A DNA stretch of 64,000 nt, taken from NCBI GenBank assembly GCA_035528115.1, contig DATKZF010000003.1, positions 359,089 to 423,088 on the forward strand. The letters are read 5' to 3'. The notes beneath the pieces were generated by a model that worked only from the letters and a program-made list of their open reading frames with translations, did no database searches and was not told the DNA's origin. The translations under genes and the position numbers were made by a program. Shown one piece after another: positions 1-64,000 of this stretch. How positions within the stretch are numbered: position 1 is the stretch's first letter; every line of letters begins with the position of its first letter. The stretch comes from Candidatus Bipolaricaulota bacterium (GTDB lineage: Bacteria > Patescibacteriota > Patescibacteriia > UBA11705 > DATKZF01).

Positions 1-227
1 ACAATTCGTTAAAAAAGTTTATAAATAAAATTCTTTAAAAAGAAAACGAGAGCCTTTACGTGGAATAGGCTCTCGCGCGGGCAGGTTCATGAACCGGGAA
101 TGAATTCCTGCCTGCGGCAGAGTGTGATAGTCCGACCTGCTTGAAGTTTGTCAAGGATCATGGACACAAAAAACTCCACCAACTCTCAAAAAAAGCCTTA
201 TTTAAGGTCTTTTTTTTATTGACAGTA

Positions 228-256
228 TTGACAAAAATGTTAAAATTTGATATAAT
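228..256 (+). promoter_or_regulatory. sigma70-like promoter (TTGACA, 17-nt spacer, TATAAT) driving the GC-rich minigene 383..751
   Basis: Perfect -35 TTGACA at 228-233 and -10 TATAAT at 251-256, read directly from the sequence. A second overlapping TTGACA lies at 219-224. Confidence 0.5.
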
Positions 257-382
257 ATAATAATTAGAATACCGACTCCGTAGCGATTTAATCGGAATTT
301 CCGTAAATTCTTATTAAATCGCTATCGAGACGATGGCCGCTTGGGAATAAACTCGAGCGCATCCCGAGACGGGAGAGAAACG

Positions 383-751
383 ATGGGAAACAAAATTTCT
401 CTGAGTAGGACTATGTGCATCGCCATGGAGATGGCCAGGGTTGCTCTGCGCCACTTTCCTCATACTGCTGGTTGCGGCTGGTTCGAACAGATCGACATCA
501 ACTGGAAGGATGATGACTCCAAAGACAGGCCGGTCGACTCTCTCTTCTTCGAGTTCACTGTCCGCGTCTTTTGTGACATCCGTGCCAAAGTCACATGCGC
601 ACTCGCTCCCCTTCATGGTTACCTCGAAGATGAACAGCATCTAGGCACTGTTTATCTTACCCTCCTCGATGACGACCTTGAGCGGGGGCAACTGCAGTTC
701 AAGTGTCATTTCGCCAATGGGGAGATCGTTGCTCAAACGACGTTTGGGTAA
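383..751 (+). CDS. hypothetical protein (GC-rich orphan minigene)
   Basis: ORF 341..751 trimmed to the ATG at 383, which follows GGGAGAGAAACG as a ribosome-binding site. GC content is well above its surroundings. A hairpin plus T-tract terminator lies at about 815-840. No family recognised. Confidence 0.4.
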   Translation: MGNKISLSRTMCIAMEMARVALRHFPHTAGCGWFEQIDINWKDDDSKDRPVDSLFFEFTVRVFCDIRAKVTCALAPLHGYLEDEQHLGTVYLTLLDDDLERGQLQFKCHFANGEIVAQTTFG

Positions 752-852
752 AGATCTCTGAGCGAACCACCTCACCGTTCTTCTGCCGCCATGTCCCACG
801 GACCGCTGGCGGTTTTTTAATTTTCCCCGAATTCAAGCTATAATAAAGTTAT

Positions 853-1536
853 ATGAAGATCAAAATATTCACGCAAATATTTTTTAAAGTTTTAGCCGCG
901 GTTTTTTTCGTTATTTTTTTAAATCCCCTGCTGGCCGGCCGGTGGAATTATTGGCAAGGCTGGCTTTTTAGCGTGGCCATGATTTTAATGATGATCATTG
1001 AATTGATTTTATTTAGAGACAAACTCGACCTGGCCAAAGAACGAATGAACCCCGGCCCCGGCGTCAAATGGTGGGACAAAATATTATTTCCCGCCTTTTC
1101 ATTGTTCACTTTGGCCGCCTGGGTAGTCGGGGTATTGGACACGGGCAGGTTCGGCCTCAGCGCGGCTTGGCCGATCAGGGCTTATGTCATCAGTTGGCTG
1201 GTATTTATCTTTTCAATTTTTATGTTCACTTGGCCGATGCTGGAAAACAAATGGTTCTCCAGCGTGGTCAGGCTCCAAAAAGACCGCGGACAGCTGGTCT
1301 GCATGACCGGTCCTTATAAATACGTCCGCCATCCCGGATATGTGGGCGGAATTTTAATGGCTTTAAGCCTCGGCGCCATCTTCGGCTCTTTATGGGCGCT
1401 GATTCCCGGCGGTTTGGCCGCGATATTTTTAATCATCAGAACTTACTTGGAAGATAAAACTTTAAAAAAAGAATTGCCCGGGTATTTGGAATATTCGAAA
1501 AAAGTTAAATACAGATTAATACCGAAAATTTGGTAA
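853..1536 (+). CDS. isoprenylcysteine carboxyl methyltransferase / phospholipid methyltransferase family membrane protein
   Basis: Multi-TM protein with the C-terminal RHPGYVGGIL...EDKTLKKELPGY motif typical of the ICMT/PEMT family. Confidence 0.55.
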   Translation: MKIKIFTQIFFKVLAAVFFVIFLNPLLAGRWNYWQGWLFSVAMILMMIIELILFRDKLDLAKERMNPGPGVKWWDKILFPAFSLFTLAAWVVGVLDTGRFGLSAAWPIRAYVISWLVFIFSIFMFTWPMLENKWFSSVVRLQKDRGQLVCMTGPYKYVRHPGYVGGILMALSLGAIFGSLWALIPGGLAAIFLIIRTYLEDKTLKKELPGYLEYSKKVKYRLIPKIW

Positions 1537-1665
1537 GACTCTTACTTAAACCTCCATGCAAACAACGTTCTTGTCTCCGATTTCAACACTCCGCGCATTT
1601 ATGACCCGGCCTTTCTCGTTGAAAATAAAAAACCGAAATGATAGACTGAATTCAATGAAAACTTT

Positions 1666-2853
1666 ATGAATCAAATTCAAAAATTAACAGTATCCAACAA
1701 ACGCGTCGGCCCGATTTTGGCGCGGCATCCGTGGATTTTCTCCGGCGCCATTAACAAAATTCCCGACGGCATCGAAAGCGGCGCGCCGGTCGCTGTTTTT
1801 GACGAACAACAAAACTTTCTGGCTCAAGGGTATTTCAATTCATATTCGCAAATCGCGGTTCGCGTCTGGAGTTATGATGAAAAGGAAATCGTGGATGACA
1901 AATTTTTCGAAAAACGAATCAAGCAAGCTTTTGAAATCCGTGAAAATTACGTTGAAAACAAAAAAACGGATGCGTTCAGGATAATCAACAGCGAAAACGA
2001 TTTTTTGCCCGGCCTGATCGCGGACAAATACGGCGATTATGTTGTTTTGCAATTTCACACCAAGGGCATTGAGCGCTGGAAAGATCAAATTTTAAAGGCC
2101 TTGATCAAAATTCTCAAACCGAAAGGCATTTATGAACGCTCCGATCTTCGCGTCAGGGAAATCGAGGCCGGAAAAAAACAAGCCGGACTTTTATACGGCA
2201 AAATTCCGGGAAAAATCAAAATTTCCGAAAACGGTTTTAAGTTTTGGGTGGATGTCGTTAACGGACAAAAAACCGGTTTTTTTCTCGATCAGCGCGCCAA
2301 GCGCTTAGCCTTGATGAAATATGTCGAAAACAAAAATGTTTTGAATTGCTTTTCATACACTGGCGGTTTTTCCGTGTACGCTTTGGCCGCCGGAGCGGAA
2401 AAAACGGTCAGCGTGGATTCCTCGGCCTCCGCGCTCGAGCTTGCCAAAGAAAATATCAAACTCAATAAGCTCGATTTGAAAAAATGCGAATTCATTTGCG
2501 AAGACGCGAAAAAATATTTGATCGCGCCACAGCAAAAATTCGATCTGATAATTCTGGATCCGCCGGCATTCATTAAAGACAGACGAAAAATCAAACAAGG
2601 CCAAGCCGGTTATCGATCCATAAATGAAATGGCCATGAAAATTTTGCCTGAAAACGGAATTTTACTGTCTTGCTCCTGCTCGGCGCATCTGCCGCTGTCC
2701 GACTTTCAATTTGTATTGACTCAGGCCGCGGCCAGAGCGAAAAAAACTTGCCGAATACTTGAAACTTACACTCATGATATCGATCACTTGCGTTTGTCGG
2801 CCTTTTCCGAAAGTGAATATTTAAAAAGCATCTATGCAATCATCACCGATTAA
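1666..2853 (+). CDS. rlmI: class I SAM-dependent rRNA (cytosine-C5) methyltransferase, RlmI/RlmK-like
   Basis: N-terminal PUA-like region followed by a Rossmann methyltransferase with the NCFSYTGGFSVYA and DLIILDPPAF motifs. Confidence 0.65.
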   Translation: MNQIQKLTVSNKRVGPILARHPWIFSGAINKIPDGIESGAPVAVFDEQQNFLAQGYFNSYSQIAVRVWSYDEKEIVDDKFFEKRIKQAFEIRENYVENKKTDAFRIINSENDFLPGLIADKYGDYVVLQFHTKGIERWKDQILKALIKILKPKGIYERSDLRVREIEAGKKQAGLLYGKIPGKIKISENGFKFWVDVVNGQKTGFFLDQRAKRLALMKYVENKNVLNCFSYTGGFSVYALAAGAEKTVSVDSSASALELAKENIKLNKLDLKKCEFICEDAKKYLIAPQQKFDLIILDPPAFIKDRRKIKQGQAGYRSINEMAMKILPENGILLSCSCSAHLPLSDFQFVLTQAAARAKKTCRILETYTHDIDHLRLSAFSESEYLKSIYAIITD

Positions 2854-3451
2854 AAAAGCCAACAACAAACTTCGTCTGAACATGCTGATAATTTTCACTA
2901 TCGGTTATTTAACGATCTTCTCAATTGTTTCGGTGCTAAACCAACGGTATTCATTCCTTTTCTCAGCCGGCCTTATGCTGATTTTTACTTTTCTGGCGCT
3001 CTATCTTTATAAAAAAGCGGGCCTGCCCATTTCCGCCATGACCGCGATGACCTTGATAGCCGCTTTGCATATTTTCGCCGGCAACACGTACATTTACGGC
3101 GCCAGATTGTACGATATCTGGCTGATTGATAAATATCTGAAATTCGATAACTTGGTTCATTTTCTGGGAGGTTTTGTCGCGGTTTACATTATCTTTATTT
3201 TATTGGAGCCATACCTTGATTCAAAAATCAAAGAAAGAAAATTCGTTTTTTCCGTGCTGTTGATTTTAATAGCCGCCGGCATAGGCACGATCAATGAGAT
3301 TTTGGAATTGGGCGCGGTTTTATTCTTAAACGCTTCAACTCTTGTCGGAGATTATTTCAACAACGCTTTTGATTTGCTCTATAATTTTCTGGGAGCGACG
3401 ACCGCCGGACTCTTGGCGATCGGAATGAAAAAAGGCCGCGTTAATAATTGA
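2834..3451 (+). CDS. hypothetical integral membrane protein
   Basis: About six hydrophobic segments. Start overlaps the stop of the upstream gene. No confident family assignment. Confidence 0.4.
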   Translation: MQSSPIKKANNKLRLNMLIIFTIGYLTIFSIVSVLNQRYSFLFSAGLMLIFTFLALYLYKKAGLPISAMTAMTLIAALHIFAGNTYIYGARLYDIWLIDKYLKFDNLVHFLGGFVAVYIIFILLEPYLDSKIKERKFVFSVLLILIAAGIGTINEILELGAVLFLNASTLVGDYFNNAFDLLYNFLGATTAGLLAIGMKKGRVNN

Positions 3452-3514
3452 AACAAATAAAAAACGGAGGAGAATATGCCTCTGTTTTTTTTATTTGTGA
3501 AACACTCATTACAA

Positions 3515-5827
3515 TTAATTGACAATCGTTTCGAATGTCCACTGCTTGGCATTATTAATGAAAATTTCTTCGTATTTCGATCCCCATTCGAGCTGATAAA
3601 TTTGCGGATAGCTGCCTTTTTGATCCGGCGCGTCAATATAAAACTCGAAAGAATAAGTCTCGCCCGGAGCGACCGCTTTACTGATTTTATTGACCGCGTA
3701 TTTGGAATTCCATGAATAATCGTAAAAATGACTGGTTAACCAACTATTATTCTGGGTGTTTTTATAACTTCTTAATACCAGGTTTTGATTCCAAGAATTA
3801 AGCCCCGTATTTTTGAAAGTCAATTTAACCTTGGTTCGCGAAGAAGCCGCGAGCGATTCGGGAAATGTCGATTCGATCAATTCGGCCGCGTACGGCGTGT
3901 CAATTCTGGTTAACAAATCCACTTCTCCGCCTAATATCGACTCGCTGACCGCTTCATAATCTCCGTCAATCGGTTCGCCGGTCAGTCTGACGAGCTCAAA
4001 CTGCGGCCGAAAAAGTCCGGGACCGCGCGTTTGCAAATCAAAACTCCAAGTGGCGATCTCGCCCGGCTCGATCACATCATCTTCGCCGTCGCCGCTCGCG
4101 TCCCAGGAACCGTTCAAAAAAGCGATGAAGCCATTTTTATTGGTCCATTGATCATGATAAAACGCGTCATTGCCATTGGCTCGATCGGTCACTTTCAATC
4201 TGATCTCCGGAAATGTCCAATTTTTAGTGGAAGTGTTTTTGTATTTCAAAACAATTTGAGGCGTGGTGTCGGAAAAATAAGCGGGCGAAAATTTCTTATC
4301 GACCAATTCCGCGGAATAGTAAGAGTCGGCGTTATAAACGGTCACGCTGGCTCGACCGGCGGCGAAATAACCTTCTTGGCCTTTAACCAAAACCAAATTC
4401 TTTTCTTCTTTTTCTCCGAGCGGCGCGGTGATGGTCGCGTAAAACCTGGAGGTATCCCCCGGTTTGACATTAGGCTTGTCCGACACGATGTAATCGGTTC
4501 TGATGCTGGAATAAACGTCATTATCCTTTTCATCAGCTGTTTCTTCGGACAGCGCCGCGGCCGAAAATTGATTCAGCTTGGCCAATTTTTCCCCTTCTGC
4601 GGATTCGGTCAACCTGACCAAATCTTGTTCTATCGTTGAAAAATTATGCCAAGTCGTATTGCCTTCATTTCGAAATTCGAACCAAACCTGCTTTGTTTGT
4701 CCGTTCTTTAAGGTAATCTGATCATCGCTTTGGTCAAGCAAAGTCGCCTTGTAAACTCTTTTGTTTTTCAATTCATTATATTTGATTTGCGCTTGGGTGC
4801 GAATGATCGGCAATGAAGATTCTATATTCATTCCGGGGCAAGAAGTGCAGTCAACGTCTTTGTGTCCGACAACGGTCGGCAAAAACAGTCCCTCGCGAGT
4901 GCTGTAGCCGCCGGGCGGCAAAGACATATCCAGCCCCAGCTTGGCGATCAAATTGATCAACGACGCTCTGGCCGCGGCGGATAAAGATTGCTCGTTATAA
5001 TCGCCCAAAACAGCGATGCCGATCGTGCCGTGATTAAAGCCGATGACATCGCCGTCTCCGCTGAACACGCTCGAATCGCAAACCGAGCTTCGGAGCGTGT
5101 GCCCGCCTATAGCGCCCTCTCCGCCTTGCCTGCCTTCGAAGATTTCTCCATCCGGAGCGATTAAATAATTATAACCGATATCTCCCCAGCCGAGGCCGTT
5201 GGCCTGCCAGTTGTAAATGCTGCTTACCATCAATTTGTAATCCGCCGAGTTGATGAATTCATCGCCGTTCAAATCCTTTGGCGCCGAACCCGTGTGATGG
5301 AGTATCAAATGATCAATGCCGTAATAATTCACCGGCCAATCCACGTTCGATGACTCCGAAAGCCATTGATTTCTGGGAATTATCTTGAAAGATGGGTCGG
5401 GAACCAATTCCTCGCTCATTGTCGTGGCCGCGGACAACAGCCCGCCCTTAACAAAATCCGAAGTTTGGCTGAAAATTTTCAAACTTTTGACATAACTTTT
5501 ATTTTCAAATTTCAATTCGACTTTATTGCCGGAAGTAAAATGCAAATCGGAGAAAATTTGCTCGTTAATGCTTTCATCTTTGACCGCCATTTCAAAATCT
5601 ACTTTTCGCCAATCGCCATTAACCGCAAACGACAAGCCTGGGTCTTTGTCCGCGTCCAAAATAAAAGCCAGAGAGTCAAACTCCGGCAAATCATATACAC
5701 TTTTGTTTAAATCAACCGCGGTTATCTGAAAATTGGGGCCGGAAGCTTGAGCCGCTTTCACGCCAAAAAAAATCAAAATAAATATTATAACCGCGAAAAA
5801 TTTTTTCATATGGTTTTCCGCTTCCAT
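3515..5827 (-). CDS. secreted N-acetylmuramoyl-L-alanine amidase (Amidase_2/PGRP domain) with long repeat-rich C-terminal region
   Basis: N-terminal signal peptide. The HHTGS...NGLGWGDIGYNYLIAPDGEIFEGRQGG...GGHT block matches the Amidase_2/PGRP zinc-amidase signature. 770 aa. Confidence 0.6.
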   Translation of the reverse strand: MEAENHMKKFFAVIIFILIFFGVKAAQASGPNFQITAVDLNKSVYDLPEFDSLAFILDADKDPGLSFAVNGDWRKVDFEMAVKDESINEQIFSDLHFTSGNKVELKFENKSYVKSLKIFSQTSDFVKGGLLSAATTMSEELVPDPSFKIIPRNQWLSESSNVDWPVNYYGIDHLILHHTGSAPKDLNGDEFINSADYKLMVSSIYNWQANGLGWGDIGYNYLIAPDGEIFEGRQGGEGAIGGHTLRSSVCDSSVFSGDGDVIGFNHGTIGIAVLGDYNEQSLSAAARASLINLIAKLGLDMSLPPGGYSTREGLFLPTVVGHKDVDCTSCPGMNIESSLPIIRTQAQIKYNELKNKRVYKATLLDQSDDQITLKNGQTKQVWFEFRNEGNTTWHNFSTIEQDLVRLTESAEGEKLAKLNQFSAAALSEETADEKDNDVYSSIRTDYIVSDKPNVKPGDTSRFYATITAPLGEKEEKNLVLVKGQEGYFAAGRASVTVYNADSYYSAELVDKKFSPAYFSDTTPQIVLKYKNTSTKNWTFPEIRLKVTDRANGNDAFYHDQWTNKNGFIAFLNGSWDASGDGEDDVIEPGEIATWSFDLQTRGPGLFRPQFELVRLTGEPIDGDYEAVSESILGGEVDLLTRIDTPYAAELIESTFPESLAASSRTKVKLTFKNTGLNSWNQNLVLRSYKNTQNNSWLTSHFYDYSWNSKYAVNKISKAVAPGETYSFEFYIDAPDQKGSYPQIYQLEWGSKYEEIFINNAKQWTFETIVN

Positions 5828-5840
5828 TATACCATATTCA

Positions 5841-5912
5841 TGGCGCGGGCGGGCGCGCCCCGGTAGGAACAGGGCAATGCCCTGTTCCTACATCGGCGGC
5901 AACGCCGCCAGC
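5841..5912. repeat. GC-rich multi-hairpin palindromic element, copy 1 (core palindrome GTAGGAACAGGGCAATGCCCTGTTCCTAC)
   Basis: Perfect inverted repeat at 5863-5891 followed by a second hairpin GGCGGCaacGCCGCC. About 75% GC within an AT-rich genome. Further copies are at 8912-9030 and 14238-14326. Confidence 0.8.
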
Positions 5913-7174
5913 CGCGCCATCAATATCCACCAAAAAACGGCCAAATCATTTTTAAAATACGGCACATCAACCAATCCGTGAATTAAAATCACGGCAAAAA
6001 TCATTAAAATTATAAAATATTCTTCCCTTGTTTCCAATTTCTTTTTCCCGCCTTCCCAATACCCCCAAAACACTTTTCCGATTATCAAAAACCAAGTCGC
6101 CAATCCCAGCAAGCCGATTTCCGACCAAAAATTCAAGAAAATATTGTGCGGATACAAATAAATTTCAATGTAATCTTTTATGTGAAACGGCGCCACGCGA
6201 ATTTGATAACCGGCCAGACCCGCGCCTTCAATCGGCGTTTCCGAAAGCATGTCAATTGTCTCCCCCCACATTTCCATCCTGACTTGCCCTGAAAAATCTC
6301 GCAAAGTCAGTTTTTCCCAAACGATATTTCTTTCAGCGGGCTGGAAAACGAAAAAGCCTGTCAGCAAAACAATCGCTCCTACCAAAAACCATCTGGTTTT
6401 TTTGTTTTTGAAAAAAATTATGGCGGAAACAACGGCCATGGCCGCGATCGCTCCCTCGGACTGCGCAAATACAATGGCGAGAGATGACAACACAATAGTC
6501 ATGACGAAAAAAATTCTTTTCAGCCAGGAATTTTCTTGCCATTTCAAAACCAATTCGCCCAAATTCCAAATGGCAATCGGAGCCAAAAACAAACCGATGG
6601 CATTAGGGTAGCCGAAGATTGAAGTGACTCGCCGAGTTTCCGCGGCTTGCCAAAAAGCATTTGGAATCCAGGCGCCGGTGAATTTTTGATAAATGGCGAA
6701 AAGAGAAATCAAAATCGCGCTGACGGAAAAAGCGAAAAAAAGTTTTTGAAAATCTTTTTTGTTTTTAAAAGTGTTGATTAAAACAATGAACAACAAAATC
6801 GGTTCGATAAAATAAGCTTTCCAAATTCCCAAGGCCGCGATTTTATCCGGCGAGACAATCACGCCGATGGTGGCGGCGAGCAGAAAAAGCATGATTAACC
6901 ATTTGAATCCTCGACCAAGCTTGGCCACGCGCCCACCTTGTCCACTCGCTTTGCTCGTCGCTTTTCGGCCTCTCCTTGAAACAATAAACCTTATCAGCCA
7001 AACCGCGAAAACGATTAATATCATCAATTCCAAAACAGTCATCGGAATCGGCCCGATTTTGAATCTTAAAAGATAAGAGGGCAAACCAAGGGCGATCAAA
7101 ATCAAAGCCCAATCAAGCTTTTTCCAGGCTAAAATGGCAAAAATTACAGTAAAAACACTCGCAAAAATTAGCAT
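5888..7174 (-). CDS. O-antigen ligase / Wzy-like polysaccharide polymerase family membrane protein
   Basis: Around 10-12 TM segments with a large periplasmic loop (Wzy_C-like). The last 10 codons (ARLAALPPM) are encoded inside the GC-rich palindromic repeat, so the true 3' end is uncertain. Confidence 0.5.
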   Translation of the reverse strand: MLIFASVFTVIFAILAWKKLDWALILIALGLPSYLLRFKIGPIPMTVLELMILIVFAVWLIRFIVSRRGRKATSKASGQGGRVAKLGRGFKWLIMLFLLAATIGVIVSPDKIAALGIWKAYFIEPILLFIVLINTFKNKKDFQKLFFAFSVSAILISLFAIYQKFTGAWIPNAFWQAAETRRVTSIFGYPNAIGLFLAPIAIWNLGELVLKWQENSWLKRIFFVMTIVLSSLAIVFAQSEGAIAAMAVVSAIIFFKNKKTRWFLVGAIVLLTGFFVFQPAERNIVWEKLTLRDFSGQVRMEMWGETIDMLSETPIEGAGLAGYQIRVAPFHIKDYIEIYLYPHNIFLNFWSEIGLLGLATWFLIIGKVFWGYWEGGKKKLETREEYFIILMIFAVILIHGLVDVPYFKNDLAVFWWILMARLAALPPM

Positions 7175-7178
7175 ATCG

Positions 7179-7207
7179 TTGACAAAATATTAAATTTGTG
7201 GTAATTT
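7179..7207 (+). promoter_or_regulatory. sigma70-like promoter (TTGACA, 17 nt, TAATTT) for the minigene 7251..7421
   Basis: TTGACA at 7179-7184 and a weak -10 TAATTT at 7202-7207. Confidence 0.35.
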
Positions 7208-7250
7208 CTTAAGTTGCTTCACCCCCAACCCATGCGAGGAGGAGGACAGC

Positions 7251-7421
7251 ATGAACAGCGAAAGACTGGCGGCGATCAAGATGTTCCTCGAGCAGGCACG
7301 TGACCGCAACACGGCCATGCAGGCCCGCCACCCCGAGTGGAAGACACTCCTGAAGGCCAACCTGCCCGAACTGCCCGCCGCCGAGCCCGCCAACAGTGAG
7401 CCCATGCCCGCGGCCGCCTGA
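7251..7421 (+). CDS. hypothetical 56-aa protein encoded by a GC-rich minigene
   Basis: Not in the ORF track (<60 aa). Strong Shine-Dalgarno GAGGAGGAGG lies 6 nt before the ATG. About 65% GC. A weak hairpin plus T-tract follows at about 7462-7490. Translation: MNSERLAAIKMFLEQARDRNTAMQARHPEWKTLLKANLPELPAAEPANSEPMPAAA. Confidence 0.4.
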   Translation: MNSERLAAIKMFLEQARDRNTAMQARHPEWKTLLKANLPELPAAEPANSEPMPAAA

Positions 7422-7525
7422 TCCTCACCTCAACACCAACGCCCCCCCATTTCCCCCCAGCCGAATCGGCCGGGGCTTTTTTATCTCCTTAATTCTAAAG
7501 TCTTCCCCTTCTCCTTAATTCTCTT

Positions 7526-8968
7526 TCATCTCCATCTCTTTAATCTTTCTCCCTTCAACTCCATTCGGGGCATGCCTTCAACCTTAATCTTCACCTCGGC
7601 CATGGCCAATCCAACCACAATCCAAACAAACGGCAAATAAATTATTGAAAACGAATTATATTGAATCAAAATGGCGATAATCACCCAAAAAAAACCTTCC
7701 AGCAAAATTTTCCTCAATTTATCCCCACTCGCTTTCATTGCTTTATACAAATAGAATAACAACAAAACAAAAAAACTCATAATCGCCAAAAACCCCCAAA
7801 TTCCGTTTTCCGCCAAAATTTCCAAATACAAATTATTAACGATTTTCCAATCTTGCCTCGATTCCCAGGCTTTTAGCGGCGCCAAAATACCGAAACTTCC
7901 CGGCCCTGATCCGAGCCATGGATGTTCTTTGAAAATCAGCCAAGCTTCCTTAAACGTTTCTTGCCTTTCCTGAAAAGCCGCGCCTTGAAAGGGATGGGTC
8001 GCGCGGTAAATGAATTGACCCGAAATGCCTGACGGAGCGATGAAATAAATCAATGTTCCGGCCAGACTGATTAAAACCAGCGCGGACACCGCCGCGATTT
8101 TTATTTTTCGAGAAATTTTTGAATAATTGAAAACCGCGAAGAGGATCAAAACGGCCAGCCCGGCCAGAAAAGCGCCTCTGGCGCTGGTCAGAACAAAATT
8201 TATCAGACTTAAAACCAAGGTGACTCGCAAAAACCATTTCATGCGCTCGCTTTTAACTTTATTCAATAAAAACAACGAACAAAAAACAATTGGCAAAAGC
8301 AAAAAATCGGCAAAATAAAGCGGCTCAATGAAAAGGCCTTGAACTCTGGTAAATCCCAAAATACTTTTGGTATATTTTTCAGTTAAAAAAGTCCAATTCG
8401 GGCCAAGCCCGGCCATGTCGGCGATGAATTGATAAAGCCCGAAAACGCAGGTTACTAAACTTGAGACCAAAAAGACTTTGATGGCTGTCGCGACTTCTTT
8501 TATCTTGTGGAAAAACTGTGGAATAAAAATAGATAAGCTTAAAATGAACACTGTGCTGACGAAAACAAACAAACTTCTATTTAAATCCGGACTAAAAAAC
8601 AAACCAAGGCCCATGATAATAAAAAATATGATACTCAATCTTTGCAAAGTATAGATTTTAGAGAATCTTGACCTGTATTCTTCAAATAATATCTTGGCAT
8701 TTTTATTGGCGGCGACTTCAAAAATCTTTTTATAAAACCAAATCAAAATTCCGATCAATAAAAAAACATGCGTCGGCCGGACGGTCGCTCCGAAAACATT
8801 GAATACAAAAACCCTTTCAATCGGCAAACAAAAAATGGCCGCATACAGCCAATATTTGCTGCCGGAAAACGTAATTTTTAATTTTTCAAATATATTTTTC
8901 ACATTTGAAATTTCGCGCGGCAGCGCGCGATCGCGCGCCGTAGGAACAGGGCAATGCCCTGTTCCCAC
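7526..8968 (-). CDS. O-antigen ligase / Wzy-like polysaccharide polymerase family membrane protein (paralog)
   Basis: Polytopic membrane protein with a Wzy_C-like loop. The annotated N-terminus (MGTGHCPVPTARDRALP) is read out of the GC-rich palindromic repeat, so the real start is probably downstream, possibly a non-ATG codon. Confidence 0.5.
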   Translation of the reverse strand: MGTGHCPVPTARDRALPREISNVKNIFEKLKITFSGSKYWLYAAIFCLPIERVFVFNVFGATVRPTHVFLLIGILIWFYKKIFEVAANKNAKILFEEYRSRFSKIYTLQRLSIIFFIIMGLGLFFSPDLNRSLFVFVSTVFILSLSIFIPQFFHKIKEVATAIKVFLVSSLVTCVFGLYQFIADMAGLGPNWTFLTEKYTKSILGFTRVQGLFIEPLYFADFLLLPIVFCSLFLLNKVKSERMKWFLRVTLVLSLINFVLTSARGAFLAGLAVLILFAVFNYSKISRKIKIAAVSALVLISLAGTLIYFIAPSGISGQFIYRATHPFQGAAFQERQETFKEAWLIFKEHPWLGSGPGSFGILAPLKAWESRQDWKIVNNLYLEILAENGIWGFLAIMSFFVLLLFYLYKAMKASGDKLRKILLEGFFWVIIAILIQYNSFSIIYLPFVWIVVGLAMAEVKIKVEGMPRMELKGERLKRWR

Positions 8969-9030
8969 ATCGCCGTTACCGGCGATGGCCGCGCCATTCG
9001 TACAGACGCGCCGCGGCGCGTCTCATAAAA
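8912..9030. repeat. GC-rich multi-hairpin palindromic element, copy 2
   Basis: Core palindrome GTAGGAACAGGGCAATGCCCTGTTCCCAC at 8940-8968. Flanking hairpins are ATCGCCGttacCGGCGAT and GACGCGCCGCGGCGCGTC. Confidence 0.8.
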
Positions 9031-10156
9031 AATTTCGATATCCATCAATCATCTTCTCCATTGAAAAATTCCTCGCCGTCTCCAATCCTGCCGCTTTGAA
9101 CTTTTTCGCCAAATCCGGATTATTATAAAGTTTCAAAATCGCTTGCTTCAAATCTTGCACATTGTCCGTTTCAAACAGCAGACCGTTTTCATTGTTTTTG
9201 ATAATTTCCGGCAATCCGCCAACATTGGCCGCGATGACCGGCACCTTGGCCAACATGGCTTCCAAAATCGCAATGCCGAATGCTTCTTTTTTCGAGGGCA
9301 AAACAAACAAATCGAAATCTTCGAGCCACTCGTAAACATTTTCCTGAAAACCAAACAGGACGACACTGTCTTTTATTTTCAATATATCGATCAAGCCTTC
9401 CAAATCCTGCCTGCTCGGCCCTTCGCCGATAATGGTCAAATGAATATCGGGAATTTCCGTTTTCAATTCGCCAATCGCTTTAATCAACAGCCCCAAATTT
9501 TTTTCATGACTCAATCTGCTGATCGAGCACACATTAAAATGCTTTTTTTCAAAGTCCGAATAATTCTTATCAGCCAAATTTTGATAAATGTCTTCCTGAA
9601 AAAACTTTTTCGACAAATCAATACCGTTGTAAATCACCTTGACGTTCTTGACCTTTATTTTTTCCAATTCTTTTTTCACGAATTCTGACACGCAAACGAC
9701 CGTTGCCAGACGCGACCACCATTGATATAAAAATCTGTACGGGTTTTTGGTCAGCCAGCGCTCGATGGACACGTGCTCTTGCCAAATAACCTTATAGCCG
9801 AGCAGTTTGGCCATTGGCGTGATCAAAATTTTCTCGGTCAAAGACAAGCAAAACAAGATTTTGGTTTTATGTTTGATTCTATAATAAACAATAATGGCCA
9901 GCAGGCTTAAAAACGAATAAATGGCGAGGATCGGAAACAAAAAAAGCGCCCAAATCGCCACCGGCTCCACGCCGACCCACCAATATTTTTGCGGCCAATT
10001 TCTTTTTTCGAATTCGGCCGTTAAAACTTTATCCGAGGACATTAAAAAAAAATTGAAATCTTCCTTTTTCAATCTTTCCACCAATTCCAGCGTATACTTT
10101 TCCCCTCCGCCGAATTGGGATTGGTAGGGAAATTTGAGGATTAATATGTTCGACAT
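9023..10156 (-). CDS. glycosyltransferase family 4 (GT-B fold) with N-terminal membrane anchor
   Basis: EAFGIAILEAMLAKVPVIAANVGGLPEII matches the GT4 E-X7-E region. Confidence 0.7.
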   Translation of the reverse strand: MSNILILKFPYQSQFGGGEKYTLELVERLKKEDFNFFLMSSDKVLTAEFEKRNWPQKYWWVGVEPVAIWALFLFPILAIYSFLSLLAIIVYYRIKHKTKILFCLSLTEKILITPMAKLLGYKVIWQEHVSIERWLTKNPYRFLYQWWSRLATVVCVSEFVKKELEKIKVKNVKVIYNGIDLSKKFFQEDIYQNLADKNYSDFEKKHFNVCSISRLSHEKNLGLLIKAIGELKTEIPDIHLTIIGEGPSRQDLEGLIDILKIKDSVVLFGFQENVYEWLEDFDLFVLPSKKEAFGIAILEAMLAKVPVIAANVGGLPEIIKNNENGLLFETDNVQDLKQAILKLYNNPDLAKKFKAAGLETARNFSMEKMIDGYRNFL

Positions 10157-10170
10157 ATTATTTATTTAGC

Positions 10171-10415
10171 TAAGATTTCTCCACTTCACTCGTCGTCGCT
10201 ATGCTCGACTCACTCCGGTCGAAATGACAAAGAGGGATGATATCTTTTTTTTGTCACCTCGAGCGAATCCGAGAGCTCTTTTCCTAATTGACCGTCGTTG
10301 TCATCTCGACCGAAGTCGTCCGAAGCTTTGGCGAAGGATGACGAAGCGGAGAGCTCTTTTCCTAATTAACCATCGTTGTCATCTCGACTGAAATGGAGAG
10401 ATCTTTTCCAAAACC
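10171..10415. mobile_element. MITE-like element E1 with terminal inverted repeats (AAGATTTCTCC ... GGAGAGATCTT) and an internal roughly 48-bp tandem duplication
   Basis: The ends are reverse-complementary. The unit GAGAGCTCTTTTCCTAATTGACCGTCGTTGTCATCTCGACCGAAG repeats about 2.5 times. Related copies are at 10721-10845, 12757-12888 and 13177-13245. Confidence 0.6.
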
Positions 10416-10422
10416 GGCCAGC

Positions 10423-10719
10423 TTAAATGCTTTGGGACAAATCATCCCAATCCGGATTCATTTCCTCAATCAGCCGGATTTTCTTTTCCCTTCTCCATTT
10501 CTTCAATTGCTTTTCCCGCTCAATCGCTTCATTAATATCATTGAAATTTTCAAAATACACCAGTCTGGTGCAATTGTATTTTTTTGTAAAACCTTCAATT
10601 ATTTTATCTTGGTGTTCAGCCACTCTTCTGACCAAATCGTTCGTTACTCCAACGTATAACGTTCTTTTATAGCTTGCCATTATATAAACATGGTAATTGT
10701 TTTCAAACATATGCATCAT
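10423..10719 (-). CDS. GIY-YIG nuclease superfamily protein (YhbQ/UPF0213-like small nuclease)
   Basis: YVYIMASYKRTLYVGVTNDLVRRVAEH matches the GIY...YIG motif. 98 aa. Bracketed on both sides by the MITE-like inverted-repeat elements. Confidence 0.7.
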   Translation of the reverse strand: MMHMFENNYHVYIMASYKRTLYVGVTNDLVRRVAEHQDKIIEGFTKKYNCTRLVYFENFNDINEAIEREKQLKKWRREKKIRLIEEMNPDWDDLSQSI

Positions 10720-10720
10720 T

Positions 10721-10845
10721 TGGAAAAGATTTCTCCACTCCGCTCGTCTTCGCTACGCTCGACTCACTCCGGTCGAAATGACAACGGATGATGTCTTTTC
10801 TTTTGTCATCTCGACCGAAGCGGAGAGATCTTTTCCTAGAAACCC
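10721..10845. mobile_element. MITE-like element E2 (TTGGAAAAGATTTCTCC ... GCGGAGAGATCTTTTCCTA)
   Basis: Terminal inverted repeats about 19 bp. Internal sequence GGTCGAAATGACAA...GTCATCTCGACCGAAG is shared with E1, E3 and E4. Confidence 0.6.
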
Positions 10846-10851
10846 GTATCC

Positions 10852-11280
10852 TCACAATTTCATCTCCGCAATCAACCGCATCAAACTCTCATCAGAAACT
10901 TTATAATCCCCTGTTAAAAATTCCTGCTTGGTCACCCAGCGAAATTCCCTGATATCATCAACCCCGGGATTTTTAGTAATATCAATATTAGTGGAGGTCG
11001 GAATGCAAAGAAAGGTTGAGCAGACCACTTGTCCGCCATCAATTTCCTTGAAAAACCACCAGATGCCGAGCGGCTCTTTGATTTCAACATCAAGAAATAC
11101 TTCCTCTTTAACCTCTCTTCTCAACGCGTCAAAAGGAGACTCCCCGAAATCCACTTTGCCGCCCGGCAAATCCCAAAAATATAAATCATCATTAATGTGC
11201 GCTTTGACTATTAAAAATTTATTGTCTTTTTTTATAAACGCTTTGACACCGGCGATTACCGGTAATGTCTGTTTAGCCAT
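10852..11280 (-). CDS. NUDIX hydrolase
   Basis: Nudix box GGKVDFGESPFDALRREVKEEVFLDV (GX5EX7REUXEEXGU). Confidence 0.75.
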   Translation of the reverse strand: MAKQTLPVIAGVKAFIKKDNKFLIVKAHINDDLYFWDLPGGKVDFGESPFDALRREVKEEVFLDVEIKEPLGIWWFFKEIDGGQVVCSTFLCIPTSTNIDITKNPGVDDIREFRWVTKQEFLTGDYKVSDESLMRLIAEMKL

Positions 11281-11295
11281 ATATTTAATTTTGTT

Positions 11296-12717
11296 TCATG
11301 ACTTCAACGAAACCATCTCCTTCACCGTCTCCTTTTTAATCACCCCAAACACCGCCAACAAAGAAAAATAAACGGCCATGCCGATTAAAATCAGCCAGAT
11401 GACGTTAAGGTCGCGCAAGAAATAAATGACCCCGGCCATAATGCCGGCCGCGACCAAGGATTTGCCGAAATTGACCAGGGACGGAAAAAATTTGACTGCC
11501 CGATAAACCACAATGCCGGTCAAAATCATGATCATGACTTCGGACGCCACGGTGAACGCCGCGGCCGCCCAGTATCCGTATTGCGGAATGAAAACGAAAT
11601 AGCCGATCAAGGCCACGATGGCCGTGGCCAAATAGCCCCAGATCATTTGCTTTTGCTTGTTGACGCCGACAACCGCGTAACCGAACAGCGTGCCGAAAAA
11701 AATGGCGCCGGCCGCGAAAATCAATATTTTTAAAATATCGCCCGAACCCGCGAAATCCGAACCGGCAATCAATGTCATGACTTTTTCTCCAATGACCAAA
11801 CCGCCCAAAACAACGGGCAAGGCCATCATGGCCATGGCGTCAAAAGATATTTGAAGCAAATGCTTGACCCCGTCCAGTTTTTTTTCAATCCAGTCTTTGG
11901 CCAGCAGCGGCAAAATAAGTCCCATGAATAAAGCGGGCAACATGGTTAAAATATCAATCACGCGGTACGCCGCGCCGTACAAGCCCACATCCGCGTTCGG
12001 CCAGTACAAAGACAGGATAACCGTGTCCGTTTTCAAATACAAAAGATTGCAGGAAATGGAAATCGCGATCGGCCAACTCTTCTTCAAAATCCCCAGCCAA
12101 ACATCTTTATCAAAAGTGAATTTTATTTTCACGTATTTTCTCGAAGCCAGATACGAAATCAAAAGGTGCGTGAAGCTGCCCAGCGAGATCATCCAAAAAA
12201 TCAAATAAATATTCGCCTGAAAATACATGGCTGTCGCAATGCCCGCCAACAAAACGATCCTGCCAATAACCTCGGCGATGCTGTAAATGAACATTTTCAA
12301 TTCTTTTTGAAAAACGCTGGCCAAAATATTATTTATCGAAATGAAAAAGAAGGAAAAAACCACAATGGCCACGCCCAGCTTGATTTCCATGGCATACGGG
12401 AAAAACAAAACGACGATCGGCGCCAGAGATAAAAAAATAAACGCGGAAATAACGCGCAAAGTCAGCATGTTGCTCAAGTACTTATCAATATTTATCCCCG
12501 GGTTGCCCACAGTTCTGGTCGCGGTGAGTGACAACCCGAAATCCACGATTATGCCGAAAAACGACAGGAACGCGACTACGGTGATATATTGACCGAAGCC
12601 CTCCGGTCCCAAATACCTGGTCATCAAAGCAACCACAAAAATACCCAGGATCGTGGTGGCGATCTTGCCGATGAATTGAACGATGGTGTTTCTGGCCAAC
12701 TGTTTTGTTAATGACAT
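11296..12717 (-). CDS. polysaccharide biosynthesis protein / Wzx-like flippase (MOP superfamily)
   Basis: 473 aa with about 12-14 TM helices. The overall pattern matches the Polysacc_synt/MATE-like family. Confidence 0.55.
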   Translation of the reverse strand: MSLTKQLARNTIVQFIGKIATTILGIFVVALMTRYLGPEGFGQYITVVAFLSFFGIIVDFGLSLTATRTVGNPGINIDKYLSNMLTLRVISAFIFLSLAPIVVLFFPYAMEIKLGVAIVVFSFFFISINNILASVFQKELKMFIYSIAEVIGRIVLLAGIATAMYFQANIYLIFWMISLGSFTHLLISYLASRKYVKIKFTFDKDVWLGILKKSWPIAISISCNLLYLKTDTVILSLYWPNADVGLYGAAYRVIDILTMLPALFMGLILPLLAKDWIEKKLDGVKHLLQISFDAMAMMALPVVLGGLVIGEKVMTLIAGSDFAGSGDILKILIFAAGAIFFGTLFGYAVVGVNKQKQMIWGYLATAIVALIGYFVFIPQYGYWAAAAFTVASEVMIMILTGIVVYRAVKFFPSLVNFGKSLVAAGIMAGVIYFLRDLNVIWLILIGMAVYFSLLAVFGVIKKETVKEMVSLKS

Positions 12718-12756
12718 ATAAATTTTGAAATAAGGAATCTATGAAAAGCAATAAGA

Positions 12757-12888
12757 AGCGTCTGCAAAAAAGACCGTCATCTCGACCCCTCGACTGTGCT
12801 CGGGCAGGCCGAAGCGGAGAGATCTTTTCCTAACTGCCCGTCGTTGTCATCTCGACCGAAGCGGAGAGATCTTTTCCTAACAAAATAT
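12757..12888. mobile_element. MITE-like element E3 (two tandem copies of GTCATCTCGACCGAAGCGGAGAGATCTTTTCCTAAC)
   Basis: Same family as 10171-10415. The first unit is interrupted by a 22-nt insertion. Confidence 0.6.
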
Positions 12889-13176
12889 TTAAATACTCTG
12901 TGATAAATCATCCCAACACCCATTCATTGATTCAATCAATTGAATCTTCTTTTCTCTTCTCCACTTTTTTAATTGCTTTTCCCTATCAATAGCTTCATTT
13001 ATATCATTGAAAAGTTCATAATACACAAGACTGGCGCAATTATACTTTTTCGTAAAACCTTCAAAAACTTTATCCTTGTGCTCACTGACTCTTCTCTTCA
13101 AATCATTTGTTACCCCAACATATAATGTTCTTTTAAAACTTGCCATTATATAAACATAATAATCATTTTCAAACAT
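12889..13176 (-). CDS. GIY-YIG nuclease superfamily protein (paralog of 10423..10719)
   Basis: YVYIMASFKRTLYVGVTNDLKRRVSEH. About 75% identical to the first copy. Bracketed by GCGGAGAAATCTTTTCCAA upstream and TTAGGAAAAGATCTCTCCGC downstream. Confidence 0.7.
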   Translation of the reverse strand: MFENDYYVYIMASFKRTLYVGVTNDLKRRVSEHKDKVFEGFTKKYNCASLVYYELFNDINEAIDREKQLKKWRREKKIQLIESMNGCWDDLSQSI

Positions 13177-13245
13177 ATTCTTATTTGGAAAAGATTTCTC
13201 CGCTCCTCCTCACAAGCTCGTCGTCGGTCGAAATGACATGAATAA
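13177..13245. mobile_element. MITE-like element E4 (truncated left half)
   Basis: TTGGAAAAGATTTCTCCGCTCC...GGTCGAAATGACA matches the left arm of E2 and then diverges. Confidence 0.5.
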
Positions 13246-13247
13246 AT

Positions 13248-13508
13248 TTATTTCAACGGGTCATTACCCCCTTTCGACCACGGATTGCACCTCATTATCC
13301 GCCAGACGCCTTTGGTGCCGCCGCGAATAAGACCGTATTTTTCAATGGCTTGATAAGTGTATTCGGAACACGTGGGATGGAACTTGCAAAAACCTTGAGG
13401 GAAAAGGTCTTTCAGCCAGCCGTGGTCGAATGAAAAAACGCGTTGATAAAATTTTATCAATTTCAAAACGAGAAATTTGGGAATATTAACAATGAATGAA
13501 AAAATCAT
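13248..13508 (-). CDS. yidD: membrane protein insertion efficiency factor YidD
   Basis: HPTCSEYTYQAIEKYGL...RCNPWSKGGNDP matches the YidD/DUF37 signature. Sits in the conserved rpmH-rnpA-yidD context. Confidence 0.8.
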   Translation of the reverse strand: MIFSFIVNIPKFLVLKLIKFYQRVFSFDHGWLKDLFPQGFCKFHPTCSEYTYQAIEKYGLIRGGTKGVWRIMRCNPWSKGGNDPLK

Positions 13509-13867
13509 TTGACGATCAATCTTAATTTTCTAAAAATCTGGTCAACATCTCTTTCGAGTCGAGCGAAATCCGCGTCCGCAATGCCTTTTTGAGCGATGAT
13601 CAAAACATCATATCCCCCGGAGATCCGAGGCAGCCGCGCTCTGACGATTTCCCGCAACCGCCTTTTGATCAAATTGCGTTTGGTGGCGCGCTTATCGACT
13701 TTGGTGGAAATCACAAAAGCGAATCGGCTTATTTCGCTCCGGTTTTTTAGACTTTTAATAATAAGGTCGGGCGTGGAATTGGAATATCCTCCCGATTTTC
13801 TAAATTTCGGCCCGAAAAACTTGTCGAAATCTTTTTTTTGGGTTATGCGATGAAGTCTTTTAAGCAT
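13505..13867 (-). CDS. rnpA: ribonuclease P protein component
   Basis: Basic 120-aa protein (KRNLIKRRLREIVR...) with a 4-nt overlap onto yidD. Conserved position downstream of rpmH. Confidence 0.8.
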   Translation of the reverse strand: MLKRLHRITQKKDFDKFFGPKFRKSGGYSNSTPDLIIKSLKNRSEISRFAFVISTKVDKRATKRNLIKRRLREIVRARLPRISGGYDVLIIAQKGIADADFARLERDVDQIFRKLRLIVK

Positions 13868-14037
13868 ATTGAATAGGGGGCTAAAGAAGTCTTAAGAGGG
13901 CGGGTCGAGGTGAAGGGACAAGCGCGGGAGAAGGCAGACAAATTTTATTCGGGGTAGGCGGAAATTCGGATCACAACGCTCTCCCCTTAATATTAGCTTA
14001 TATATTGGAAAAAGAAAAAGGCCACGCGACCGTGACC

Positions 14038-14175
14038 TTAAGCTGATAATTTTTTTCTGCCTCTCTGGCGTCGAGTTTTCAAGATCGCTTGTCCGCTTTT
14101 ATCGCTCATTCTTTTTCTAAAGCCATGCTTTTTGCTCCTTTTTCTGGCAGTCGGCTGATATGTTCTTTTGGGCAT
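14038..14175 (-). CDS. rpmH: 50S ribosomal protein L34
   Basis: Not in the ORF track (45 aa). Reverse-strand translation: [45 protein letters not shown]. Followed on the minus strand by the hairpin GGTCACGGTCGCGTGGCC plus a T-tract at about 14008-14036. Confidence 0.85.
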
Positions 14176-14237
14176 ATTTAAAAGTTACTTTAATAATAAA
14201 ATTATTCTAACAAAGGAACGTCGTTTTGTCAACTGAC

Positions 14238-14326
14238 GCGGCCGCGGCCGGCGCGCAATCGCGCGCGTAGGAACAGGGCATTACCCTGTTCCTACATCGG
14301 CGACACATTCGTCGCCGCCGGCCGCT
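14238..14326. repeat. GC-rich multi-hairpin palindromic element, copy 3 (inside the rpmH-dnaA intergenic/origin region)
   Basis: Core palindrome GTAGGAACAGGGCATTACCCTGTTCCTAC at 14268-14296. Second hairpin GGCGACacattcGTCGCC shows compensatory changes relative to copies 1 and 2. Confidence 0.8.
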
Positions 14327-14329
14327 GAT

Positions 14330-14529
14330 TTGCATAATCCCAAAAATTCTATACAATGAATTTATATTATTCACACCTAATGCACAGCTTGCCAACTTTA
14401 TCCGCCTTGCGACAAATATTATCCACAGAAAAATTGTGTTATAATACGAACACAAAAAAATTCCCATATTTCCACTTGTTTTTACCTCTTTAAAATAAAA
14501 ATAAAGAAAAATTAATCCCCATTTTTCCT
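14330..14529. promoter_or_regulatory. oriC part 1 / dnaA promoter region with DnaA boxes
   Basis: Perfect DnaA box TTATCCACA at 14419-14427. One-mismatch box TTATTCACA at 14367-14375 and TTTATCCGC at 14397-14405. AT-rich. Confidence 0.55.
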
Positions 14530-15924
14530 ATGACTCAAGAAAATGAACAACTCTGGCAAACAGTGCTGGGGGAATTGGAGCTCAATTTGAGCAAGGCCAG
14601 CTTCACCACCTGGTTCAAGAACACCTTTATTCTCGACAACGAGGATGGCAGGATCATTATCGGCGTGCCCAACACTTTTTCTCAGGCATGGCTGAAACAG
14701 AAATATCATAATGATATTTTTAAGACATTGCAGAATCTGACAGGGAAAAGAATCAAAGACGTCAATTATAAAGTTCAGAATAAAAAAGACTTCAGACCCA
14801 CGGAAAAAATTCCGGTTCCCGTGGTCGAAGGGGTCGTTCGCGAAGAACTCATTTCCTCTCAGCCGACCACGCCTCTTCTCGAACAAAATAGCGGCGCGTA
14901 TCAAAACATTAACCGCAATTACGCTTTTGTCAGTTTTATAGTTGGTAAAAACAATGAATTGGCGCACGCCGCGGCCAAGGCCGTGGCCGAAAATCCGGGA
15001 TTCACTTATAATCCCCTTTTTATTTACGGCGGGGTCGGACTGGGAAAAACCCATCTGCTTCAATCCATTGGCAATGAAATCCTCATTAAAAACAGCCAAA
15101 AAAAGATTTTATACGTCACTTGCGAACAATTCACCAATGATTTTATCAATGGTATTTCTTCGGGCAATTCCGGTAAATTCCAATCTTATTATCGCGGTCC
15201 GGACGTGCTTTTAATAGACGACATTCAATTTTTAACCGGCAAAGAAGGCACGCAAGAAGCTTTCTTTCATACGTTCAATGATCTGCATCAACGAAACAAG
15301 CAAATAGTTATCACTTCGGATCGGCCGCCGAAAGCCATTGCCACTCTCGAGGACAGGCTTCTTTCAAGGTTTGAGTGGGGCATGATTGCCGATATTTCCC
15401 AGCCGGACATGGAAACGAGAATGGCTATTTTGGAGAAAAAATGCCTTGAAAAAAACTTTAATCTGAATAGGGACATTGTTCAATACATCACCCAAAACAT
15501 TCAAAACAACGTTCGGGAACTCGAAGGAGCTCTCAATAAGATTATCGCTTATCATCAATTGAATAAAATAGAACCGACGCTGGAAAACATTAAAAAAATA
15601 CTATTCTCTTTAAGCAATGCCGGCGGACAAAAAAACTCAGTCACTCCGCGGCACTTGATTGAAACCGTGGGTAAATTTTACGAAATAGGCCTTGAGGACA
15701 TTACAGGCAAGTGCAGACAAAAACGATTGGCCTTTCCCAGACAAATAATAATGTATTTGATGAGAGAAGAACTCAGGGAGTCTTATCCTTCAATCGGCCA
15801 AGAATTGGGAGGCAGGGATCATACCACGGCCATGCACGCGCACAGTAAAATTTTAAACTTGCTCGAAACGGATGAAAAGCTCAGACAAGAAATAAACCTG
15901 CTCAAACAACTGCTGTATCAATAA
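14530..15924 (+). CDS. dnaA: chromosomal replication initiator protein DnaA
   Basis: Walker A GGVGLGKTHLL, the LLIDDIQFL sensor, and the C-terminal DNA-binding helix DHTTAMHAHSKI. Confidence 0.95.
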   Translation: MTQENEQLWQTVLGELELNLSKASFTTWFKNTFILDNEDGRIIIGVPNTFSQAWLKQKYHNDIFKTLQNLTGKRIKDVNYKVQNKKDFRPTEKIPVPVVEGVVREELISSQPTTPLLEQNSGAYQNINRNYAFVSFIVGKNNELAHAAAKAVAENPGFTYNPLFIYGGVGLGKTHLLQSIGNEILIKNSQKKILYVTCEQFTNDFINGISSGNSGKFQSYYRGPDVLLIDDIQFLTGKEGTQEAFFHTFNDLHQRNKQIVITSDRPPKAIATLEDRLLSRFEWGMIADISQPDMETRMAILEKKCLEKNFNLNRDIVQYITQNIQNNVRELEGALNKIIAYHQLNKIEPTLENIKKILFSLSNAGGQKNSVTPRHLIETVGKFYEIGLEDITGKCRQKRLAFPRQIIMYLMREELRESYPSIGQELGGRDHTTAMHAHSKILNLLETDEKLRQEINLLKQLLYQ

Positions 15925-16188
15925 CGAAACACCCTGTTCATAAACTCGGGAAAAAAGAAAAAAAAACCTATTGATAAACGGTGGAAAAAAGACCTGGAGA
16001 AAAAAAACTTTAAAAGCCTGTTATTTATCAACAACGGACAGCACAAGAAACTCTCTTTTTTCCAGCCGTCTATTAACATCCCTCGTGTCAAAAAAGACCT
16101 ATAAAATAAGGCTGAAAAAACTTTTCCACCTAATCCACAGCATTATTATTAATAGTATTATAAATTTAAATTAATATTTATATATTAT
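15925..16188. promoter_or_regulatory. oriC part 2: dnaA-dnaN intergenic region with degenerate DnaA boxes and an AT-rich DNA-unwinding element
   Basis: TTATCAACA near 16023 and TAATCCACA near 16131 are each one mismatch from consensus. 16140-16188 is almost pure A/T (ATTATTATTAATAGTATTATAAATTTAAATTAATATTTATATATTATATG). Confidence 0.5.
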
Positions 16189-17319
16189 ATGAAATTCATT
16201 TGTACACAGGAGAATCTAAATAGGGGGTTGTTCATCACCGGACATTTATCAAACAAGAACGTTAATCTTCCGATATTAAACAACGTGTTATTGAAAGTAA
16301 CGGAGGGAGCACTGACTTTAGCTTCAACCAATTTGGAAATAGGCATTAGCGCGACGGTTCGAGGTAAATTGGAAAAGGAAGGAGAATTCACGGTAGAATC
16401 CAGATTGATTTCTGATTTTGTAAGTTTATTGCCCAACGAAAAAGTGGAATTGCTTTTGGACAAAGACGATTACTTGAAGGTCAGCACTTCTAATTCCAAA
16501 ACCCGCATAAAAGGATTGCCCGCTACTGACTTCCCCGTCATCCCTAAAATTGAAAAAGACGATCCGTATATCGTCAATATCAAAGACTTGCAAAAAGCCA
16601 TTTCGCAAGTGATCTTCGCGGTTTCCACCAATGAATCGCGGCCGGAAATCAGCGGCGTTTTTATGAGCCTTCATTCTGAAAACAATAAATTAACGTTGGC
16701 CGCTACGGACAGCTATCGTTTGGCTGAAAAGAAAGTGGATATTTCAGGAAATAAGAACAAGAAGGAATTGATCGTGCCCGTGAAAACGTTTCAAGAACTT
16801 TTGCGTATTTTGACCGCGCTGAAAGACGATCCAGACGGCGCGGAAAACATTGAAATCTTCATCACGGAAAATCAAATCTTGTTTTCTTTAAGCAGCGGCA
16901 TTGAAATTATTTCCAGAACAGTGGAAGGACAATATCCTGATTACAAACAAATTATCCCAAATGAAAATAAAACAAAGGTGACCGTGGAGACACCAAGGCT
17001 TTTGAAGACCATTAAAACCACCAGTTTGTTTTCCAAAACGGGCATTTTCGACATCAATCTTGAATTTCTGGATGACAAGAAAAGCTTGGTGGTTTCTTCT
17101 ACTAATAATCAGCTGGGCGAAAGCGTTTCCGAAATGGAAGTTGACTTTCACGGGGATAAAAATCAAACGGTGATAAATTACAGGTATCTTTTGGACGGGT
17201 TGAATAACCTCGACAGCGACAATGTGTCCTTGGAAATCATTGACGGCAATGTGCCGCTCATTATCAGGCCGGCGGAAGATACCGGGTATTTGTATATTAT
17301 AATGCCGATAAAGCAGTAG
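16189..17319 (+). CDS. dnaN: DNA polymerase III beta sliding clamp
   Basis: 376 aa. Conserved position after dnaA. Three-domain clamp-like sequence. Confidence 0.9.
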   Translation: MKFICTQENLNRGLFITGHLSNKNVNLPILNNVLLKVTEGALTLASTNLEIGISATVRGKLEKEGEFTVESRLISDFVSLLPNEKVELLLDKDDYLKVSTSNSKTRIKGLPATDFPVIPKIEKDDPYIVNIKDLQKAISQVIFAVSTNESRPEISGVFMSLHSENNKLTLAATDSYRLAEKKVDISGNKNKKELIVPVKTFQELLRILTALKDDPDGAENIEIFITENQILFSLSSGIEIISRTVEGQYPDYKQIIPNENKTKVTVETPRLLKTIKTTSLFSKTGIFDINLEFLDDKKSLVVSSTNNQLGESVSEMEVDFHGDKNQTVINYRYLLDGLNNLDSDNVSLEIIDGNVPLIIRPAEDTGYLYIIMPIKQ

Positions 17320-17370
17320 ACATGGAACACGTATCATGTATCACATAGCACATAACACAAACCCACCCGC

Positions 17371-17404
17371 CCAGCGGAAAGATTGTCTTTCCGCTGTTTT
17401 GTTT
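17371..17404 (+). terminator. rho-independent terminator after dnaN
   Basis: CAGCGGAAAGAttgtCTTTCCGCTG followed by TTTTGTTT. Confidence 0.65.
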
Positions 17405-17512
17405 AACAAAAAAAACGCTTTGCAAAGAAAGTGTTTTTATGGCTGTGCCATCCGATTCGTCTATTGGAGGAACACCACGAGCGAGCCCGAGCAGCGCCGA
17501 GGGCGAGTCGAG

Positions 17513-17599
17513 TGGTGCCGGCGGACGGAGTCGAACCGTCACGGATTTTCATCCACAGGATTTTAAGTCCTGCGTGTATACCAATTTCACCACGCCGGC
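17513..17599 (-). tRNA. tRNA-Leu (anticodon TAA), class II long variable arm, CCA encoded
   Basis: Reverse complement GCCGGCGTGGTGAAATTGGTATACACGCAGGACTTAAAATCCTGTGGATGAAAATCCGTGACGGTTCGACTCCGTCCGCCGGCACCA. Anticodon loop is CTTAAAA. Confidence 0.85.
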
Positions 17600-17700
17600 C
17601 TACGCTCTCACTACGTTCGAGCTTCGGCCGGTCTTCGACTCCGAGGTTCGACGATCTCGTCGCTCAGACTCGAGGAGCAGGCCGGCCAAGGCTTTTAATT
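17600..17700. repeat. tRNA-adjacent GC-rich repeat T1 (GGTCTTCGACTCC ... CGACGATCTCGTCG ... CAGACTCGAGGAGCAGGCC)
   Basis: Related copies lie at 18021-18140, 59441-59576 and, inverted, at 50953-51017. Each abuts the 5' end of a tRNA except the 50953 copy. Confidence 0.7.
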
Positions 17701-17945
17701 TATTCGAGCTTCGGCCATCTATGCCGGCCAAAGCAAAGTTTTCGCTTCGTTCAATCTACGGCCGGCGGGCCGGCTATAGAAAGATTAAAGAGCAAAGTGC
17801 AAAAATAAAAAAATAGAATTAAGATCAAAGTTTTGGTGTGATTTGTTTCTATTTAAAACTCCAGCCTCCGACCCCCGCAAAGTCTGACAGGCGAAATGGC
17901 CTGCCAGCCGTAGCTCCGACGAGCGGAGCGAGGAGGAGCGAAGGC

Positions 17946-18020
17946 TGGAGCGGGTAACGGGAATCGAACCCGTATCTCTGCCTTGGCAAGGCAATATAAT
18001 AACCATTATACGATACCCGC
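17946..18020 (-). tRNA. tRNA-Gly (anticodon GCC), CCA encoded
   Basis: Reverse complement GCGGGTATCGTATAATGGTTATTATATTGCCTTGCCAAGGCAGAGATACGGGTTCGATTCCCGTTACCCGCTCCA. Confidence 0.85.
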
Positions 18021-18140
18021 CTACGCTTTCGCTTCGCTCAAGCTTCGGCGGGTCTTCGACTCCGCCCTCGGCCGTGAGCTCGGGCCGAACGGAGGTCTGA
18101 CGATCTCGTCGTTCAGACTCGAGGAGCAGGCCCGCCTGTT
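18021..18140. repeat. tRNA-adjacent GC-rich repeat T2
   Basis: Shares GGTCTTCGACTCCG...CAGACTCGAGGAGCAGGCC with T1 and carries an extra internal GGCCGTGAGCTCGGGCC hairpin. Confidence 0.7.
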
Positions 18141-18366
18141 GATAGGCTGTGTAAATATTCAATTTACATAAAAAATTATATCAAGGTAGCCATGAAAAGT
18201 CAATAAATTTAATTGATCGCGGTTTTTTTAAAGTTCCACTGAGATTTTCTTTTTTTATCTAAAATTAGAGAATATTGCAAAATTTTGAATTGACATAAAT
18301 TTATAAAAGTGTTAACCTTTTTAGAATGTTTGCCATAGTGGCGGACATGGAAGTACGGAGAGATGA

Positions 18367-19713
18367 ATGGTAGTTACACGACGCAACGCAATGCGGGTGG
18401 TTCGTTTGGGCCACTCCGAAGGTGTGGGAGCGTCGTGTTTCGCCTATGACAACGGATCCAGCGTTGTCATGGTCGATTGCGGCGTTCACATGGGTATTCA
18501 ACTTCGCCATCAGGCGACAATGGATTCGGATGAGCCGTTTGTTATTTACCCGGAAGCTCTGCCGAACATGCGGTGGATACTTGAAAATCGAGAGCGCATC
18601 GTAGGGTGGTTTCTCACCCACGGCCATCTCGATCACATTGGCGGACTGACATCATTGCCCGAGGAGATTTTAAACTCGGTGCCGTTTTATGGCACCCCGT
18701 TCACAGCGGCCATGATTCGCGCACTATTTCATAAAGCGCAGAAAAAAATGCCGCATATTACATTTCTTTCAGCGGATCAAAAGGGCGGCGATTTTGAACT
18801 GCCCGGGGAAGATCTGCGGATCTGTTACCGCGGGGTGCCGCACAGCATTCCGCAGTCGATCGCTTTGGCGATTTCGTCGCGCGGCAAGACTGCGGTGCAC
18901 CTGACTGATTTCAAGTTTGCCGGGCAAGACTTTCCGGCAAGCAAGATAGCTCTCGCGAGCTGGCTGAAGGATTACTCTGGCGCGGATCTTCTCGTCCTAG
19001 ATGTGCTCAATGCAGACAGGGAAGAAGGAGAAACCTTGCCAGAGAGCCTGGTTTACGGCTCGATCTGGGAGGTTATTGACCGGACTCCCCTGAGTAACAC
19101 GGTGTTCGCGGCCATGTTTTCCACGAACATCGATCGGATTCGGGAAACCGCGCGGTTGGCCGGTCTCTGCGGACGATCCGTTGAGTACGCGGGCCGAGCT
19201 TTGATAAATAGCGTAAACAACGCCCGCGAGGCCGGAGAGTACAATCTCGATCCCGGAGGCAACGATGATCCTCCCAAGCTGGTCATCATGACCGGTTGCC
19301 AGGGAGAGCCCGGCTCTGCTTTGTCAAAGGCGGCCTATGGAGAAGATGTCGGCTGGACTCCGAGAGATGGAGATTCGGTTATCATTTCCTCCACCGTTAT
19401 TCCCGGAGGCGAGCATCGGGTAGGTGAAATGATTTATCGTTTGACTAAAGCCGGCGCCCATGTCTTCGTGGCCTCCAAGGCCTTTTCGCGTCGATTCTCC
19501 TATCGGGGGGTCATCTCAATGAATCATCTTCATGTTTCCGGCCACGGCGGATTGGGAGACATGGAGCTCGCGATCAGGGAGGTTTATCCTCAAACCGTTT
19601 TGCCCATTCATGCGGATAAAACGGGAAGCAAGGCGTTCACCTCTTTTTGCCGGAGCAGGTTTCCTAAAACCGGAATTTCCACATGTTTGCAAGGAGAGAG
19701 TCTCTCTTTGTAG
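18367..19713 (+). CDS. metallo-beta-lactamase fold ribonuclease, RNase J-like (beta-CASP family)
   Basis: N-terminal pattern LGHSEGVGASCF...VMVDCG...WFLTHGHLDHIGGL...FYGTPFT parallels the RNase J N-terminus. 448 aa. The gene is clearly more GC-rich (about 53%) than flanking host genes. Confidence 0.5.
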   Translation: MVVTRRNAMRVVRLGHSEGVGASCFAYDNGSSVVMVDCGVHMGIQLRHQATMDSDEPFVIYPEALPNMRWILENRERIVGWFLTHGHLDHIGGLTSLPEEILNSVPFYGTPFTAAMIRALFHKAQKKMPHITFLSADQKGGDFELPGEDLRICYRGVPHSIPQSIALAISSRGKTAVHLTDFKFAGQDFPASKIALASWLKDYSGADLLVLDVLNADREEGETLPESLVYGSIWEVIDRTPLSNTVFAAMFSTNIDRIRETARLAGLCGRSVEYAGRALINSVNNAREAGEYNLDPGGNDDPPKLVIMTGCQGEPGSALSKAAYGEDVGWTPRDGDSVIISSTVIPGGEHRVGEMIYRLTKAGAHVFVASKAFSRRFSYRGVISMNHLHVSGHGGLGDMELAIREVYPQTVLPIHADKTGSKAFTSFCRSRFPKTGISTCLQGESLSL

Positions 19714-19804
19714 CTTGAGGGGTCTTCACACTCGAAGCCCCTTTTTTAATTAAAAAAATTGATTGCTTTGAGTTTTTCGAAAGTTGGGGTAAAATGTAGT
19801 TGCT

Positions 19805-20827
19805 ATGACAAAAACAGCTGACAAGGAAAACAGAATCGCCAGCCCGATCGCCAAAATCAATGAAAATGAGATGGAAACCTCCCTTCGTCCGCGCAAGCTG
19901 GACGAATATATCGGGCAGAACAAAATAAAGGAAAACGTTTTGATTTCAATTGAGGCGGCGAAAAAACGAAATGAGCCGCTGGAACATATTTTATTATTCG
20001 GCCCGCCCGGACTGGGAAAAACCACTTTGGCGCATGTGATCGCCAATGAAATGGGAACCAATATGCGCGTGACTTCCGGCCCGGCCATTGAAAAGGGCGG
20101 AGATTTGGCCGCCATTTTAACCAATCTGCAGCCGGGCGATATTTTATTTATCGACGAAATTCACCGGTTGAACAGATCTATTGAAGAAATATTGTACCCG
20201 GCCATGGAAGATTACGCTTTGGACATTGTCATCGGCAAGGGACCGTCCGCGCGCACTGTGCGGCTGGAGTTGCCGAAGTTCACCTTAATCGGCGCCACGA
20301 CCAAAATCAGCTGTCTGTCCGCCCCTCTTAGAGATCGTTTCGGCAATGTCTATCGTCTGGATTTTTATTCGCATGAAGATATTGAAAAAATAATTTTAAG
20401 ATCGGCCAGGGTTTTGAACTGCGATTTTTTTGACGAATGTTCAAAAGACATTGCGGCGCGTTCGCGCAAAACGCCTCGCGTGGCCAATCGTTTGTTAAAA
20501 CGCGTGCGCGATTTTGCGGAAGTGAAAAACAACGGCCGGATCGAACGACAAATCGCGGAGCAAGCTTTGAAAATGCTGGAAATAGACGAGCTGGGTCTCG
20601 ACGATGTGGACAGAAAATTGCTTTTAACGATTATTGATAAATTCGCCGGAGGTCCGGTGGGTTTGAATACCATTGCCGCGGCCACCTCCGAGGAAATGGA
20701 CGCCATTGAAGATGTTTTCGAGCCATTTTTGTTGCAACTCGGCTTTATCGATCGCACGCCGCGAGGCAGAATGGTGACCGAAAAGGCGTACAAGCATTTG
20801 AATGTGCCGTTTGCGCGTAACACATAG
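19805..20827 (+). CDS. ruvB: Holliday junction branch migration DNA helicase RuvB
   Basis: [22 protein letters not shown] Walker A and [10 protein letters not shown]. Confidence 0.95.
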
Positions 20828-20968
20828 CACGTAGCATGAATCATGGAGCATGAAGCAATTGGCAAGGTTTTTAGTCGAGTAGGTTATTAGATTGCTTTCC
20901 CTAAGAACCTAATAACCTAAAAATACTCAAAACTCATTACTCGTTACCGATTACAGAATTAATATTTT

Positions 20969-21226
20969 ATGACCGTGGAAATCCCTTTATTCGCTTTATT
21001 GATTATTTATCTGGCCTATTTGGCGATATTTTTAATTTTCAGCATTTTTAATGTTTTACATATTTTCAAACACGACCTTTCTCCGGATAGAATTTACGCG
21101 CTCATCTGCGTTTATTTCCTTTTGTCCGCGTTGGTTGTTTTCGGAACTTATTATTTGCTGAAAGACATTGATTGGCAATCGACCATCACCGTGTTTTCGG
21201 AACAATATAAAAACATCAAATTTTAA
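20969..21226 (+). CDS. small membrane protein
   Basis: Two hydrophobic helices. 85 aa. Forms an apparent operon with 21230..21811. Confidence 0.4.
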   Translation: MTVEIPLFALLIIYLAYLAIFLIFSIFNVLHIFKHDLSPDRIYALICVYFLLSALVVFGTYYLLKDIDWQSTITVFSEQYKNIKF

Positions 21227-21229
21227 ATT

Positions 21230-21811
21230 ATGGTCTCACTGACTCATTTTCCCAATCAGCAAGCCGATGAAACGATTATTTTATCGATGCGCCGTCACTG
21301 GATCGCGGTGTTCAAATTGATTGTAATGTTTATAGCGTTGGTCGGATTGATTTTACTTTTTGATTTGGTAGCGTATGAATACACGGAAATTTGGAGCGGT
21401 GAGGTCGGATTTTCGCTGATGATTTTGGGCAACAGCGCGTATTTATTGTTTGTTTTGTTATTTTCTTTTTCTCATTTCGTGGATTATTATTTGGATATTT
21501 GGATTGTCACGGACAAAAGAATCATCAATATCGAACAAAAAGGCCTTTTCGCCAGAGTGGTTTCGGAAAAGGAATTATTTCGCATGCAGGACGTGACTTC
21601 CGAGGTCGAAGGTTTTTGGGCGACCTTTTTCAATTACGGCGATGTTTTTATTCAGACCGCCGGTGAAACGTCTCGTTTCGTTTTCAGGCAGGTGCCGAAC
21701 GCGTCCGAGGTAGCGCAAAAGATCAGTGACCTGGTCACCAAGACCAGAGAAACCAAGCCGTTCCCGATGTACGTGACCGAACCGAATGCCAAAATAGACG
21801 ACGAATTATAA
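21230..21811 (+). CDS. membrane protein with bacterial PH-like (YdbT/DUF304-like) domain
   Basis: N-terminal TM pair followed by a soluble domain (DVFIQTAGETSRFVFRQVPNASEV). A terminator hairpin GCCGCattaGCGGC plus T-tract lies at about 21836-21862. Confidence 0.4.
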   Translation: MVSLTHFPNQQADETIILSMRRHWIAVFKLIVMFIALVGLILLFDLVAYEYTEIWSGEVGFSLMILGNSAYLLFVLLFSFSHFVDYYLDIWIVTDKRIINIEQKGLFARVVSEKELFRMQDVTSEVEGFWATFFNYGDVFIQTAGETSRFVFRQVPNASEVAQKISDLVTKTRETKPFPMYVTEPNAKIDDEL

Positions 21812-21931
21812 TCAACATTTCAGATAAAACAAAAAGCCGCATTACGCGGCTTTTGTAGTGAGGAAGTTTTATTTTAATAAAGAACGGTTGATTAATGAAT
21901 AAATGTTTGACCTTGAATATGATTTATTTTA

Positions 21932-23590
21932 TCACCAAATTTTTTCCAAAGTGATTCCCGAATAATAGTATTTCAAAATTTGATCGTATTTTGCTCCTGT
22001 TTCGTCCGCCCTGTGATACGCGTCATACGCGTCAATGCCCACTCCGTGACCCCACAATTCCTTGCCTTCGCTGAACTGGCAATTTACGGAAACCAGATAA
22101 GGGACATCATTATTCCAAACTTCCTTGAAGCTTCTGGTGCGGCCGTCGCTTCTGGAAAAATAAGCGGCCACGATCGGTTTTCCTTCATAAGTGGCGACGA
22201 TGCCGTTGGTTTCGTCAATGGCTTTTTGCATGTCTTTCAGCCGCAAAGAAACATTGTAGCCTCGATAGACCTGATCGTAGGTGGCGTCCACATGATAATA
22301 TTCATCGGCGTGTTTGGTGGCCTTGGTGAAGTGATAATAAGCGTATGTTCTGGCGGCCACGGCCATTGTTTTCAAATATTCGATCGGCGAGCCGTTGCTT
22401 GTTTCAGCAATGCCGCGCAAATAATCTTCCATGGGCAGTTCATTGATAATCCATGTTCTGTCTTTTGAATCGTTGTGCCTGATTTCCAAGTCGCCCGAGA
22501 AAGTATTGTCGTTTAAGGCGGTGTTCCAGGCCGGTCTGTTTTCAAAACTGGTTATTTCAAAAATGCCGTTGTTGGTATTTTTCAAAATCAAATAGTTTGA
22601 AGTGGAAACGCTTTTGTCTGATTTAATATATGAATATTTGTTTGTCGAAGGATCAAATGTCGCGCTGAGTTTTTCATTGGCAGCGAAAGAAGCGATTGTA
22701 TTGTTGTTTGAGTCGAAAAGCTGCCAAGCTTTGGTGTTTTTTATTTCAAAGGCATTGTCCGAGTAAAACAGTCCCACTCTGATGCGCGGGCCGGTCGAAG
22801 CCATTTGAGGCAAGCAATTTGAATCCGCGTTTGTTGAAGAACTTAATGTATATGGACAATCGGTTCTATTATTTGGCGAGGCAGTCGGCAATTCCGCGGT
22901 TTCGCTCGGCGCGGGTGTATTTATGGGCGCGGGTTTTTCCACGGCAAAATCTCTCGGATCCGGATTAGCCGGATTATCCGTGACATACATTGATATGGAA
23001 ATATCTCCGCCTTTTATCATGACATTATCGTCAGCGAGCACAAATGTGCCGTCATAATCTCCGAAGGCGGGCGGCGCTTGCACCGCGAATCTAAAAGTCG
23101 CCACTTGTCCCGGAGCGATACTGTCCTCCATCATGGCGCCCGGCAAAAAAGGGTCCGGCCAGAATTCGTGTCTGAATTTCAATCCCGATGTTTTTGATTT
23201 CAAATAAACATGACCTTTTTTCCAAACATTGTCTCCGGTATTTTTGAACTTGGCTTCAAAGGTAAATCCCTTATTGGGCACAATTTTCACTCTCGCATGG
23301 GATTGCTCAAGAAATTGAGAAGCATTGCTATTGGTCTGCGTCGCAGCCAGGGCCACGGTGACGTGAAATGGGTTTAATTTTTGGGGCAGATCCAGGTTAG
23401 AGTTTTTATTATAAACCGTGTTTTCAATGTGGCGCAGTCCGCAGCTGGTCACAACCAAGATTAAAAAAGCGAAAGTCAAATTCACTAAAAGATTCGGTTT
23501 TTTATCCGGTTGAAGTCTATAATTACGGCAATACGTTTGATTTTTGTTTTCGGGAAGCATATTTTTGATTACCTGAATACAGTATATCAT
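21932..23590 (-). CDS. SpoIID/LytB domain protein (peptidoglycan-remodelling)
   Basis: C-terminal region TMAVAARTYAYYH...GHGVGIDAYDAYHRA matches the SpoIID/LytB signature. N-terminal signal/TM region. Confidence 0.7.
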   Translation of the reverse strand: MIYCIQVIKNMLPENKNQTYCRNYRLQPDKKPNLLVNLTFAFLILVVTSCGLRHIENTVYNKNSNLDLPQKLNPFHVTVALAATQTNSNASQFLEQSHARVKIVPNKGFTFEAKFKNTGDNVWKKGHVYLKSKTSGLKFRHEFWPDPFLPGAMMEDSIAPGQVATFRFAVQAPPAFGDYDGTFVLADDNVMIKGGDISISMYVTDNPANPDPRDFAVEKPAPINTPAPSETAELPTASPNNRTDCPYTLSSSTNADSNCLPQMASTGPRIRVGLFYSDNAFEIKNTKAWQLFDSNNNTIASFAANEKLSATFDPSTNKYSYIKSDKSVSTSNYLILKNTNNGIFEITSFENRPAWNTALNDNTFSGDLEIRHNDSKDRTWIINELPMEDYLRGIAETSNGSPIEYLKTMAVAARTYAYYHFTKATKHADEYYHVDATYDQVYRGYNVSLRLKDMQKAIDETNGIVATYEGKPIVAAYFSRSDGRTRSFKEVWNNDVPYLVSVNCQFSEGKELWGHGVGIDAYDAYHRADETGAKYDQILKYYYSGITLEKIW

Positions 23591-23652
23591 TTTTGGAAAA
23601 GATTGTCAATGCTGTTTTGTGTAATTTTAGATAAAAAAGAGGTTGTTGCCTA

Positions 23653-23681
23653 TTGACAATGTTATGAGGGCGTGCTAATAT
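23653..23681 (+). promoter_or_regulatory. sigma70-like promoter (TTGACA, 17 nt, TAATAT)
   Basis: TTGACA at 23653-23658 and TAATAT at 23676-23681, upstream of the acidic-protein minigene. Confidence 0.45.
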
Positions 23682-23770
23682 ATGATATTCCGTGGCTTGC
23701 GTAGGCCTAGGGAGAGAACTGCAGATGACGCATTCCAGGGTTGGCGTTTAGCCGTCCAAAGGAGGCATTC

Positions 23771-24157
23771 ATGTCTGACGGGGTTGAGGAAGGGGTTTAT
23801 ATCTGGGAGGAAATTCCCGAGGACGAGGAGGACATCGGGGAACTCTACGTTCCCACGGTCGAGCTTTCCGCCGAAGAGAAGAAGTTAGCGCGTCTGCTGG
23901 CCGAGGCCGACGCAATCAGCATGCCGGCCATGGTAGAGGCTTTCGAGTCCCTCGAGGCCTACTTGGAGGACGAAGGCTTCGAGCCTCAGCCGACTCTCGA
24001 GGAGTACCGCTTCTGGGGACAGAAGGTCAAGGCTAGGACTGACAAGGCGCATAGGCTTTGGGGCGAGTTTTTGAGCGAAGAAGGGCGGAGGTTCGCTGAG
24101 GCGGACGCCGAGGACATTGAGCTCCAAGCGGCGGCCTGTGAGTCACTGGAGGAGTAA
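23771..24157 (+). CDS. hypothetical highly acidic protein (GC-rich minigene)
   Basis: ORF 23741..24157 trimmed to the ATG at 23771, preceded by AAGGAGG. About 58% GC. Shares the motif EEYRFWGQK with the HTH protein 28957..29316 (EEYRVWGKR). Confidence 0.45.
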   Translation: MSDGVEEGVYIWEEIPEDEEDIGELYVPTVELSAEEKKLARLLAEADAISMPAMVEAFESLEAYLEDEGFEPQPTLEEYRFWGQKVKARTDKAHRLWGEFLSEEGRRFAEADAEDIELQAAACESLEE

Positions 24158-24316
24158 TTGGAGGCCGAGGGGTTCGAGGGCTGCTTCGAAGAGGATCTCG
24201 AGAACTAGTCGTGTGGTTACAGTTTGTCAAAGGAAAGGAGGAAGTTGACAGGCGGATTCATCTCAATGAGTCCGCTGTTTTATTTTAAATTAAAAAAATC
24301 CGCGGCGTGGGGCGGA

Positions 24317-24583
24317 TTAGAGTTGTCGCGGTCGCCTTTTTTCAATCACGGGCAAGTTGATTCTTTGACGCAATTTGGATCCGCATTGGCGACAAAACGA
24401 GTCTTCAATATGGACGATGGGTCGGTAGCATTCCGAGCATTTTGGCGCGCTATCGCCATTTATTGCGGGCAGTGACATGCCGCATTGGCGGCAAAATCGG
24501 TCTTGATGATGGACGAGAGGTTTTTGACAATGAGGGCACTTTGTCCGACGCGGTTTTCTCGGCGTCCTCTCTCTCTTTCCCAT
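24317..24583 (-). CDS. double zinc-ribbon protein (internal duplication)
   Basis: Two CxxC...CxxC units (CPHCQKPLVHHQDRFCRQCG and CSECYRPIVHIEDSFCRQCG). The DNA shows the corresponding roughly 75-bp direct repeat. The start is uncertain, and the upstream part of ORF 24317..24697 is probably not coding. Confidence 0.4.
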   Translation of the reverse strand: MGKRERTPRKPRRTKCPHCQKPLVHHQDRFCRQCGMSLPAINGDSAPKCSECYRPIVHIEDSFCRQCGSKLRQRINLPVIEKRRPRQL

Positions 24584-24873
24584 GGCAAATACTCCTTGCT
24601 TAGGTTCAAACGCATGGTAATCAGTATTTTCAGGCAAGTCAAGAAAATAAAAAACGGCAGCCGCGAGGCTGCCGAGGAAAAGCCGACTAGCTGTCAAATT
24701 TTAAAAAATATTCTTTGGGTTTCGATTCTTGTTCCAAGACATCTTTCCATTCGGGATTAAGGTCGGATACCCTTTTTAACGCGCCCTCATGCAGGCAAAG
24801 AGGATCGACTACCCGCGATTTGCAAAAAACTTTGCAGTCATAGTCGTTGGGATCATTTAGAAAGCCGATTTTA

Positions 24874-25878
24874 TTACTTATCCTGATCGACCGCTTCTTC
24901 CAAACGTTTGGCTTCCTTATCAAAATCACTGATTATTTTTTTGCTTTTCTCCGCGTGATATTTTTCGTATTCTTTGTTGGCTAGCCGCTCAGCCTTTTCG
25001 GCGCTGATTTTTCCGGCGTTGGTTAAAATCTCTTTTTCGCTTAATTTTAAAAAGTCATCCAGTTTATTTATCCAGTTTTCCATGGACATGGCACGGTCGT
25101 TGGTGGCTTGCAGTTCCGCGAAATCCAAATATAGCGAAACGATTAAATTTAACTGTTTCAATTCAGGTTCATTCAAATAGTTTTTGGCCACGTGAGCATC
25201 GGCGACCGTGAGATAGTTGCCCTTAAAATTTGTTAAACCCATATTCGGTTTCTCGGCGTTCGCGCGTTGCGCTATTAATTCAGCGGCGGTATTACCATGG
25301 ACGGCAAAGTGTATTTTATTTTGCACTGTCGCGAAAAATTTTTTGGTCAACGCGTCATCTTTGCGGTAATCAATGCTGGTGGCGTAGACATCTGTGATTT
25401 TTTGATAAAAATTCCGTTCGCTGGCGCGGATGTCACGGATTCGTTGCAAGAGTTCTTCAAAATACCTCGCGCGTCCACCGCCCTGCTTTAGGCGTTCATC
25501 GTCCAGCGCGTAGCCTTTTATAATATATTCCCGCAAGCGTTGAGTCGCCCAAATGCGGAATTGAGTGCCGCGGAGCGAATTTATCCTATATCCTACAGAA
25601 ATAATCGCGTCAAGGTTATAAATCTTTATAGGGCGGTTGACTTGCCTATTACCCTCAAGTTGAACTGCCGAGGATTCCTCGGATGTTGCTTTTTCCTCTA
25701 ATTCACGATCCAGATAGATATTTTTTAGATGAAGGGCTATATTGTCTATGCTGCAATCAAAAAGCTCGGCCATCTGCTTTTGCGATAGCCACACTGTTTC
25801 TTTTTCCATTTTAACCTCCACCTTGGTTTTTCCGTCATCGGTTTGATAGAGGATGATTTGGGATGAGTTATGTCCCAT
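24874..25878 (-). CDS. RhuM family (virulence-associated) protein
   Basis: QIILYQTDDGKTKVEV...WLSQKQMAELF...NLDAIISVGYRINSLRGTQFRIWATQRLREYIIKGYALDDERLK is a strong match to the RhuM family signature as I recall it. Confidence 0.75.
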   Translation of the reverse strand: MGHNSSQIILYQTDDGKTKVEVKMEKETVWLSQKQMAELFDCSIDNIALHLKNIYLDRELEEKATSEESSAVQLEGNRQVNRPIKIYNLDAIISVGYRINSLRGTQFRIWATQRLREYIIKGYALDDERLKQGGGRARYFEELLQRIRDIRASERNFYQKITDVYATSIDYRKDDALTKKFFATVQNKIHFAVHGNTAAELIAQRANAEKPNMGLTNFKGNYLTVADAHVAKNYLNEPELKQLNLIVSLYLDFAELQATNDRAMSMENWINKLDDFLKLSEKEILTNAGKISAEKAERLANKEYEKYHAEKSKKIISDFDKEAKRLEEAVDQDK

Positions 25879-25883
25879 AAAAA

Positions 25884-26138
25884 TTAAGTTGATATGTCGA
25901 TACCAATAGCTTCGGCCGGCGAATTCGGCTGTTCATCGAAATGTTCCGTGAAGTAACGCATAACTTCTCCTGTGCCGGTCCCGACATCGATGTATCGCCG
26001 CATAGGTTGCCCGGCTCGCGCGCACGAATCGCAAAATGCCCGCACCGTTTGAAAAACGCGGCTCAATGAGTTAGAATTTGTCACCCAAGGCAGCTGATCG
26101 AATGATTTTGCGCGGAGATTGAAGACGTGTCTTTGCAT
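25884..26138 (-). pseudogene. N-terminal fragment of a class I SAM-dependent methyltransferase (truncated)
   Basis: Motif I IDVGTGTGEVMRY and post-I IGIDIS, then a stop 6 nt before the RhuM start. No downstream continuation was found. Confidence 0.3.
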
Positions 26139-26205
26139 ATTGAAGTGCGGAATTGATTAGTCGCAGGGATCATCCCGAGGAGGTCACCCATAAATCAATT
26201 TATTT

Positions 26206-26847
26206 TTAGTTCTTCCCCGTTATGCGGAGACTGGCAAGAATGTCTCTATAAGGTGATGGCGCGGCTTCCTCAATGGAATAGTCGACATTGTGAAAAGCGG
26301 CTTCGTAGTAGTATTTGTCGGATTCCAACAGATAGCACATGGCGGGAAACATTCCGGAGCAATCATACTTATAGTAGCGTACGCCGCCAATATTTTCAGT
26401 TTGCTCGGAGGAAAGGTCTGTTGTTATTTCCTGTTTGCCCAATAGCCATCCGGCGTTCGTAAGATTTTTGTCGAAGACCGAGATGGTCCCATCGAGTGTA
26501 ACTTGCTCCCCCTCCAGCTGTAGGATACTTACTGAGTATAGTGAGTTTTCGCTCTCGCCAAACTCAATCAGCGACGCATTCGATGGATAAGAAAATGAGA
26601 ATCCGAGATCCTTGTTCTCATATGATTTTAATTGGATGACGGCTCCGCCCTTGCCTTCTTGATCAATACTATTTGCATTGGATAATGGCTGTTGCGTTTC
26701 ACTGCTATTTTCCTGATTAGCGGTCGGAGCATTCATTGGAGGCTGATTTATTTTGCTTTTGTCGCATCCTGCGGCGAGTATTATCAATAACAAGCAGCAA
26801 GCCAAGGAAACCGGCGCGCGGAGAGTATTTGATAACGTCATTTTCAT
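26206..26847 (-). CDS. hypothetical lipoprotein
   Basis: Signal peptide with lipobox LAAGC. Ser/Asn/Gln-rich linker. Confidence 0.5.
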   Translation of the reverse strand: MKMTLSNTLRAPVSLACCLLLIILAAGCDKSKINQPPMNAPTANQENSSETQQPLSNANSIDQEGKGGAVIQLKSYENKDLGFSFSYPSNASLIEFGESENSLYSVSILQLEGEQVTLDGTISVFDKNLTNAGWLLGKQEITTDLSSEQTENIGGVRYYKYDCSGMFPAMCYLLESDKYYYEAAFHNVDYSIEEAAPSPYRDILASLRITGKN

Positions 26848-26896
26848 ATATAATTTTGCTTTATCCTTTATCGCAATTTTAGTATTGCCCGAAAAT

Positions 26897-27577
26897 TTAT
26901 CTTACAGGTTCCCACGGCTCGAACGCTTTTTGAATATTGTCCAGTTCGGTTACCATCGGTTGAATGAACCGGACGGAATCGGAATTTGCATTCCACCATG
27001 TTGCTATTGCTTTTGGTGCGCCCTCGCCGCGAAATGCCCAAACGAGAATATCGCCATTGCTGGCTGTTTCTCTAATGTCATTTGCCAACCAGTCTGAGTT
27101 CGCCGCCATGCCAAGATCCTTTTCCATTTCGTCGGCATGGACGGAAAGGATATGGCGAAGGGTTGCCTCGTCGCATGACATATTGTCAACAGATAGAGGA
27201 ATTCGCGACCCCTCTATGCCACCTGCCTCTGTCGGAAGCAGCAGGATGACCCAATCGCATTTAGGAGAGCCTTGTTTCGAGAGAAGATTTTCAAATTCGC
27301 CTGGCGTGAGCCAGTGTGAGAAGCTGACTTGAACATTGAGTGGATCTTGCGTTTCCTTTGAGAGTCTATTCATCAGCCATTCGCGATATATCGATTCTTT
27401 GTCAGTTTGCATCACCTCGGCCGGATTCTTGGCCTCCTCATTCCCACAGGCGACTAAAAGCAATGCCAATAAGGCAAGAGAACCAACTTTAAATATAACC
27501 GAGATGTTAGTTTTTTTCATACAATATTCATTAAACAATTCTATCACAAGGTTATCATTTATCAATATGGATGACAA
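26897..27577 (-). CDS. hypothetical lipoprotein
   Basis: Signal peptide with lipobox LVACG. Confidence 0.5.
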   Translation of the reverse strand: MSSILINDNLVIELFNEYCMKKTNISVIFKVGSLALLALLLVACGNEEAKNPAEVMQTDKESIYREWLMNRLSKETQDPLNVQVSFSHWLTPGEFENLLSKQGSPKCDWVILLLPTEAGGIEGSRIPLSVDNMSCDEATLRHILSVHADEMEKDLGMAANSDWLANDIRETASNGDILVWAFRGEGAPKAIATWWNANSDSVRFIQPMVTELDNIQKAFEPWEPVR

Positions 27578-27610
27578 TAATATAAGGAAAAGTCGGTAAA
27601 AGGCTGCGTA

Positions 27611-27638
27611 TTGACAGATTTTATAAAAATGCTATACT
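27611..27638 (+). promoter_or_regulatory. sigma70-like promoter (TTGACA, 16 nt, TATACT)
   Basis: Read directly from the sequence. It lies upstream of the leader ORF and the ZAS-like gene. Confidence 0.5.
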
Positions 27639-27707
27639 AAAAGCTCGAAAATATCGAGGAAGACGTCGACAGTTAGTGTGCTTCAGCACGACAAGGAGGA
27701 TAGAGCC

Positions 27708-27758
27708 ATGAACTGCCGGCAAGCAACGGATATCCTGCTCGATGAAAACGGAAGATGA
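27708..27758 (+). CDS. 16-aa leader peptide (MNCRQATDILLDENGR) translationally coupled to the downstream gene
   Basis: Strong SD AAGGAGGA 7 nt upstream of the ATG. Its TGA stop overlaps the downstream start codon as ATGA. Confidence 0.35.
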   Translation: MNCRQATDILLDENGR

Positions 27759-28105
27759 ACATGCCGAAGAAAAGCAAACCGGCTTCAAGTGCCCCTGCCC
27801 CGGATTTTGTGGAAGCATTTGCGGCCATTCGCGAAAAGCTTGGCTGCACTGATGAGAAATTGGGGCAAATCATCGCATTTGCGCTGGTCAGAGATCGTCG
27901 AATTGCGGCATTTTTCTCGACCACGCGCGATGGCGCGAAGCAATTCCGTGACATCGCGAGGCACATGAGGGATTGCCCCTGTTGCAGTCTCGCGCTTCAT
28001 CTGATCATGTCCAGCGTGTACGAGGTGCGCCTGGAAAACAAAAAAAAGGCGAAGACAAAACCTTCGCCTCGCAAGCAGTCAGTACCGACCAAAAAGGCCC
28101 AGTAG
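27755..28105 (+). CDS. putative zinc-binding anti-sigma-factor-like protein (HxxxCxxC ZAS motif)
   Basis: ARHMRDCPCCSLALHL contains H-x3-C-x2-C. Lys/Pro-rich basic tail. GC-rich. Confidence 0.35.
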   Translation: MNMPKKSKPASSAPAPDFVEAFAAIREKLGCTDEKLGQIIAFALVRDRRIAAFFSTTRDGAKQFRDIARHMRDCPCCSLALHLIMSSVYEVRLENKKKAKTKPSPRKQSVPTKKAQ

Positions 28106-28111
28106 CCTAAG

Positions 28112-28162
28112 CTCTCATGAGCCATTCGGCAACGCGGATCCAACATCGGGTCCGCTTTTTTA
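28112..28162 (+). terminator. shared terminator-like repeat R1 (GCCATTCGGCAACGCGGATCCAACATCGGGTCCGC plus T-tract)
   Basis: Near-identical copies at 29330-29395 and 29737-29780, each directly after a plus-strand minigene. Confidence 0.5.
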
Positions 28163-28213
28163 TTTTAAAATTTTTCTGAAATTGAAAAATGACCCTTGTG
28201 AAGAGCCACCTTG

Positions 28214-28753
28214 TTAAAAGTCTTGATCCGGAATCAGGCCGGCAATGCCACCGTTCACTAAACGGCGATGACTGATCTGAACCAGTGGAACCCGGCCCCC
28301 CTTAAATGTCGTGAAACCATGGCGTTGGGTTCTGTCCTCTATTGTCGCCACTCTGCTCCTAACTCGACGCAAATCGTCTTGCAGATCCTCCAACCGACCG
28401 TCAAGTTTCGAGAGATCCTTGCGGAGGCCGTCTTGTCCCTTTCTCACCTCTTCGCGCAGAGCGTCCTGACCCTGCTTCATCTTTCCCAGGTCGTCCGCAA
28501 GGGTTCCCACGCGGGCGTCGAGGTGATCCTGACCCTGCTTCATCTTTCCCAGGTCGTCCGCAAGGGTTCCCACGCGGGCGTCGAGGTGATCCTGACACTG
28601 CTTCATCTTTTCCAGGTCGTCCGCAAGGGTTCCCACGCGGGCGTCGAGGTGATCCTGACACTGCTTCACCTCCTTGCGGAGGGCGTCCTGGCCCGCCTTC
28701 ACTTCCTTGATACCTACTAGAATCTCACTTGTGTTGTCGAATTGCGTTTCCAT
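28214..28753 (-). CDS. coiled-coil protein with three tandem 21-aa repeats (QDHLDARVGTLADDLGKMKQG)
   Basis: Three copies of a 63-nt tandem DNA repeat at about 28440-28640. SD GAGAGGGA lies before the ATG. Architecture resembles the AT-rich ORF 62816..63163. The plus-strand ORF 28268..28720 is its antisense image. Confidence 0.5.
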   Translation of the reverse strand: METQFDNTSEILVGIKEVKAGQDALRKEVKQCQDHLDARVGTLADDLEKMKQCQDHLDARVGTLADDLGKMKQGQDHLDARVGTLADDLGKMKQGQDALREEVRKGQDGLRKDLSKLDGRLEDLQDDLRRVRSRVATIEDRTQRHGFTTFKGGRVPLVQISHRRLVNGGIAGLIPDQDF

Positions 28754-28869
28754 TGTTCAATCCCTCTCGAATTGGGGTGATGACACAAAACAAACAATTT
28801 AAAAATATCATTTATAAATACCAAAGGCAATAGGAAGAAACAACGGAGCTATTTTAAAATAAGCTGGCA

Positions 28870-28898
28870 TTGACAGTTTTTATGGAAAATGATATAAT
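28870..28898 (+). promoter_or_regulatory. sigma70 consensus promoter (TTGACA, 17 nt, TATAAT)
   Basis: Perfect hexamers at 28870-28875 and 28893-28898. Confidence 0.55.
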
Positions 28899-28956
28899 TA
28901 AATGTTGTTTTTCCACAGATTTTGACCTGTTTTCAACCAAGTAAAGGGGGCCTGCC

Positions 28957-29316
28957 ATGAGTGATGAGAGATTCAGCGCAGATGAGTTGGAGGAGTACAG
29001 AGTCTGGGGAAAGAGAATGGCGCGCAGGGCAAGGCAAGCCGACGCGCTGTATGCGCAAGTTGGGGCGGAAGTCAGCGCAAAGGTGGAAGCTGCCGAGCGC
29101 GCGCCAACACTAGAGGCGGTTCACTTCCTTGTCAGTCATTTCAAGCTGACGCCGAAGGAGTGGATGTACCTGTACTGGCGCTACGCTATGCGCCTTCATC
29201 ACAAGGACGTGGCTGTAAAGATGGAAGTGTCCCGCCCGCGCGTGTCACAGCTCGGCCGGGCAGTGCGAGAGAAGATGGGTCTGGAAGGTCTGAGGCTCCT
29301 CGGACGCAACAGCTGA
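28957..29316 (+). CDS. sigma-70 region 4-like helix-turn-helix DNA-binding protein
   Basis: KDVAVKMEVSRPRVSQLGRAVREKMGL resembles the sigma region 4.2 / LuxR-type HTH. The protein is too short for a full ECF sigma factor. SD AAAGGGGG before the ATG. Confidence 0.4.
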   Translation: MSDERFSADELEEYRVWGKRMARRARQADALYAQVGAEVSAKVEAAERAPTLEAVHFLVSHFKLTPKEWMYLYWRYAMRLHHKDVAVKMEVSRPRVSQLGRAVREKMGLEGLRLLGRNS

Positions 29317-29329
29317 CACATTTCACGGT

Positions 29330-29395
29330 CATTTCCGCCGACAGCTCTCATGAGCCATTCGGCAACGCGGATCCAACATCGGGTCCGCTTTTTGA
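29330..29395 (+). terminator. shared terminator-like repeat R2
   Basis: CTCTCATGAGCCATTCGGCAACGCGGATCCAACATCGGGTCCGC plus TTTTTG. The first 50 nt are identical to R1. Confidence 0.5.
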
Positions 29396-29412
29396 TTGAA
29401 TAAAGACTTTAA

Positions 29413-29440
29413 TTGACAATTAGGACGCTTTTATTATACT
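29413..29440 (+). promoter_or_regulatory. sigma70-like promoter (TTGACA, 16 nt, TATACT)
   Basis: Read directly from the sequence. Confidence 0.5.
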
Positions 29441-29486
29441 GAAAGCGAGACCGAGAAAATCTCGGCTAACAAAACAAGAAGGAGGA

Positions 29487-29720
29487 ATGGCGATGAAAGC
29501 GATATGGTATTTAATTGTGTATTTTATTCTACAAGCGTTTTTCACGGGCTTGCTGTATCTTCTTGTGGAGAAAATGTTATCACCGCATAAGATGGACTGG
29601 CCCAGCGAATACGGATGCTACATGTTTCTCCTGATCGTCATCGCAGGTGAACTTGCGACGTTGGGAGGTCTTCTCGTCGTGCATTTCGGAGGTCTTTTTA
29701 GGGATGAGGAGAAGTCTTAA
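29487..29720 (+). CDS. small two-helix membrane protein
   Basis: SD AAGGAGGA before the ATG. 77 aa, hydrophobic. Followed by repeat R3 at 29737-29780. Confidence 0.4.
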   Translation: MAMKAIWYLIVYFILQAFFTGLLYLLVEKMLSPHKMDWPSEYGCYMFLLIVIAGELATLGGLLVVHFGGLFRDEEKS

Positions 29721-29771
29721 AGAAACTACCAGTAACGGTATGCGGATCCAACATCGGGTCCGCTTTTCTTA

Positions 29772-30443
29772 TTATAAAATTTTGGTAGACTCGACTGATT
29801 TGGCTTCCTCGCGTTCTTTAAGCAGATAAATACCAAGATACGACAGCGGCGTGTAAAGCGCGCCCATGGCCACTTTGTACAGCCACCAAGTGATGATGAT
29901 GCTGATCAGGGTGCGAGTCGGATATATGCCCGCGAAAGCGATAATCATGAAAATCGTCGAGTCCAGCAATTGCGACCAAATGTTGGATAAAAGAGACCGC
30001 AACCAAAAAGCCTTTACTCCCAATTTTTCCCGGAAAAAGAAAAATGACAGCACGTCTTGATATTCGGCTATTAAAAAGGCGGTCAGCGACGCGACGCTCA
30101 TGCGAATGGACAGTCCGAAAATTTGATTATAGCCTTGCCTCGCCCATTCCCCATCCGCTGACCAAGGCATGGCCAGTGAGATAAATGAGTAGGCTATGAA
30201 CAAGGCCGCGCTGATGAATCCGGCTAATACAAAGAATTTGGCAAGGCGCTTGCCGAAAACTTCTCCGATGACGTCGGTCATTAAAAATACTACCGGGAAG
30301 GAAAACACGGCCACTGACAGATGCGAGCCGAAAATGAACGGCATCATTTTCAGACCGAGAGTATTGGCCGCAAAAAGCGAGGTGAGATAGATGGTCAACG
30401 CTATAATCAGTTTTTTGAATGATTTTTTGGTGAGATGAATCAT
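29772..30443 (-). CDS. yhhQ: queuosine precursor transporter, YhhQ/VUT family (DUF165)
   Basis: FLMTDVIGEVFG and SQLLDSTIFMIIAF match the family's conserved D/E and Q..DS motifs. Six or more TM helices. Confidence 0.6.
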   Translation of the reverse strand: MIHLTKKSFKKLIIALTIYLTSLFAANTLGLKMMPFIFGSHLSVAVFSFPVVFLMTDVIGEVFGKRLAKFFVLAGFISAALFIAYSFISLAMPWSADGEWARQGYNQIFGLSIRMSVASLTAFLIAEYQDVLSFFFFREKLGVKAFWLRSLLSNIWSQLLDSTIFMIIAFAGIYPTRTLISIIITWWLYKVAMGALYTPLSYLGIYLLKEREEAKSVESTKIL

Positions 30444-30578
30444 ATGGTATTTTTAATTAATAAAAAAACCGCCCGATAAGGCGGGAGTAAATTTCGAAAA
30501 CACCCCGTCCTTATCGGCATAAAAGGCGGGCGTAAATAAATCCTGACCAGGTTTTTATTTTGTTATTGTGGAGCATGT

Positions 30579-30840
30579 TTAAAATTTGGTTGGATGTCCA
30601 TATTTGATCAAATTTTCTTTTTTAATTTTGCTCCAACGTTTTATTTGGTTTTCTCGCTGCATAGCTTCTCTTAATGTATTATATTCTTCAAAGTAAATGA
30701 TTTTTACAGGTCTTCTATATTTTGTATATTTTGCGCCTTTGCCTTCATTGTGTCTTTTTTCTCTTGCTTGAATGTTTAAGCGAGATCCGGTATATAGGGA
30801 GTTATCATTACATCGCGCTATATACATGAAGTGCTTCATT
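30579..30840 (-). CDS. GIY-YIG nuclease superfamily protein (third paralog)
   Basis: MKHFMYIARCNDNSLYTGSRLNIQAREKRHNEG...REAMQRENQIKRW. ORF 30579..31082 trimmed to the ATG at 30838-30840. The upstream part is GC-rich repeat sequence, not coding. Confidence 0.6.
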
Positions 30841-31157
30841 GGGATAAGTAAAATTTTTTTAAGTGCCCCTCGACTTCGCTCGGGACATTCGACTCGTCTG
30901 GTGGTGGAACACCATGAGCGAGTCCGAGATTTCGAGGACGAGTCGAATGGTGGAGCCGAGTAGAGGAAGTTAGAACTTTTTTCGTCGCCGGAGCGCGCAA
31001 TACTGCCGATCCTGGCCGGGTACCTGCAGAGTACCACGACCGCACTGCTCGAGGATGTGCGAGAATATGACCTCGAGCACATGGCGAGAGTTCAGCATCC
31101 GAAGCAGCTCTGTCCAAACTCCTTGCCAGTTCGTAATTGGCCACGACGCAGTATGTA

Positions 31158-31186
31158 TTGACAGCAGATCCTATTAGTGCTAGGAT
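31158..31186 (+). promoter_or_regulatory. sigma70-like promoter (TTGACA, 17 nt, TAGGAT) inside the island
   Basis: TTGACA at 31158-31163. The -10 is imperfect. Confidence 0.3.
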
Positions 31187-31262
31187 ACCATATCCAGCCG
31201 CATCTTTCCCTCCCTTGCGTGCCCACCGAATTCCGGCAGGCAGACATCAGAGGGGAAGGGGG

Positions 31263-31514
31263 ATGGCTATGGGTCTTGCAAAGCATTTGCTACTCTGCGT
31301 AACGCTATTCCTAGCGTTTATGGCATTTTGGTATCTAACGATGGAAGGGTGGGCTAACGGCCAAGAAGGAGTCCAGTCGTGTGGTGGTGGATGCGGACGA
31401 ATTCTGTTTCTTCTGGAGGTCCTCTTGGCACAGACAGGCTCACTTTTGACGATGTGCATACTGCACTGGAGTGGACTGCCTCGTGGCAAGAGGCGAGATT
31501 CTCAGCAGTCCTAG
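31263..31514 (+). CDS. hypothetical small membrane protein (island cargo)
   Basis: SD GAAGGGGGA before the ATG. One or two hydrophobic helices and a CGGGCG motif. Trimmed from ORF 31137..31514. Confidence 0.3.
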   Translation: MAMGLAKHLLLCVTLFLAFMAFWYLTMEGWANGQEGVQSCGGGCGRILFLLEVLLAQTGSLLTMCILHWSGLPRGKRRDSQQS

Positions 31515-31856
31515 TTCCGAAGTTGTTCTGGCGGAACCGATCATCCGTGTTCCGCCTTTTTGTTTTCCCGCAAGAAACTCATGCGGCTTGATGCAATAGA
31601 TGACTCTCGGGTCATCGAACAGATGGGTCGGAAACGCCATTCCGACCCATTTCCATTGAACAGCGCTCATCGACAGCGAAGAAGACCGTCAATTCTTGCG
31701 CCGTCGTAGCCCTGCACGTAGTCGGACCCAATCACAGCGAACGGCAAACTGAGGTTGTCGGACCCGAGGATCCTTGATAGTCGTCGCGCCGACTCAGGAT
31801 CGCGCTCCACGTCGCGGCGACGATAGAATTGGAGCACGGTTGCCCTTCGTCCGCAA

Positions 31857-32360
31857 CTACGCGGAAATGTCTGCCAATTCCAATGACATGCTCGCCGCAA
31901 GATCGCCTGGACTGAATCTCATGCCACAGTACTCATCGCCACCGGCTCCGGTGACCAGCGCTCTCCGAAGAACGTTCCTATCAATGATCCTCCGATCACA
32001 AGACGATACAGCCACCGGCGGGACTCCACCAATACGAAACTGGGTCACCGACTCGATCTGCTGGGGCGTGGCGAATCGAAGTTTCTTGACGCCGACCAGT
32101 TCCGCGACCCTGCGAACGTCCAGTCGGTCAGATCCTAGTATTATGCAAGCGATGAATACATCCTCCCTTGGAGCATGCAAGACGAGTGTCTTGATGATGT
32201 TTTCCGATGCGGTTTCGAGGGCGGCAGAGGCCTGCGAGGTCGTCTTTCCAGACTGCTCGTGCATCATGAACTGGGCCCTCAGACCTACGCAACTTGCCAG
32301 TCTCTTCGCGCGGTCGATGGCTCCGGTGTCCAACTGGCGCTCCTTTCCAATCAGGTTGGC
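31857..32360 (-). CDS. YbaK/ProX-like aminoacyl-tRNA deacylase domain protein (island cargo)
   Basis: IKTLVLHAP...RLDVRRVAELVGVKKLRFATPQQIESVTQFRIGGVPPVA parallels the YbaK KTLV...GGVSP pattern. The 5' end is uncertain: no in-frame ATG at the expected position, so a GTG/TTG start is possible. The ORF-track entry extends to 32642. Confidence 0.45.
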   Translation of the reverse strand, partial: ANLIGKERQLDTGAIDRAKRLASCVGLRAQFMMHEQSGKTTSQASAALETASENIIKTLVLHAPREDVFIACIILGSDRLDVRRVAELVGVKKLRFATPQQIESVTQFRIGGVPPVAVSSCDRRIIDRNVLRRALVTGAGGDEYCGMRFSPGDLAASMSLELADISA

Positions 32361-32934
32361 GTGACAGACTTTGGGCGCACGTCTGAACGGTGGTAGGGGC
32401 GTGACGGACGGGGAGGTCGTGCTTGCACCCACAGCGGCACCCTCGAGGAACGAGGTCAGCGATTGGCCTGTGCCATGCCTCACCTGGCGTTGGGAACATG
32501 TCCGGCCGTCCGTTTCCGCGGGCACGCGGTGTACTCCTCTGCTGGTGTTGTTCATACTACATGCTTGGCCGCCGGTCGTCTTGGCCGCCGGCATTTGTGT
32601 TTCACTCATGCTAATTGTACGGAGATTGCGCATGCTTGTCAACCAGGCATCTCACTGAATTCCTCAAGCCGGCCTGCGTGGGTTCAGCGCAAACGGGGCC
32701 GTTGACAGCCTTCCAGTTCGCTGCTACGAAGACCACAGAGATCTCTGCGCCCGTGCAAAATGGATGGCCCGGTAGCTGCAGGATCGAACTGACGCCCGTC
32801 TTCACGACCTCTCGGGTCTTCCGTTCGCAACGGCCTCGCTCGGTCGCACCGGCCACGCGGAGCGAATGAGACAAGGTCGCAACCATCGCGACGGCATAAG
32901 TGTAGAATATATATACTACGTGAAGATAGATGTT

Positions 32935-32980
32935 AGAGCGAGAGAGATAGACACCTAGGAATGTCTATCTCTCTCGCTCT
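32935..32980. repeat. perfect 19-bp-arm palindrome AGAGCGAGAGAGATAGACA-cctaggaa-TGTCTATCTCTCTCGCTCT
   Basis: Arms at 32935-32953 and 32962-32980 are exact reverse complements. The 8-nt spacer contains CCTAGG. It lies about 350 bp upstream of the serine recombinase gene. Confidence 0.85.
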
Positions 32981-32985
32981 CTATC

Positions 32986-33297
32986 TTGAGTACTCTTGGA
33001 CGAGCCGTGTGCGACCGGGACCGCCTGCCGCTGCATGCTTTCGGTGTCTCCGCCACCCCCTGCCCGGACCAACCCAGGCGCGATACGCTTGTGGTGTTCA
33101 ACTACATGCCATTGACACAAGATGACATCGAGGATCTCAAGGGGCTGCTCAGGGCCGAGTACGGCGAGGAGGTGCCGCACGACGAGGCCTGGGACGTTGG
33201 CCTTTCTCTAGTCGAGCTGTGTCGAGTCGCTCTCCGGCCAGCCCCCGCGGCAAGGGAGTCAGACCCGACTGTGGATAACTCGCAGCTTGCCAAATAG
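32986..33297 (+). CDS. hypothetical small acidic protein upstream of the recombinase (possible accessory/directionality factor)
   Basis: ORF in GC-rich DNA. The segment MPLTQDDIEDLKGLLRAEYGEEVPHDEAWDVGLSLVEL looks protein-like. Low confidence because GC-rich DNA yields many spurious ORFs. Confidence 0.25.
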   Translation: MSTLGRAVCDRDRLPLHAFGVSATPCPDQPRRDTLVVFNYMPLTQDDIEDLKGLLRAEYGEEVPHDEAWDVGLSLVELCRVALRPAPAARESDPTVDNSQLAK

Positions 33298-33337
33298 CCT
33301 GGCCAGCTCTACGATCCACAATGAACGCTCGCCACCT

Positions 33338-34954
33338 ATGAAGCATTGCTATATTTACGCTAGAAAATCGTCGGAGTCCGAGGACCGACAGGTTCTGTCC
33401 ATCGACTCGCAGGTCAGTGAGCTCGAGCAGCTGGCCGTCCGGCTGGGACTGCCGGTCACCCGGGTGTTTTCGGAGTCGAAGTCCGCCAAGACTCCCGGGA
33501 GGCCGGTTTTCACCGACATGCTAGAACGTCTTCGTAATCCAGAGGGGAGCGTGGTGCTGTGTTGGAAACTCGATCGGCTGGCCCGAAACCCGCTTGATGG
33601 CGGGGCAGTGATTTGGGCGGTCGAGGAGCGCCAGATCGGGGAGATCGTCACTCCGGGTCGGACCTTCCGCAACACCGCCGACGACAAGTTCTGGATGCAA
33701 CTCGAATTCGGGATGGCCAAGAAGTACGTGGACGACTTGTCTGACAACATCAAGCGCGGAAACAGGGCCAAGCTCCAGCGCGGCCAGATCCCGGGGCAGG
33801 TCCCCCTCGGCTACACCAAGGACCCCTGCACAGGCGACACGATCCCCGATCCGGAACGGTTCGAGTTGGTTCGGCGCATTTGGCAGCGGCTTGTTGATGG
33901 CCACCGGCCGGCAGAGATCCTGAGGGTCGCCTCGAGCGACTGGGGTCTGCGAACGCGAGGTTCCAAGAGGACCGCGAGCGGGCCGCTATCGCCGTCGTAC
34001 TTCTACCGGTTGCTCTCGAATCCGTTTTACGCCGGCGTGGTTCAGCGTGCGGGCCAGGTCTACGTCGGTGCCCACCAGGCGATGGTCAGCCAACATGAGT
34101 TCGACCTGGCCCAGAGGATGTTGGCGGGCAGGTCCAACTCGAGATCTCAGCGCCACGAGCACACCTACGCCGGGCTACTGCGCTGCGGGGTGTGTGGCCG
34201 CATGTTCACCGGAGAGAGCCACACCAACCGCTACGGATCCACGTACGTGTACTACCGGTGCACTCGAAAGCGGCTGGGTAGCAGGGTGTGCCCCCAGCCC
34301 TACGTGCCCGAGAAGGTCATCGACGAGCAGGTGCTCGACTACCTCGGAAGGCTCTCAGTGCCGAGGCAGTTTGTGGACTGGGCCTGCAAGCGCCTCGAGC
34401 GCCTCGCAGCAGAGGATCAAGCGACCGAGCAGGTGGCGCAGTCGTCGATCGAGAAGGGCCTCGCTGCGGCCCAACGCAAACTCGAGAACCTGACGCAGCT
34501 GCGATTGTCCGAGATGATTGGTGACGAAGAATTCGTACTAGAGCGAGCCAGACTGCTGGACGAGGTCGCCGGTTTCAAGGCCCGCCTGGCCGCGCCCTCG
34601 ACCACGGGTCCCGCGTGGCTGCAGCCCACGAAGGAGGCGCTCGCCCTCGCCTCAAGGGCCGAAAATCTGTATCGCAGTGGACTGAAGGACGACAAACGGA
34701 CCATCCTGCGGGCCATCGGGTCGAACTTCTTCATCAGGGACCGGATTGTGCTAATCCAAGCCAAGAAACCGTTTCGCATTCTGGCCGCCGCCCGCGATTC
34801 CTCCGAGCCCGAGCCACCGCGGGTCGAACCCCGGGATTTTGGCTCAGCCAAACAAAAAAACGAGCCATCGAGTGGTCGTTTTCTCCTGTGGTGGACCCTA
34901 AGGGATTCGAACCCTTGGCCTCCTCCATGCCATGGAGGCGCTCTAGCCAACTGA
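33338..34954 (+). CDS. large serine recombinase (resolvase/invertase catalytic domain, recombinase domain and zinc-ribbon)
   Basis: N-terminal YIYARKSSESEDRQVLSIDSQ carries the catalytic Ser motif. The central region matches the recombinase domain. Zinc ribbon CGVCGRMFTG...YYRCTRKRLGSRVCPQP. Start trimmed to the ATG at 33338. The 3' end overlaps tRNA-Ala, so the true stop is uncertain. Confidence 0.85.
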   Translation: MKHCYIYARKSSESEDRQVLSIDSQVSELEQLAVRLGLPVTRVFSESKSAKTPGRPVFTDMLERLRNPEGSVVLCWKLDRLARNPLDGGAVIWAVEERQIGEIVTPGRTFRNTADDKFWMQLEFGMAKKYVDDLSDNIKRGNRAKLQRGQIPGQVPLGYTKDPCTGDTIPDPERFELVRRIWQRLVDGHRPAEILRVASSDWGLRTRGSKRTASGPLSPSYFYRLLSNPFYAGVVQRAGQVYVGAHQAMVSQHEFDLAQRMLAGRSNSRSQRHEHTYAGLLRCGVCGRMFTGESHTNRYGSTYVYYRCTRKRLGSRVCPQPYVPEKVIDEQVLDYLGRLSVPRQFVDWACKRLERLAAEDQATEQVAQSSIEKGLAAAQRKLENLTQLRLSEMIGDEEFVLERARLLDEVAGFKARLAAPSTTGPAWLQPTKEALALASRAENLYRSGLKDDKRTILRAIGSNFFIRDRIVLIQAKKPFRILAAARDSSEPEPPRVEPRDFGSAKQKNEPSSGRFLLWWTLRDSNPWPPPCHGGALAN

Positions 34955-34965
34955 GCTAAGGGCCC
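34889..34965 (-). tRNA. tRNA-Ala (anticodon GGC), G3:U70, CCA encoded
   Basis: Reverse complement GGGCCCTTAGCTCAGTTGGCTAGAGCGCCTCCATGGCATGGAGGAGGCCAAGGGTTCGAATCCCTTAGGGTCCACCA. Confidence 0.85.
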
Positions 34966-34988
34966 TTGGTTTGGGAATTGGAAACTGA

Positions 34989-35063
34989 TGGTGGGCGCAG
35001 GAGGACTCGAACCTCCAACCAATGGCTTAAGAGGCCACTGCTCTACCATTGAGCTATGCGCCC
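34989..35063 (-). tRNA. tRNA-Lys (anticodon CTT), CCA encoded
   Basis: Reverse complement GGGCGCATAGCTCAATGGTAGAGCAGTGGCCTCTTAAGCCATTGGTTGGAGGTTCGAGTCCTCCTGCGCCCACCA. Confidence 0.8.
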
Positions 35064-35068
35064 GAGAC

Positions 35069-35145
35069 TGGTGCAGCCGGAAGGATTTGAACCCTCAACC
35101 CCTTGGTCCGAAGCCAAGTGCTCTATCCAGTTGAGCTACGACTGC
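35069..35145 (-). tRNA. tRNA-Arg (anticodon TCG), CCA encoded
   Basis: Reverse complement GCAGTCGTAGCTCAACTGGATAGAGCACTTGGCTTCGGACCAAGGGGTTGAGGGTTCAAATCCTTCCGGCTGCACCA. Confidence 0.75.
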
Positions 35146-35151
35146 ATTAGA

Positions 35152-35209
35152 AATAAACCTTGCCTGTCCGCCGAAGCTCCGAGCATAGCGAGGAGCGAAG
35201 GCGGAAGCT
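35152..35209. repeat. GC-rich insert (family shared with 17880-17945) flanked by a 16-nt direct repeat AGCTACGACTGCATTA that duplicates the tRNA-Arg 5' end
   Basis: Direct repeats at 35135-35150 and 35207-35222. Insert core CTTGCCTGTCCGCCGAAGCTCCGAGCATAGCGAGGAGCGAAGGCGG resembles GCTCCGACGAGCGGAGCGAGGAGGAGCGAAGGC next to tRNA-Gly. Confidence 0.55.
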
Positions 35210-35311
35210 ACGACTGCATTAAAAATGTTGACAATAGATTAACATTCGACTCGTTTTTTGGCAAGTCCGAGGCAATAAAAACTTAAGCAGCTTTGCCTAA
35301 GTTTTTCGGCA

Positions 35312-36004
35312 TTAATTCCATTTTTTCTTCTTTATCGCCTTGGTGGCCGCGTCTTCCTGAGCTTCTTGCTTGCTGGATCCGCCGCCTTTGGCCACCAGTG
35401 TTTTACCCAAAAAGACTCCGATTACAAATTTTTTGGCGTGATCCGGCCCGCTTTCTTCCAAAACTTTGTATGTTGGCGTGACCCCTTCTTTTTCTTGAGA
35501 GGATTCCTGTAATTTGCTTTTCGGATCCATGTATAATTTATGTTTTAAAATATACGGCAGCTCCGGCAATAAATGTTCGCAAATGAAATTTTTTGCCGCG
35601 TCCCAGCCTTGATCCAGATAAATGGAGCCGATCACCGCCTCGAAAGCATTGGCCAAAATATACTGCCTGGCCTTGCCCGTGTCTTTTGATTCTCCGCGGC
35701 TCAGGTATAAAAAGTCGTCCAGATCAGTGTCTTTGGCCAGCTTGGCCAGCATTTTACTGTTGACCAGACTGGCTCGCCAGTTCGTCAGGTCGCCTTCGGG
35801 ATTGTCGTAATTATTGTATAAGTATTCGGTAACGATCAATTCAAGCACGGCGTCGCCCAGAAATTCCAATCGTTCGTTGTGATTCAATTCGAAACTCGGA
35901 TGCTCGTTGAGATACGATCGATGCACCAGCGCCTGAGCCAATAATTTTTTATTTTCGAAAGTAACGTTGATTTTTTTCTCCAATTTACTGAAATCTTTTT
36001 TCAT
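35312..36004 (-). CDS. rnc: ribonuclease III
   Basis: ERLEFLGDAVLELIVTEYLY catalytic signature. C-terminal dsRBD. Confidence 0.9.
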   Translation of the reverse strand: MKKDFSKLEKKINVTFENKKLLAQALVHRSYLNEHPSFELNHNERLEFLGDAVLELIVTEYLYNNYDNPEGDLTNWRASLVNSKMLAKLAKDTDLDDFLYLSRGESKDTGKARQYILANAFEAVIGSIYLDQGWDAAKNFICEHLLPELPYILKHKLYMDPKSKLQESSQEKEGVTPTYKVLEESGPDHAKKFVIGVFLGKTLVAKGGGSSKQEAQEDAATKAIKKKKWN

Positions 36005-36087
36005 AAAGCTACCGACTCATAAATCGTCCGCGGATGGCGTCGCATTATTTTTGCGGTAAAATCTGCGGGAGATCCATAAGCCCGTAA

Positions 36088-36567
36088 TTATTTGGCCGGT
36101 TCTTTCGCGGCCGTTTTTACTTCAAGTTGTTCTTTGTCTTCGGTTTTCAGCACCTTGTCCATGTCTCTATAAATCGAACCCAGCACGCCATTGACGAATT
36201 TGCCCGAGGATTCTCCGCCGAATGTTTTGGCGATTTCGATCGCTTCGTTGATGGCCACCTTCGAGGGCACATCCTTGTCGAAAATTAATTCGTAAACCCC
36301 GATTCTTAAAATATTGCGGTCGACTTGGGTGATTTGATCAATCGGCCATTCCGGGGCGTATTTGGTGATGTACCTGTCGATTTTTTTTAAATTTTTAGCG
36401 ACACCATTGACTATATTTTCCGTAAAATCCCGATCCTTGGCGTTGGGCGCGAATTCTTTGAAAGTGTAATTGATAAGCTCCGGGATTTTTTTATCTTCCT
36501 TTTCCAAAAAGTCCCAGGTGAACAGCGCCTGCATCGCCACGGTTCTGGCTAAGTGTCTATTGGCCAT
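36088..36567 (-). CDS. nusB: transcription antitermination factor NusB
   Basis: About 159 aa. N-terminal [10 protein letters not shown] and overall NusB pattern. Confidence 0.75.
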
Positions 36568-36640
36568 AATTGAATGATTGATGGAAATTATAAAAATGAA
36601 CTTGCTTGCATTTTACTAAGTTTCGTTCGTTTTGGCAAGA

Positions 36641-38260
36641 TTAATAGCTGAGATAAGGCATTGATTGCGGGTCGCAAAAGTTTGCGGCATCTCGGGAGGA
36701 GACATTTAAGATTGAAGAGACTTTTTCCGCGCAACCTTGTAGGAACGAATCATACGTCATAGTAGATAAGGTTTCTATCATAACATCGATAAAATCGGCT
36801 ATTTCCGGATTGGTTTCCGTTTCTTTAATGTCTTTTAACAATTGCGCACAGGCCGTTGTGTGGTCGGTGGAATAATAGTAATAACGATAGCTTTGAAACG
36901 CGCTCAACAAAATATCCAATTTATTTTTATTCGAAGCGCCCGAGTAAGCGTCTTTCAAAAAATCGGCGACATGTTTTCCTTCGCGAGAGTCGGAGATTTT
37001 AGAAGAAATGAAATATCTATCCAAATGATTCACAAGTTCGGCCTGCCCTTTTATTTTGTTGTAATGACTTTTCACGGACAACGCATTCAAATCAATGCCG
37101 AATGAAAAAAGGCAGGACAAAACAATCATGACCAAAATGGCGATCAGATTGCTGAGCTTGAGACCTTCCAGATATTGATTGGTTTTTAAATCGGATAAAC
37201 GGTAGATCGCGAAAACGCAATATAAAACAGTCATAAGCGCCAAGAACGCCAAGCTGAACAAAACGAGGAATCTGTCTGGCGTGATGCCGTATTGATTGAT
37301 GCGGGAAACGATGGCAAAAAGTCCGACCGCCAGCATGACTAAACTTTCAAATAACAAAGCGATCGAGGAAATCGACAGCGCCCGATGCGTTTTTTTGCCA
37401 GCTTCTTCGTGTTTTAAAAATATGCCGGTGAAATAAAGAACAACGATGTTGAACGAGGCCAGCGCCGCGAAAAGCACCGAGGTTTGCCCGGTTTTAAGAA
37501 TCACTGAAAAGCCGCTCGGCAAAAGAATGATTATGTAAAGAAGCAAAAGGCCTGACATCACAAACGAGATAACCATGAATATTCTGGAAAAGAGTTTTAA
37601 TATTTTGGTGTAAGGCTCTTGATCAATAACGCTTTTTTTCAAGTCATAGCAGAGAGAAAAAGCGAAGAAGCCGATGGTTGAATACACCACTGAAATAATC
37701 AAGACGATCAGTTTTTCGGGCACGGAGAATTTGATCAAAAAAAGCAAACCACTGAAAAGTCCGATAACGATAAGCGCGGCCAGGCCGAAGATGCCGGCGA
37801 TAACGACCGTTTCAAAAACTTTATTGATGAATTGATAAAAGGCCTCCGGAATTTTTTTCCAAGACTTTTCGCAAAAAGACAGGAGCAAGCCGATCAGCGC
37901 GGTGAAGAAAACGGCCTTCATGGCCAGATAAACCAACAAAGGCGGAGTTTGATCGAAAGAAAAGAAATACAGCGCGGCTTGAAAAGCGGCGAACAGCCCG
38001 ATTGACGCGCAGGCCAGTCCTTTGTTTTTTATTTTTTTGTACGACAACAGGAAATATACGAAGAAAGCGGCGAACAGCAAAATTTCCAAAAGCATAACCA
38101 GCGATTTGCCCACTGCCGGTTCACTCAATGAGCTGAATTTTTCGGAAACGCTGAGCAGATAAATGCCCCAGACTCCAAGACCGGTCAGGACGCCGATGAT
38201 GATGGCGCGAAGCGAATTTGTCCAATCGAATGAAGTTTTTGCGTTGGTGTTTTTTTGCAT
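36641..38260 (-). CDS. hypothetical polytopic membrane protein
   Basis: 539 aa, at least 10 TM helices. No family recognised. Confidence 0.45.
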   Translation of the reverse strand: MQKNTNAKTSFDWTNSLRAIIIGVLTGLGVWGIYLLSVSEKFSSLSEPAVGKSLVMLLEILLFAAFFVYFLLSYKKIKNKGLACASIGLFAAFQAALYFFSFDQTPPLLVYLAMKAVFFTALIGLLLSFCEKSWKKIPEAFYQFINKVFETVVIAGIFGLAALIVIGLFSGLLFLIKFSVPEKLIVLIISVVYSTIGFFAFSLCYDLKKSVIDQEPYTKILKLFSRIFMVISFVMSGLLLLYIIILLPSGFSVILKTGQTSVLFAALASFNIVVLYFTGIFLKHEEAGKKTHRALSISSIALLFESLVMLAVGLFAIVSRINQYGITPDRFLVLFSLAFLALMTVLYCVFAIYRLSDLKTNQYLEGLKLSNLIAILVMIVLSCLFSFGIDLNALSVKSHYNKIKGQAELVNHLDRYFISSKISDSREGKHVADFLKDAYSGASNKNKLDILLSAFQSYRYYYYSTDHTTACAQLLKDIKETETNPEIADFIDVMIETLSTMTYDSFLQGCAEKVSSILNVSSRDAANFCDPQSMPYLSY

Positions 38261-38308
38261 ACGTTACAAATATTGCGGCTATTAAGATAGCCTTTGTTTT
38301 ATATTTTA

Positions 38309-38446
38309 ATTGTTACGAATTACAATATTCTATTTAGCTTTTAGGTTATTTGTTACGAATTACAATCTGCTAAAGCATAAAGCCATAGAGGAATGTACTT
38401 CGTAACAATCGATTGGAAGCCAAGTGGAATATTGTAATTCGTAACG
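38309..38446. repeat. L-family element L1: inverted pair of units with 40-bp periodicity built on TTGTTACGAATTACAA
   Basis: Forward units at 38311 and 38351. Reverse-complement units follow (…ATTGTAATTCGTAACG at 38432). Forms an imperfect long hairpin of about 65 bp per arm. Confidence 0.75.
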
Positions 38447-38476
38447 ATACTCCATGCTAACATCATATCACCTGCG

Positions 38477-39916
38477 TTGATTTTGACAAATAAGGCAAAT
38501 GGTGATAAATTATATTTTATAAAGAAAGGGAAAAACCATATAGCAGCGCTAAAAATCAAACAATATTTGGTTAAGCTATTGCTAAGGATTTGCGATGAGG
38601 TGGGCGTGCTGGGCAGATATATAAAGAAGGCTTTTTCTTATATCGTCAAGCCGTTTATTATCATCGGAAAATTCATTTTCAAGTTTGTAATCTTGCCGAT
38701 ATACAAGCTTTATTTATTTTTTAAAAGGAGAACGCAAGTTTTTTACTTGCCGGCCAAGAGTAGATTCTTTTCATTTTTTTCCAAGAAATATTTTATTCAC
38801 GTGGTTGTGGTTTTCGTGTCTTTCGTGGTGGTGGTGAATAATATCAGCGCCAAGGAAATCAGAGATGACAATTTCGGCGAGAAAACCGCCATTTATGCCA
38901 TGTATAATGAAGCGACTTTGGGATATATCGAAGAGGTTGTTGATAGCGAGGCGAGCGCCCAAGCCAAGGTTTTCAGCTATTTGGACAAAACCATGGTTTC
39001 AAACAAACAGACCATTGTCATCGATTCTCAGGAAAGCGTGGCCGAAGATCAGCTCGCGGACAGCTTGACCACCGTAACCCAGGGCGGCGCAGCGCTGGTT
39101 AAACCAAATTTCACGGAAACCAATATCGCTCAGCGGGAAAGAAGCTCCAAAATATCTTACTCGGTGCAAGACGGCGATACTTTGGGCACTATCGCCGAAA
39201 AATTCGGTATTTCCATGCAAACCGTTTTATGGGCGAATAATTTAACGACCAGAAGCACGATTCAGCCGGGAGATGTCTTGGCTATTTTGCCGGTTTCCGG
39301 CGTTGTCCATATAGTTAAATCCGGAGAAACCATCGGCAAGATTGCGCAACGCTATGACACCGACGCTGAAAAGATTATTGAATTCAACAAATTGGCTGAC
39401 GCGTCGGATATTAAAATCGGAGATGAACTGATCGTGCCGGGCGGCACTCAGCCGGCCATCATTTCCGCGCCGCAATATGTCAGCAATAAGAACGTGAATA
39501 TCGCGCCGATTAAAAATTTGATTAACACTCCCCCGCCCGGAGCGACGGATATTCCGGCCGGGAAAATGGTTTGGCCGACGTCTTGGCACGTAATTACTCA
39601 ATATTACAGTCTTCGACATTACGGCTTGGACATTGATGGAGATTATAATTCTCCGATTTACGCGGCCGAGGCCGGCAAAATCATCAAATGCGGCTGGGGC
39701 ACGGGTTACGGCAATGTCATTTATATTGATCACGGCAACGGCGTGCAGACTCGTTACGCCCACATGAGCAAATTTTTCGTCTCCAACGGACAATATGTCG
39801 AAAAAGGACAGACCCTGGGCATGATGGGCACGACCGGCTGGTCCACTGGAACGCACCTTCACTTTGAAGTCAGAATAAACGGCTCGGCCATGAATCCGTT
39901 GAGCTATATCAGATAA
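38477..39916 (+). CDS. LysM-domain M23 family metallopeptidase (peptidoglycan endopeptidase)
   Basis: Two LysM repeats (YSVQDGDTLGTIAEKFGIS..., HIVKSGETIGKIAQRYDTD...). M23 motifs GLDIDGDYNSPIYAAEAG and HLHFEV. Confidence 0.8.
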   Translation: MILTNKANGDKLYFIKKGKNHIAALKIKQYLVKLLLRICDEVGVLGRYIKKAFSYIVKPFIIIGKFIFKFVILPIYKLYLFFKRRTQVFYLPAKSRFFSFFSKKYFIHVVVVFVSFVVVVNNISAKEIRDDNFGEKTAIYAMYNEATLGYIEEVVDSEASAQAKVFSYLDKTMVSNKQTIVIDSQESVAEDQLADSLTTVTQGGAALVKPNFTETNIAQRERSSKISYSVQDGDTLGTIAEKFGISMQTVLWANNLTTRSTIQPGDVLAILPVSGVVHIVKSGETIGKIAQRYDTDAEKIIEFNKLADASDIKIGDELIVPGGTQPAIISAPQYVSNKNVNIAPIKNLINTPPPGATDIPAGKMVWPTSWHVITQYYSLRHYGLDIDGDYNSPIYAAEAGKIIKCGWGTGYGNVIYIDHGNGVQTRYAHMSKFFVSNGQYVEKGQTLGMMGTTGWSTGTHLHFEVRINGSAMNPLSYIR

Positions 39917-40010
39917 TGCTTATAAAAAAATAAGGGTCTTATCCATGGCCTTTGTTTTTTATTTGGGTTTCGTTAAATGTTAAATATTGTTCCCTTGTTT
40001 CATTGCTTCA

Positions 40011-40207
40011 TTGTTACGAATTACAAGATTCTAATTAGCTTTTAGGTTATTTGTTGCAAATTACAATCGACTATTTGGCTTTCAGGTTATCTGTTACGCC
40101 TACCTACCTGCCTGCCGGCAGGAATTACATTTATAGCTATATGCCATAGAATCTTGTAATTCGTAACAACCGCTTCGAAGCCAAATGAAATATTGTAATT
40201 CGTAACG
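40011..40207. repeat. L-family element L2 (three forward units, a GC-rich insert with palindrome CCTGCCGGCAGG, two inverted units)
   Basis: Unit starts at 40012, 40052, 40092 and, reverse-complemented, at 40152 and 40192. Exact 40-bp spacing. Confidence 0.75.
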
Positions 40208-40229
40208 CTAATCCAGCCCCTTCGGGACT

Positions 40230-41741
40230 TCAGGATTTAGGTCTGTACTGCAACGCTTCGGCCACGTGATTCGCTTCAATGTTTGTTTTGCTTTCCAGAT
40301 CCGCGATGGTTCGCGATATTTTTAACACGCGGTGATAAGATCTGGGAGACAAATGCAATTTTTGCACGGCCGATTTCAACAATTCCAGCGAGGCGTTGTC
40401 CAAGGCGCAGAATTTTTTTATTTCCTGCGGCCGCATTTCTGAATTGAATCTGAGCGGGGAATTTTCAAATCGTTGGCGCTGGATGACCACGGCCGCGATC
40501 ACTCGTTGTCTTATTTTTTCGGAATTTTCAGAGCCGTCATCGGATTGTAGTTTTTCAAATTTGATTCTGGGCACGTCAAGGTGAATATCAATGCGATCAA
40601 TGATCGGGCCGGAGATTTTTTTCTGATACCTGATGATTTGCGAAGATGAGCATGAGCAGGGTTTGTCCGGATCGTTGTAGTAGCCGCAGGGACAGGGATT
40701 TTGGCTGGCGATGAGCGTGAAATTCGCCGGATAAGTGATGGTGCCTTGCGCGCGTGAGATTGAAATGACGCCATCTTCGAGCGGTTGCCGCAGGCTTTCC
40801 AAAACGCTTCTGGGGAATTCGGGCAATTCGTCCAAAAATAAAATGCCGCGGTGAGAGAGGCTGATTTCTCCGGGTTTGGGAAATTTTCCGCCGCCCACCA
40901 AGGCCACGCTGGAAGAGGTGTGGTGCGGAGACCGGAAAGGCCGGGAAGAAATAAGAAAATTGTCTTTTTTCAGCAGGCCGGCCACCGAATACATTTTTGT
41001 CACTTCCAGAATTTCCGCTTCGCTCATGGGCGGCAATATGGATGGCATGGTTTTGGCCAGCAAGGTTTTGCCCGAGCCGGGCGGCCCGCTCATCAGTACG
41101 TTATGGGCGCCGGCGGCCGCTATTTCCAAAGCTCTTTTGGCGTGTTCTTGGCCTTTGACATGAACCATGTCGCTGTCGAAAACAAGATTGGCGGCGGAAA
41201 TGTTTTTCAGCGGCTCGGCCGGAGCGATCGGATTTTTTCCGGAAAAGTGGTCGAAAAGCTGATTCAAATCTTGCGCCGGATAGATTTCAATGCCGGAAAT
41301 CAAGCCGGCCTCGCCGGCATTGGCCGCTGGGATGAATAGTTTTTTGTAATTGTTCTCTTTGGCGAAAAGCGCGATGGGCAAAATGCCGTTGACGTGCCTG
41401 ATTTGGCCGTCGAGCGACAATTCGCCAGCGAACAGGCTGTCGCTTAGTTCGTTTTTTAGCTGGCCGTCAGCGGTCAGAATGCCGATGGCCATGGCCAAGT
41501 CAAAAGACGGGCCTTCCTTTTTTATATCAGCGGGCGCCAGATTGATCGTCACCTTTCTTTTGGGAAATTCCAATCCTGAATTTTTTATGGCCAAATAAAC
41601 CCGCTCGCGAGCTTCTTGCACGGCCGCGTCGGGCAGTCCGACAATGATGAATTTCCTCACTTGGCTGGAAATGGCGGTTTCGACTTCAACCAATTGGCAC
41701 TCAAGTCCGAGCGTGGCGCAGGAATTTATTCTAGAATACAT
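40230..41741 (-). CDS. comM: YifB/ComM family Mg-chelatase-like AAA+ ATPase
   Basis: N-terminal MYSRINSCATLGLECQLVEVE (Lon-like/ChlI N-domain). Walker A GPPGSGKTLLAK. 503 aa. Confidence 0.8.
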   Translation of the reverse strand: MYSRINSCATLGLECQLVEVETAISSQVRKFIIVGLPDAAVQEARERVYLAIKNSGLEFPKRKVTINLAPADIKKEGPSFDLAMAIGILTADGQLKNELSDSLFAGELSLDGQIRHVNGILPIALFAKENNYKKLFIPAANAGEAGLISGIEIYPAQDLNQLFDHFSGKNPIAPAEPLKNISAANLVFDSDMVHVKGQEHAKRALEIAAAGAHNVLMSGPPGSGKTLLAKTMPSILPPMSEAEILEVTKMYSVAGLLKKDNFLISSRPFRSPHHTSSSVALVGGGKFPKPGEISLSHRGILFLDELPEFPRSVLESLRQPLEDGVISISRAQGTITYPANFTLIASQNPCPCGYYNDPDKPCSCSSSQIIRYQKKISGPIIDRIDIHLDVPRIKFEKLQSDDGSENSEKIRQRVIAAVVIQRQRFENSPLRFNSEMRPQEIKKFCALDNASLELLKSAVQKLHLSPRSYHRVLKISRTIADLESKTNIEANHVAEALQYRPKS

Positions 41742-41759
41742 AGTTTATTATTTGAATCA

Positions 41760-41933
41760 TTGTTACGAATTACATTCACTAAAAAGCTCTTTATTTGTAT
41801 TGTTACGAAGTACAAGATTCCATTTGGCCTACGGACGAATATTACAAATTACATTCACCTATAGCCTTAAGCCTGAGAATCTTGTAATTCGTAACAAATA
41901 ACCTGAAAGCTAAATAGAATATTGTAATACGTA
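41760..41933. repeat. L-family element L3
   Basis: Forward units at 41761 and 41801. Inverted units at 41881 and 41921. Right arm GATTGTAATTCGTAACAAATAACCTGAAAGCTAAATAGAATATTGTAATACGTAAC. Confidence 0.75.
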
Positions 41934-41976
41934 ACATTATTGTATCAATTTATCATCTGCGCCGGATAACCGCAAA

Positions 41977-42005
41977 TAAAAAAAGTCTCGAATTGGTCGA
42001 GGACT
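41977..42005. terminator. bidirectional hairpin terminator AGTCTCGAattggTCGAGGACT
   Basis: Flanked by an A-tract on one side and a T-tract on the other. Confidence 0.45.
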
Positions 42006-42374
42006 TTATTGTCCTGCGGGGTCTGTGAGCCCCTTGATTTTGCCGTATCTTTTCCACTTGTACCACCAAAAGGAAAATCGGACATCTCCCTTCTCGGCTT
42101 TTTGCTCGAGCATGGCCGCCAGTTGTCTGATCATGGCGTTCCCTTCTTTTTGGGTCTGGAAACAATAGTCCGGAAGCAGGCGATTGTTGAGCTTTGCCCA
42201 CATGTTGCCGTCCCAGATCATGATGATGACATAGCCGCTGTAGCCGTAGTTGGTATGCCTGCCCGCGGCCGCCTTGCGCCCTTCCCCATCCATTTTGGAT
42301 GTTATCCTGATATCACCGACTTCGAGTTCCCCGACTCCTTCGCTTTCGTAATCGCGGTGGAGAAAAACTCTCAT
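42006..42374 (-). CDS. hypothetical protein (GC-rich orphan minigene)
   Basis: Strong SD AAAGGAGG 8 nt before the ATG, giving MRVFLHRDYES... About 52% GC. Trimmed from ORF 42006..42434. No family recognised. Confidence 0.4.
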   Translation of the reverse strand: MRVFLHRDYESEGVGELEVGDIRITSKMDGEGRKAAAGRHTNYGYSGYVIIMIWDGNMWAKLNNRLLPDYCFQTQKEGNAMIRQLAAMLEQKAEKGDVRFSFWWYKWKRYGKIKGLTDPAGQ

Positions 42375-42473
42375 TGCCCGCCTCCTTTGGCATTGGTTCA
42401 TTCGCAGGGTATCATGGGAAAATAAATAATTCAAATAAAAAACAGCCGCCCTGGCCGTTTTTTTTATTTATAA

Positions 42474-43157
42474 TTAAATAATTCCCGTTAAAATCATGAT
42501 GCCGAAAACCAGCATGGCCAGGCCGATGATCAATCTCAGCCAAGAGCGGCTTTTCTTGCGCAGTTCTTCCAGCTTTTTAGAGGAATAACCGAAATAGACG
42601 AGCATCAAGATTATTATCAGCGGCAAAACGAAAATCAAATTATAGAGCAACAGGTAAAGCACCCCGTTCAAATAGGAAGCATTTACGGCCAAAAGAGACA
42701 AGATGGCGATATATACTCCTCCGGTGCAAGGAAGCTCGAACGCGGAAACCAAAACGCCCAGCACAATCGCCGCGGGCAAACTCGCTTTTCTAACATATTT
42801 TTCTATTAACGGTTTTTTGCTCTCCGGAATGCTTAAAGACAAGCCTTTGCCATACCAGAAAAAATCTTTGATGTTGATCAGGCCCAAAAATATCAATAAC
42901 ACGGCTGACAAACGATAGATGGTAATGGTGAGAGTATTGGAAGCGAGACCCAGCGCGGCCATCAAGCCGATGCCGGCCAGAAAATAAGTTAGATAAACGA
43001 AGAAAATATAAACCAACCCGACGGACAGCATTTGTTTCGGTTTTTTTAAAACGCTTAAAAAGGTTAACAAAAAAACCAGTACGGCAATGGCGCACGGATT
43101 GATGGAGTCAATGGCCGCGGCGCCGAGCACTGTCGAAATCGTCAATGAGTCAAACAT
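42474..43157 (-). CDS. ccdA: cytochrome c-type biogenesis / disulfide-reductase transmembrane protein CcdA/DsbD family
   Basis: AIDSINPCAIAV first-Cys motif. Six TM helices. Confidence 0.7.
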   Translation of the reverse strand: MFDSLTISTVLGAAAIDSINPCAIAVLVFLLTFLSVLKKPKQMLSVGLVYIFFVYLTYFLAGIGLMAALGLASNTLTITIYRLSAVLLIFLGLINIKDFFWYGKGLSLSIPESKKPLIEKYVRKASLPAAIVLGVLVSAFELPCTGGVYIAILSLLAVNASYLNGVLYLLLYNLIFVLPLIIILMLVYFGYSSKKLEELRKKSRSWLRLIIGLAMLVFGIMILTGII

Positions 43158-43159
43158 AA

Positions 43160-43705
43160 TTATTTTATTTTTTTTCTATTTTGTAAAACAATGAATAAAA
43201 TGACAACGCCTATCACCAGAATCCCGGCCACGATCAAGGCGATCATTTGATTTTTTTGAATGTCGTTTGCCGCCGCGTCGCTCGAGGCCGGTTCGTGCCT
43301 TTTTAAATAGTCTTGCACCAATTGATTGGGATCGGGACAATAATTTTGTTCGCAGTTTGATATCGCTTTTTCTATTTCTTCGACTTTTTCTCCGACAATG
43401 ACTTTATCTCCGATGAATAATGTGGGCACGGCCGTGCTCTGCGAGGAGTAGGTCAATCTGAAATCATTAAAAATATTGGCATTGCCCGACTTGGCCAAAT
43501 CCAGAATGCGCGCGTTGATTTTGGGATGACTCGTTTCTTTCCATTCGTCCAGCTTGCTTTCCACTACGGCGCAGTGAGGGCAGCCTTGCAAAACGAAAAC
43601 GTACATATCAATCGATTCGGCGGGCGCCGGATTTTGCGCGGTCACCGGACGCGAAATCATCAAGGCCGAAACGAGTATAGTCAATATGATTATTCTTTTT
43701 ATCAT
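43160..43705 (-). CDS. thioredoxin-fold thiol-disulfide oxidoreductase with C-terminal membrane anchor
   Basis: VLQGCPHCAV CxxC active site. Signal peptide. Adjacent to ccdA. Confidence 0.65.
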   Translation of the reverse strand: MIKRIIILTILVSALMISRPVTAQNPAPAESIDMYVFVLQGCPHCAVVESKLDEWKETSHPKINARILDLAKSGNANIFNDFRLTYSSQSTAVPTLFIGDKVIVGEKVEEIEKAISNCEQNYCPDPNQLVQDYLKRHEPASSDAAANDIQKNQMIALIVAGILVIGVVILFIVLQNRKKIK

Positions 43706-43771
43706 AGCTTAATATTTCTCGATTTTTTTATAGCCTACTTTTATAATAGCAAAAAGAAATAATACGTAAAG

Positions 43772-44254
43772 TTATTTTTTGATTTCTCTAACCGCGAAAG
43801 ATTCTTTGAATATCAGGATCAGCGCGCCGCAGACGATAAAAGTATCGGCGAGATTGAACACGGCGAAACTCCAATTAGCCAGTTGAATCGAAAAAAAATC
43901 GATGACCGCCCCGTGAATGATCCTGTCTATTAAATTGGATGTCGCTCCGCAAAAAATTAAAGATAAAGACAATACGGACAGGCTTTGTCCTTTTTGAAAC
44001 GTTCGGATGAGGAAAAAGACGATCGCGACCAGCAGTATTCCCACTATCAGAAAAATCAAAACCTGCGGCAACGGGATACTGAACGCCAAGTTTTCGTTTT
44101 TAACGAGACTTATTGAGAATTTAAAATAACTTAGATCGATTAAAAAAAATTCCCTTTGAATTTTTGACAGAACTAGATACTTTGACAGTTGATCTAGCAG
44201 TAACAAGACAAAGGGTATGATGAAAACAGATAATTTTGTTTTGTTGAAAGACAT
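43772..44254 (-). CDS. lspA: lipoprotein signal peptidase II
   Basis: NLAFSIPLP and VIDFFSIQLANWSFAVFNLADTFIVCG conserved blocks. Confidence 0.8.
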   Translation of the reverse strand: MSFNKTKLSVFIIPFVLLLLDQLSKYLVLSKIQREFFLIDLSYFKFSISLVKNENLAFSIPLPQVLIFLIVGILLVAIVFFLIRTFQKGQSLSVLSLSLIFCGATSNLIDRIIHGAVIDFFSIQLANWSFAVFNLADTFIVCGALILIFKESFAVREIKK

Positions 44255-44265
44255 CTGAATCCGAG

Positions 44266-44646
44266 CTATAACGATTTGAGTTTTGTTTTACACGATATGC
44301 AGGCGCTCGACGTCGGTCTGGCCAAAAGCCTTTTGTCGTCTATTTCTTGTTTGCAATATTTGCAGGTGCCGTATGTTCCTTTTTCGATTCGGTCCAAAGC
44401 TTTATTGACGTCTCTCAATTCTTTTTCAAGAGTCGCTTCGAGTGACAAATTTACGTCATAGGTAGCGACCTCATTGGTGTTTTCCGTTTCGTCATTGCCA
44501 TAATCCGGAAAATCCGCCTGATAATCCGTCGGGTCGTTTTTGCTCGGATGAGCGAATTTGGCCAATTCGTTTTCCAGATTGGCTTTTTGTTCCACCAGAT
44601 TTTGTTTGATTTGTTCAATAACCTTGTTATCCATATTACGTTTCAT
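44266..44646 (-). CDS. DksA/TraR family C4-type zinc-finger protein
   Basis: C-terminal CKYCKQEIDDKRLLARPTSSACISC. N-terminal coiled-coil. Confidence 0.7.
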   Translation of the reverse strand: MKRNMDNKVIEQIKQNLVEQKANLENELAKFAHPSKNDPTDYQADFPDYGNDETENTNEVATYDVNLSLEATLEKELRDVNKALDRIEKGTYGTCKYCKQEIDDKRLLARPTSSACISCKTKLKSL

Positions 44647-45215
44647 TTATGAGTTTAGTTTACCTAAAAAATAAGGTATTGGCAATATAACACATTTTTT
44701 TAAAATTTAAAAGGGCGCATGCGATCAGCCCAATTGGGTAAATATAAGGCTTGTATGCGCCCAGAGGCAAAGGAGATTTACGCCACTCCCGTTTCGACCG
44801 AAGTCAATTCGGAAGACAAGGCGTGTTTTGCCAATTTAGCGCTCGACGCGCTGTCCGGTTCCCGCTTCGCGGCGCTTGCCTATTGAGGCCGCGCCTTGGT
44901 AATTTCGTTTTTGTTTTTATTTTGTGACGTATGGCCGAGTCCGGTCGAGAAGGGCTCGGAATCAAAGCAGGTTTCGGAGTTTTCCTGTAGAGTAAGAGAA
45001 TGAGTGCGATTTTGCAAAGAACTGGTGTGAACACTGGAGGTGTTCACGTGTTGGTAGAGAGCTTGGAATGTGATCCGTTGTCTCTGCATATATTATATCA
45101 AGAACATTTTCTTGAGTCAATGTCTAATCCGTTGAATTATTATAAAAAGGCTAAAATTAGCCCCAATACGTGTGTTTATCGCGATTGATTCTTATTTGCG
45201 ACAATGCTTCATCTG

Positions 45216-45251
45216 TGGATAAGTGGTGTCTAAAGCCCATGTTATCCACAC
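45216..45251. promoter_or_regulatory. pair of inverted perfect DnaA boxes (TGTGGATAA at 45216-45224; TTATCCACA at 45243-45251)
   Basis: Exact matches to the DnaA-box consensus, 18 bp apart, in a 600-bp intergenic region. Confidence 0.5.
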
Positions 45252-45262
45252 GAAAGTTCACA

Positions 45263-46459
45263 CTAGTGTATACTTATGTCTATTTTTTGGTTCGACTCGG
45301 TGATTGATATGCTTGAAAATAGGAATATGTCCGGATTATTAATTACAATCTGGCTTTCTGGGTTTTTTGAGGTGTCGGCGAAAGACAAGTCCGAGGAATG
45401 CTCGGCAATGAGCTCCCTATTGTTTGACAGTAGAAATCCGGTATTTACTTCCCGTATATAGAATCTTTCAAAATCATTGCCCGCATTGAGCATCCCCATC
45501 TCATCGCTTCTTTGCCAGAGATCGTCGTTTGACGCCAGCATATGCTTGGCAATGGTATTGTCAGGCAGAATTCTCTCAACGATTTTTGGGTATTTTTCAG
45601 ATAAATAAGAAGAAATATTGTCTTGTAATAGCTTTTGTACGTCATTTTTTGCTATAATTAGCCAATTATCGTTTTTGTCCACGGCTAAATCAATACAATT
45701 GTTGAGATTATTTAAAAATATGAGGTTTTTTAAGGCAAAGTTTTGCGTGGATAAATTGTTAATATAATATTTCATCTCCTTTGAATCGCTTAAAACTAGA
45801 TTATTGTCGCAATTTTCCAAAGACTCTGAATCTTTTGCGGTCATTTTAAGCTCATCAGCTTCCGGTTGAGCTTTCCCGAAAAAATTAACGGGTAGGTTTT
45901 CTTCGGTCAGTTCGGCGGGTAAGAAGTCCAGATTCTTAAAAGATGGAATAAAAACGTTAATTAAGGATGTGTCCGTATATTTTGCGTGTCTATAAAAGTC
46001 GGAAGCGGCCAAGGATTCTTCTTCATCAATCAATTCACTTATACCGGCCTGATTTTGGAGACTTTCAAAAACAATATTCTTATAAACGTATTGCGCGTTA
46101 AAAACATCGGCGCTTTGTTTTTTTGGAACAAAGGCGAATATCCATTGCCCATCGAGATTAAAAATGGCAAATTCCTTTGAATTGGTTATTTTTTCGGTTA
46201 CATCATCAAAGCCCAAGCCGGAGACCAGCGCGAGGCCTTTTTTTATAACATCATTGTCCATATCCAGTTTTTGCGAGCGCCAATGAGAATAAAAGGAAAT
46301 TTGTTCGGAAATCACATTGTCGATTTGATCTCGATGATAATAATGAAAAAAGGACCCCAGAAAAAGAAAAATTCCTCCGAGCAGGGCGATTAAAACCGCT
46401 GCCGGAGGAATTTTTCCGGGTTTATTTGATTTTTTATTTATGAGATCTAGGCTGGGCAT
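45263..46459 (-). CDS. hypothetical membrane-anchored protein
   Basis: N-terminal TM helix. 398 aa. No family recognised. Confidence 0.4.
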   Translation of the reverse strand: MPSLDLINKKSNKPGKIPPAAVLIALLGGIFLFLGSFFHYYHRDQIDNVISEQISFYSHWRSQKLDMDNDVIKKGLALVSGLGFDDVTEKITNSKEFAIFNLDGQWIFAFVPKKQSADVFNAQYVYKNIVFESLQNQAGISELIDEEESLAASDFYRHAKYTDTSLINVFIPSFKNLDFLPAELTEENLPVNFFGKAQPEADELKMTAKDSESLENCDNNLVLSDSKEMKYYINNLSTQNFALKNLIFLNNLNNCIDLAVDKNDNWLIIAKNDVQKLLQDNISSYLSEKYPKIVERILPDNTIAKHMLASNDDLWQRSDEMGMLNAGNDFERFYIREVNTGFLLSNNRELIAEHSSDLSFADTSKNPESQIVINNPDIFLFSSISITESNQKIDISIH

Positions 46460-48659
46460 GCTCTTGGTTGTCTTCTTTTGGAAGTAATGCTTTTATTGAT
46501 AAATTAACTCGGCCTTGTTCGTCAATGCTGACCACTTTAACTTTGACGACTTGGCCGACTTTCAGTTTGTCAGTCACCTTATTAACTCGGTAAGGCGCTA
46601 TTTCCGAGATATGAACCAGCCCTTCTTGGTTGGCGAAAATTTCCACCATAGCTCCAAATTCAAATAATCTTGAGACTTTACCTTCGTAAATATCTCCGAT
46701 TTTGGCTTCTTTGGTCAAATCTTCAATCCATTTTTGGGCGCGATCCATTCCTTCCGCCGATTCCGAAGTGATAAAGACCATACCGTCCTGTTCGATATCG
46801 ATGCTAACGCCCGTCGCGTCAATGATTTCATTGATGATTTTGCCGCCGGGTCCGATGACATCCCTGATTTTATCCGGATTGATTTGCATGGTCAATATTC
46901 TGGGCGCGTAAGAGGAGAGTTCTTGTCGTGGTTCCTTGATCGTTTCCTCGATTACATCCAAAATTTTATGACGGGCATCCTTTGACTTCGATAAAGTTTC
47001 TTTGACTATATCGAGCGTTAGTCCGTGTGTTTTCGTGTCCATTTGAATGCAGGTAATGCCGTCTCTCGTGCCGGCGATCTTGAAATCCATGCCGCCATCG
47101 CCGTCTTCGAGGTCTTGCAAATCGGTTATTACCTTGAAGCGGCCTTGATCGTCGGAAGCCAGCCCCATGGCAATACCGGCAACCGGTTTTTCAAGAGGAA
47201 CTCCCGCGTCCATCAGTGCTAATGTTGAACCGCAGGTAGCGGCCATGGAGCTTGAGCCGTTGGAACTGAGCACTTCCGAGACCACGCGAATCGTATAAGG
47301 GAATTTTTCTTTTTCCGGCAATAAATTTTTTATGGCCCGCTCGGCGATTGATCCGTGTCCGATGTCTCTTCGTCCCGGTCCTCTCATCGGCCCGGCTTCT
47401 CCCACGGAAAATGGAGGGAAGTTATAATGATGCATGAAATTTTTCTTGCCGCTTTCCTCCATGCCCTCGAACGTTTGTTCATCTCCGGGAGCGCCCAGAG
47501 TCACGATGGACAGCACTTGCGTTTCGCCGCGAGTAAAAAGGCCGCTGCCGTGAGTTCTTTTCAAGAGACCTACCTCGCCGTCGAGATGTCTGATGTCGTC
47601 AGCGCCGCGACCGTCCACCCTGATGTTTTTTTCCAGAATGGCTCTTGAGATTTCTTCTTCGATAAAAGAAAAGAACGTATTTTTAATGAGTTTATTTCTT
47701 TTTTCCTTGCCAACTTGTTTTTCGATCAAATGAGCCTCCAAGACGTCTTGAAGTTTGCCCATCATTTCTTTTCTTTCGCGTTTACTGCCTTTGGGGATAT
47801 TGAAAACATAGGAATCGAGCTGAGAGCGCAAGAATTCTTTCGACTCTTCGACCAATTGTTGAAAACTTTCTTCAGAAAGTTTTTCGTCTTCGGTCAGTTC
47901 ATCCTCTTCGCTCATGATAGTCAATGATTGTTTTTCTTTGCCCACAGCATCTCTGATTTCATCGATAAAAGAAATTAATTTTTTGGTATGCTTAACCGCG
48001 AATTCAAAAGCTTGATAAACCATGTCCTCACCGGCTTCCCTTGATTCGGCGTCGACCATGATGACTTTATCCATGGTGGTGCCCACGACCAAGTCGAGAA
48101 TCGATTTTCCTCGCGCTTCATGAGAGCCGTTGATCAGCCATTCGCCATCAATTTGGCCGATGCGAATGCCGGCCACGGGGCCCGCCCAAGGAATGTCCGA
48201 GATATGAACGGCGATCGACGCGGCGATCAGTGAAACGACATCCGGGTCGTTTTCTCCGTCCGTGGACAGCACGGTGATGATTATTTGCACGTCGTTTTTA
48301 ATCGTTTTGTCGAAAAGCGGTCTGAGCGCGCGATCAATCATGCGGCCATTTAAAACCGCTTCGTCCGACGGACGTCCTTCTCGTTTGATATATCTTGATC
48401 CTTTGATTTTTCCGGCCGCGTAAAATTTTTCTTCGTAATCGACCATCAGCGGGAAATAATCAATGCCATCTCTGGGTTCCTTGCCCATGGTGGCCGTGGC
48501 CAAGACCACGGTATCTCCGTACTGAACGGTGCAGCTGGCATTCGCTTGAAGCGCCAGTTTGCCGACTTCGACAATCAATTGTTTGCCGCCGAATTCGGTT
48601 TCAAAGCGGTGGACGCCATCGTCCTTGCCGTCTTCATTTTTCTTGTTGAAAAACAACAT
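46434..48659 (-). CDS. pnp: polyribonucleotide nucleotidyltransferase (PNPase)
   Basis: Two RNase PH domains, KH and S1. Start trimmed to MLFFNKKNEDG (ATG at 48657-48659). Confidence 0.9.
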   Translation of the reverse strand: MLFFNKKNEDGKDDGVHRFETEFGGKQLIVEVGKLALQANASCTVQYGDTVVLATATMGKEPRDGIDYFPLMVDYEEKFYAAGKIKGSRYIKREGRPSDEAVLNGRMIDRALRPLFDKTIKNDVQIIITVLSTDGENDPDVVSLIAASIAVHISDIPWAGPVAGIRIGQIDGEWLINGSHEARGKSILDLVVGTTMDKVIMVDAESREAGEDMVYQAFEFAVKHTKKLISFIDEIRDAVGKEKQSLTIMSEEDELTEDEKLSEESFQQLVEESKEFLRSQLDSYVFNIPKGSKRERKEMMGKLQDVLEAHLIEKQVGKEKRNKLIKNTFFSFIEEEISRAILEKNIRVDGRGADDIRHLDGEVGLLKRTHGSGLFTRGETQVLSIVTLGAPGDEQTFEGMEESGKKNFMHHYNFPPFSVGEAGPMRGPGRRDIGHGSIAERAIKNLLPEKEKFPYTIRVVSEVLSSNGSSSMAATCGSTLALMDAGVPLEKPVAGIAMGLASDDQGRFKVITDLQDLEDGDGGMDFKIAGTRDGITCIQMDTKTHGLTLDIVKETLSKSKDARHKILDVIEETIKEPRQELSSYAPRILTMQINPDKIRDVIGPGGKIINEIIDATGVSIDIEQDGMVFITSESAEGMDRAQKWIEDLTKEAKIGDIYEGKVSRLFEFGAMVEIFANQEGLVHISEIAPYRVNKVTDKLKVGQVVKVKVVSIDEQGRVNLSIKALLPKEDNQEHAQPRSHK

Positions 48660-48764
48660 AATAATGAGTTCTGGTCGCCAGACTTTAGATTTCAAGAATC
48701 AATGATTTTTGATCATCGACCCTTGTGAAAATCTACTTGTCTTGCGACCAGAAACGATTAATTC

Positions 48765-49283
48765 TTATTTTCTTAATAAATATCTGGGTTTGTTCTTGCT
48801 CAAATCCGTGAAATCATCGGAGACCTCCACCAGTTTGTTGGAGGTTGTTTCTCCGAAAGCGATTATTTCCACCAGACAGCCTTTGTTTTCCTGTAAATAA
48901 GTCACCAGCGGCCGGAAATCCCCGTCACCTGTCACCAGCACTACCACATCCAGTTTATCAGCCAGTTTAATGGTATCCACGGCAATGCCCACGTCCCAAT
49001 CCCCTTTTTTCATTCCGCCCGGGAAGACCTGCAGATCTTTCATGGTTACTTCAAACCCTTGTTTTGACAAGGCATCGAAAAAAGCTTGTTCTTCTTTGGT
49101 TTGAGCTTTGATGACATAAGCGAGAGAGCGGATTAATTTTCTGCCCGCGATCGCGGATCTTAGAATTTCCTCGAAATTCACTTTTTTGCCGTATAAATTT
49201 TTCGCCGAATAATACATGTTTTGAACATCGACGAAAACGCCGATTCTTTGATCTTTGTGTTTGATCATACAAAAGAAAAGCAA
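48765..49283 (-). CDS. NYN/LabA-like PIN-fold domain protein
   Basis: IGVFVDVQNMYYSAKNLYG ... VVLVTGDGDFRPLV. Confidence 0.65.
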   Translation of the reverse strand: MLFFCMIKHKDQRIGVFVDVQNMYYSAKNLYGKKVNFEEILRSAIAGRKLIRSLAYVIKAQTKEEQAFFDALSKQGFEVTMKDLQVFPGGMKKGDWDVGIAVDTIKLADKLDVVVLVTGDGDFRPLVTYLQENKGCLVEIIAFGETTSNKLVEVSDDFTDLSKNKPRYLLRK

Positions 49284-49304
49284 CCAAAGGTTGCTTGGAT
49301 TATT

Positions 49305-49640
49305 TTATTTTTCTTCAGCCTTCATGGCCGCAGCCTCGGCTTCAATATCCTCATCCGATTGAGTGATTCGTTTTGATATTTTGATGTTTAATTCCCTGGT
49401 CAATTTATTGAAACTGGTCGGATTGTCGCTTTCCAAATATCTCAGCAACCGTCTTCTTTCTCCCAGTTTTTTCAATAAACCGCGTCTGGATGAATGATCG
49501 TGTTTATGCGCTCGAAGATGTTTGGTCAATTCCACGATTTCCTCCGTTAAAATGGCTATTTGCACCTCGGACGAGCCGGTGTCTTTCTCATGGGTTTTGT
49601 ACTTGTTGATGATTCGTTGTTTTTTTTGCGCAGTTAACAT
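49305..49640 (-). CDS. rpsO: 30S ribosomal protein S15 with C-terminal extension
   Basis: N-terminal S15 pattern (QKKQRIINKYKTHEKDTGSSEVQIAILTEEIVELTKHLRAHKHDHSSRRGLLKKLGERRRLLRYL). Conserved pnp-adjacent position. Confidence 0.75.
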   Translation of the reverse strand: MLTAQKKQRIINKYKTHEKDTGSSEVQIAILTEEIVELTKHLRAHKHDHSSRRGLLKKLGERRRLLRYLESDNPTSFNKLTRELNIKISKRITQSDEDIEAEAAAMKAEEK

Positions 49641-49916
49641 ACTTTTGCCAATACCGGAGACGGGACGCTACCTTGGTTGACTGCCCTCATCCCCCGTACC
49701 GCGTTAATAATAATAAAAACTTCTTTAAATAACTCTAACACATATCGGCAAACCGCGCAAGAAGGGGAAAGGGAGCGAAATCTCATTGCATAAATTGATT
49801 TGGTGTCGTAAAATACTATTACGAGATTACAGATTTGAATACAGATGATACGAGATAGGAGTGAGAGAGTTAATCTGTATAATCTTGTATGTTTATCGGT
49901 AATCTCGTATATTCAT

Positions 49917-50873
49917 ATGTCAAATAAAACGGAAATAGAAAAACTTATCCAAGAGTTTTTGGAAGATCTCGAAGTCACTTATAATCGTTCGCTTAGAACC
50001 GTGAATAATTATCATTTTTATTTATCTCGCTTTGCGGGGTATTTGTCCGGAAAAAACATAAAAGTTCCCGGCGGCATTACCCTGGATGATGTCAGGCAAT
50101 ATCGACTGTGGCTTAATCGTCTTCAAAGCAACAAAAAAGAGTTTTTGAAATCGAATACGCAAAATTATCATTTGATCGCGGTGCGCGCCTGGTTGAAGTA
50201 TTTGGCAAAAAGAGACATCAAGGCCTTGGCCGCTGAAAAAATAGATTTGGCCAGAGTGCCGGAGCGTTCCGTGGAATTCCTGGACGGCTCGGATTTGGAA
50301 AGATTGCTGGAAGCACCTTTGACTTCCAAAAACCCGGGGATTATTAAAAAACGCGACAAAGCCATTTTGGAAACATTTTTCAGCACGGGCTTGCGCGTGT
50401 CCGAATTGGCCAATTTGAAAATAGATTCCATTAATTTGAAAAAAGACGAATTCACGGTTCGCGGCAAAGGCGACAAGCCGCGCATAGTTTTTTTATCGAA
50501 TCAATCTCGCCACTGGCTGTCGGAATATTTGAAAATGAGAAAGGATTCCAATCCTTTTCTTTTTATTTCACATGATCGAGCGGCCAAGGGACGAAAAACC
50601 GTGAACGACGCCGGTTTGACGCCGAGAAGCATCCAGCGATTGGTGGAGCGTTATTCGAAAGCCGCGGGGTTGACCAAAAAAGTCACTCCGCATACCATGC
50701 GGCACAGCTATGCCACGGATTTATTGATGAATGGGGCCGATATTAGAAGCGTTCAATCCATGCTGGGGCATTCTTCCATCACCACTACGCAGATTTACAC
50801 GCACATTACCAATCAGCAGTTGCATGACGTGCATAAGGCGTTTCATGGCAGGAGTCGTCGGAAGAAGTCATGA
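49917..50873 (+). CDS. xerC: tyrosine recombinase XerC/XerD family
   Basis: C-terminal HTMRHSYATDLLMNGADIRSVQSMLGHSSITTTQIYTH containing the catalytic R-H-R-Y residues. Start trimmed to the ATG at 49917. Confidence 0.85.
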   Translation: MSNKTEIEKLIQEFLEDLEVTYNRSLRTVNNYHFYLSRFAGYLSGKNIKVPGGITLDDVRQYRLWLNRLQSNKKEFLKSNTQNYHLIAVRAWLKYLAKRDIKALAAEKIDLARVPERSVEFLDGSDLERLLEAPLTSKNPGIIKKRDKAILETFFSTGLRVSELANLKIDSINLKKDEFTVRGKGDKPRIVFLSNQSRHWLSEYLKMRKDSNPFLFISHDRAAKGRKTVNDAGLTPRSIQRLVERYSKAAGLTKKVTPHTMRHSYATDLLMNGADIRSVQSMLGHSSITTTQIYTHITNQQLHDVHKAFHGRSRRKKS

Positions 50874-50952
50874 ATCACGTATCATGTAACACACAACACA
50901 TAACATGAAACATGAATCATGGAGCACGTATCACATATCACGTATCATGAAG

Positions 50953-51017
50953 CATGCCTGCTCCTCGAGTCTTAGCGACGAGATAGCATGCTCCGAGTCG
51001 AAGACCGGCAGGCAGGC
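50953..51017. repeat. tRNA-family GC-rich repeat T4 (inverted orientation, no tRNA adjacent)
   Basis: Reverse complement CCGGTCTTCGACTCGGAGCATGCTATCTCGTCGCTAAGACTCGAGGAGCAGGCATGC aligns with T1. Confidence 0.65.
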
Positions 51018-51062
51018 GTAACAAATAACCTGAAAGCTTCATAAAATCTTGTAATTCGTAAC
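51018..51062. repeat. L-family half element L4 (GTAACAAATAACCTGAAAGC...TCTTGTAATTCGTAACAG)
   Basis: Matches the right arm of L3. Directly abuts T4. Confidence 0.6.
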
Positions 51063-51152
51063 AGTGTAACAATGAGGCAATTTTCTTCTCCAATCCCAGT
51101 TTCAATTTACCCATTACTTTTTTCTAGTTACTGATCACTTATTATTCCAAAT

Positions 51153-52310
51153 ATGAAAATACTATACTTAATAACTCAATCAACTTGGGGCGGCGCGCAA
51201 CGTTATGTTTATGATTTGGCTGTCGGTATGAATAAAGAATTTGAGGTGGCTGTCGCCTGCGGCGGTGATGGCGGGCTGATCAAAGAACTGGCAAGAAAAA
51301 AAATAAAAGTGATTCCGTTGAAATATCTGAAAAGAGATATTTTATTTTTGTCAGACATCAGATCCTATTTTGAAATAAAAAAATTGATTAAAGAGGAACG
51401 GCCGGATATTTTGCACGTCAACAGCAGCAAGGCCGGGTTTTTGGGAGGTTTGGCCGCTCGATCTTTCCCCAAAACAAAAGTGGTTTACACTGTGCACGGC
51501 TCGGTTTTTACCGCGGCATTCAATATTTTTTATCGTTGGTTATTTAAAATAATCGAGAAAACGACTTCAAAACACAAGGATTCCATTATTTTGGTCTCCA
51601 ACCATGACCGTTCGCTGTGGCTCGAAAACAAAATTTGCGAATCCGAAAAATTATTTGTGATACATAATGGCATTGACGTCGCGCTTGAAGAATTATTTTT
51701 GCCCAAAGAGCGGGCGCTGGCCGCGCTGTTGCCGGCTGAAAAGGAGATTAATCTTAAAATTATAGGTTGCATTGCCAATTTTTATGCTGAAAAAAACCTG
51801 CTCTCGTTTTTATCGGTTTTCAAGGAGGTTTCAAAAGAGGTTTCGAAATGTCGGTTGATTTTAATAGGCGACGGTCCGCTTCGTCGGGAAATAAAAAAAT
51901 ACGTTCGCGAGAATGATTTATCTGAAAAAGTAATTTTACCCGGATTTATAAAAAACGCTTGGCTGTATTTAAAGGCTTTTGATTTGTTTGTCTTGCCGTC
52001 AAAAAAAGAAGGCTTCCCATACACGATTTTGGAAGCCTTGTTGGCAAAGGTGCCGGTGGTGGCCAGCAGGGTCGGAGGAATCCCTGAAATCATCGGCGAC
52101 GAAAGCACCGGCCTGCTTTTTGACAGCGCCGACTCGCGGCAGTTGGCGGAAAAGATGCTAATATTATTGAAAGACGAAGTTTTTGTCGCGCAGTTGGTGG
52201 GAAATGGCATTAAGAAGGTCAAAGAATCATTTAACCTCACTGGCTTTTTGGATCAAACGAAAAAGATTTATCTGTCTTCATTGTTAGCGGCGTCCGATGA
52301 GGAGAAGTAG
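51153..52310 (+). CDS. glycosyltransferase family 4
   Basis: EGFPYTILEALLAKVPVVASRVGGIPEII. Confidence 0.75.
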   Translation: MKILYLITQSTWGGAQRYVYDLAVGMNKEFEVAVACGGDGGLIKELARKKIKVIPLKYLKRDILFLSDIRSYFEIKKLIKEERPDILHVNSSKAGFLGGLAARSFPKTKVVYTVHGSVFTAAFNIFYRWLFKIIEKTTSKHKDSIILVSNHDRSLWLENKICESEKLFVIHNGIDVALEELFLPKERALAALLPAEKEINLKIIGCIANFYAEKNLLSFLSVFKEVSKEVSKCRLILIGDGPLRREIKKYVRENDLSEKVILPGFIKNAWLYLKAFDLFVLPSKKEGFPYTILEALLAKVPVVASRVGGIPEIIGDESTGLLFDSADSRQLAEKMLILLKDEVFVAQLVGNGIKKVKESFNLTGFLDQTKKIYLSSLLAASDEEK

Positions 52311-54343
52311 TCGTTCGCCTCGCTTGTCGCGTCTCCGACGGGCTTAACGATATATCGGGGCAATAAGCCCTTTTCCATGGCCAATCGATAATATTCATCA
52401 GCTTCTTGTGGCATGCCCAGACGATCATAGACCAAAGACAATTTATAATATGGCAAAGCGACATTGGGATCTATTTCCGTCGCTTTTTTCATTATTTTAA
52501 TTATTTGATCCTTGTAGGTTTCATCTTGTCCGGATTTTAATCTGCCGAGAACGTTTTCCGCCCATGCCCAGTACAGTTCATGGCGCGTCGGCGCGAGTTC
52601 TATCGCCTTGCCGAAATAAAAATCCGCTTTGCCGAATTCTCCGAAGAGATTATGAATACTGCCCAAACTGATGTAACTGAGATAATTGTCGGGATGTTTT
52701 TTCAAGTCATCATGCAACAAAGTGTAAGCCGAATTCAACGAATTTTGAGCCACTTCCAGATTTTCTTTCGCGAAACGAATGGTATTTCTAATATCCGCGG
52801 CCACCAAACTGGAGGTGAATTGCGCTGACGGCCAGAGTCGATGCGCCTCCTCTCTGTAAAAAAGACCGTTTTCCGTTTTTTGCGCCCGAGTAAAGGCCAT
52901 ATTCGCTCTGATTCTCGGAATGAGAACCAGTATCAAAACCAAAAGAAAAATAATCAGCGGCGCGCCGGCCAAAAGCAATTTTTTTGAAGTCGACAATTTT
53001 TTTTCTTCCACCTCGCTCAAGGAATTTTTGACGAGAGCCGCGGACACCACTTGGCTGAAGATGAAGAAAATAAGGATATAAGTCGAAATAACCGGGTACA
53101 TGAAAAAATATTGAGCGATAAAACCGATGACCGTATACATGCCGATGGCGCCCAGCCATGCTTTTTCTTTGCTTTCGCTTGAAAACAGTTTACACGATAA
53201 ATAGAAAATATAAGACAAAAACGCGACCAAGAAAAGCAGGGCGAAAATGCCGTTCGCGACCAAAATATCCAAAAACACATTGTGAGCTCGATCTATCTTC
53301 GTTTCAGGCAAATCCGTCAGTTTCGGAGGATAATTCCGATCAAAAGCCAGTGACAAGTTATCGTCTCCCCAGCCTGTCAGCGGTCGGGCCAAAAACGCGT
53401 CCCAGGAGCCTTGCCAAAAGTACAGCCGTTGTTTGTTGGACAAATCCTCGGTATTGAAAACGCTTAAGGCTCTTTTGACATAAGGGTTGCCTGTCGCGTC
53501 CGGATGATAAATCGCCAAATATACGAATGATCCGACAAGCACAATGGCTGACAGCAAAAAAATCGTCAGCTTTTTTTTATTGCGGCTGATTTTTATAAAA
53601 TAAAGCAAACCGATTGCCAGACAAGAAATGAACATGGCCGCCCAGGAGCTTCGCGAATTGGTGAAAAGCAAAGTGAACAGTTGCAAAACCAAGGTGGCCA
53701 GTGAAAACATTTTAAGCAAGATGTTTTTGAATTTGAAAACGCCCCACAGACTCAGCGGAATGGTAAACATCATTAAGGCGCTGAGGTGAATGGTGTTGCC
53801 CAAGGTGCCGATGGGCCGCAAATTGACCGAGGCGCTCCAGCTCGAGCCGATTTTGCCGGCATATTGCAACAGTCCGACGACGCATTGAATAAAAGTTGCG
53901 GCAATTATCGTGAATAAATAGATGTTGCGTTTATTGCTTTTAATGGCGTTGAAACATAGTATAAAAAAATACAAAATATAGAAAAGCCAAGTGAAAACGC
54001 CTTCCAATTTGGAATAGTTGCCCCAGAAGCTGGTAAAGGGGTTGGCGCTGAAAATACAAGCGATTATTTTGACCAACAAAAATCCGCCGAGCAAAATAAG
54101 CGGCCATTTGTAATTTTTCCAAAGGAGATATTTCTTTTCCGCGAAAACAATCGCCGCGGCAATCAGCACCAAACAAACCAAGGCGATGAAAGTCGTGGTT
54201 TTCAGCAATCTGAAGCTGTTATAGAGTTTCGAGCTGTAAATCAGCGGCACGATTATTAAAATGCCGATTAGTAAACTGTCCAAAATGATTTGCCAAGGAT
54301 TGGGGCTTTTAATTTTGCTCATATTGCATGTCAGGGCTCGCAC
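52268..54343 (-). CDS. O-antigen ligase/Wzy-like membrane protein fused to C-terminal TPR repeats
   Basis: Polytopic N-terminal Wzy_C-like region. C-terminal TPR-like repeats (…YKLSLVYDRLGMPQEADEYYRLAMEKG). Confidence 0.55.
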   Translation of the reverse strand: MRALTCNMSKIKSPNPWQIILDSLLIGILIIVPLIYSSKLYNSFRLLKTTTFIALVCLVLIAAAIVFAEKKYLLWKNYKWPLILLGGFLLVKIIACIFSANPFTSFWGNYSKLEGVFTWLFYILYFFILCFNAIKSNKRNIYLFTIIAATFIQCVVGLLQYAGKIGSSWSASVNLRPIGTLGNTIHLSALMMFTIPLSLWGVFKFKNILLKMFSLATLVLQLFTLLFTNSRSSWAAMFISCLAIGLLYFIKISRNKKKLTIFLLSAIVLVGSFVYLAIYHPDATGNPYVKRALSVFNTEDLSNKQRLYFWQGSWDAFLARPLTGWGDDNLSLAFDRNYPPKLTDLPETKIDRAHNVFLDILVANGIFALLFLVAFLSYIFYLSCKLFSSESKEKAWLGAIGMYTVIGFIAQYFFMYPVISTYILIFFIFSQVVSAALVKNSLSEVEEKKLSTSKKLLLAGAPLIIFLLVLILVLIPRIRANMAFTRAQKTENGLFYREEAHRLWPSAQFTSSLVAADIRNTIRFAKENLEVAQNSLNSAYTLLHDDLKKHPDNYLSYISLGSIHNLFGEFGKADFYFGKAIELAPTRHELYWAWAENVLGRLKSGQDETYKDQIIKIMKKATEIDPNVALPYYKLSLVYDRLGMPQEADEYYRLAMEKGLLPRYIVKPVGDATSEANDYFSSSDAANNEDR

Positions 54344-56348
54344 TCTCGCTCGAGCTCGTTGAATTATTTATTTTATTTTCTTCTTTTTTGAAAAATTTTT
54401 CTCGCAGTCCTTTTGACCGGGCGGTTGCTTCATACGCGGCGGCTTTTTCCTTTTCGCCGAGAGCCAAATAAGCCAGCGACAGCTTCAGGTAAGGCATGCC
54501 GACTTCTTCGTCAATCGCGATTGCTTGTTCCAAGACTGAAATCGCGGCGTCATTTTCGTTTTGTTTGAAAAGATATTCCGCGTATTGCCAATAAATATCT
54601 TGCCTGGCCGGAAAGTTTTCAATGGCCAGTTCATACTCGACCCTCGCGGCGTCTTGGTCTTTGGTCAGCGAGAGGGTTTTGGCCAGTAAAAGATAGTTTT
54701 GATAATAATACGGATATTCATCGATTAAGGCAGGAAAAATAATTTTGGCTGGCCCGGCGTATTTATTCATGGATTCAAGGTCGCCTCTTTTTTGGGCGCT
54801 TTCAATGGCGTTGACATACAGCGCGCCGTATTGCTGTCTGTAAAACGGGTGAGGAAAAATTTCAGTCGCCAATTGAAAATGCCTGGACATGTCTTTTTGG
54901 GAAAACAAACCGGCGCTGAGTTCTTTGTTGGCCAGGATAGGTTTTAAGATCACAAAGAACACTAAGGCGACAGAGCCCAGACCCAAAACAAAATACAGAT
55001 TGGAGTTTTTTTTAAGTTTTTCCAAAAGACTCGAGGTTATTGGAGCGCCTTGGGCGCTCGGAGAAAATGAGGCGTTAAAAACCATGGCCAGACTCAAGCA
55101 AATCAAAATTACCGGAGAAATCAAGGCAAACATGAAAAAGAATTGGAGCAGGCAGGCGGCCATCAAATAAATGAACGTCAAACCCAGCCAAGATTTTTCG
55201 GTTTGCTCATTTTTCGACAATTTGATTGACTTTGCAAAAGCGAAAATCAAAACGAACATTAAAAGCAGCCAGGTAGGCGCGCCATTCATGACCAAAACAT
55301 CCAAATGCCAGTTGTGCGCCCGATCAATGTGTGTTTCCGATAAATCGGACAGGGCCGGCGGGTAATTTTTGTCAAAAGCGTAGCCCAAGGAGTCTTGACC
55401 CCAGCCGAAAATCGGGCGTTCCAAGAAAGCGTCAAAGGAGCCGCGCCAAAACAAGAGTCTTTGCTGGTTTGATTCATCCGCCGGGTCAAAAACGCTGAAA
55501 ATCCTTTTTAGGCCGGGTTGTTCGAATCTGTCGAAATATTTGATCCCCATGAAAGTGAATATCGAGATGGCCGCTATGCCGGTGAGCAGCAGCGCCGCGA
55601 ATATTTTTTTATGTCGTTTGTAAAAATAAAAAGTGAAAATGGCGAAGTTGGCGAACAAAAAGGCGATCCATGAACTTCTCGATCCGGAAAGATATAAGGA
55701 AACGGCGGAAAGAACCAGCCCGCAGATAATGAGAATTCTTAAAAAGGTGTTTTTAAAATTCACGAAGCAATAATAGAAAAAAGGGAAGAGCAAAATTATG
55801 TACGCGCTGAAATTGAGCGGGTTGCCCATGGAGGAGATTATTCTGGCTTCCACGTCAGCGGTCCAGTGATTGGCGATCAAGCCGTATCTTTGCATAATCC
55901 CGTAGCCGGACAGGCAAATGGCGGAAAAAACGATGATCAGCGCCAGGGTCTTCCTTTTGCCTTTGGTCCAATCATTGAACAGAGCCGCCAAAAAAAATCC
56001 GATAATGAGTATCCATAACAGAAAGCCTTCCGCTCTGAAATATTCTCCCCAAAAACTGACAAAGGGCTGAGCGCTGAAAAGCCATGACAGAAGATTGAGA
56101 ATAAAAAAAACGCCGGTTAAAATCAAAATGAGTTTGTGTCGGCGCCAATCAAATGATTTTTTTTCCAAAACGCGCATCAGCGAAAAAAATATCGCGGCGA
56201 CCGCCAAAACCATGAACAGCGTGTTTTTTGGCAATCGAAAACTGTTGTATAATTTGGTGGAAAAAAACAGCGGCACGATAAAAACGGTCAGGGCGAAGAC
56301 AATATTTATCGCCCAATCGCAAAGAACTATTTTATTTTCGGTTTTCAT
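54309..56348 (-). CDS. O-antigen ligase/Wzy-like membrane protein fused to C-terminal TPR repeats (paralog)
   Basis: Same architecture as 52268..54343. C-terminal AISVLEQAIAIDEEVGMPYLKLSLAYLALGEKEKA. Confidence 0.55.
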   Translation of the reverse strand: MKTENKIVLCDWAINIVFALTVFIVPLFFSTKLYNSFRLPKNTLFMVLAVAAIFFSLMRVLEKKSFDWRRHKLILILTGVFFILNLLSWLFSAQPFVSFWGEYFRAEGFLLWILIIGFFLAALFNDWTKGKRKTLALIIVFSAICLSGYGIMQRYGLIANHWTADVEARIISSMGNPLNFSAYIILLFPFFYYCFVNFKNTFLRILIICGLVLSAVSLYLSGSRSSWIAFLFANFAIFTFYFYKRHKKIFAALLLTGIAAISIFTFMGIKYFDRFEQPGLKRIFSVFDPADESNQQRLLFWRGSFDAFLERPIFGWGQDSLGYAFDKNYPPALSDLSETHIDRAHNWHLDVLVMNGAPTWLLLMFVLIFAFAKSIKLSKNEQTEKSWLGLTFIYLMAACLLQFFFMFALISPVILICLSLAMVFNASFSPSAQGAPITSSLLEKLKKNSNLYFVLGLGSVALVFFVILKPILANKELSAGLFSQKDMSRHFQLATEIFPHPFYRQQYGALYVNAIESAQKRGDLESMNKYAGPAKIIFPALIDEYPYYYQNYLLLAKTLSLTKDQDAARVEYELAIENFPARQDIYWQYAEYLFKQNENDAAISVLEQAIAIDEEVGMPYLKLSLAYLALGEKEKAAAYEATARSKGLREKFFKKEENKINNSTSSSESASPDMQYEQN

Positions 56349-56357
56349 AGGCTCCGA

Positions 56358-57722
56358 TTACCTTCCTTTTGAAAACAAAACGTCATTTAAGGTTTTGATT
56401 ATAATTTTTATGTCGAAAATGAAAGATTTGTGTTTTAGGTAATACAAATCGTAGCGCAGTTTATACTGGTGTTCTTCGAGAGTGGCGCAATAAGGGTAAT
56501 TTATTTGAGCCCAGCCGGTCACGCCCGGTTTTATCAAATGTCGTTGATTGTAAAACGGGATTTGCAATGAGAGTTCCTCGACTATTTGAGGTTGCTCCGG
56601 TCTCGGGCCCACGATGCTGATATCTCCTTTCAAAATATTGATGAATTGGGGGAATTCGTCCAAATGAGTCTTTCTCAAAATTTTTCCGATCGAAGTTATT
56701 CGTTTGTCGTTCGCGCTGGCCAAAAGCTGAGTTTGTTCGTTTGTGTGTTCCATTGTGCGAAATTTGTAAATGTAAAACACTTTATTATTTTGCCCCATTC
56801 GTTGTTGTTTGTAAATGACAGGACCTTTTGAATCCAGCTTGATCGACGCGCCGATGATTAAATAAAGAGGAGTCAAAATAGCCGCGCCGACAATGCCCAC
56901 GGAAAGATCAATCGCTCTTTTGCCGGCCAAATATATTTTTTGACTGGGTTTGAGATTATAAATGAACCATTTTTTATCCAATGTCTCCAATGAAATGGTC
57001 CGATGAAATTTTTCGACAAAGTCGTTCAGTTCATAAAACTCACTGTTTATTTTGGATATATGGGAAAACAGTTGATTGATAATATCGTGCGTTTGCGGGA
57101 ATTCCGCGTCAATGATTATTTTGTCGATGTGATGGGTGTTTATCGCTTCGATCAGATTTTCAACGGGCGGTTCAATGACTTTGGCGAAATCGCAGTCTTG
57201 ATCCATTAAAAATGTGTCGGAATAAATGAAAATCTTTTTTTTCTGCGCGCTCGGCGCGCAAAGATCCTTGAATAATTGGCGAGCTCGTGAACTGCCGCCG
57301 ATAATCAGATAAGTCTCCCCTGTTTTGGAAAGCAAATGAAAAATTACCCAGCGGAAAAGCAACCATAAAATTAAGAATGAGACGGCGAATATCAATAAGA
57401 TGGTTTTCGGAGTTACTTGCGCTTTTATCGGAACCCAATAAAAGAATAAAGTGCTGAAAACGGTCAGAACAACTATGGCCGCCACTTGTTTTTTGAAATA
57501 ATCAAGACGGCCCTGGAATTTATTCAAATGATATAAATCAAAGGTGTAAAATACGGCCAGCCAGATGATTAACAAAAATCCGAATTTGATCAGATTTTCC
57601 ATGAAATATTCATATTCGAAAACAACGCCTTGGCGCACCCAAATGCTGATCAAAAAGGCAATAAAAAACAGGGCGATATCTCCGCCAATTAGAAAGATTT
57701 TTGATTTAAGCAGCGTTTTCAT
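56358..57722 (-). CDS. undecaprenyl-phosphate sugar phosphotransferase (WbaP/EpsL-like bacterial sugar transferase)
   Basis: C-terminal ...KGDISIVGPRPEQPQIVEEL...IKPGVTGWAQIN. Confidence 0.8.
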   Translation of the reverse strand: MKTLLKSKIFLIGGDIALFFIAFLISIWVRQGVVFEYEYFMENLIKFGFLLIIWLAVFYTFDLYHLNKFQGRLDYFKKQVAAIVVLTVFSTLFFYWVPIKAQVTPKTILLIFAVSFLILWLLFRWVIFHLLSKTGETYLIIGGSSRARQLFKDLCAPSAQKKKIFIYSDTFLMDQDCDFAKVIEPPVENLIEAINTHHIDKIIIDAEFPQTHDIINQLFSHISKINSEFYELNDFVEKFHRTISLETLDKKWFIYNLKPSQKIYLAGKRAIDLSVGIVGAAILTPLYLIIGASIKLDSKGPVIYKQQRMGQNNKVFYIYKFRTMEHTNEQTQLLASANDKRITSIGKILRKTHLDEFPQFINILKGDISIVGPRPEQPQIVEELSLQIPFYNQRHLIKPGVTGWAQINYPYCATLEEHQYKLRYDLYYLKHKSFIFDIKIIIKTLNDVLFSKGR

Positions 57723-57809
57723 AAATTATGCTTAAAGTATAACAGAATAGCGGATAATTTCAATTATTTCAAGTCGTTTAAACTGAAAATAACGCGTTGA
57801 ATGCGTTAT

Positions 57810-57911
57810 TTTCTAAGCCTTCTGGTGTGCTTGGCCAGATGCTTGCCGAGCTTGGTTTTCTTTTTGGCATGAGTTGTTCTGGCCTTGGCCGCACTGTTTT
57901 GTCCCATATTT
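57810..57911 (-). CDS. candidate 33-aa basic peptide (MGQNSAAKARTTHAKKKTKLGKHLAKHTRRLRK), possible ribosomal-protein-like small ORF
   Basis: Not in the ORF track. Followed on the minus strand by hairpin AACGCgttgaaTGCGTT plus a T-tract at about 57789-57812. Confidence 0.3.
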
Positions 57912-58015
57912 GATTGTTATTTCTTGATTTGTATATCATACCCTTATTTTTTTGATTTGACAAGCAAAAACAAAAGTCCGGCCGAATCGGCCGGAACTTA
58001 TTGTAAAAACTTTTA

Positions 58016-58216
58016 TTAAGCTTTTGAAACGTTGACCGCTCGAGGACCTTTTTCTGAATCCTCTACTTCAAAGGTCACGGCGTCGCCTTCTCGAAGATCA
58101 TTGAATCCGACTCCAACGAGAGCGGATGAATGAAAGAAAACGTCCTTGTCGGGACTTTCATCGGAAGCGATGAAACCGAATCCTTTGTCAGTCAATCTTT
58201 TGATTGTTCCTGTCAT
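58016..58216 (-). CDS. cspA: cold-shock protein, CspA family
   Basis: GTIKRLTDKGFGFIASDESPDKDVFFHSSAL carries the RNP-1/RNP-2 motifs. Confidence 0.9.
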   Translation of the reverse strand: MTGTIKRLTDKGFGFIASDESPDKDVFFHSSALVGVGFNDLREGDAVTFEVEDSEKGPRAVNVSKA

Positions 58217-58404
58217 AGTAAATTTAAAAGTGAATAAATCTGCAAAAGCCGCCTTTCGCAGAAATTCGACGGGTTTCTACTTGGTAAGGGGAAACTTTTT
58301 GCTCTTACATGATATCACATAATCAAAAAAAAAGCAATAGCTTGATCATTTAAAACAAAAAACGCCATATTAATGGTGCTTTTTGGCTGTTTTTGTGATT
58401 TCTC

Positions 58405-58479
58405 TGGGGTGGCTACTGGGAGTTGAACCCAGGCTAGCGGGACCACAACCCGCTGTTCTACCGTTAAACTATAGCCACC
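58405..58479 (-). tRNA. tRNA-His (anticodon GTG) with extra 5' G(-1), CCA encoded
   Basis: Reverse complement GGTGGCTATAGTTTAACGGTAGAACAGCGGGTTGTGGTCCCGCTAGCCTGGGTTCAACTCCCAGTAGCCACCCCA. Confidence 0.8.
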
Positions 58480-58480
58480 A

Positions 58481-58556
58481 TGGCGTCCGCGGCTGGGCTC
58501 GAACCAGCAACCTACAGCTTAGAAGGCTGTTGCTCTATCCATTGAGCTACGCGGAC
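58481..58556 (-). tRNA. tRNA-Arg (anticodon TCT), CCA encoded
   Basis: Reverse complement GTCCGCGTAGCTCAATGGATAGAGCAACAGCCTTCTAAGCTGTAGGTTGCTGGTTCGAGCCCAGCCGCGGACGCCA. Confidence 0.8.
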
Positions 58557-58619
58557 ATAAATCTGTCGCTATTATAGCAAATTCACGCCCGGGGGTCAAT
58601 ATTTAAAAAGCGGATTTTG

Positions 58620-58976
58620 TTAAAATCCACTTTTACGATGATATTGTCCTTTTCTTGTCTTGTTTTCCTTGTCCATGGTCGGCAAACTGTACACGGAAAC
58701 GCCGATAAAGGGCTTCATGGAATTAGTTGTTCTGTCGTCGAGTCGTTTCGCTCTGGAAACATTGACTAATAGCTTGCAAATAGCTCTGCTATGGCGCAGT
58801 TTCTTGGCGGTAAGAACAAAGAAATTCTCATCACTTGATGATATTGACCAATCCAATGATTCTGGGTCTTTGAGATATCTTTTGATGTGGGATTGCAGTC
58901 GGGTAATGTCCACATCCCCGTTGCCGTTTCCTCCGTACATCTTTTGTAGGCTCTCGATCACGTCGGAGAGTTTCAT
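58620..58976 (-). CDS. hypothetical protein
   Basis: 118-aa ORF, no family recognised. The C-terminal part may be read-through. Confidence 0.3.
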   Translation of the reverse strand: MKLSDVIESLQKMYGGNGNGDVDITRLQSHIKRYLKDPESLDWSISSSDENFFVLTAKKLRHSRAICKLLVNVSRAKRLDDRTTNSMKPFIGVSVYSLPTMDKENKTRKGQYHRKSGF

Positions 58977-59182
58977 GAAGCGCGCCTCCTTTGTTTTACT
59001 TTATATAATATGTGTTCAGTTGTATTTTGCAAGTATTTGAAAAATTTTTCGATTATTGATATAATGAATAAAGAGATAGTTTTTGTTGTTATATCTTTTG
59101 CGACCCACGTATTTATTTATTTTTAGCAAAAAATTGAAATAAGCGCGAGCATAACTTGGTGTTTTTGTTAAAAAATGGTATA

Positions 59183-59206
59183 AAATGTTTCACGTGAAAC
59201 ATTTTC
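59183..59206. promoter_or_regulatory. 24-bp perfect palindrome AAAATGTTTCACGTGAAACATTTT (copy 1 of 3)
   Basis: Further copies at 59797-59826 (CAGGTG variant) and 59913-59935. CACGTG core. Confidence 0.6.
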
Positions 59207-59253
59207 GAATTTGATACGTGATTCATGTTCCGTGTTCCATGATTCATGAAAAC

Positions 59254-59330
59254 GCACCCGTAGCTCAGTTGGATAGAGCGAGACACTCCTAACGTCTAGG
59301 TCGCAGGTTCAATCCCTGCCGGGTGCACCA
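59254..59330 (+). tRNA. tRNA-Arg (anticodon CCT), CCA encoded
   Basis: GCACCCGTAGCTCAGTTGGATAGAGCGAGACACTCCTAACGTCTAGGTCGCAGGTTCAATCCCTGCCGGGTGCACCA. Followed by hairpin CATCCTTCGcgctatCGAAGGATG. Confidence 0.8.
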
Positions 59331-59440
59331 TCCTTCGCCAAGGCTTCGGCTGGCAGGCCATCCTTCGCGCTATCGAAGGATGCCCTTTGAAGCTTTAGCG
59401 AAGAAGGGCTTAAATTCAAAAAGTTAGTCGCTATATTTAC

Positions 59441-59576
59441 GCACGCGCTTCGCCTGCCGTCTTCGACTCCCGTTCGGCCATGAGCTCACGGCCAAGTGGC
59501 GAGGTCACTCCCTTCGTTCGAGGGCCTGAGTGGCCCCTCAGGGCCGTCGAAGGCAGACTCGAGGAGCAGGCAGGGA
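59441..59576. repeat. tRNA-adjacent GC-rich repeat T3
   Basis: GTCTTCGACTCC...GGCCATGAGCTCACGGCC...CAGACTCGAGGAGCAGGC aligns with T1 and T2. Confidence 0.65.
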
Positions 59577-59796
59577 TGGCACCGCCATATTCGCGATAGT
59601 AGAGGATGTCCTTTGAGGCTATGCCGAAGAAGATTGTTATTAAATAAATGTGGTCAGCGTGTTCATTTGGGAATAATTCGCAACAAGAGTCCTTATTGTC
59701 TACAATGGTGTGAACTTTTGTCGTAAAAATGATTGAATTTGAGCAATGCAGAATCCCCTGTCTTGGTTGTGAGTATGTAATTACAAATCGAGAATT

Positions 59797-59826
59797 TAAA
59801 AAATGTTTCAGGTGAAACATTTTTTT
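59797..59826. promoter_or_regulatory. palindrome copy 2 AAAAAATGTTTCAGGTGAAACATTTTTTTT
   Basis: One central mismatch relative to copy 1. Confidence 0.55.
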
Positions 59827-59912
59827 TGATGGATGGGAATGTTTGTTTCCAAATTCTTTTTAATCTTGAACTGCTATTTTTTTAAATTCGTTTTATTTAT
59901 TGTTTCACTTCG

Positions 59913-59935
59913 AAAAATGTTTCACGTGAAACATT
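59913..59935. promoter_or_regulatory. palindrome copy 3 AAAAATGTTTCACGTGAAACATT
   Basis: Perfect CACGTG-core palindrome. An extra half-site TGTTTCAC lies at 59901-59908. Confidence 0.6.
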
Positions 59936-59994
59936 GTCTTATCTTTTGCGACGCTTGCGAGTTGTTTTTATCTAAAATTAAACAAAACTTGATG

Positions 59995-60216
59995 CTAAAT
60001 ATTTATTGAAATTAGCTTATTTGAAGTGGTTTTGCCTGATTTTATGAAGATTTGATTTTTTGATACGTCAAAATGTTTTGCCAAAAGCGCGACAAGCCTT
60101 TCGTTTGCCTTACCCTTTTCAGGGATTATCGTTAATTTAGCCTTGAATTCAGTGTCAGATAGGGGAATAAGCTCTTCTTCTTTTGCTCTGGTTATCACTT
60201 TTACTTTTATGATCAT
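59995..60216 (-). CDS. DUF167/YggU family protein
   Basis: 73 aa. The segment IIPEKGKANERLVALLAKHFDVSKNQIFIKSGKTTSNK matches UPF0235 pattern. Confidence 0.55.
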   Translation of the reverse strand: MIIKVKVITRAKEEELIPLSDTEFKAKLTIIPEKGKANERLVALLAKHFDVSKNQIFIKSGKTTSNKLISINI

Positions 60217-60821
60217 AATATTTTGGAGGTATCGCCTTTGCCTTGCCTTATTATTTGAGGAACTTCTTCGGTCAAATCAATAACCGTTGATGGTTCATCG
60301 GCTATAATGCCGGCGTCCAAAATCAGATCTATTTCATCGCCGAATTTTTTTTCAATCTCAACGGGATTGGTGAAATATGGCTCACCTGAAATATTGATAC
60401 TGGTTGAAATCAATGGATTGCCCAGCATTTTTGCGATATTTAGCGAAATTTCACTGTTTGGTATTCTAATGCCAATGGTTTTTCTCTTGGGCATTATGCG
60501 AGCCGGCACCAATTTTGTCGCTTTCAAAATAAAAGTATAGGGTCCGGGAGTCAGCATTTTTATTATTTTGAATGCCGCGTCGCTTAAAATGGCGTATTTT
60601 GAAATGTCCTTTAGATCGGAAACAATAAAACTAAGTCCGGTATTCGGATCTTTTTGTTTGATTTTATATATTTTTTTAATGGCTTCTTTGTTAAAAGCGT
60701 CAGCGCCAAGGCCGTAAATGGTGTCGGTCGGATAGACGATTACCCCGCCTTTTTTTAAAGTTTCCGCGGCGTGTTTTATTTTTCGATATTCCGGAGCTTC
60801 TTTGTTGATTTCCATTAGCAT
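60213..60821 (-). CDS. tsaC: L-threonylcarbamoyladenylate synthase TsaC/YrdC
   Basis: GGVIVYPTDTIYGLGADAFN YrdC signature. ORF 60213..60926 trimmed to MLMEINK (ATG at 60819-60821), because the upstream codons are CATAACA-repeat sequence. Confidence 0.8.
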   Translation of the reverse strand: MLMEINKEAPEYRKIKHAAETLKKGGVIVYPTDTIYGLGADAFNKEAIKKIYKIKQKDPNTGLSFIVSDLKDISKYAILSDAAFKIIKMLTPGPYTFILKATKLVPARIMPKRKTIGIRIPNSEISLNIAKMLGNPLISTSINISGEPYFTNPVEIEKKFGDEIDLILDAGIIADEPSTVIDLTEEVPQIIRQGKGDTSKIL

Positions 60822-60994
60822 ATTTTTTTTGTTAATTCCCCATATGTATCTTATAATGGTAATAAGAAGCGGGCAATAGGGATTGTCATGGATCATGGAA
60901 CATAGAACACATAACACATAACACATAACATACGCGCGATAGAGGATAGGTATAGGCTTGGAAGCTGGAAATTTAAATAAGCCGATATGGCTTT

Positions 60995-61420
60995 ATGAAA
61001 AAATTTTGTTCAATCTTTTTTTTGATTTTGACTCTGGCGGGATGTTCTAAAAATGCCCAGGTCTCAAATGTTTGTTTTGACCAAACTTGTTTTAATGTCG
61101 AAGTGGCTGACAGCGGGGAAGCGCAAGAGAGGGGACTGATGTTTCGTGAAAAGCTGGAATCGAATCAAGGCATGTTTTTTGTTTTCGATGAAGAAGATAT
61201 ATATTCGCTTTGGATGAAAAACACCTTAATTCCGCTTGATATGATTTGGCTCGATGAGAATTTGAAAATCGTTTCCATTTTCTCCAACGCCCAGCCATGT
61301 CAAACACCAACATGCGAATCGATAAAACCCTTGAAAAAAGCTAAATATATTTTGGAAATAAACGGCGGTGCGGCGGTTGAAAAAGGAATTGATTTGCATC
61401 AAGTCGCGACATTCAAATAA
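60995..61420 (+). CDS. DUF192 domain protein (secreted)
   Basis: Signal peptide with LAGCS. The segment GLMFREKLESNQGMFFVFDEE...IPLDMIWLD matches the DUF192 core. Confidence 0.6.
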   Translation: MKKFCSIFFLILTLAGCSKNAQVSNVCFDQTCFNVEVADSGEAQERGLMFREKLESNQGMFFVFDEEDIYSLWMKNTLIPLDMIWLDENLKIVSIFSNAQPCQTPTCESIKPLKKAKYILEINGGAAVEKGIDLHQVATFK

Positions 61421-61530
61421 AACAGGCGCTTTGGTAAGAGGCTTTGTTTGGGGAAATTGATTGATAATCTTGTTTGATTATGAGCCCCCGTCATGTTATA
61501 ATAAAAAAGTGAAATTACTAAAAACAAGAT

Positions 61531-62367
61531 ATGGCAATTTTAGAAAGACTCAAAAACATGGGTGCCCGAGTGGTTGGGTTGGACGAGGGATCAAAATTCA
61601 ATAAGGAAACGGAGAGGTTGAAGAACGAAAAAGGAGTAACAGAGGAAGAGGCACAAAAAGAGATTTTTCATGAAACGCTGGAGCAGCTTAAGCAGGAGAT
61701 GATGTTGACTGGGACAATAGACAGAAACTCTGCTGTTTTTCGTAAATTTGTAGAATCGGCAGGTGAAATTTTCGGGCCCGAAATGATGAATCAGTTTGAG
61801 ATGGAAGCTAATAATCCTGAGAATTTTAATGATTTTCCCAAAAGTCCATCGGGGAAGGATTTAAATGGCGCGAGATCTGGATATAGCCGACGATTTAAGG
61901 GCGAGGTGCCGGATAGCAACGTATTGCGTGATGTCGCGGCGAAAAATATGGAGATTAACGCGGCCATAGACGCATTTGTTGCAGGGACCGGTGGCCCTGA
62001 GTCGCTCCAAAAATTAGTTGAAGATAATCCGGAGCTGGGTGCGTATCTGGGTAAAATTATTAAAAATAAAGAAAGATTAAATAAGCACGAAAAAAAATTT
62101 GGCCGAGACATTGCGTTTGAAAATGAAATGAAAGGCTTTAAGGAGACGGCAAAAAAAGAGCTTACCGATTTGCTGTGGAAAAATCCGGTAAAGTGGGCAA
62201 AATCTGTCTTGCATGCGGGTCTTAATCCGAGTTTTAAAAATTTTTTTAAGTTATGCAGTGACTCAGCTGAGTTCATGGGGAAATCCGTTTGGTCAGGCGC
62301 TAAATTTATTTTTAAGGGAATAAAAACTGGAGTTGCCGGCGTCAGAAAATTAACGGCAAAATTATGA
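61531..62367 (+). CDS. hypothetical protein
   Basis: 278 aa, charged/helical. Putative promoter TTGATT, 17 nt, TATAAT at about 61470-61500. 4-nt overlap (ATGA) with the next gene. Confidence 0.45.
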   Translation: MAILERLKNMGARVVGLDEGSKFNKETERLKNEKGVTEEEAQKEIFHETLEQLKQEMMLTGTIDRNSAVFRKFVESAGEIFGPEMMNQFEMEANNPENFNDFPKSPSGKDLNGARSGYSRRFKGEVPDSNVLRDVAAKNMEINAAIDAFVAGTGGPESLQKLVEDNPELGAYLGKIIKNKERLNKHEKKFGRDIAFENEMKGFKETAKKELTDLLWKNPVKWAKSVLHAGLNPSFKNFFKLCSDSAEFMGKSVWSGAKFIFKGIKTGVAGVRKLTAKL

Positions 62368-62765
62368 ATGACAATGAGAATTTGCAACAACTGATTCAAT
62401 CCTCGTTTATTGCCAATGATAAAAAGCAAACGTTGTTCGATTATTTAAATACCCAAGGAGCAACCGAGGAATTTTTTAAATTATTTGATCAATATTTGGT
62501 TGAGGAAACAGAAAAAATAAAAAATAGGTATATGGAAATCATAAAAGGATTCGACTCGAAGGCTGCGACTTTGGACCAGGAGACTAATGCAAAGAAAGAA
62601 CAGTTATCAAAAGATTTGGAAGTGAGATTGTCAAACGCCGAATTAAACGCGGGAGAAGAGGATGCGACTTGGGACGAATATTATAGGGCATTAGATAAAT
62701 TGCGGGAGGATTACCAGGCTGAAATTAAAAAGATAACGTCAGAAGCGGTACTTTCAACACTTTAA
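62364..62765 (+). CDS. hypothetical protein (operon partner of 61531..62367)
   Basis: 133 aa, helical. Confidence 0.4.
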   Translation: MNDNENLQQLIQSSFIANDKKQTLFDYLNTQGATEEFFKLFDQYLVEETEKIKNRYMEIIKGFDSKAATLDQETNAKKEQLSKDLEVRLSNAELNAGEEDATWDEYYRALDKLREDYQAEIKKITSEAVLSTL

Positions 62766-62815
62766 TCAAAAAAACTGACTCAGACGAGCAGTTTTTTTAT
62801 TATAAATTTTTTAAA

Positions 62816-63163
62816 TTACAGACTTGATTTTGGAAAAGGCTCCATTTCAAGAATTTTTTTTGCCTCAGTTTCTTCAAGCACATTTTTATTTTTCAAGACC
62901 TTAATCAGTTCTATCAATTTCGTGTCTTCTTTTCTCATCAGTATTGTAAGATCGCCACGCAAATCAGCAAGTTTATCGTCGAGGTAGTCTTTCGTGACCA
63001 TTTGCGATCTAATGCCGCCGATCTCTGATTTCATGCTGCCGATCTCGGATTTCATACTGCCGATTTCGGATCGTATTTCTTCAAATTGCGGATTGACATT
63101 ATCTTCTATTACTTTGCCCATTTCCACGGCTATTTTTTGTAGGTCTTCATTGGTTAACGTCAT
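62816..63163 (-). CDS. coiled-coil protein with short tandem repeats (SEIGSMK x3), AT-rich relative of 28214..28753
   Basis: Layout parallels the GC-rich coiled-coil gene: N-terminal region, tandem repeats, then KDYLDDKLADLRGDL. Confidence 0.45.
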   Translation of the reverse strand: MTLTNEDLQKIAVEMGKVIEDNVNPQFEEIRSEIGSMKSEIGSMKSEIGGIRSQMVTKDYLDDKLADLRGDLTILMRKEDTKLIELIKVLKNKNVLEETEAKKILEMEPFPKSSL

Positions 63164-63216
63164 ATTGTTTGTTTTTTATAGTAGTATTTTAGAACGATGG
63201 CTTTTTATTGTCAAAC

Positions 63217-63990
63217 TTATTTTATTTTCTTCAAATCCTTCAAAATCGCTTGATGGATTCTTTTATTTGACGCGACCATGTCTTTGCTTTTTACATTCCA
63301 TTCTTTGCCCGCAAAATCCGTAACTTTTCCTCCGGCTTCGCGCAAGATTAATACTCCGGCGGCCACATCCCATGGATGCGCGCCCGGAATCAAGATTGAA
63401 TCAGTTCTGCCAGAAGCGACATAGCAAAGCTCAAGGGAGGCGGAGCCGAGCTGTCTGATGAAGGAAGCTCGCAGTTTATAATAGCTGTAAATTTTAATGG
63501 CTTTTTTCCATGAATTGACGCCCGTGCCATGGCAATAAGTTAACAGCGCGTTGGAAATTTTATTTCTATTGGAAACTTTTAATTTTTTATTGTTCAAAAA
63601 TGCTCCTTTGCCCGGTTCGGCGACATAAAGTTCGTTGACCGCCGGCGCGTAGACAACGCCCAAAATAATTTTCCCCTGATGCGCCAAAGCGATTGAAACC
63701 GCGAATAGGGGATTGTGCATGAAAAAGTTGGTGGTGCCGTCGAGCGGGTCAATTATCCAAAGGTAATCGGATTTATTTTTCGATCTGCCGGTTTCTTCGG
63801 ACAAGATAGCATGATTGGGAAAATGTTTTTTGATGGCTTGCGCGATGATTTTGTTGGCGACCAAGTCGGCGGAGGTGACCAATTGATGTTTTGATTTGTA
63901 TTTGGCCGTAAATTTGTGGGAATTGTAAAGTTTTAATAATTCATTTCCCGCCGTTTTTATCGTTTGAAGGGCCATTGATTTGTGATTCAT
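63217..63990 (-). CDS. suhB: inositol monophosphatase family protein (SuhB-like)
   Basis: LWIIDPLDGTTNF and WDVAAGVLILREAGGKV motifs. Confidence 0.85.
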   Translation of the reverse strand: MNHKSMALQTIKTAGNELLKLYNSHKFTAKYKSKHQLVTSADLVANKIIAQAIKKHFPNHAILSEETGRSKNKSDYLWIIDPLDGTTNFFMHNPLFAVSIALAHQGKIILGVVYAPAVNELYVAEPGKGAFLNNKKLKVSNRNKISNALLTYCHGTGVNSWKKAIKIYSYYKLRASFIRQLGSASLELCYVASGRTDSILIPGAHPWDVAAGVLILREAGGKVTDFAGKEWNVKSKDMVASNKRIHQAILKDLKKIK

Positions 63991-64000
63991 ACGTTTTCCA

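Follow-up and report, generated by a model that had tools for sequence, protein, structure and literature searches.

Short orphan genes with their own expression signals on a Patescibacteria chromosome: mixed origins and two probable moron-like acquisitions

Phage morons, first defined in HK97 and HK022, are transcribed independently, each from a promoter of its own to a terminator of its own, and show up as additional DNA between two genes that lie side by side in related genomes (PMC3594210). They were defined inside phage or prophage genomes, with expression from a prophage in the repressed state. Orphan (ORFan) genes and genomic islets are short and hypothetical, lack outside homologues, deviate in composition and are patchy among relatives. 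In bacteria, orphan genes and genes of foreign origin usually have a higher AT content than the host. A further class, integrative elements that carry a large serine recombinase, is found beside tRNA genes.

Four short genes (g1 to g4) were compared with these systems in a 64-kb window, the whole stretch of DNA analysed, which is predicted to come from the chromosome of a Magasanikbacteria-like member of the Patescibacteria (CPR) and to express the four independently as protein-coding genes. In architecture and composition, g2 and g3 are like morons. By location none of the four is: none lies in a phage or prophage genome, and g1, g2 and g4 are surrounded by chromosomal genes for the cell envelope and for housekeeping functions, away from any phage gene. 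The genes are like ORFans and islets in being short, hypothetical, without outside homologues, deviant in composition and patchy among relatives, but here the deviation is towards GC, and canonical Shine-Dalgarno (SD) sites occur in a genome mostly without SD. A 60% GC island at 31.3-35.2 kb of the window is like the tRNA-linked large-serine-recombinase elements, and g2 and g3 are close to this island in codon usage; unlike integrative elements, the minigenes have no adjoining recombinase, att-like repeats or tRNA. The reading favoured here, with a probability of about 0.6 judged from the sequence, is that g1 to g4 are real, lineage-specific small genes of mixed origins, with g2 and g3 probably recent moron-like acquisitions. 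For the most part, this would be ordinary orphan-gene and gene-transfer biology. The parts of the four units are listed below by window position.

219 to 256, plus strand: tandem sigma-70-type promoters of g1, the first (219-246) being TTGACA-16-TAAAAT, 11/12 consensus match, with TG before the -10
228 to 256, plus strand: second g1 promoter of the tandem pair, TTGACA-17-TATAAT, 12/12, with TG before the -10
273 to 332, plus strand: hairpin in the g1 5' leader, long, near-perfect and AT-rich, without a U-tract after it
383 to 751, plus strand: g1 ORF, 122 aa, GC 0.51, GC3 0.59
785 to 818, plus strand: g1 intrinsic terminator, hairpin GCCGCCA...TGGCGG, then a T-run
7180 to 7208, plus strand: g2 promoter, TTGACA-17-TAATTT with TG, 9/12
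7236 to 7421, plus strand: g2 SD (GAGGAGGAGG, 7236-7245) and ORF (ATG at 7251; 56 aa, 7251-7421; HUT22485.1)
7455 to 7482, plus strand: g2 intrinsic terminator, CCCCAGCC-GAATC-GGCCGGGG, then a T-run; the hairpin is present in the predicted fold
23653 to 23681, plus strand: g3 promoter, TTGACA-17-TAATAT with TG, 10/12
23758 to 24157, plus strand: g3 SD (AAAGGAGG, 23758-23765) and ORF (128 aa, 23771-24157; HUT22502.1)
24158 to 24208, plus strand: GC-rich acidic stretch in frame past the g3 TAA stop, reading directly as LEAEGFEGCFEEDLEN and then a stop
about 24251 to 24290, plus strand: g3 intrinsic terminator (core also given as 24251-24276)
42006 to 42389, minus strand: g4 SD (AAAGGAGG, 42382-42389) and basic ORF (122 aa, 42006-42374)
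about 41978 to 42004, minus strand: g4 terminator, GTCCTCGA-CCAAT-TCGAGAC, then a T-run (also given as 41987-42001)

The coordinates and expression signals were found exactly where the initial annotation had placed them. In the public annotation, g1 begins at 413 and encodes 112 aa (HUT22479.1), and the GenBank version of g4 has 131 aa (HUT22516.1). Each unit would be monocistronic, with a sigma-70-type promoter (weak or absent in g4), a real 5' leader, an SD, a short ORF and an intrinsic terminator. Terminators consisting of a hairpin and T-run are predicted for all four genes, and a promoter and terminator of its own is predicted at the sequence level for g1 (12/12), g2 (9/12) and g3 (10/12). 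A search for a g4 promoter with at least 9/12 consensus matches found none.

Housekeeping genes had been said to lack both kinds of signal, and this was borne out for the SD sites. An SD core of at least 4 nt precedes only 4 of 41 housekeeping starts, and G makes up 13% of bases at -15 to -5. The cores of g2, g3 and g4 are perfect, at least 6 nt long and ideally spaced; that of g1 is weak (GGGAGAG at 371-377). Most host genes, with no SD and with AT-rich or nearly absent leaders, would thus have a different expression architecture from g1 to g4. SD-led starts are rare in the relatives also. The promoter part of the claim did not hold, given that 11/12 promoter matches also precede a tRNA-Gly, the rpmH/rnpA region, a SpoIID-like gene, two GIY-YIG genes and a tRNA-His/Arg pair; strong promoters are typical of this genome in general. 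The SpoIID-like gene and g3 have divergent promoters, that of the former lying at 23609-23581 on the minus strand. On the opposite strand, the AT-rich 30 bp of the g2 promoter hold the leaderless-type promoter of the Wzy gene starting at 7174.

Coding status was evaluated by GC content at the three codon positions and by codon likelihood. Three-base periodicity was significant in all four ORFs (chi-square p = 6e-4 for g1, 5e-5 for g2, 2.5e-10 for g3 and 2e-4 for g4), and the annotated frame had the best codon likelihood in each, which confirmed the coding signal. Open frames arise readily at high GC, stop codons being AT-rich, and by length alone a chance 56-codon open frame at GC 0.67 is not improbable (P = 0.37). 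It could accordingly be argued that g2 above all, and perhaps g1, are GC-rich non-coding inserts or small RNAs rather than protein genes, the more so as g1, g2 and g4 have long ORFs on both strands, searches by family and by structure left the orphans unmatched, a strong hairpin lies in the g1 leader, and a structured non-coding GC-rich element (z = -4.5) occupies the g2 site of the closest relative. We regard this as improbable. Each gene has a significant sense-type pattern (GC1 > GC2, and a far higher GC3), and the antisense ORFs behave as a non-coding strand would. Perfect SD sites are found 5-8 nt ahead of the ATG although this genome has few SD hexamers, and the fold of the g2 transcript is unremarkable (z = -1.26). 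For g4, protein-level conservation against its homologue, with 36 synonymous changes, also backs coding. When fold stability was compared with shuffled sequence, only the g1 leader hairpin was significant (an inverted repeat with 28-nt arms, -43.1 kcal/mol, z = -4.5), and it matches no known RNA family; an Rfam scan of all units gave no match at the gathering score and none at E <= 0.5.

The composition baseline was drawn from 39 housekeeping genes of the window (GC 0.43 +/- 0.035, GC3 0.50; maxima 0.54 and 0.64). Against these, the z-scores for GC were 6.8 for g2, 4.7 for g3, 2.5 for g1 and 2.6 for g4, and those for GC3 were 6.2, 4.2, 1.6 and 2.6, respectively. The most extreme compositional outlier of the four is g2 (GC 0.67, GC3 0.86), and g3 (GC 0.59, GC3 0.74) also departs from the host; g1 and g4 (GC 0.51-0.52; g4 GC 0.52, GC3 0.65) are below the housekeeping maximum and within the host range, which includes RNase J at 0.54 and ComM, which adjoins g4, at 0.50. 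The intergenic flanks of the four genes are AT-rich (GC 0.31-0.38, with 0.49 on the right side of g3 as the one exception). Such flanks make an unsuitable reference, since genes are normally less AT-rich than the DNA between them, and the genome as a whole, at 44.5% GC, is only moderately AT-rich. The description of all four genes as GC-rich outliers therefore stands for g2 and g3 and falls for g1 and g4, for which the contrast exists only against the flanks. Likewise, only g2 and g3 are atypical in codon usage as well as composition, as expected of horizontally acquired genes: the codon table of the recombinase island fits them better than the host table (-3.75 vs -4.17 for g2; -3.89 vs -4.14 for g3). 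Their high GC3 is not an effect of expression level, since GC3 is 0.47 in ribosomal protein S15 and 0.52 in PNPase.

Sharp compositional boundaries in a metagenome-assembled genome might also be produced by chimeric assembly, in which reads of GC-rich organisms are spliced into an AT-rich contig. This is very improbable here. Three independent assemblies (Logan SRR8554643, ENA ERZ27256828 and JGI 3300031565) agree with the window at every base over 6.4-17.4 kb across g1, g2 and g3 with their junctions, and the exact g4 protein is recorded on three contigs, in JGI, ENA and Logan. Moreover, promoters and terminators neatly frame the units and the flanking genes are intact.

Homologue searches agreed with the orphan status that had been proposed. 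Among 5.8 billion proteins, g1 and g3 matched only themselves; g2 had only a self-match when 1.84 billion representatives were searched exhaustively; and g4 had a single homologue (P0003, 61% identical). The latter lies in the same place upstream of comM on a related Patescibacteria-type contig of 39% GC with conserved synteny. It keeps the SD, its GC3 (0.33) is that of its own genome, and over 111 aligned codons it differs from g4 by 36 synonymous and 41 amino-acid changes. Since the homologue is syntenic and at its own genome's composition, g4 is inherited, a lineage-specific gene that has stayed upstream of comM. That P0003 took on the GC3 of a 39% GC genome implies that long residence erases a composition bias.

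Relatives with conserved flanking genes lack g2 and g3, though their sites differ in other ways too, and g4 is present in the only relative examined. L007, the closest relative in which both Wzy genes are retained, lacks g2 and has a different GC-rich element in the same gap. Because this element is a non-coding hairpin, the g2 site may gather various kinds of GC-rich DNA. As for g3, it is missing from five relatives in which RuvB, an 85-aa gene, bPH and SpoIID are retained, and there the next gene is different as well. The genes flanking g1 are kept in no relative examined, and g1, with GC3 within the host range, would be classed from its sequence as a species-specific orphan. Neither as DNA nor as protein do g1 to g4 make up a single family. 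The earlier idea of one repeated recipe with one origin was thus not sustained: only g2 and g3 are compositional outliers, and g4 is inherited.

Mobility signs and donors were sought as well. The units are not bounded by target-site duplications or by the short flanking direct repeats for which a search had been proposed, and no mobility or phage genes adjoin g1 (neighbours BtpA and ICMT), g2 (two Wzy-type genes) or g4 (SfLAP and ComM). No donor homologue of g1, g2 or g3 was found in billions of proteins, the same metagenomes included, nor any phage or plasmid homologue; a viral-contig search with these three gave no relatives, and a PHROG search with all four gave no matches. A donor homologue with conflicting phylogeny was found for none of g1 to g4. 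The missing donor is odd for transfers recent enough to retain a GC3 of 0.74-0.86.

These results bear on the alternative that all four genes are native, fast-evolving and lineage-specific without any transfer, GC-richness and SD marking a special native class (e.g., small regulated SD-led proteins). It fits g4 exactly, as a gene inherited with its SD kept in the relative, and it agrees with the GC3 of g1 inside the host range, with unit promoters that resemble the genome's own, with the lack of insertion scars and with the lack of donor homologues for g1, g2 and g3. We nevertheless think it unlikely. The GC3 values of g2 and g3 exceed those of all 39 host genes, GC-rich synonymous sites are left unexplained when S15 is so much lower, the g4 homologue indicates that residence erases such a bias, and syntenic relatives do not have g2 or g3. 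The initial proposal of horizontally delivered moron-like cassettes is therefore retained for g2 and g3, on architecture, GC3 and absence from relatives and, for g3, a motif and terminator module in common with a GC-rich cluster of the accessory stretch that ends in the recombinase island, and not for the inherited g4 or for g1 with its ordinary GC3; no donor was found. Under the favoured reading, g2 and g3 are probably recent horizontal acquisitions, forming chromosomal islets built like phage morons.

The g3 gene is part of an accessory region at ~23.6-35.2 kb with a GC-rich small-gene cluster and the serine-recombinase island, as follows.

27611 to 29772, plus strand: small-gene cluster, GC-rich, with three genes (27755-28105, 28957-29316 and 29493-29720)
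28214 to 28753, minus strand: repeat-containing coiled-coil gene among the three cluster genes
31337 to 35220, no strand assigned: 60% GC island with a large serine recombinase at its end (33287-34954, plus strand)

Each cluster gene has a TTGACA promoter (11-12/12), and a terminator hairpin is common to all three, lying in the first two within a nearly identical 55-nt 3' module. The g3 terminator is related to this module, GCGGATyCA...GTCCGCTnTTTTATTTTAAA (family D7). A LEEYRxWG motif is common to g3 and the 119-aa sigma-70 region-4 protein of the cluster (BLASTP E = 6e-5). The g3 protein is acidic (pI 4.1, 37 Asp+Glu), and its AlphaFold2 model, of low confidence, has a disordered N-terminus followed by three helices. 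As a guess on slender grounds, it might act on the neighbouring region-4 HTH protein as an acidic partner or antagonist, or else mimic DNA. The in-frame continuation past its stop echoes its internal LEDEGFEPQPTLEEY, which suggests a recent truncation of g3. At its 3' end the recombinase gene overlaps with a minus-strand tRNA-Ala(ggc), beyond which lie tRNA-Lys and tRNA-Arg. The island is evidence that mobile DNA rich in GC does get into this genome. The recombinase is ~9 kb from g3, with genes of host composition between. No phage structural genes were detected in the region.

The importance of four hypothetical proteins of mixed origin is modest. If the foreign-origin reading is true, the tiny reduced genomes of CPR symbionts still take up and express foreign small genes, and composition together with translation-initiation mode can flag acquired genes. 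Were a donor found, the islets could tie uncultured Patescibacteria to hosts or mobile elements. The division between SD-less housekeeping genes and an SD-led minority is of practical use for gene callers on these genomes.

Similar GC-rich units of promoter, SD, ORF and terminator were located in three related genomes (L014:6509-7400, L010:10975-11320 and L025:13105-14245). A broader generalization, which we hold to be speculative and doubtful, is that Magasanikbacteria-like Patescibacteria, mostly SD-less, recurrently carry stand-alone units composed of a consensus sigma-70 promoter, long leader, perfect SD, GC-rich orphan ORF (GC3 0.74-0.88) and terminator. Such chromosomal "morons" would come from an unsampled GC-rich pool (a mobile element or the symbiont's host), their SD-led expression standing apart from the host programme. 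The SD is strong in g2, in g3 and in the L014 and L010 units, and weak in the L025 unit.

Four short genes in the window (g1 to g4) had been likened by the initial annotation to horizontally delivered, moron-like cassettes, each GC-rich, orphan and equipped with an idealised promoter and/or ribosome-binding site. Every signal that it listed was found in its place, and the observation is sound: judged from sequence, these appear to be real orphan minigenes with unusual stand-alone expression units led by Shine-Dalgarno (SD) sequences. The four units were laid out as follows:

228-256, + strand: perfect TTGACA-17-TATAAT promoter match, one of the tandem promoters of g1
383/413-751, + strand: g1 ORF, preceded by a leader of ~125 nt with a near-perfect hairpin (fold z = -4.5) and followed by a terminator
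7251-7421, + strand: g2, TTGACA-17-TAATTT with TG, GAGGAGGAGG, 56-codon ORF and terminator
23771-24157, + strand: g3, TTGACA-17-TAATAT with TG, AAAGGAGG, 128-codon acidic ORF (pI 4.1) and terminator with an 11-bp stem
42006-42374, - strand: g4, AAAGGAGG and terminator, with no promoter match of at least 9/12

Coding status was judged by codon periodicity, the test on which the annotation had staked its ORFs. Sense-type codon-position GC periodicity was significant in all four (p 6e-4 to 2.5e-10), and the best codon likelihood fell in the annotated frame of each. Rfam returned no family match in any unit, and the g2 transcript was not unusually structured. We accept g1 to g4 as predicted protein-coding genes, g2 being the least secure of the four calls, since open frames of 56 codons are nothing unusual at 67% GC. 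The frame of g3 runs on past its TAA for 17 further acidic, GC-rich codons (24158-24208), in which an internal LE(D/A)EGFE motif is repeated; this continuation suggests that the stop arose recently by mutation, or that part of the gene was duplicated internally.

Composition was compared with that of 39 housekeeping genes of the window (mean GC 0.428, sd 0.035; mean GC3 0.502, sd 0.058; maxima 0.541 and 0.639, respectively). The description of the minigenes as GC-rich outliers held for g2 (GC 0.67, GC3 0.86) and g3 (GC 0.59, GC3 0.74), which lay far beyond this range, and did not hold for g1 (GC 0.51, GC3 0.59) and g4 (GC 0.52, GC3 0.65), which were not far outside it; RNase J was GC-richer than both, and ComM, which adjoins g4, had a GC of 0.50 and a GC3 of 0.59. 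The sharp contrast that the annotation saw is with the AT-rich intergenic flanks of the units (GC 0.31-0.38, the right-hand flank of g3 being the exception at 0.49). In their codon usage g2 and g3 fitted the codon table of a recombinase island in the window better than the host's table. High expression was ruled out as the cause of high GC3 by S15 (0.47) and PNPase (0.52). Independent assemblies were identical to the window at every base over g1, g2 and g3, and assembly chimeras were therefore ruled out as the source of the compositional mosaics.

What makes the finding most interesting is the near-absence of SD sequences from housekeeping genes, set against the SD-led minigenes. The annotation was right about ribosome-binding sites: even a 4-nt SD core was present at only 4 of 41 housekeeping starts, where the upstream regions were A/T-rich (G 13% at -15 to -5; T 76% at -1). 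Promoter -10 boxes ended 7-13 nt before the ATG of ICMT (853), RuvB (19805), Wzy (7174) and YidD (13508), which suggests that such housekeeping mRNAs may be leaderless or have very short leaders. The parallel claim for promoters failed, since 11/12 matches also preceded tRNA-Gly, the rpmH/rnpA region, the SpoIID-like gene, two GIY-YIG genes and other tRNAs. When the window was scanned for a strong SD plus start codon, g2, g3 and g4 were recovered together with a membrane minigene at 29493, a double-zinc-ribbon gene (24317-24583), an alternative RhuM start and a 118-aa gene (58620-58976). The double-zinc-ribbon gene (88 aa, - strand, SD AAGGAGT) sits between g3 and the RhuM gene, in a region where public gene calls conflict and different small ORFs are called in different assemblies. 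A comparison of SD with GC-richness over 937 ORFs was uninformative, the longest-ORF start rule misplacing start codons.

Protein searches bore out the term "orphan". In word-indexed searches g1 and g3 matched only themselves among 5.8 billion clustered proteins, and g4 had one homologue (61-63% identity); g2, searched exhaustively with HMMER against 1.84 billion representatives, matched only itself. Nothing was found for g1 to g4 in family, defence-system and phage searches (Pfam, PHROGs, PADLOC, NCBIfam), and nothing significant for the units in PDB sequence searches. AlphaFold2 models were poor (pLDDT 63 for g3 and 45 for g4), below use for fold searches. Viral-contig scans using g1, g2, g3, the recombinase and a 119-aa sigma-70 region-4 HTH protein (28957-29316) gave no match, nor did plasmid tblastn with g3. 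The main unexplained point is this want of homologues, which extends to the source metagenomes: the explanation is an unsampled donor pool or else, in these small and partly disordered proteins, divergence too fast for recognition.

Comparison with related genomes, a check that the annotation had proposed, divided the units, with g2 and g3 absent from relatives that keep neighbouring genes and g4 present in synteny with comM. The closest relative (L007) kept both Wzy genes that flank g2, and g2 was absent from the gap between them. At its position (13185-13400) lay an unrelated GC-rich element of ~215 nt with a long hairpin (z = -4.5), a motif absent from the window; its spurious translations (FGYAQGRL, CPERSRRVEMTE) resemble a GC-rich palindromic repeat that is widespread in metagenome annotations. 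Five relatives kept RuvB, an 85-aa gene, bPH and SpoIID, followed by polysaccharide genes and no g3. Scanning metagenomes with the SpoIID-like protein gave no match, and a RuvB repeat scan gave only distant relatives (<=72% identity). No relative examined kept the genes flanking g1. The g4 homologue, on a contig of 38.8% GC, stands immediately before comM just as g4 does in the window, and has a GC3 of 0.33; its AAGGAGG is kept, and 111 aligned codons hold 36 synonymous and 41 amino-acid differences. From this placement, signal, composition and substitution pattern, g4 is an inherited gene under protein-level constraint, whose composition follows its genome. With g4 inherited and its AAGGAGG kept, an SD alone does not single out foreign genes in this lineage.

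Derivation of all four units from one DNA repeat or one family of cassettes was rejected, as they shared no DNA similarity and no protein family. Clustering of the minigene proteins, also proposed by the annotation, gave no family: g1 to g4 had no mutual protein similarity, and all-against-all BLASTP linked only g3 with the region-4 protein, through a shared motif LEEYRxWG... (pairwise E = 6e-5). Neither short direct repeats flanking the units nor convincing target-site duplications were found. Two features lie downstream of g3:

27611-29772, + strand: cluster of three small genes, each with a TTGACA promoter (11-12/12)
31337-35220: recombinase island, 60% GC, ending in a large serine recombinase (33287-34954)

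One of the three cluster genes codes for the region-4 HTH protein, and the terminator hairpin GCGGATCCAACATCGGGTCCGC is common to all three. In genes 1 and 2 it lies within a 55-nt 3' module (98% identical), and gene 3 has the hairpin and T-run only (62% identity over the 55 nt). The g3 terminator resembles this 3' terminator module of the 27.6-29.8 kb genes. Neighbours of the cluster are a RhuM gene, a GIY-YIG gene and the recombinase island. The recombinase gene runs at its 3' end into tRNA-Ala(ggc), which is encoded on the other strand; tRNA-Lys(ctt) and tRNA-Arg(tcg) lie beyond, and the island is probably an integrated element. Inference of a donor from the recombinase failed at <=29% identity to phage and plasmid recombinases. 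Given the motif shared with the region-4 protein, the similar terminator and the nearby RhuM, GIY-YIG and recombinase genes, g3 is best read as the margin of an accessory region that is foreign in part. Within the cluster, a possible upstream ORF of 16 codons overlaps the start of the first gene, and a GC-rich coiled-coil gene on the - strand (28214-28753) carries three near-identical 63-bp (21-codon) tandem repeats (28464-28671).

The same recipe was met in three loci of relatives:

L014, 6509-7400: TTGACA-17-TATATT, long leader, AGGAGGA, 210-aa acidic ORF (GC3 0.82), terminator; locus 39.8% GC
L010, 10975-11320, - strand: TTGACA-17-TATGAT, AAGGAG, 57-aa membrane ORF (GC3 0.81), terminator
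L025, 13105-14245, - strand: TTGACA promoter, 274-aa lipoprotein-like ORF (GC3 0.82), terminator; locus 35% GC

Each has a leader behind its consensus promoter; L014 and L010 carry a strong SD, L025 a weak one. All three ORFs were orphans, and their proteins were unrelated to one another and to g1 to g4. ORFs with GC3 > 0.70 made up about 1% across 816 kb of AT-rich relatives, and recurrence at low frequency is as sporadic gene acquisition would give.

By definition, morons carry a promoter and a terminator of their own and differ from their neighbours in GC content (PMC3594210). In architecture and composition g2 and g3 are alike to them, and the moron reading stands to that extent; the defining phage context was not found for the units. 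The transfer itself stays at the level of inference, since no donor, phage or plasmid relative appeared in any collection searched. Derivation of a single origin from a single recipe was over-unified: two of the four minigenes (g2 and g3) are probably foreign, and g4 is inherited.

The window is part of a natural metagenome-assembled chromosome. Exact g2 and g3 proteins were found on contigs up to 762 kb (JGI 3300031565 and Logan SRR8554643; g3 also in ENA ERZ27256828), and GenBank annotates both as hypothetical in a "Candidatus Bipolaricaulota" MAG (locus tags VMX18_*). This label looks wrong, because the closest genomes by a flanking methyltransferase are Magasanikbacteria-type Patescibacteria (57-74% identity); several flanking genes likewise had their nearest genomes there. 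Several related public MAGs also bear implausible labels ("uncultured Gammaproteobacteria", "Udaeobacter"). Gene content included cell-envelope polysaccharide genes, RuvB, RNase J, RNase III, NusB, PNPase, S15, ComM and eight tRNAs.

A MITE-like, AT-rich nested-palindrome element (38312-38445, 40013-40206 and 41762-41935) occupies three intergenic gaps in the neighbourhood of the M23 peptidase and ComM genes, one of them the gap between g4 and comM. Rfam gave only spurious microRNA-like hairpins for these copies, which fold with z = -9.9 and -5.8. Each carries GTTACGAATTACAA four times, two per strand and 40 nt apart. The motif had 13 matches against 0.5 expected, and a solo motif stands at 51049-51062.

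At the cumulative GC-skew minimum lies one further feature:

13248-17319: origin-type region with yidD and rnpA (- strand) and dnaA and dnaN (+ strand)

Near this origin, inserted among polysaccharide and NUDIX genes, are two paralogous, very AT-rich GIY-YIG genes of ~95 aa (10423-10719 and 12889-13176, both - strand; GC 0.29-0.34), each with an 11/12 promoter. Their homologues in two relatives (L017 and L018) are at other sites, and the pair look like free-standing genes of the homing-endonuclease type.

Follow-up and report, generated by a model that had tools for sequence, protein, structure and literature searches.

The window, by which we mean the whole 64-kb stretch of DNA analyzed here, carries three copies of a 29-nt palindrome, GTAGGAACAGGGCAnTGCCCTGTTCCTAC, at 5863-5891 (copy A), 8940-8968 (copy B), and 14267-14295 (copy C), and nowhere else. 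All three lie within 8.5 kb, and the other 55 kb of the window is without the core. Copies A and B are found in a polysaccharide gene cluster, 5-8 kb from C, in each case between unidirectional genes of the minus strand and near the 3′ end of the upstream gene. Copy C sits between rpmH and dnaA, just where an earlier sequence-only reading of this DNA had placed it. The genes neighboring the elements are intact. Each core is inside a GC-rich unit of 77-82 nts made of a closing stem and three hairpins: besides the core and a downstream hairpin, every copy has a GC-only upstream hairpin and a 7-bp closing stem. The parts of these units are the following.

5842-5918: element A composite, between Wzy (5888-7174, minus strand) and an amidase gene (3515-5827, minus strand)
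5842-5848: A closing stem, 5′ arm GGCGCGG, pairs with 5912-5918
5851-5860: A upstream GC-only palindrome GGGCGCGCCC
5863-5891: A double-foot REP core GTAGGAACAGGGCAATGCCCTGTTCCTAC; the foot TAG (5888-5890, minus strand) is the Wzy stop
5895-5909: A downstream hairpin GGCGGC-aac-GCCGCC
5912-5918: A closing stem, 3′ arm CCGCGCC
8915-8994: element B composite, intergenic, with the GT4 stop (9023) on one side and the probable start of Wzy (GTG 8902) on the other, both minus strand
8915-8921: B closing stem, 5′ arm GCGCGGC, pairs with 8988-8994
8923-8938: B upstream hairpin GCGCGC-gatc-GCGCGC
8940-8968: B REP core; the 3′ foot varies to CCCAC (minus strand, GTGG), and its GTG is the spurious start of ORF 7526-8968
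8969-8986: B downstream hairpin ATCGCCG-ttac-CGGCGAT
8988-8994: B closing stem, 3′ arm GCCGCGC
9004-9023: extra GC-rich hairpin AGACGCGC-cgcg-GCGCGTCT, adjoining the GT4 TGA stop; membership in B uncertain
14244-14325: element C composite, between the rpmH promoter (-35 TTGACA at 14232-14227, minus strand) and the dnaA promoter (-35 at 14329, plus strand)
14244-14250: C closing stem, 5′ arm GCGGCCG, pairs with 14319-14325 (the register may shift, as GCGGCC also occurs immediately upstream)
14251-14266: C upstream hairpin GCGCGC-aatc-GCGCGC
14267-14295: C REP core with variant loop (GGGCATTACCC)
14298-14317: C downstream hairpin CGGCGAC-acattc-GTCGCCG
14319-14325: C closing stem, 3′ arm CGGCCGC

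The near-identity of the three cores, which the sequence-only reading had reported, is confirmed. When both strands are scanned, GTAGGAACAGGG is found at the three sites with 0-1 mismatch, and the remaining core matches in the window are two with 2 mismatches, both unrelated. Out of 100 dinucleotide shuffles, none reached 8 matches, and three near-identical 29-mers are far above the chance expectation. Assemblies made independently (ENA and Logan) give the same sequence, with no sign of strain polymorphism.

All three cores begin with GTAG on the plus strand. The 3′ foot on that strand is CTAC in A and C, and CCAC in B; that is, the 5′ foot on the minus strand is GTAG in A and C, and GTGG in B. 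The core is then a "double-foot" GTAG REP in the definition of Quentin et al. 2018 (PMC6006769), which asks for GT[AG]G at the 5′ foot and, at the 3′ foot, C[TC]AC as its reverse complement. The feet being complementary at both ends, the same hairpin is presented by both DNA strands. The core hairpin has a stem of 12-14 bp with ~57% GC and a loop of 1-5 nts, within the length (7-20 nt stem), loop, and at least 50% GC detection rules of Quentin et al.; the rule for short hairpins that 3 of the first 4 basal stem bases be G/C does not hold if the stem is counted after the foot (GAAC). The two core variants, the foot of B and the loop of C, are G·T-compatible on the minus strand, and produce an A·C mismatch on the plus strand. 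In either orientation the core translates as VGTG[QH]CPVPT.

Two of the copies had been described as drawn into the ends of Wzy-like ORFs. This is correct for copy A, from which the Wzy at 5888-7174 (minus strand) takes its final ~9 codons and TAG stop, but not for copy B. The GTG "start" of ORF 7526-8968 is the REP foot of copy B, and the alignment to an ortholog begins only at about residue 24, so the Wzy start is likely the GTG at 8902. The overlap of copy B with the ORF is a longest-ORF artifact.

Folded with DNA parameters, A, B, and C are all predicted to form four-way junctions, in which all 91 of the 91 predicted pairs are Watson-Crick and none is G·U. The energies go from -59 to -80 kcal/mol (z of -6 to -9), and the plus and minus strands fold equally. 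The second hairpin that the sequence-only reading had placed after each core is present in every copy (GGCGGC/GCCGCC at 5895-5909, ATCGCCG/CGGCGAT at 8969-8986, CGGCGAC/GTCGCCG at 14298-14317), but that two-hairpin description is incomplete, as it included two of the four stems.

When the core is kept fixed and the flanks are dinucleotide-shuffled, the shuffles fold at least as well as the real flanks in 320/1000 cases for A, 3/1000 for B, and 2/1000 for C; the flank structure is above chance in B and C, and not in A. The flanks taken alone fold no better than their own shuffles in most cases (out of 200 shuffles, 74, 61, 98, 5, 17, and 15 matched or surpassed the real fold). Compared with shuffles, the flanks are homologous between copies only mosaically (13/1000 for the left flanks of B and C, 7/1000 and 10/1000 for the right flanks of A and B, and of A and C), with 15 of 17 bases identical between the C upstream hairpin and the B hairpin region. 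The three elements share orientation and are on the same side of the GC-skew minimum, and none of the side hairpins has a GT[AG]G foot.

The downstream hairpins differ in sequence between copies while the pairing is kept, a pattern that had been taken as compensatory change arguing for selection on structure. We do not sustain this argument. Only two double-sided changes are observed in the downstream hairpin, G-C to A-T for A vs. C, and C-G to G-C for B vs. C, in flanks of near-pure G/C. And the argument is weak because there are only three copies, and because the flanks of copy A, once shuffled, fold about as well.

The core is found in many other genomes. With GGAACAGGGN5CCCTGTTCC as the only pattern specified, a search of GTDB at one genome per species results in 112 loci. 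A scan of JGI metagenomes contributes 57 more. Given that the search uses an exact pattern, the conservation of the stem across genomes is in part an ascertainment effect. The foot positions were left free, and in the GTDB scan they read GTA...TAC only in low-GC loci. The low-GC loci with a phylum-level name are Patescibacteria, Parcubacteria, or Falkowbacteria, with the exceptions of one "Gammaproteobacteria" and two named just "bacterium". Of 77 distinct copies, 17 are inside or abutting a RAYT-like Y1/HUH transposase ORF, with 3 more within 1.5 kb, while RAYT-like ORFs span ~1% of the fetched DNA. The copies inside the RAYT-like gene are in frame, mostly directly past the HUH motif. These host ORFs score above the Pfam Y1_Tnp cut-off; their best NCBIfam family is REP_Tyr_transpos (47-75 bits, below the 80-bit equivalog cut-off); and their only meaningful PDB match is the E. 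coli TnpA_REP 4ER8, to which the HUH, WQPRF...R, and Y motifs align. Residues W94, Q95, and R104 (4ER8 numbering) are conserved in the Patescibacteria RAYT-like proteins, several of which are annotated by JGI as "REP element-mobilizing transposase RayT". In-frame copies of the core coding for VGTG[QH]CPVPT also occur in fmt (loci L015 and L045) and in a recG-like gene (L023). The core palindrome is common to many Patescibacteria and strongly associated with a RAYT-like gene. Across Patescibacteria, RAYT-like genes that share an essentially invariant 29-nt REP are only 42-76% identical. Our literature search found no paper linking RAYT or REP elements to Patescibacteria.

The side hairpins and the closing stem are not a family-wide feature, and REP biology leaves their origin unexplained. 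A perfect hairpin of at least 6 bp is present in only 8 of 106 core flanks from other genomes, and in a sister MAG a core again lies within a closed, GC-rich composite of several hairpins (L008, 3664-3846). A core followed by ACATCG has no further copy in the JGI metagenome collection, and none among the GTDB matches listed. The 64-kb window has no RAYT-like gene, and tblastn of the RAYT-like proteins against it matches only the 10 REP-coded residues, so there is no remnant of a flanking transposase.

What, then, are these elements? The sequence-only reading put one of them in the origin region, which is right in a loose sense. Copy C separates the rpmH and dnaA promoters, lies 1.7-2.7 kb from the cumulative GC-skew minimum (16-17 kb), and has one perfect and one near-perfect DnaA box ~40-100 nts downstream. 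But it falls beyond the conserved promoter/DnaA-box block and has no DnaA box of its own, and three relatives (L172, L173, and L170, with DnaA 82%, 78%, and 77% identical) lack it in their rpmH-dnaA spacer while conserving the promoter and DnaA-box block to its right. We rejected on these grounds an oriC or DnaA-box module. Against these close relatives, copy C is a lineage-specific insertion; the empty sites are too diverged to define its junctions, and this orthologous comparison covers C alone. A functional role for copy C within the replication origin or in dnaA autoregulation, with A and B as secondary copies, is very improbable, also in view of the same unit occurring as A and B in the polysaccharide gene cluster. 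The elements could otherwise be primarily RNA, either a small-RNA or cis-regulatory family, or mRNA 3′-end stabilizers or terminators, with their structure selected at the RNA level. A and B, directly downstream of minus-strand genes, would share their transcripts, the stability of the folds is very high, the variants of the B foot and C loop are G·T-compatible on that strand, and REPs elsewhere in bacteria are reported to act as RNA elements (PMC3733652). Yet Rfam has no match at gathering score in the window, and no credible one at E ≤ 1 in 5700-14450, where two chance-level matches appear at E ~0.9, one to STnc560 (20 vs. 55 bits) overlapping the left part of B, the other outside the elements. 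No intrinsic terminator is called at the three elements on either strand, and no hairpin is followed by a T-tract. The two promoters around copy C diverge, with their -35 boxes on either side of it, so neither transcribes it. The lack of any G·U pair, the equal folding of the two strands, and the in-frame copies of the core within coding sequences elsewhere also speak against RNA, which we consider quite unlikely; the suggestion of a small-RNA family is not supported.

Sequence made only of G and C forms hairpins easily, but it is hardly conceivable that chance GC-rich palindromes, an assembly artifact, or pieces left by the decay of an IS or transposase gene would give three near-identical 29-mers not reproduced by shuffling, the same in independent assemblies, among intact genes, and with tblastn matches that do not go past the REP-coded residues. 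Another proposal, for which we see a modest chance, is that the whole composite of closing stem and three hairpins would be the mobile and selected unit, its four-way ssDNA junction being needed by the HUH enzyme, in which case the differences between copies would be true compensatory evolution. It agrees with the same predicted four-way junction in A, B, and C, with the flank structure of B and C that beats the shuffles, with a flank homology that implies a duplicated unit larger than the core, with the shared orientation and side of the GC-skew minimum, with the composite of the sister MAG, and with the two double-sided changes. It does not agree with flanks that in A do no better than shuffles and taken alone are mostly not significant, nor with the missing further copies of core plus ACATCG in the JGI metagenomes and among the GTDB matches listed; and three copies have no statistical power. 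Moreover, cores without side hairpins are found in other genomes, and those inside RAYT-like genes indicate that the enzyme family does not need the side hairpins.

We favor with good confidence a reading of A, B, and C as copies of one REP-class repeat, small, palindromic, and non-autonomous. RAYT/TnpA_REP proteins are single-domain Y1 HUH tyrosine transposases acting on ssDNA, and REP hairpins are their recognition and cleavage substrates. The copies would have spread by a putative RAYT acting in trans on ssDNA, for instance at the replication fork, without target-site duplication, and once landed they may be neutral passengers or modest modulators. The very stable hairpins of A and B, at the 3′ ends of minus-strand genes, could shield the upstream mRNA from 3′ exonucleases or donate a stop codon; C may be a cruciform-prone spacer between two divergent promoters. 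The GC-rich wrapping in this and the sister genome would be accreted or co-mobilized palindromic DNA, whose perfect Watson-Crick pairing is maintained by processes at the DNA level rather than by selection for a folded RNA.

REP/RAYT systems have been found so far mainly in Proteobacteria, Cyanobacteria, and Bacteroidetes (PMC6006769). A double-foot REP in many ultrasmall Patescibacteria, found within the putative transposase gene that goes with it and, in frame, within housekeeping genes, extends that range to strongly streamlined genomes. For annotation, it is useful to know that the element makes false ORF starts and ends, and inserts the 10-residue VGTG[QH]CPVPT into proteins. If real, the combination of a near-invariant REP with such diverged RAYT-like genes would suggest that RAYT and REP form a partnership under unusual constraint in ultrasmall genomes, possibly one that benefits the host. 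The multi-hairpin wrapping is a small curiosity that, if general in the source genome, could show palindrome accretion around REPs. It is conceivable, though we doubt it, that in this lineage the REP evolved into a larger non-autonomous element whose four-way ssDNA junction is itself selected and mobilized; such an element would be a chromosomal analogue of the multi-palindrome hairpins used by HUH nucleases at viral origins. The current understanding is not overturned by these elements.

For TnpA_REP subclass 2.4, a REP within or beside the transposase gene has been described, and the double foot suggested as a possible collapsed dimer (PMC6006769). As in the REPs of that subclass, both feet here are on a long perfect hairpin, and the protein shares the conserved W94, Q95, and R104. 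Unlike them, the window copies have extra GC-rich hairpins and no RAYT gene in the window, and the hosts are Patescibacteria with ~1-Mb genomes instead of mainly Cyanobacteria and Bacteroidetes; tnpA_Y1 genes are preferentially found in large genomes (PMC6006769). The Patescibacteria proteins carry D100/R101, which that work ties to subclasses 2.5 and 2.7, and an assignment to subclass 2.4 is not settled.

According to Di Nocera 2013 (PMC3733652), GTAG feet supply TAG stops, intragenic REPs occur in repair genes, and the GTAG-23 units of T. roseum sit in small GC palindromes, CCGSSCC(n3-4)GGSSCGG. Our elements and their relatives share with the GTAG superfamily described there the GTAG foot, a foot TAG that is the stop codon of a flanking ORF, a site between genes of one direction, close to where the upstream gene ends, the in-frame intragenic copies including one in a DNA-repair gene, and a REP within a short GC-rich inverted repeat; as for Thauera, there are copies beside polysaccharide genes. 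In contrast to the GTAG REPs as described in that source, with a tag at one end and unpaired, here the tag is paired with its complement, the visible copy number is tiny (3), and two extra side hairpins produce a four-way junction.

BIMEs of E. coli and REPINs of Pseudomonas, thought to be mobilized by a single-copy RAYT, are likewise composite, highly structured intergenic units around REP hairpins. But a BIME alternates REP types with defined linker motifs, while here one symmetric REP is accompanied by non-REP GC hairpins. We rejected a BIME, as each element has a single REP and flanks whose similarity is only mosaic, and a REPIN, as each element has a single symmetric palindrome and side hairpins without the foot. 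The "REP/BIME-like" label of the sequence-only reading is appropriate for the core, by its GT[AG]G foot and the RAYT link in related genomes. As for MITEs, one could take the closing stems for terminal inverted repeats of 7 bp, and no direct repeat is visible at the junctions.

The terminal hairpins of parvoviruses (AAV ITR) also have an outer stem around small palindromes, in ssDNA processed by the HUH protein Rep. In this analogy from general knowledge, the AAV ITR is three-way (T-shaped) and the window elements four-way, and the ITR is a viral replication origin, not a chromosomal repeat, with no sequence relation to the window elements. Rickettsia palindromic elements (RPEs) are longer, about 100-150 bp. 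Like the core family, they are palindromic repeats that survive in frame in protein genes (cited in PMC3733652). That source equates the intragenic CGTC repeats of R. conorii with RPE-4 and RPE-6 and links no transposase to CGTC repeats; the core family here is, unlike these, RAYT-linked. The elements are a further member of the REP kind already known, with a lineage-specific multi-hairpin wrapping.

Both strands carry the 12-mer GTAGGAACAGGG at three places in the window (5863-5891, 8940-8968 and 14267-14295), where each pair of sites builds the 29-nt palindrome GTAGGAACAGGGCAnTGCCCTGTTCCTAC; as a search sequence, this core is GTRGGAACAGGG. The three near-identical palindromes proposed in the sequence-only reading are confirmed, and the downstream hairpins quoted there are present in all three copies. 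Copy B differs in its 3′ foot (CCCAC), and copy C in its loop (CATTA). When up to 2 mismatches are allowed, the other matches in the window are two unrelated sites only, and no shuffle reached the observed core count. Independent assemblies from ENA and Logan have exactly the same element sequence, which excludes an assembly artefact. Assemblies with an identical DnaA are all 100% identical at the region, and thus show no strain polymorphism there.

Each core lies inside a composite unit of 77-82 nt (A, 5842-5918; B, 8915-8994; C, 14244-14325) with 69-77% GC, compared with about 43% for the genome. There are four stems per unit, of which the earlier reading saw two: a closing stem, an upstream hairpin made only of G and C, the core, and the downstream hairpin.

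Closing stem and upstream hairpin of the three composites
Closing stem, 7 bp: A GGCGCGG/CCGCGCC; B GCGCGGC/GCCGCGC; C GCGGCCG/CGGCCGC
Upstream GC-only hairpin: A GGGCGCGCCC; B GCGCGC-gatc-GCGCGC; C GCGCGC-aatc-GCGCGC

With DNA parameters the minimum-energy fold is a four-way junction for A, B and C, and with RNA parameters it is so for B and C on both strands. The 91 predicted pairs are Watson-Crick without exception, and none is G.T.

How much of this fold is due to composition? The flanks consist almost entirely of G and C, and sequence of that kind folds in any case. For the six flanks folded alone, 74, 61, 98, 5, 17 and 15 of 200 dinucleotide shuffles are equal or better. Against shuffles of both flanks around a fixed core, the complete fold stands out for B (3/1000) and C (2/1000) and does not for A (320/1000). 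The flanks resemble each other in a mosaic fashion, with similarity above that of shuffles for the left flanks of B and C (13/1000) and the right flanks of A and B (7/1000) and of A and C (10/1000), and not for the remaining three pairs; this mosaic homology indicates that the duplicated unit is larger than the core.

A MAFFT alignment of the three copies has inconsistent columns for the closing stem and the downstream hairpin, with shifted registers, and pairs were counted by hand. In the downstream hairpin two changes are double-sided: between A and C a G-C pair becomes A-T, and between B and C a C-G pair becomes G-C. As a sign of compensatory evolution these are suggestive at most, three copies being too few for covariation statistics. 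Templated repair at the DNA level (quasi-palindrome correction) can also keep palindromes perfect. Given the unexceptional fold of A and so few double-sided changes in three copies, the earlier argument for selection on structure does not hold up well.

Genes around the three composites
3515-5827, - strand, amidase gene
5888-7174, - strand, first Wzy
7526 to about 8902, - strand, second Wzy
9023-10156, - strand, GT4 glycosyltransferase
11296-12717, - strand, flippase-like
between the flippase-like gene and dnaA, yidD and rnpA
14530-15924, + strand, dnaA
16189-17319, + strand, dnaN

Two copies were said to have been drawn into the ends of Wzy ORFs, and this is right for A alone. The last ~9 codons of the first Wzy (..MARLAALPPM) and its TAG stop come from copy A, the TAG being the foot of the element read on the - strand. 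The ortholog in the sister genome, whose Wzy region is arranged differently from that of the window, has a different, longer tail. For copy B, the mechanical ORF of the second Wzy (7526-8968, -) starts at the foot GTG and reads VGTGHCPVPT, and the alignment to the ortholog begins only at about residue 24, making GTG 8902 the likely start. Copy B is therefore intergenic, and the overlap is an ORF-calling artefact. Gene callers (for example in the ENA locus L174) start this Wzy inside the core, with 22 spurious residues, VGTGHCPVPTARDRALPREISN. After B there is an additional GC hairpin (9004-9023), adjoining the stop codon of the glycosyltransferase gene.

Other features of the window deserve mention. 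Three free-standing ORFs of 95-167 aa encode a GIY-YIG nuclease domain (10423-10719, 12889-13176 and 30579-31082, all -); two of them share the 8.5-kb stretch of the REP copies, and such ORFs are also found near dnaA in the relatives' loci L170 and L172. A GC island at 31000-35150 (55-62% GC, vs. ~43% for the genome) resembles foreign DNA that has integrated at a tRNA cluster. It includes a large serine recombinase ORF (33287-34954, +) with Resolvase, Recombinase and Zn_ribbon_recom domains, whose 3′ end overlaps a tRNA-Ala (34889-34965, -) adjoined by tRNA-Lys and tRNA-Arg, as well as a perfect 19-nt inverted repeat (32935-32953/32962-32980) and a perfect DnaA box (33270-33278).

Copy C does lie between rpmH and dnaA, as reported earlier. 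In a promoter scan it falls between an rpmH promoter (TTGACA-17-TAGAAT, 11/12 matches, -, 14232-14204) and a dnaA promoter (+, 14329-14357), outside transcription from both. The minimum of the cumulative GC skew is at 16-17 kb, and to the right of C there are one perfect (14419) and one near-perfect (14367) DnaA box. In three relatives, whose DnaA is 82%, 78% and 77% identical, the yidD-rnpA-rpmH / dnaA-dnaN synteny is conserved, as is the block TTGCA..TATACAAT..TTATCCACA upstream of dnaA, and none of the three has a core half-site or a GC-rich element in the rpmH-dnaA spacer. This absence establishes copy C as a lineage-specific insertion and, next to a conserved block, leaves a role of the element at the origin doubtful. 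In the sister MAG, that spacer (L170, 9640-9700) has in place of copy C a different insert of ~220 nt with short repeats, including GTAG followed by the palindrome AATCCGGATT, plus ATCCGGGG repeats; this may represent a second REP-like type, at a position that tolerates insertions. Far from dnaA, two perfect, inverted DnaA boxes (TTATCCACA) lie 20 nt apart at 45214-45250. The window DnaA is identical to the MAG protein P0001, which NCBI labels Candidatus Bipolaricaulota. Its close relatives are all Patescibacteria, Parcubacteria or Falkowbacteria, and the gene content agrees with such a placement, so the NCBI taxonomic label is probably wrong.

A scan of GTDB with one genome per species, in which only GGAACAGGGN5CCCTGTTCC was specified, yielded 112 loci. 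In loci from high-GC or gut taxa the bases flanking the pattern vary, which indicates unrelated hairpins. In the low-GC loci the free positions are GTA...TAC with a loop CAnTG, thus the full 29-mer is common to them; wherever a name at phylum level is shown, these are Patescibacteria, Parcubacteria, Falkowbacteria or Moranbacteria, with the exception of one Gammaproteobacteria and two 'bacterium'. JGI metagenomes added 57 loci. A metagenome scan for the composite-specific motif (core then ACATCG) had no match, and IMG/VR, with no match to the core, provides no hint that the element came from phages. De-duplication leaves 77 distinct copies that have one foot or more, 54 of them both, in a set where the exact-pattern search inflates the apparent conservation of the stem.

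Side hairpins such as those in the window are rare elsewhere: only 8 of 106 flanks have a perfect hairpin of 6 bp or more. The sister MAG is an exception: at L008 (3664-3846) it has another closed, GC-rich multi-hairpin composite, this one with nested core copies. Flanks that lengthen the palindrome by 5-28 bp, often as A-run/stem/core/stem/T-run, occur in 11 of 57 copies, and there the core looks like the tip of a bidirectional terminator-like hairpin. Extended copies include loci L059, L090, L092, L095, L098 and L107, and several have the arm TTGTTAT(C/T)C in common, forming a longer sub-family. Three Parcubacteria MAGs (L017, L080, L081) have a sub-family of the palindrome in which both feet are symmetrically changed, with GCAGG...CCTGC for GTAGG...CCTAC.

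Coding sequence tolerates the element. Some copies are in frame within fmt (L015, L045), another within a recG-like gene (L023). In fmt (methionyl-tRNA formyltransferase-like), the REP is at the same gene position in different assemblies (L015 and L045, also L125 and L166), reading ..KKLS(S/A)NKN-VGTGQ(Y/C)PVPT-EEIK.. in the first two; this could be either inheritance or a preferred target.

The association across Patescibacteria with genes similar to RAYT, the Y1 HUH tyrosine transposase linked to REP elements, is clear: 17 of the 77 copies are inside or abutting a RAYT-like ORF and 3 more are within 1.5 kb, while such ORFs span ~1% of the fetched DNA. Copies within these ORFs come mostly after the HUH motif (..MPNHIHGII..) and read VGTG[QH]CPVPT, often with partial tandem repeats. 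The host proteins, 42-76% identical to each other and in several cases carrying the JGI name RayT, match Pfam Y1_Tnp above cut-off; in NCBIfam they score best with REP_Tyr_transpos, at 47-75 bits and below the 80-bit cut-off. Of the PDB matches only E. coli TnpA_REP (4ER8) is meaningful, with IWQPRFYDRIIRN...YIIDNP aligned to its IWQPRFWEHAIRN...YIYINP. Some homologs carry other REP-coded peptides (CRNEALPRSY, CRDKALPCLY) from different double-foot palindromes, which suggests that REP and enzyme may vary together. Within the window, tblastn found no RAYT gene, the matches being to the REP-coded peptide only.

Other identities fit less well. Rfam has no family for the elements, either at the gathering score or at E ≤ 1, which goes against the small-RNA family proposed earlier, and a terminator scan found none of them terminator-like. 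CRISPR repeats would form a regularly spaced array, which the copies do not; a tRNA-like cloverleaf is excluded, as neither ARAGORN nor Rfam finds a tRNA there, and so is a transcription-factor operator, given that the same core is inside coding sequences of many genomes. The REP-like reading, on the other hand, was correct for the core, with its GTAG double foot and its RAYT-like gene association. The elements belong to the double-foot GTAG REPs, here in a phylum that has been little studied, and their multi-hairpin wrapping is specific to the lineage. A search of the available literature returned no paper tying RAYT or REP elements to Patescibacteria.

By analogy with Y1 HUH enzymes and E. 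coli TnpA_REP (PMC6006769), the hairpin would form in single-stranded DNA, the enzyme would read the foot, and the strand would be cut and then rejoined, probably at the replication fork, with no duplication of the target. The shared orientation of the three composites, together with their location to one side of the skew minimum, agrees with such a mechanism, if weakly for three copies. We can speculate that A and B protect mRNA 3′ ends, and that C is a cruciform absorbing supercoils between divergent promoters.

A double-foot REP is defined by 5′ GT[AG]G and 3′ C[TC]AC (Quentin et al. 2018, PMC6006769), and the Patescibacteria loci show the features described there. The same work ties D100/R101 to subclasses 2.5 and 2.7; the Patescibacteria RAYT-like proteins have D100/R101, and any subclass assignment for them is tentative. 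In Di Nocera et al. 2013 (PMC3733652), GTAG feet supply TAG stops, REPs are chiefly between unidirectional or convergent genes, and they are also intragenic in replication and repair genes or at apparent N-termini that are probably non-coding. T. roseum REPs are embedded in small GC palindromes, CCGSSCC(n3-4)GGSSCGG, and REP arrays flank polysaccharide genes. These behaviours match the elements here.

Follow-up and report, generated by a model that had tools for sequence, protein, structure and literature searches.

The question raised by this locus is what two closely related genes for small GIY-YIG nucleases are doing 2.5 kb apart, each tightly bracketed by inverted repeats, and whether those repeats have any functional connection with the nucleases. 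The DNA analysed (the window) is a 64-kb stretch from a small-genome bacterium, probably a member of the Patescibacteria. The explanation that we favour, and consider very probable on the basis of homology, is that the region consists of two paralogous Ssn/SRM cassettes whose enzyme would be specific for single-stranded DNA at its cognate SRM, the hairpin repeat that flanks its gene. The Ssn/SRM system was first described in 2025, with SsnA from Neisseria meningitidis (Chenal et al., Nat Commun; PMC11893778), and the locus is a further example of that system, not a new kind of element.

The nuclease genes and their relation to SsnA

The features on which the argument rests are as follows.

10170..10229, minus strand: SRM L1, long-loop, reading TGTCATTTCGACCGG...GTGGAGAAATCTTAGC on the minus strand
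10252..10284, plus strand: SRM S1, degenerate, TGTCACCTCGAGCGAATCCGAGAGCTCTTTTCC
10299..10362, plus strand: SRM L2, long-loop, outer downstream end of cassette 1
10377..10409, plus strand: SRM S2, short, TGTCATCTCGACTGAAATGGAGAGATCTTTTCC, antisense, directly downstream of ssn-1
10423..10719, minus strand: ssn-1, single-domain GIY-YIG protein, ORF of 98 aa
10722..10783, minus strand: SRM L3, long-loop, sense, directly upstream of ssn-1
10804..10836, plus strand: SRM S3, short, forming a doublet with L3
10852-11280, minus strand: Nudix hydrolase, between the cassettes
11296-12717, minus strand: Polysacc_synt flippase, between the cassettes
12775..12830, plus strand: SRM L4, long-loop, CGTCATCTCGACC...GGAGAGATCTTTTCC, outer downstream end of cassette 2
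12845..12877, plus strand: SRM S4, short, antisense, directly downstream of ssn-2
12889..13176, minus strand: ssn-2, single-domain GIY-YIG protein, 95 aa
13187..13238, minus strand: SRM L5, long-loop, sense, directly upstream of ssn-2

The ORF listing agrees with the original prediction of two minus-strand genes, and domain matches confirm that the pair flanks a Nudix and flippase block. Both products match the Pfam GIY-YIG family PF01541 (E about 1e-15) over residues 6-78 of 95, and neither of them reaches the cut-off of any further family in Pfam or NCBIfam; alignment with homologues places the likely start of ssn-1 at the ATG at 10710, which makes its product 95 aa long. The close relation predicted for the two genes is borne out, the estimate of about 75% identity being slightly low: we measured 82% at the protein level and 80% at the DNA level across 300 nt. 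With dS about 1.5 and dN/dS 0.07, ssn-1 and ssn-2 are old paralogues, both under purifying selection. The cassettes are paralogous, with homology running from the outer end of the upstream repeat, and at this dS their duplication is not recent.

The Ssn enzyme is a GIY-YIG protein of ~94 aa that binds its own flanking hairpin repeat solely in single-stranded form, the cut falling a few nucleotides to its 5' side; such site-specific cleavage, confined to single-stranded DNA, was demonstrated for four Ssn homologues, and a characterised homologue neither cut double-stranded DNA nor bound RNA of the same sequence (PMC11893778). Mutagenesis identified a GTC 5' of the palindrome and a C directly 3' of it as SRM determinants, and residues Y6, Y17 and E64 of SsnA were mutated in the same study, where family membership was assigned by blastp at E < 1e-10 and coverage >= 75% (PMC11893778). 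The corresponding CDD entry is cd10448 (GIY-YIG_unchar_3). Our own comparison with SsnA used the orthologous locus of Neisseria gonorrhoeae in place of N. meningitidis CAX49033.1. A tblastn search of the gonococcal chromosome gave a single place (52.9% identity, E = 7e-21, 88% coverage), which lies among canonical NTS repeats and whose translation agrees with the published protein in length (94 aa) and in residue numbering (Y6, Y17, E64). This ortholog is 54% identical to ssn-1 and 53% identical to ssn-2 (pairwise E about 2e-31). Residues Y9, Y19 and E66 of ssn-2 align with the catalytic Y6, Y17 and E64 of SsnA, and the catalytic Tyr (GIY), Tyr (YIG) and Glu are invariant in the homologue alignment. 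Patescibacteria are absent from the text of PMC11893778.

By sequence, the nearest solved structures to the Ssn proteins are those of UPF0213 proteins (PDB 1zg2 and 1ywl), a weak match (E = 2.6e-5); UPF0213/YhbQ proteins are of similar size and likewise consist of a single GIY-YIG domain but form a separate subfamily. The window also holds a third GIY-YIG gene (30579-30839), of the UPF0213/YhbQ type, whose product matches the UPF0213 structures at E = 1.5e-15, is just 26% identical to SsnA and whose gene has no SRM bracket.

The hairpin repeats and the layout of the cassettes

Paired arms were found at both nuclease genes, as predicted: those of gene 1 (10385-10412 and 10719-10746) are 28 nt long and 82% complementary, and those of gene 2 (12860-12883 and 13181-13204) are 24 nt long and 88% complementary. 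Each arm is the inner end of a longer unit (33-64 nt) that runs from TGTCAT to GGAGARATCTTTTCC, and the tandem 36-48-bp units noticed outside the genes are arrays of the same SRM unit with spacings of 47 and 78 nt. The label MITE-like does not fit: MITEs are non-autonomous IS derivatives with terminal inverted repeats and target-site duplications, and the units are single hairpins of 27-64 nt with no identifiable target-site duplication, no direct repeats being apparent at either end of the cassettes. In the 64-kb window, GGAGAGATCTTTTCC occurs 8 times with up to two mismatches (0.16 expected) and TGTCATYTCGACYG 9 times (1.6 expected); searches with both found no SRM unit in the window outside 10170-13238.

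In cassette 1 (10299-10783) and cassette 2 (12775-13238), which each measure about 470 nt, the gene is closely preceded by one sense SRM and closely followed by one or two antisense SRMs. The two cassettes are homologous from precisely the outer TGTCAT of their upstream SRM (10783 and 13238) through the gene to the downstream SRMs. Additional SRM units that enclose no gene lie at 10170-10284 and 10804-10836. The former is the doublet of L1 and S1, with 5' ends facing; L1 sits directly upstream of the start codon of a GT4 glycosyltransferase gene and has no ssn gene behind it. At the other end of the region, L5 lies 9 nt from the stop codon of yidD. The flippase gene is resident, since relatives keep it in synteny with yidD, and all four syntenic relatives examined (L081, L207, L209 and L211) lack the Nudix gene.

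The SRM subtype of the window reads TGTCATYTCGAC...GGAGARATCT, with an interrupted stem (ATYTC-GA-CCG ... CGG-A-GARAT) and loops of up to about 35 nt. The elements GTC + AT...AT + C are retained in seven of the nine window units, S1 and L2 being degenerate; the closing stem of L2 carries one mismatch (GAGCT for GAGAT). The published degenerate motif, HGTCWYN(0-2)YYVSBRHN(0-5)WNVSBRGN(0-2)RNCYNB, which is a search tool and not a definition of the SRM, has no match in the 64-kb window, missing all of its units because their stem is interrupted and their loops are long; it occurs within 200 nt at 27 of 78 homologous loci. Folded as single-stranded DNA, S4 adopts (((((..(((...))).))))) at -4.5 kcal/mol, and the short units at this energy (z about -0.8) fold no better than shuffled sequence; in the long units the expected closing stem did not form. 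The 36-nt stretch containing S3 (10803-10838) is identical to S4 at 36/36 positions despite a dS of about 1.5 between the genes, so that the repeats are either constrained or homogenised.

By homology with the characterised enzymes, the window Ssn proteins would recognise their cognate SRM solely in single-stranded DNA, binding the stem and the following C, with the preceding GTC required, and would nick the SRM-bearing strand a few nucleotides 5' of the repeat. Since the SRM stands in sense orientation upstream and antisense downstream, cleavage is predicted to occur beyond the cassette boundary on both strands.

Association of gene and repeat beyond the window

Across 76 homologous loci from many phyla, about 70% have a bracket of the form GTCAT-hairpin-ATC and its mirror image: in the 150 nt before the gene GTCAT is present at 71% of the loci, and in the 150 nt after it ATGAC is present at 70%, against 11-16% in control windows. 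Perfect 7-bp closing stems are found at 2.6 per kb near the gene and 0.21 per kb farther off, with 20 distinct arm sequences across the homologous loci; of 79 stems, 73 are followed by a C and 65 point toward the gene. The one free base pair of the window's subtype is C-G in 20 copies, T-A in 46, C-A in one and T-G in none, and the hairpin stem is thus kept by compensatory change. The exact Neisseria NTS consensus is present in 10 homologous loci, CPR genomes among them, and nine of these loci have a copy no more than 110 nt from the gene. The repeats are not always paired with a GIY-YIG ORF, 71 of 96 metagenome copies of the subtype having no such gene within 150 nt. That nuclease and repeats form a functional pair, as originally proposed, is supported by the association across phyla and by the published homologues, which bind such hairpins and cut beside them.

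As in Neisseria, the window has an oriented bracket of hairpins whose stem is preceded by GTC and followed by C, repeats that also occur elsewhere without the gene, and repeats beside cell-surface genes. It differs in its interrupted stem and long loops, in its two old cassettes 2.5 kb apart and in the lack of dispersed repeat copies within 64 kb; the gene-nearest repeats also point toward the gene in the window and away from it in the NTS of N. gonorrhoeae.

GIY-YIG is the catalytic domain in many homing endonucleases, an analogy drawn in the original prediction, and two gene copies in one genome might be expected if the ssn genes were free-standing I-TevI-type enzymes spreading by repair of a cut double-stranded target. 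I-TevI-type enzymes have the catalytic domain in common with Ssn but are multi-domain, cut double-stranded DNA and are intron- or phage-encoded, none of which is true of the window genes: the 95-aa products have one domain and no DNA-binding module, the score against TIGR01453 (group-I-intron endonuclease) is 16.4 bits against a cut-off of 56, no intron or other RNA family was found in the region, no homologue was found in 50,697 phage records and the characterised homologue spares double-stranded DNA. We find this reading barely credible. The repeats might instead be ordinary terminators or RNA-level regulatory hairpins without functional link to the nuclease genes, as they are intergenic hairpins at gene ends and the subtype occurs beside many unrelated genes in metagenomes. 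This is very improbable, given that their stems are weak, that units stand both upstream and downstream of the gene in fixed orientation, that they are enriched 12- to 38-fold beside ssn homologues, that Rfam finds nothing and that RNA with the repeat sequence is not bound by the characterised homologue. Rho-independent terminators in particular are not supported, the terminator scan calling none of the units and no T-run following any of them. Equally slight is the chance that the repeats arose passively in a plain segmental duplication of gene and flanks and have no role under selection; the spacing of 2.5 kb between the two paralogues and the likeness of their flanks would fit it, but the repeats are far better conserved (36/36) than synonymous sites (dS about 1.5), and the architecture recurs in unrelated phyla with compensatory stem changes.

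Possible cassette mobility and proposed function

A further possibility, compatible with the Ssn/SRM explanation and already voiced as a hypothesis in PMC11893778, is that the nuclease mobilises its cassette. SRM-ssn-SRM would then be an autonomous IS-like element and the second window copy a product of transposition; the nuclease would nick the outer end of each of its hairpins in single-stranded DNA, after which the cassette would be copied or moved to new intergenic sites and solo repeats would be seeded, as with RAYT genes and REP sequences. The sharp start of cassette homology at the TGTCAT on the outer side of the upstream SRM fits this, as does the variable occupancy of both sites in relatives. 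The yidD-flippase spacer, the site of cassette 2, measures 530 nt in the window, 17 nt in L081 and 118 nt in L209, and in L207 and L211 holds another small-nuclease cassette, PD-(D/E)XK_3, with inverted repeats of its own that are 17-18 nt long. Downstream of the flippase block, where the window has cassette 1, L081 and L211 have SRM-ssn-SRM, L207 retains SRM remnants alone, 3' leader included, and L209 has nothing. Ssn homologues are 55-65% identical between very distant phyla, the same repeat core is found in contigs spanning 27-65% GC, and the upstream and downstream hairpins differ in type in six of eight cassettes of the subtype, recalling the left and right ends of IS200/IS605. Set against this, there is no target-site duplication and no empty/filled pair at nucleotide resolution, the relatives being about 70% identical in protein; a dS of about 1.5 marks the two window cassettes as old, 80 genome loci include no near-identical pair of cassettes, no Ssn homologues were found in 50,697 phage records, and plasmid matches are mostly to megaplasmids or mislabelled chromosomes. 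Deletion-driven loss accounts equally well for the presence/absence pattern, and the synteny of the relatives is at most circumstantial support for self-mobilisation. On balance, we regard IS-like mobility as possible but doubtful.

The likeness to known elements is one of layout. Like REP/BIME-RAYT systems, whose hairpin repeat is dispersed through the genome, the window has a small nuclease-type gene between inverted copies of a short hairpin repeat, with repeat doublets and arrays, but its enzyme is a GIY-YIG nuclease and not an HUH/Y1 transposase, and neither covalent-intermediate nor strand-transfer chemistry is known for this 95-aa protein, so that the architecture alone is analogous. 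IS200/IS605 elements likewise have subterminal hairpins read as single-stranded DNA, left-end and right-end hairpins that differ from each other and a cut made at some distance from the hairpin, but the window cassette, at about 470 nt, has neither TnpA nor TnpB. It is also conceivable, though we think it rather unlikely, that SRM-ssn-SRM represents a new mechanistic class of minimal self-propagating element. A 95-aa single-strand nuclease would then nick just outside the cassette on each strand, at distinct left-end and right-end hairpins, and host replication or repair would copy the cassette to intergenic sites new to it and shed solo hairpins. If so, the window would record one propagation event at a yidD-flippase hotspot shared with the PD-(D/E)XK_3 cassettes of the relatives.

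Against the Ssn/SRM explanation itself stand the lack of matches to the published motif, the weak folding of the hairpins, the opposite orientation of the gonococcal NTS copies next to the gene and the absence of repeats away from the ssn genes in the 64 kb. From the published enzymology of the four homologues we infer that the window enzymes cleave single-stranded DNA specifically. By analogy with Neisseria, their likely role would be to trim single-stranded DNA, incoming or replicative, or to limit its recombination, at SRM-marked junctions, which would here belong to an origin-proximal, variable locus for cell-envelope glycans; repeat maintenance is possibly an additional role.

The locus documents the Ssn system in a small-genome bacterium, probably of the Patescibacteria, with two long-maintained paralogues. 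Its repeat subtype is missed by the published motif, and Ssn-associated repeats are therefore probably under-counted. For a family proposed as programmable single-strand DNA cutters, the locus adds new natural enzyme-site pairs in short and long-loop variants, together with a syntenic genome set in which the site is empty or occupied by ssn, repeat remnants or another nuclease cassette, and in which cassette mobility can be examined.

The nuclease genes and their repeat units

The two small GIY-YIG genes of the window, ssn-1 and ssn-2, are paralogues bracketed by repeats, as the original prediction had held; they share 82% identity in protein and 80% in DNA. Pfam GIY-YIG was the sole domain matched in each protein (E about 1e-15); an NCBIfam search of the two proteins returned no informative family, a phage search no ssn homologue and a PDB search by sequence no Ssn structure, the nearest solved structures being those of UPF0213 proteins (E = 2.6e-5). 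A promoter-like match within both ORFs corresponds to codons of the conserved YVYIM motif. Around the genes lie nine copies of one oriented repeat unit, which starts with TGTCAT and ends with GGAGARATCTTTTCC, and which occurs in a 33-nt short form (TGTCATCTCGACCGAAGCGGAGAGATCTTTTCC; S1 to S4) and in long forms of 52–64 nt (L1 to L5) whose extra sequence sits in the loop:

10423–10719, minus strand: ssn-1 ORF, likely start at 10710 by alignment with homologues
12889–13176, minus strand: ssn-2 ORF, Pfam GIY-YIG
10252, plus strand: short unit S1
10377, plus strand: short unit S2
10804, plus strand: short unit S3
12845, plus strand: short unit S4
10170–10229, minus strand: long unit L1
10299–10362, plus strand: long unit L2
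10722–10783, minus strand: long unit L3
12775–12830, plus strand: long unit L4
13187–13238, minus strand: long unit L5

In gene orientation, each ssn gene is directly preceded by a sense unit and directly followed by one antisense unit or two, and it is this arrangement that makes up the inverted repeat predicted around each gene (inverted pairs I1 and I3 of the window self-comparison). Across the window there are 8 matches to one half of the unit and 9 to the other, where chance would give 0.16 and 1.6, and all of these matches are confined to 10170–13238. By the Nei–Gojobori method, ssn-1 and ssn-2 have diverged with dN = 0.108 and dS = 1.50 (saturated), that is with dN/dS = 0.07, so that both genes have long been maintained under purifying selection and their duplication was not recent. 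The pattern GTC-AT...AT-C is kept in 7/9 units, S1 and L2 being degenerate, and S3 and S4 share an identical stretch of 36 nt (10803–10838 = 12844–12879); since saturation has been reached at synonymous sites of the adjoining genes, the repeats have been either constrained or homogenised. Ordinary rho-independent terminators had been named beforehand as the competing explanation of the repeats, but a terminator scan of the window reported none of the units, and no T-run follows any of them. L1, together with a short leader (AAATAAATAATATGT), sits before the start codon of a GT4 glycosyltransferase gene, and L3 and L5 with their leaders likewise precede the ssn start codons, with a 98-nt repeat of 80% identity (10153–10250 versus 10707–10804); the unit and leader may have been left before, or co-opted by, this unrelated gene.

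Relation to the Ssn family and its repeats

SsnA is a 94-aa single-domain GIY-YIG protein (CDD cd10448) whose repeat in Neisseria is NTS, CGTCATTCCCGCGMAVGCGGGAATCYRG, and NTS-related sequences, the ‘Ssn-related motifs’ (SRM), flank ssnA in many phyla (Chenal et al., Nat Commun 2025, PMC11893778). The protein binds NTS solely in its single-stranded form, makes its cut a few nucleotides upstream of the repeat, and is inactive on duplex DNA, RNA and the complementary strand; binding depends most on the C directly after the palindrome and cleavage on the three nucleotides that precede the palindrome, the identity of the loop does not matter and longer loops are tolerated, and cleavage is abolished by Y6A, Y17A and E64A (PMC11893778). 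Deletion of ssnA increased transformation by NTS-bearing DNA about five-fold, and the authors likened NTS-ssnA-NTS to insertion sequences and REP-RAYT and proposed domestication (PMC11893778). The literature collection searched contained no follow-up papers to that study.

When ssn-2 was used in a tblastn search, a single place was found in each of two N. gonorrhoeae chromosomes (both catalogued as plasmids in the collection searched), the better match having 52.9% identity, 88% coverage and E = 7e-21, and canonical NTS copies lie alongside. Translation of the gonococcal locus from V5 gives Y6, Y17, E64 and a last residue 94, as in the published numbering, so that this locus is the SsnA orthologue. 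Compared pairwise with it, the ssn-1 protein shows 54% and the ssn-2 protein 53% identity (E about 2e-31), and the three catalytic residues line up. At N. gonorrhoeae locus L214 (NZ_CP119142.1, 1880519–1883173), the ssnA frame is without an in-frame ATG, the ATG at 1194 being out of frame, and the nearest NTS copies face away from ssnA, unlike those at most other loci.

The published degenerate SRM search motif has no match in the window, owing to the interrupted stem (ATYTC-GA-CCG / CGG-A-GARAT) and longer loops of the units there; it matches 27/78 homologous loci and, where it matches, is 38-fold enriched beside the gene. We have treated this failure as a limit of the search pattern and not as exclusion of the window repeats from the family, within which they constitute a distinct SRM subtype outside the published motif. 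The observation is confirmed and the reading first given of it is supported in part, and the locus belongs to the already known Ssn/SRM kind. The upstream hairpin has an ATTTC/GAAAT stem in the window cassettes and at L081, L211, L083 and L004, and the nearest downstream hairpin is ATCTC/GAGAT in 6/8 cassettes of the window subtype, with the reverse arrangement in none; these unlike hairpins recall IS200/IS605, in which the left end also differs from the right.

Folding of the repeats was proposed originally as a check, and for the units as single-stranded DNA it gave a divided answer: S3 and S4 adopted the expected fold, (((((..(((...))).))))), at -4.5 kcal/mol (z about -0.7 to -0.95), but the expected closing stem of the long units did not form and the energies were no better than those of shuffled sequences, so that claims of structure rest on covariation. 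When metagenomes were scanned with the pattern TGTCATYTCGAC-N(5-35)-GGAGARATCT, in which Y and R were left free, the Y/R pair among the matches listed was C-G in 20, T-A in 46, C-A in 1 and T-G in 0 of 67 distinct sequences, these being counts of sequences and not of independent events. Among the same matches, loop lengths are continuous, with units of 27 nt to 56 nt, and longer loops often make stems of their own, in agreement with the published tolerance of loop extension (PMC11893778). It is thus comparative evidence, not energy alone, that indicates that the repeat unit forms a hairpin. Owing to their interrupted stems, the units of the window itself escaped a finder that required GTCA and at least six contiguous pairs, and flank alignment and motif counts were used instead.

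The family is very large, a homologue search with the ssn protein returning at least 8,000 candidates, and the comparison set comprised 80 loci from species-representative genomes of Proteobacteria, Chloroflexota, Bacteroidota, Spirochaetota, Nitrospirota, Actinomycetota and several CPR groups, with 52–66% identity to the window protein. Their recurring flanks are TGTCAT-stem-loop-stem-ATCC upstream and the mirror GGAT-...-ATGACA downstream, the stem sequence varying by genome: the 150 nt upstream contain GTCAT in 54/76 loci and the 150 nt downstream contain ATGAC in 53/76, compared with 11% and 16% in control windows, and in 47/76 loci the match of the upstream flank to the reverse-complemented downstream flank is above the 95th percentile of random positions. 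Up to 200 nt from the gene there are 2.6 perfect 7-bp stems per kb that close immediately after GTC, as against 0.21 per kb farther out; these stems have 20 different arm sequences, the 3' arm is followed by C in 73/79, and 65/79 are gene-facing. The exact 27-nt Neisseria NTS consensus is present in 10/80 homologous loci, including those of Saccharibacteria, Uhrbacteria and another Patescibacteria genome, with a copy within 110 nt of the gene in nine of the ten. In metagenomes, the matches listed comprise 96 repeat copies in at least 80 loci, all from genomes other than the window's and on contigs of 27–65% GC; among these 96, just 3 have a GIY-YIG gene within 150 nt, 22 are too near a contig end to be judged and 71 are solo, so that the repeats do not always pair with a GIY-YIG ORF, a point that had been put forward for checking. 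An ssn gene nearly always has the repeat, and the repeat is mostly alone, as in Neisseria. One metagenomic genome (L083, 4001–6757) carries two divergent ssn genes flanking alaS, each with its own repeat type (ATTTCGAC...GGAGAAAT and ATTCCCGA...TCGGGAAT), which suggests that several cognate enzyme–repeat pairs coexist in one genome.

History and surroundings of the two cassettes

The TGTCAT of the upstream unit (10783 / 13238) is the exact point at which local alignment of the two regions begins, and the alignment runs through the gene and then the downstream short and long units, so that cassette 1 (ssn-1 with its flanking units) occupies 10299–10783 and cassette 2 (ssn-2 with its flanking units) 12775–13238. 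The proposed repeat-driven duplication is borne out in so far as the cassettes are paralogous with homology from TGTCAT, but a dS of 1.50 speaks against a recent event; all-against-all comparison of 80 cassettes gave one orthologous pair only and no recent duplicates.

The NCBI label of the MAG, whose contig here measures 762,837 bp, is Bipolaricaulota; orthologues of the flippase (69–72% identity) lie on Patescibacteria contigs, and the host is a probable CPR bacterium. The cumulative GC skew minimum of the window adjoins dnaA (14530–15924), from which rpmH-rnpA-yidD diverge, and this turn in skew places the cassettes 1.3–4 kb from the probable replication origin. The dnaA / rpmH-rnpA-yidD-flippase order is common to all relatives, and the genes between the flippase and a Wzy-type gene are different in every genome examined.

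Gene neighbourhood of the flippase in the window and its relatives (yidD/flippase spacer; flippase-to-Wzy genes)
Window: 530 nt, cassette 2; Nudix and GT4
L081: 17 nt, empty; small unannotated ORF only
L207: 534 nt (2964–3499), decaying PD-(D/E)XK_3 gene (PF13366, E = 5.6e-13); M23 peptidase and GDSL lipase
L209: 118 nt, AT-rich, without cassette; AAA_18 protein and small ORF
L211: 329 nt (992–1322), same PD-(D/E)XK_3 cassette, shorter and more decayed; M23 peptidase

In L207 and L211, 17–18-nt inverted repeats (TGAGTCTACTAGATTAC / GTAATCTCGTAGAATCA) of the PD-(D/E)XK_3 cassette abut both neighbour genes, and gene and repeats together make up a second kind of small-nuclease cassette, at the site of the window's ssn-2. 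Downstream of the flippase, L081 and L211 carry SRM-ssn-SRM of the window subtype, L207 retains just the downstream SRMs and the 3' leader without an ssn gene, and L209 has nothing. Taken with the spacers, this synteny argues that the flippase is resident, that the position of cassette 1 is probably ancestral to the clade and that cassette 2 would be a lineage-specific gain at an intergenic site also used by other small-nuclease cassettes. A composite transposon with Nudix-flippase cargo was rejected because the flippase stands beside yidD in relatives without cassette 2.

Elsewhere in the window, a compositional island at 30900–35200 (55–65% G+C; window average 44%) contains a large serine recombinase ORF of 555 aa (33287–34954, plus strand; Resolvase, Recombinase and Zn_ribbon_recom), the 3' end of which overlaps the first of three clustered tRNA genes (34892–35145), and is probably an integrated mobile element. 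A third GIY-YIG gene (30579–30839, minus strand; 86 aa counted from the ATG at 30839) belongs not to Ssn but to the UPF0213/YhbQ type, matching PDB 1zg2 with E = 1.5e-15 and SsnA with 26% identity. About 25 nt upstream of it, a degenerate SRM-like sequence (GTCCCGAGCGAAGTCGAGGGGC on the gene strand; 30865–30886) borders the G+C-rich island, with no partner downstream of the gene. An Rfam E-value scan of 30.4–33.5 kb returned nothing, and the gathering scan of the window tRNAs only.

Predicted action of the nucleases and possible mobility of the cassettes

The Ssn nucleases of the window very probably target the hairpins at their flanks when the DNA is single-stranded, with cleavage immediately 5' of TGTCAT. 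With an enzymology inferred from homologues, the protein would recognise the flanking hairpin in its single-stranded form, and the orientation of the units predicts cuts that would fall just outside the cassette on each strand. Self-mobilisation of the ssn cassette is an added claim that we consider unlikely; in its favour is the conserved synteny with variable cassette occupancy among relatives, circumstantial support for mobility, or at least turnover, from genomes too divergent for junctions or target duplications to be read. The genes and bracketing repeats of the original prediction stand, but its homing-endonuclease reading is contradicted by several tests, as are the readings of the repeats as terminators and of the locus as a passive duplication. 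In this organism, candidate roles of the nucleases, drawn by analogy only, would be modulation of single-stranded DNA recombination at the variable glycan locus and maintenance of the repeats. What distinguishes this locus is a repeat subtype that escapes the published SRM motif, a probable CPR host, and two anciently duplicated cassettes for which the relatives provide informative synteny.
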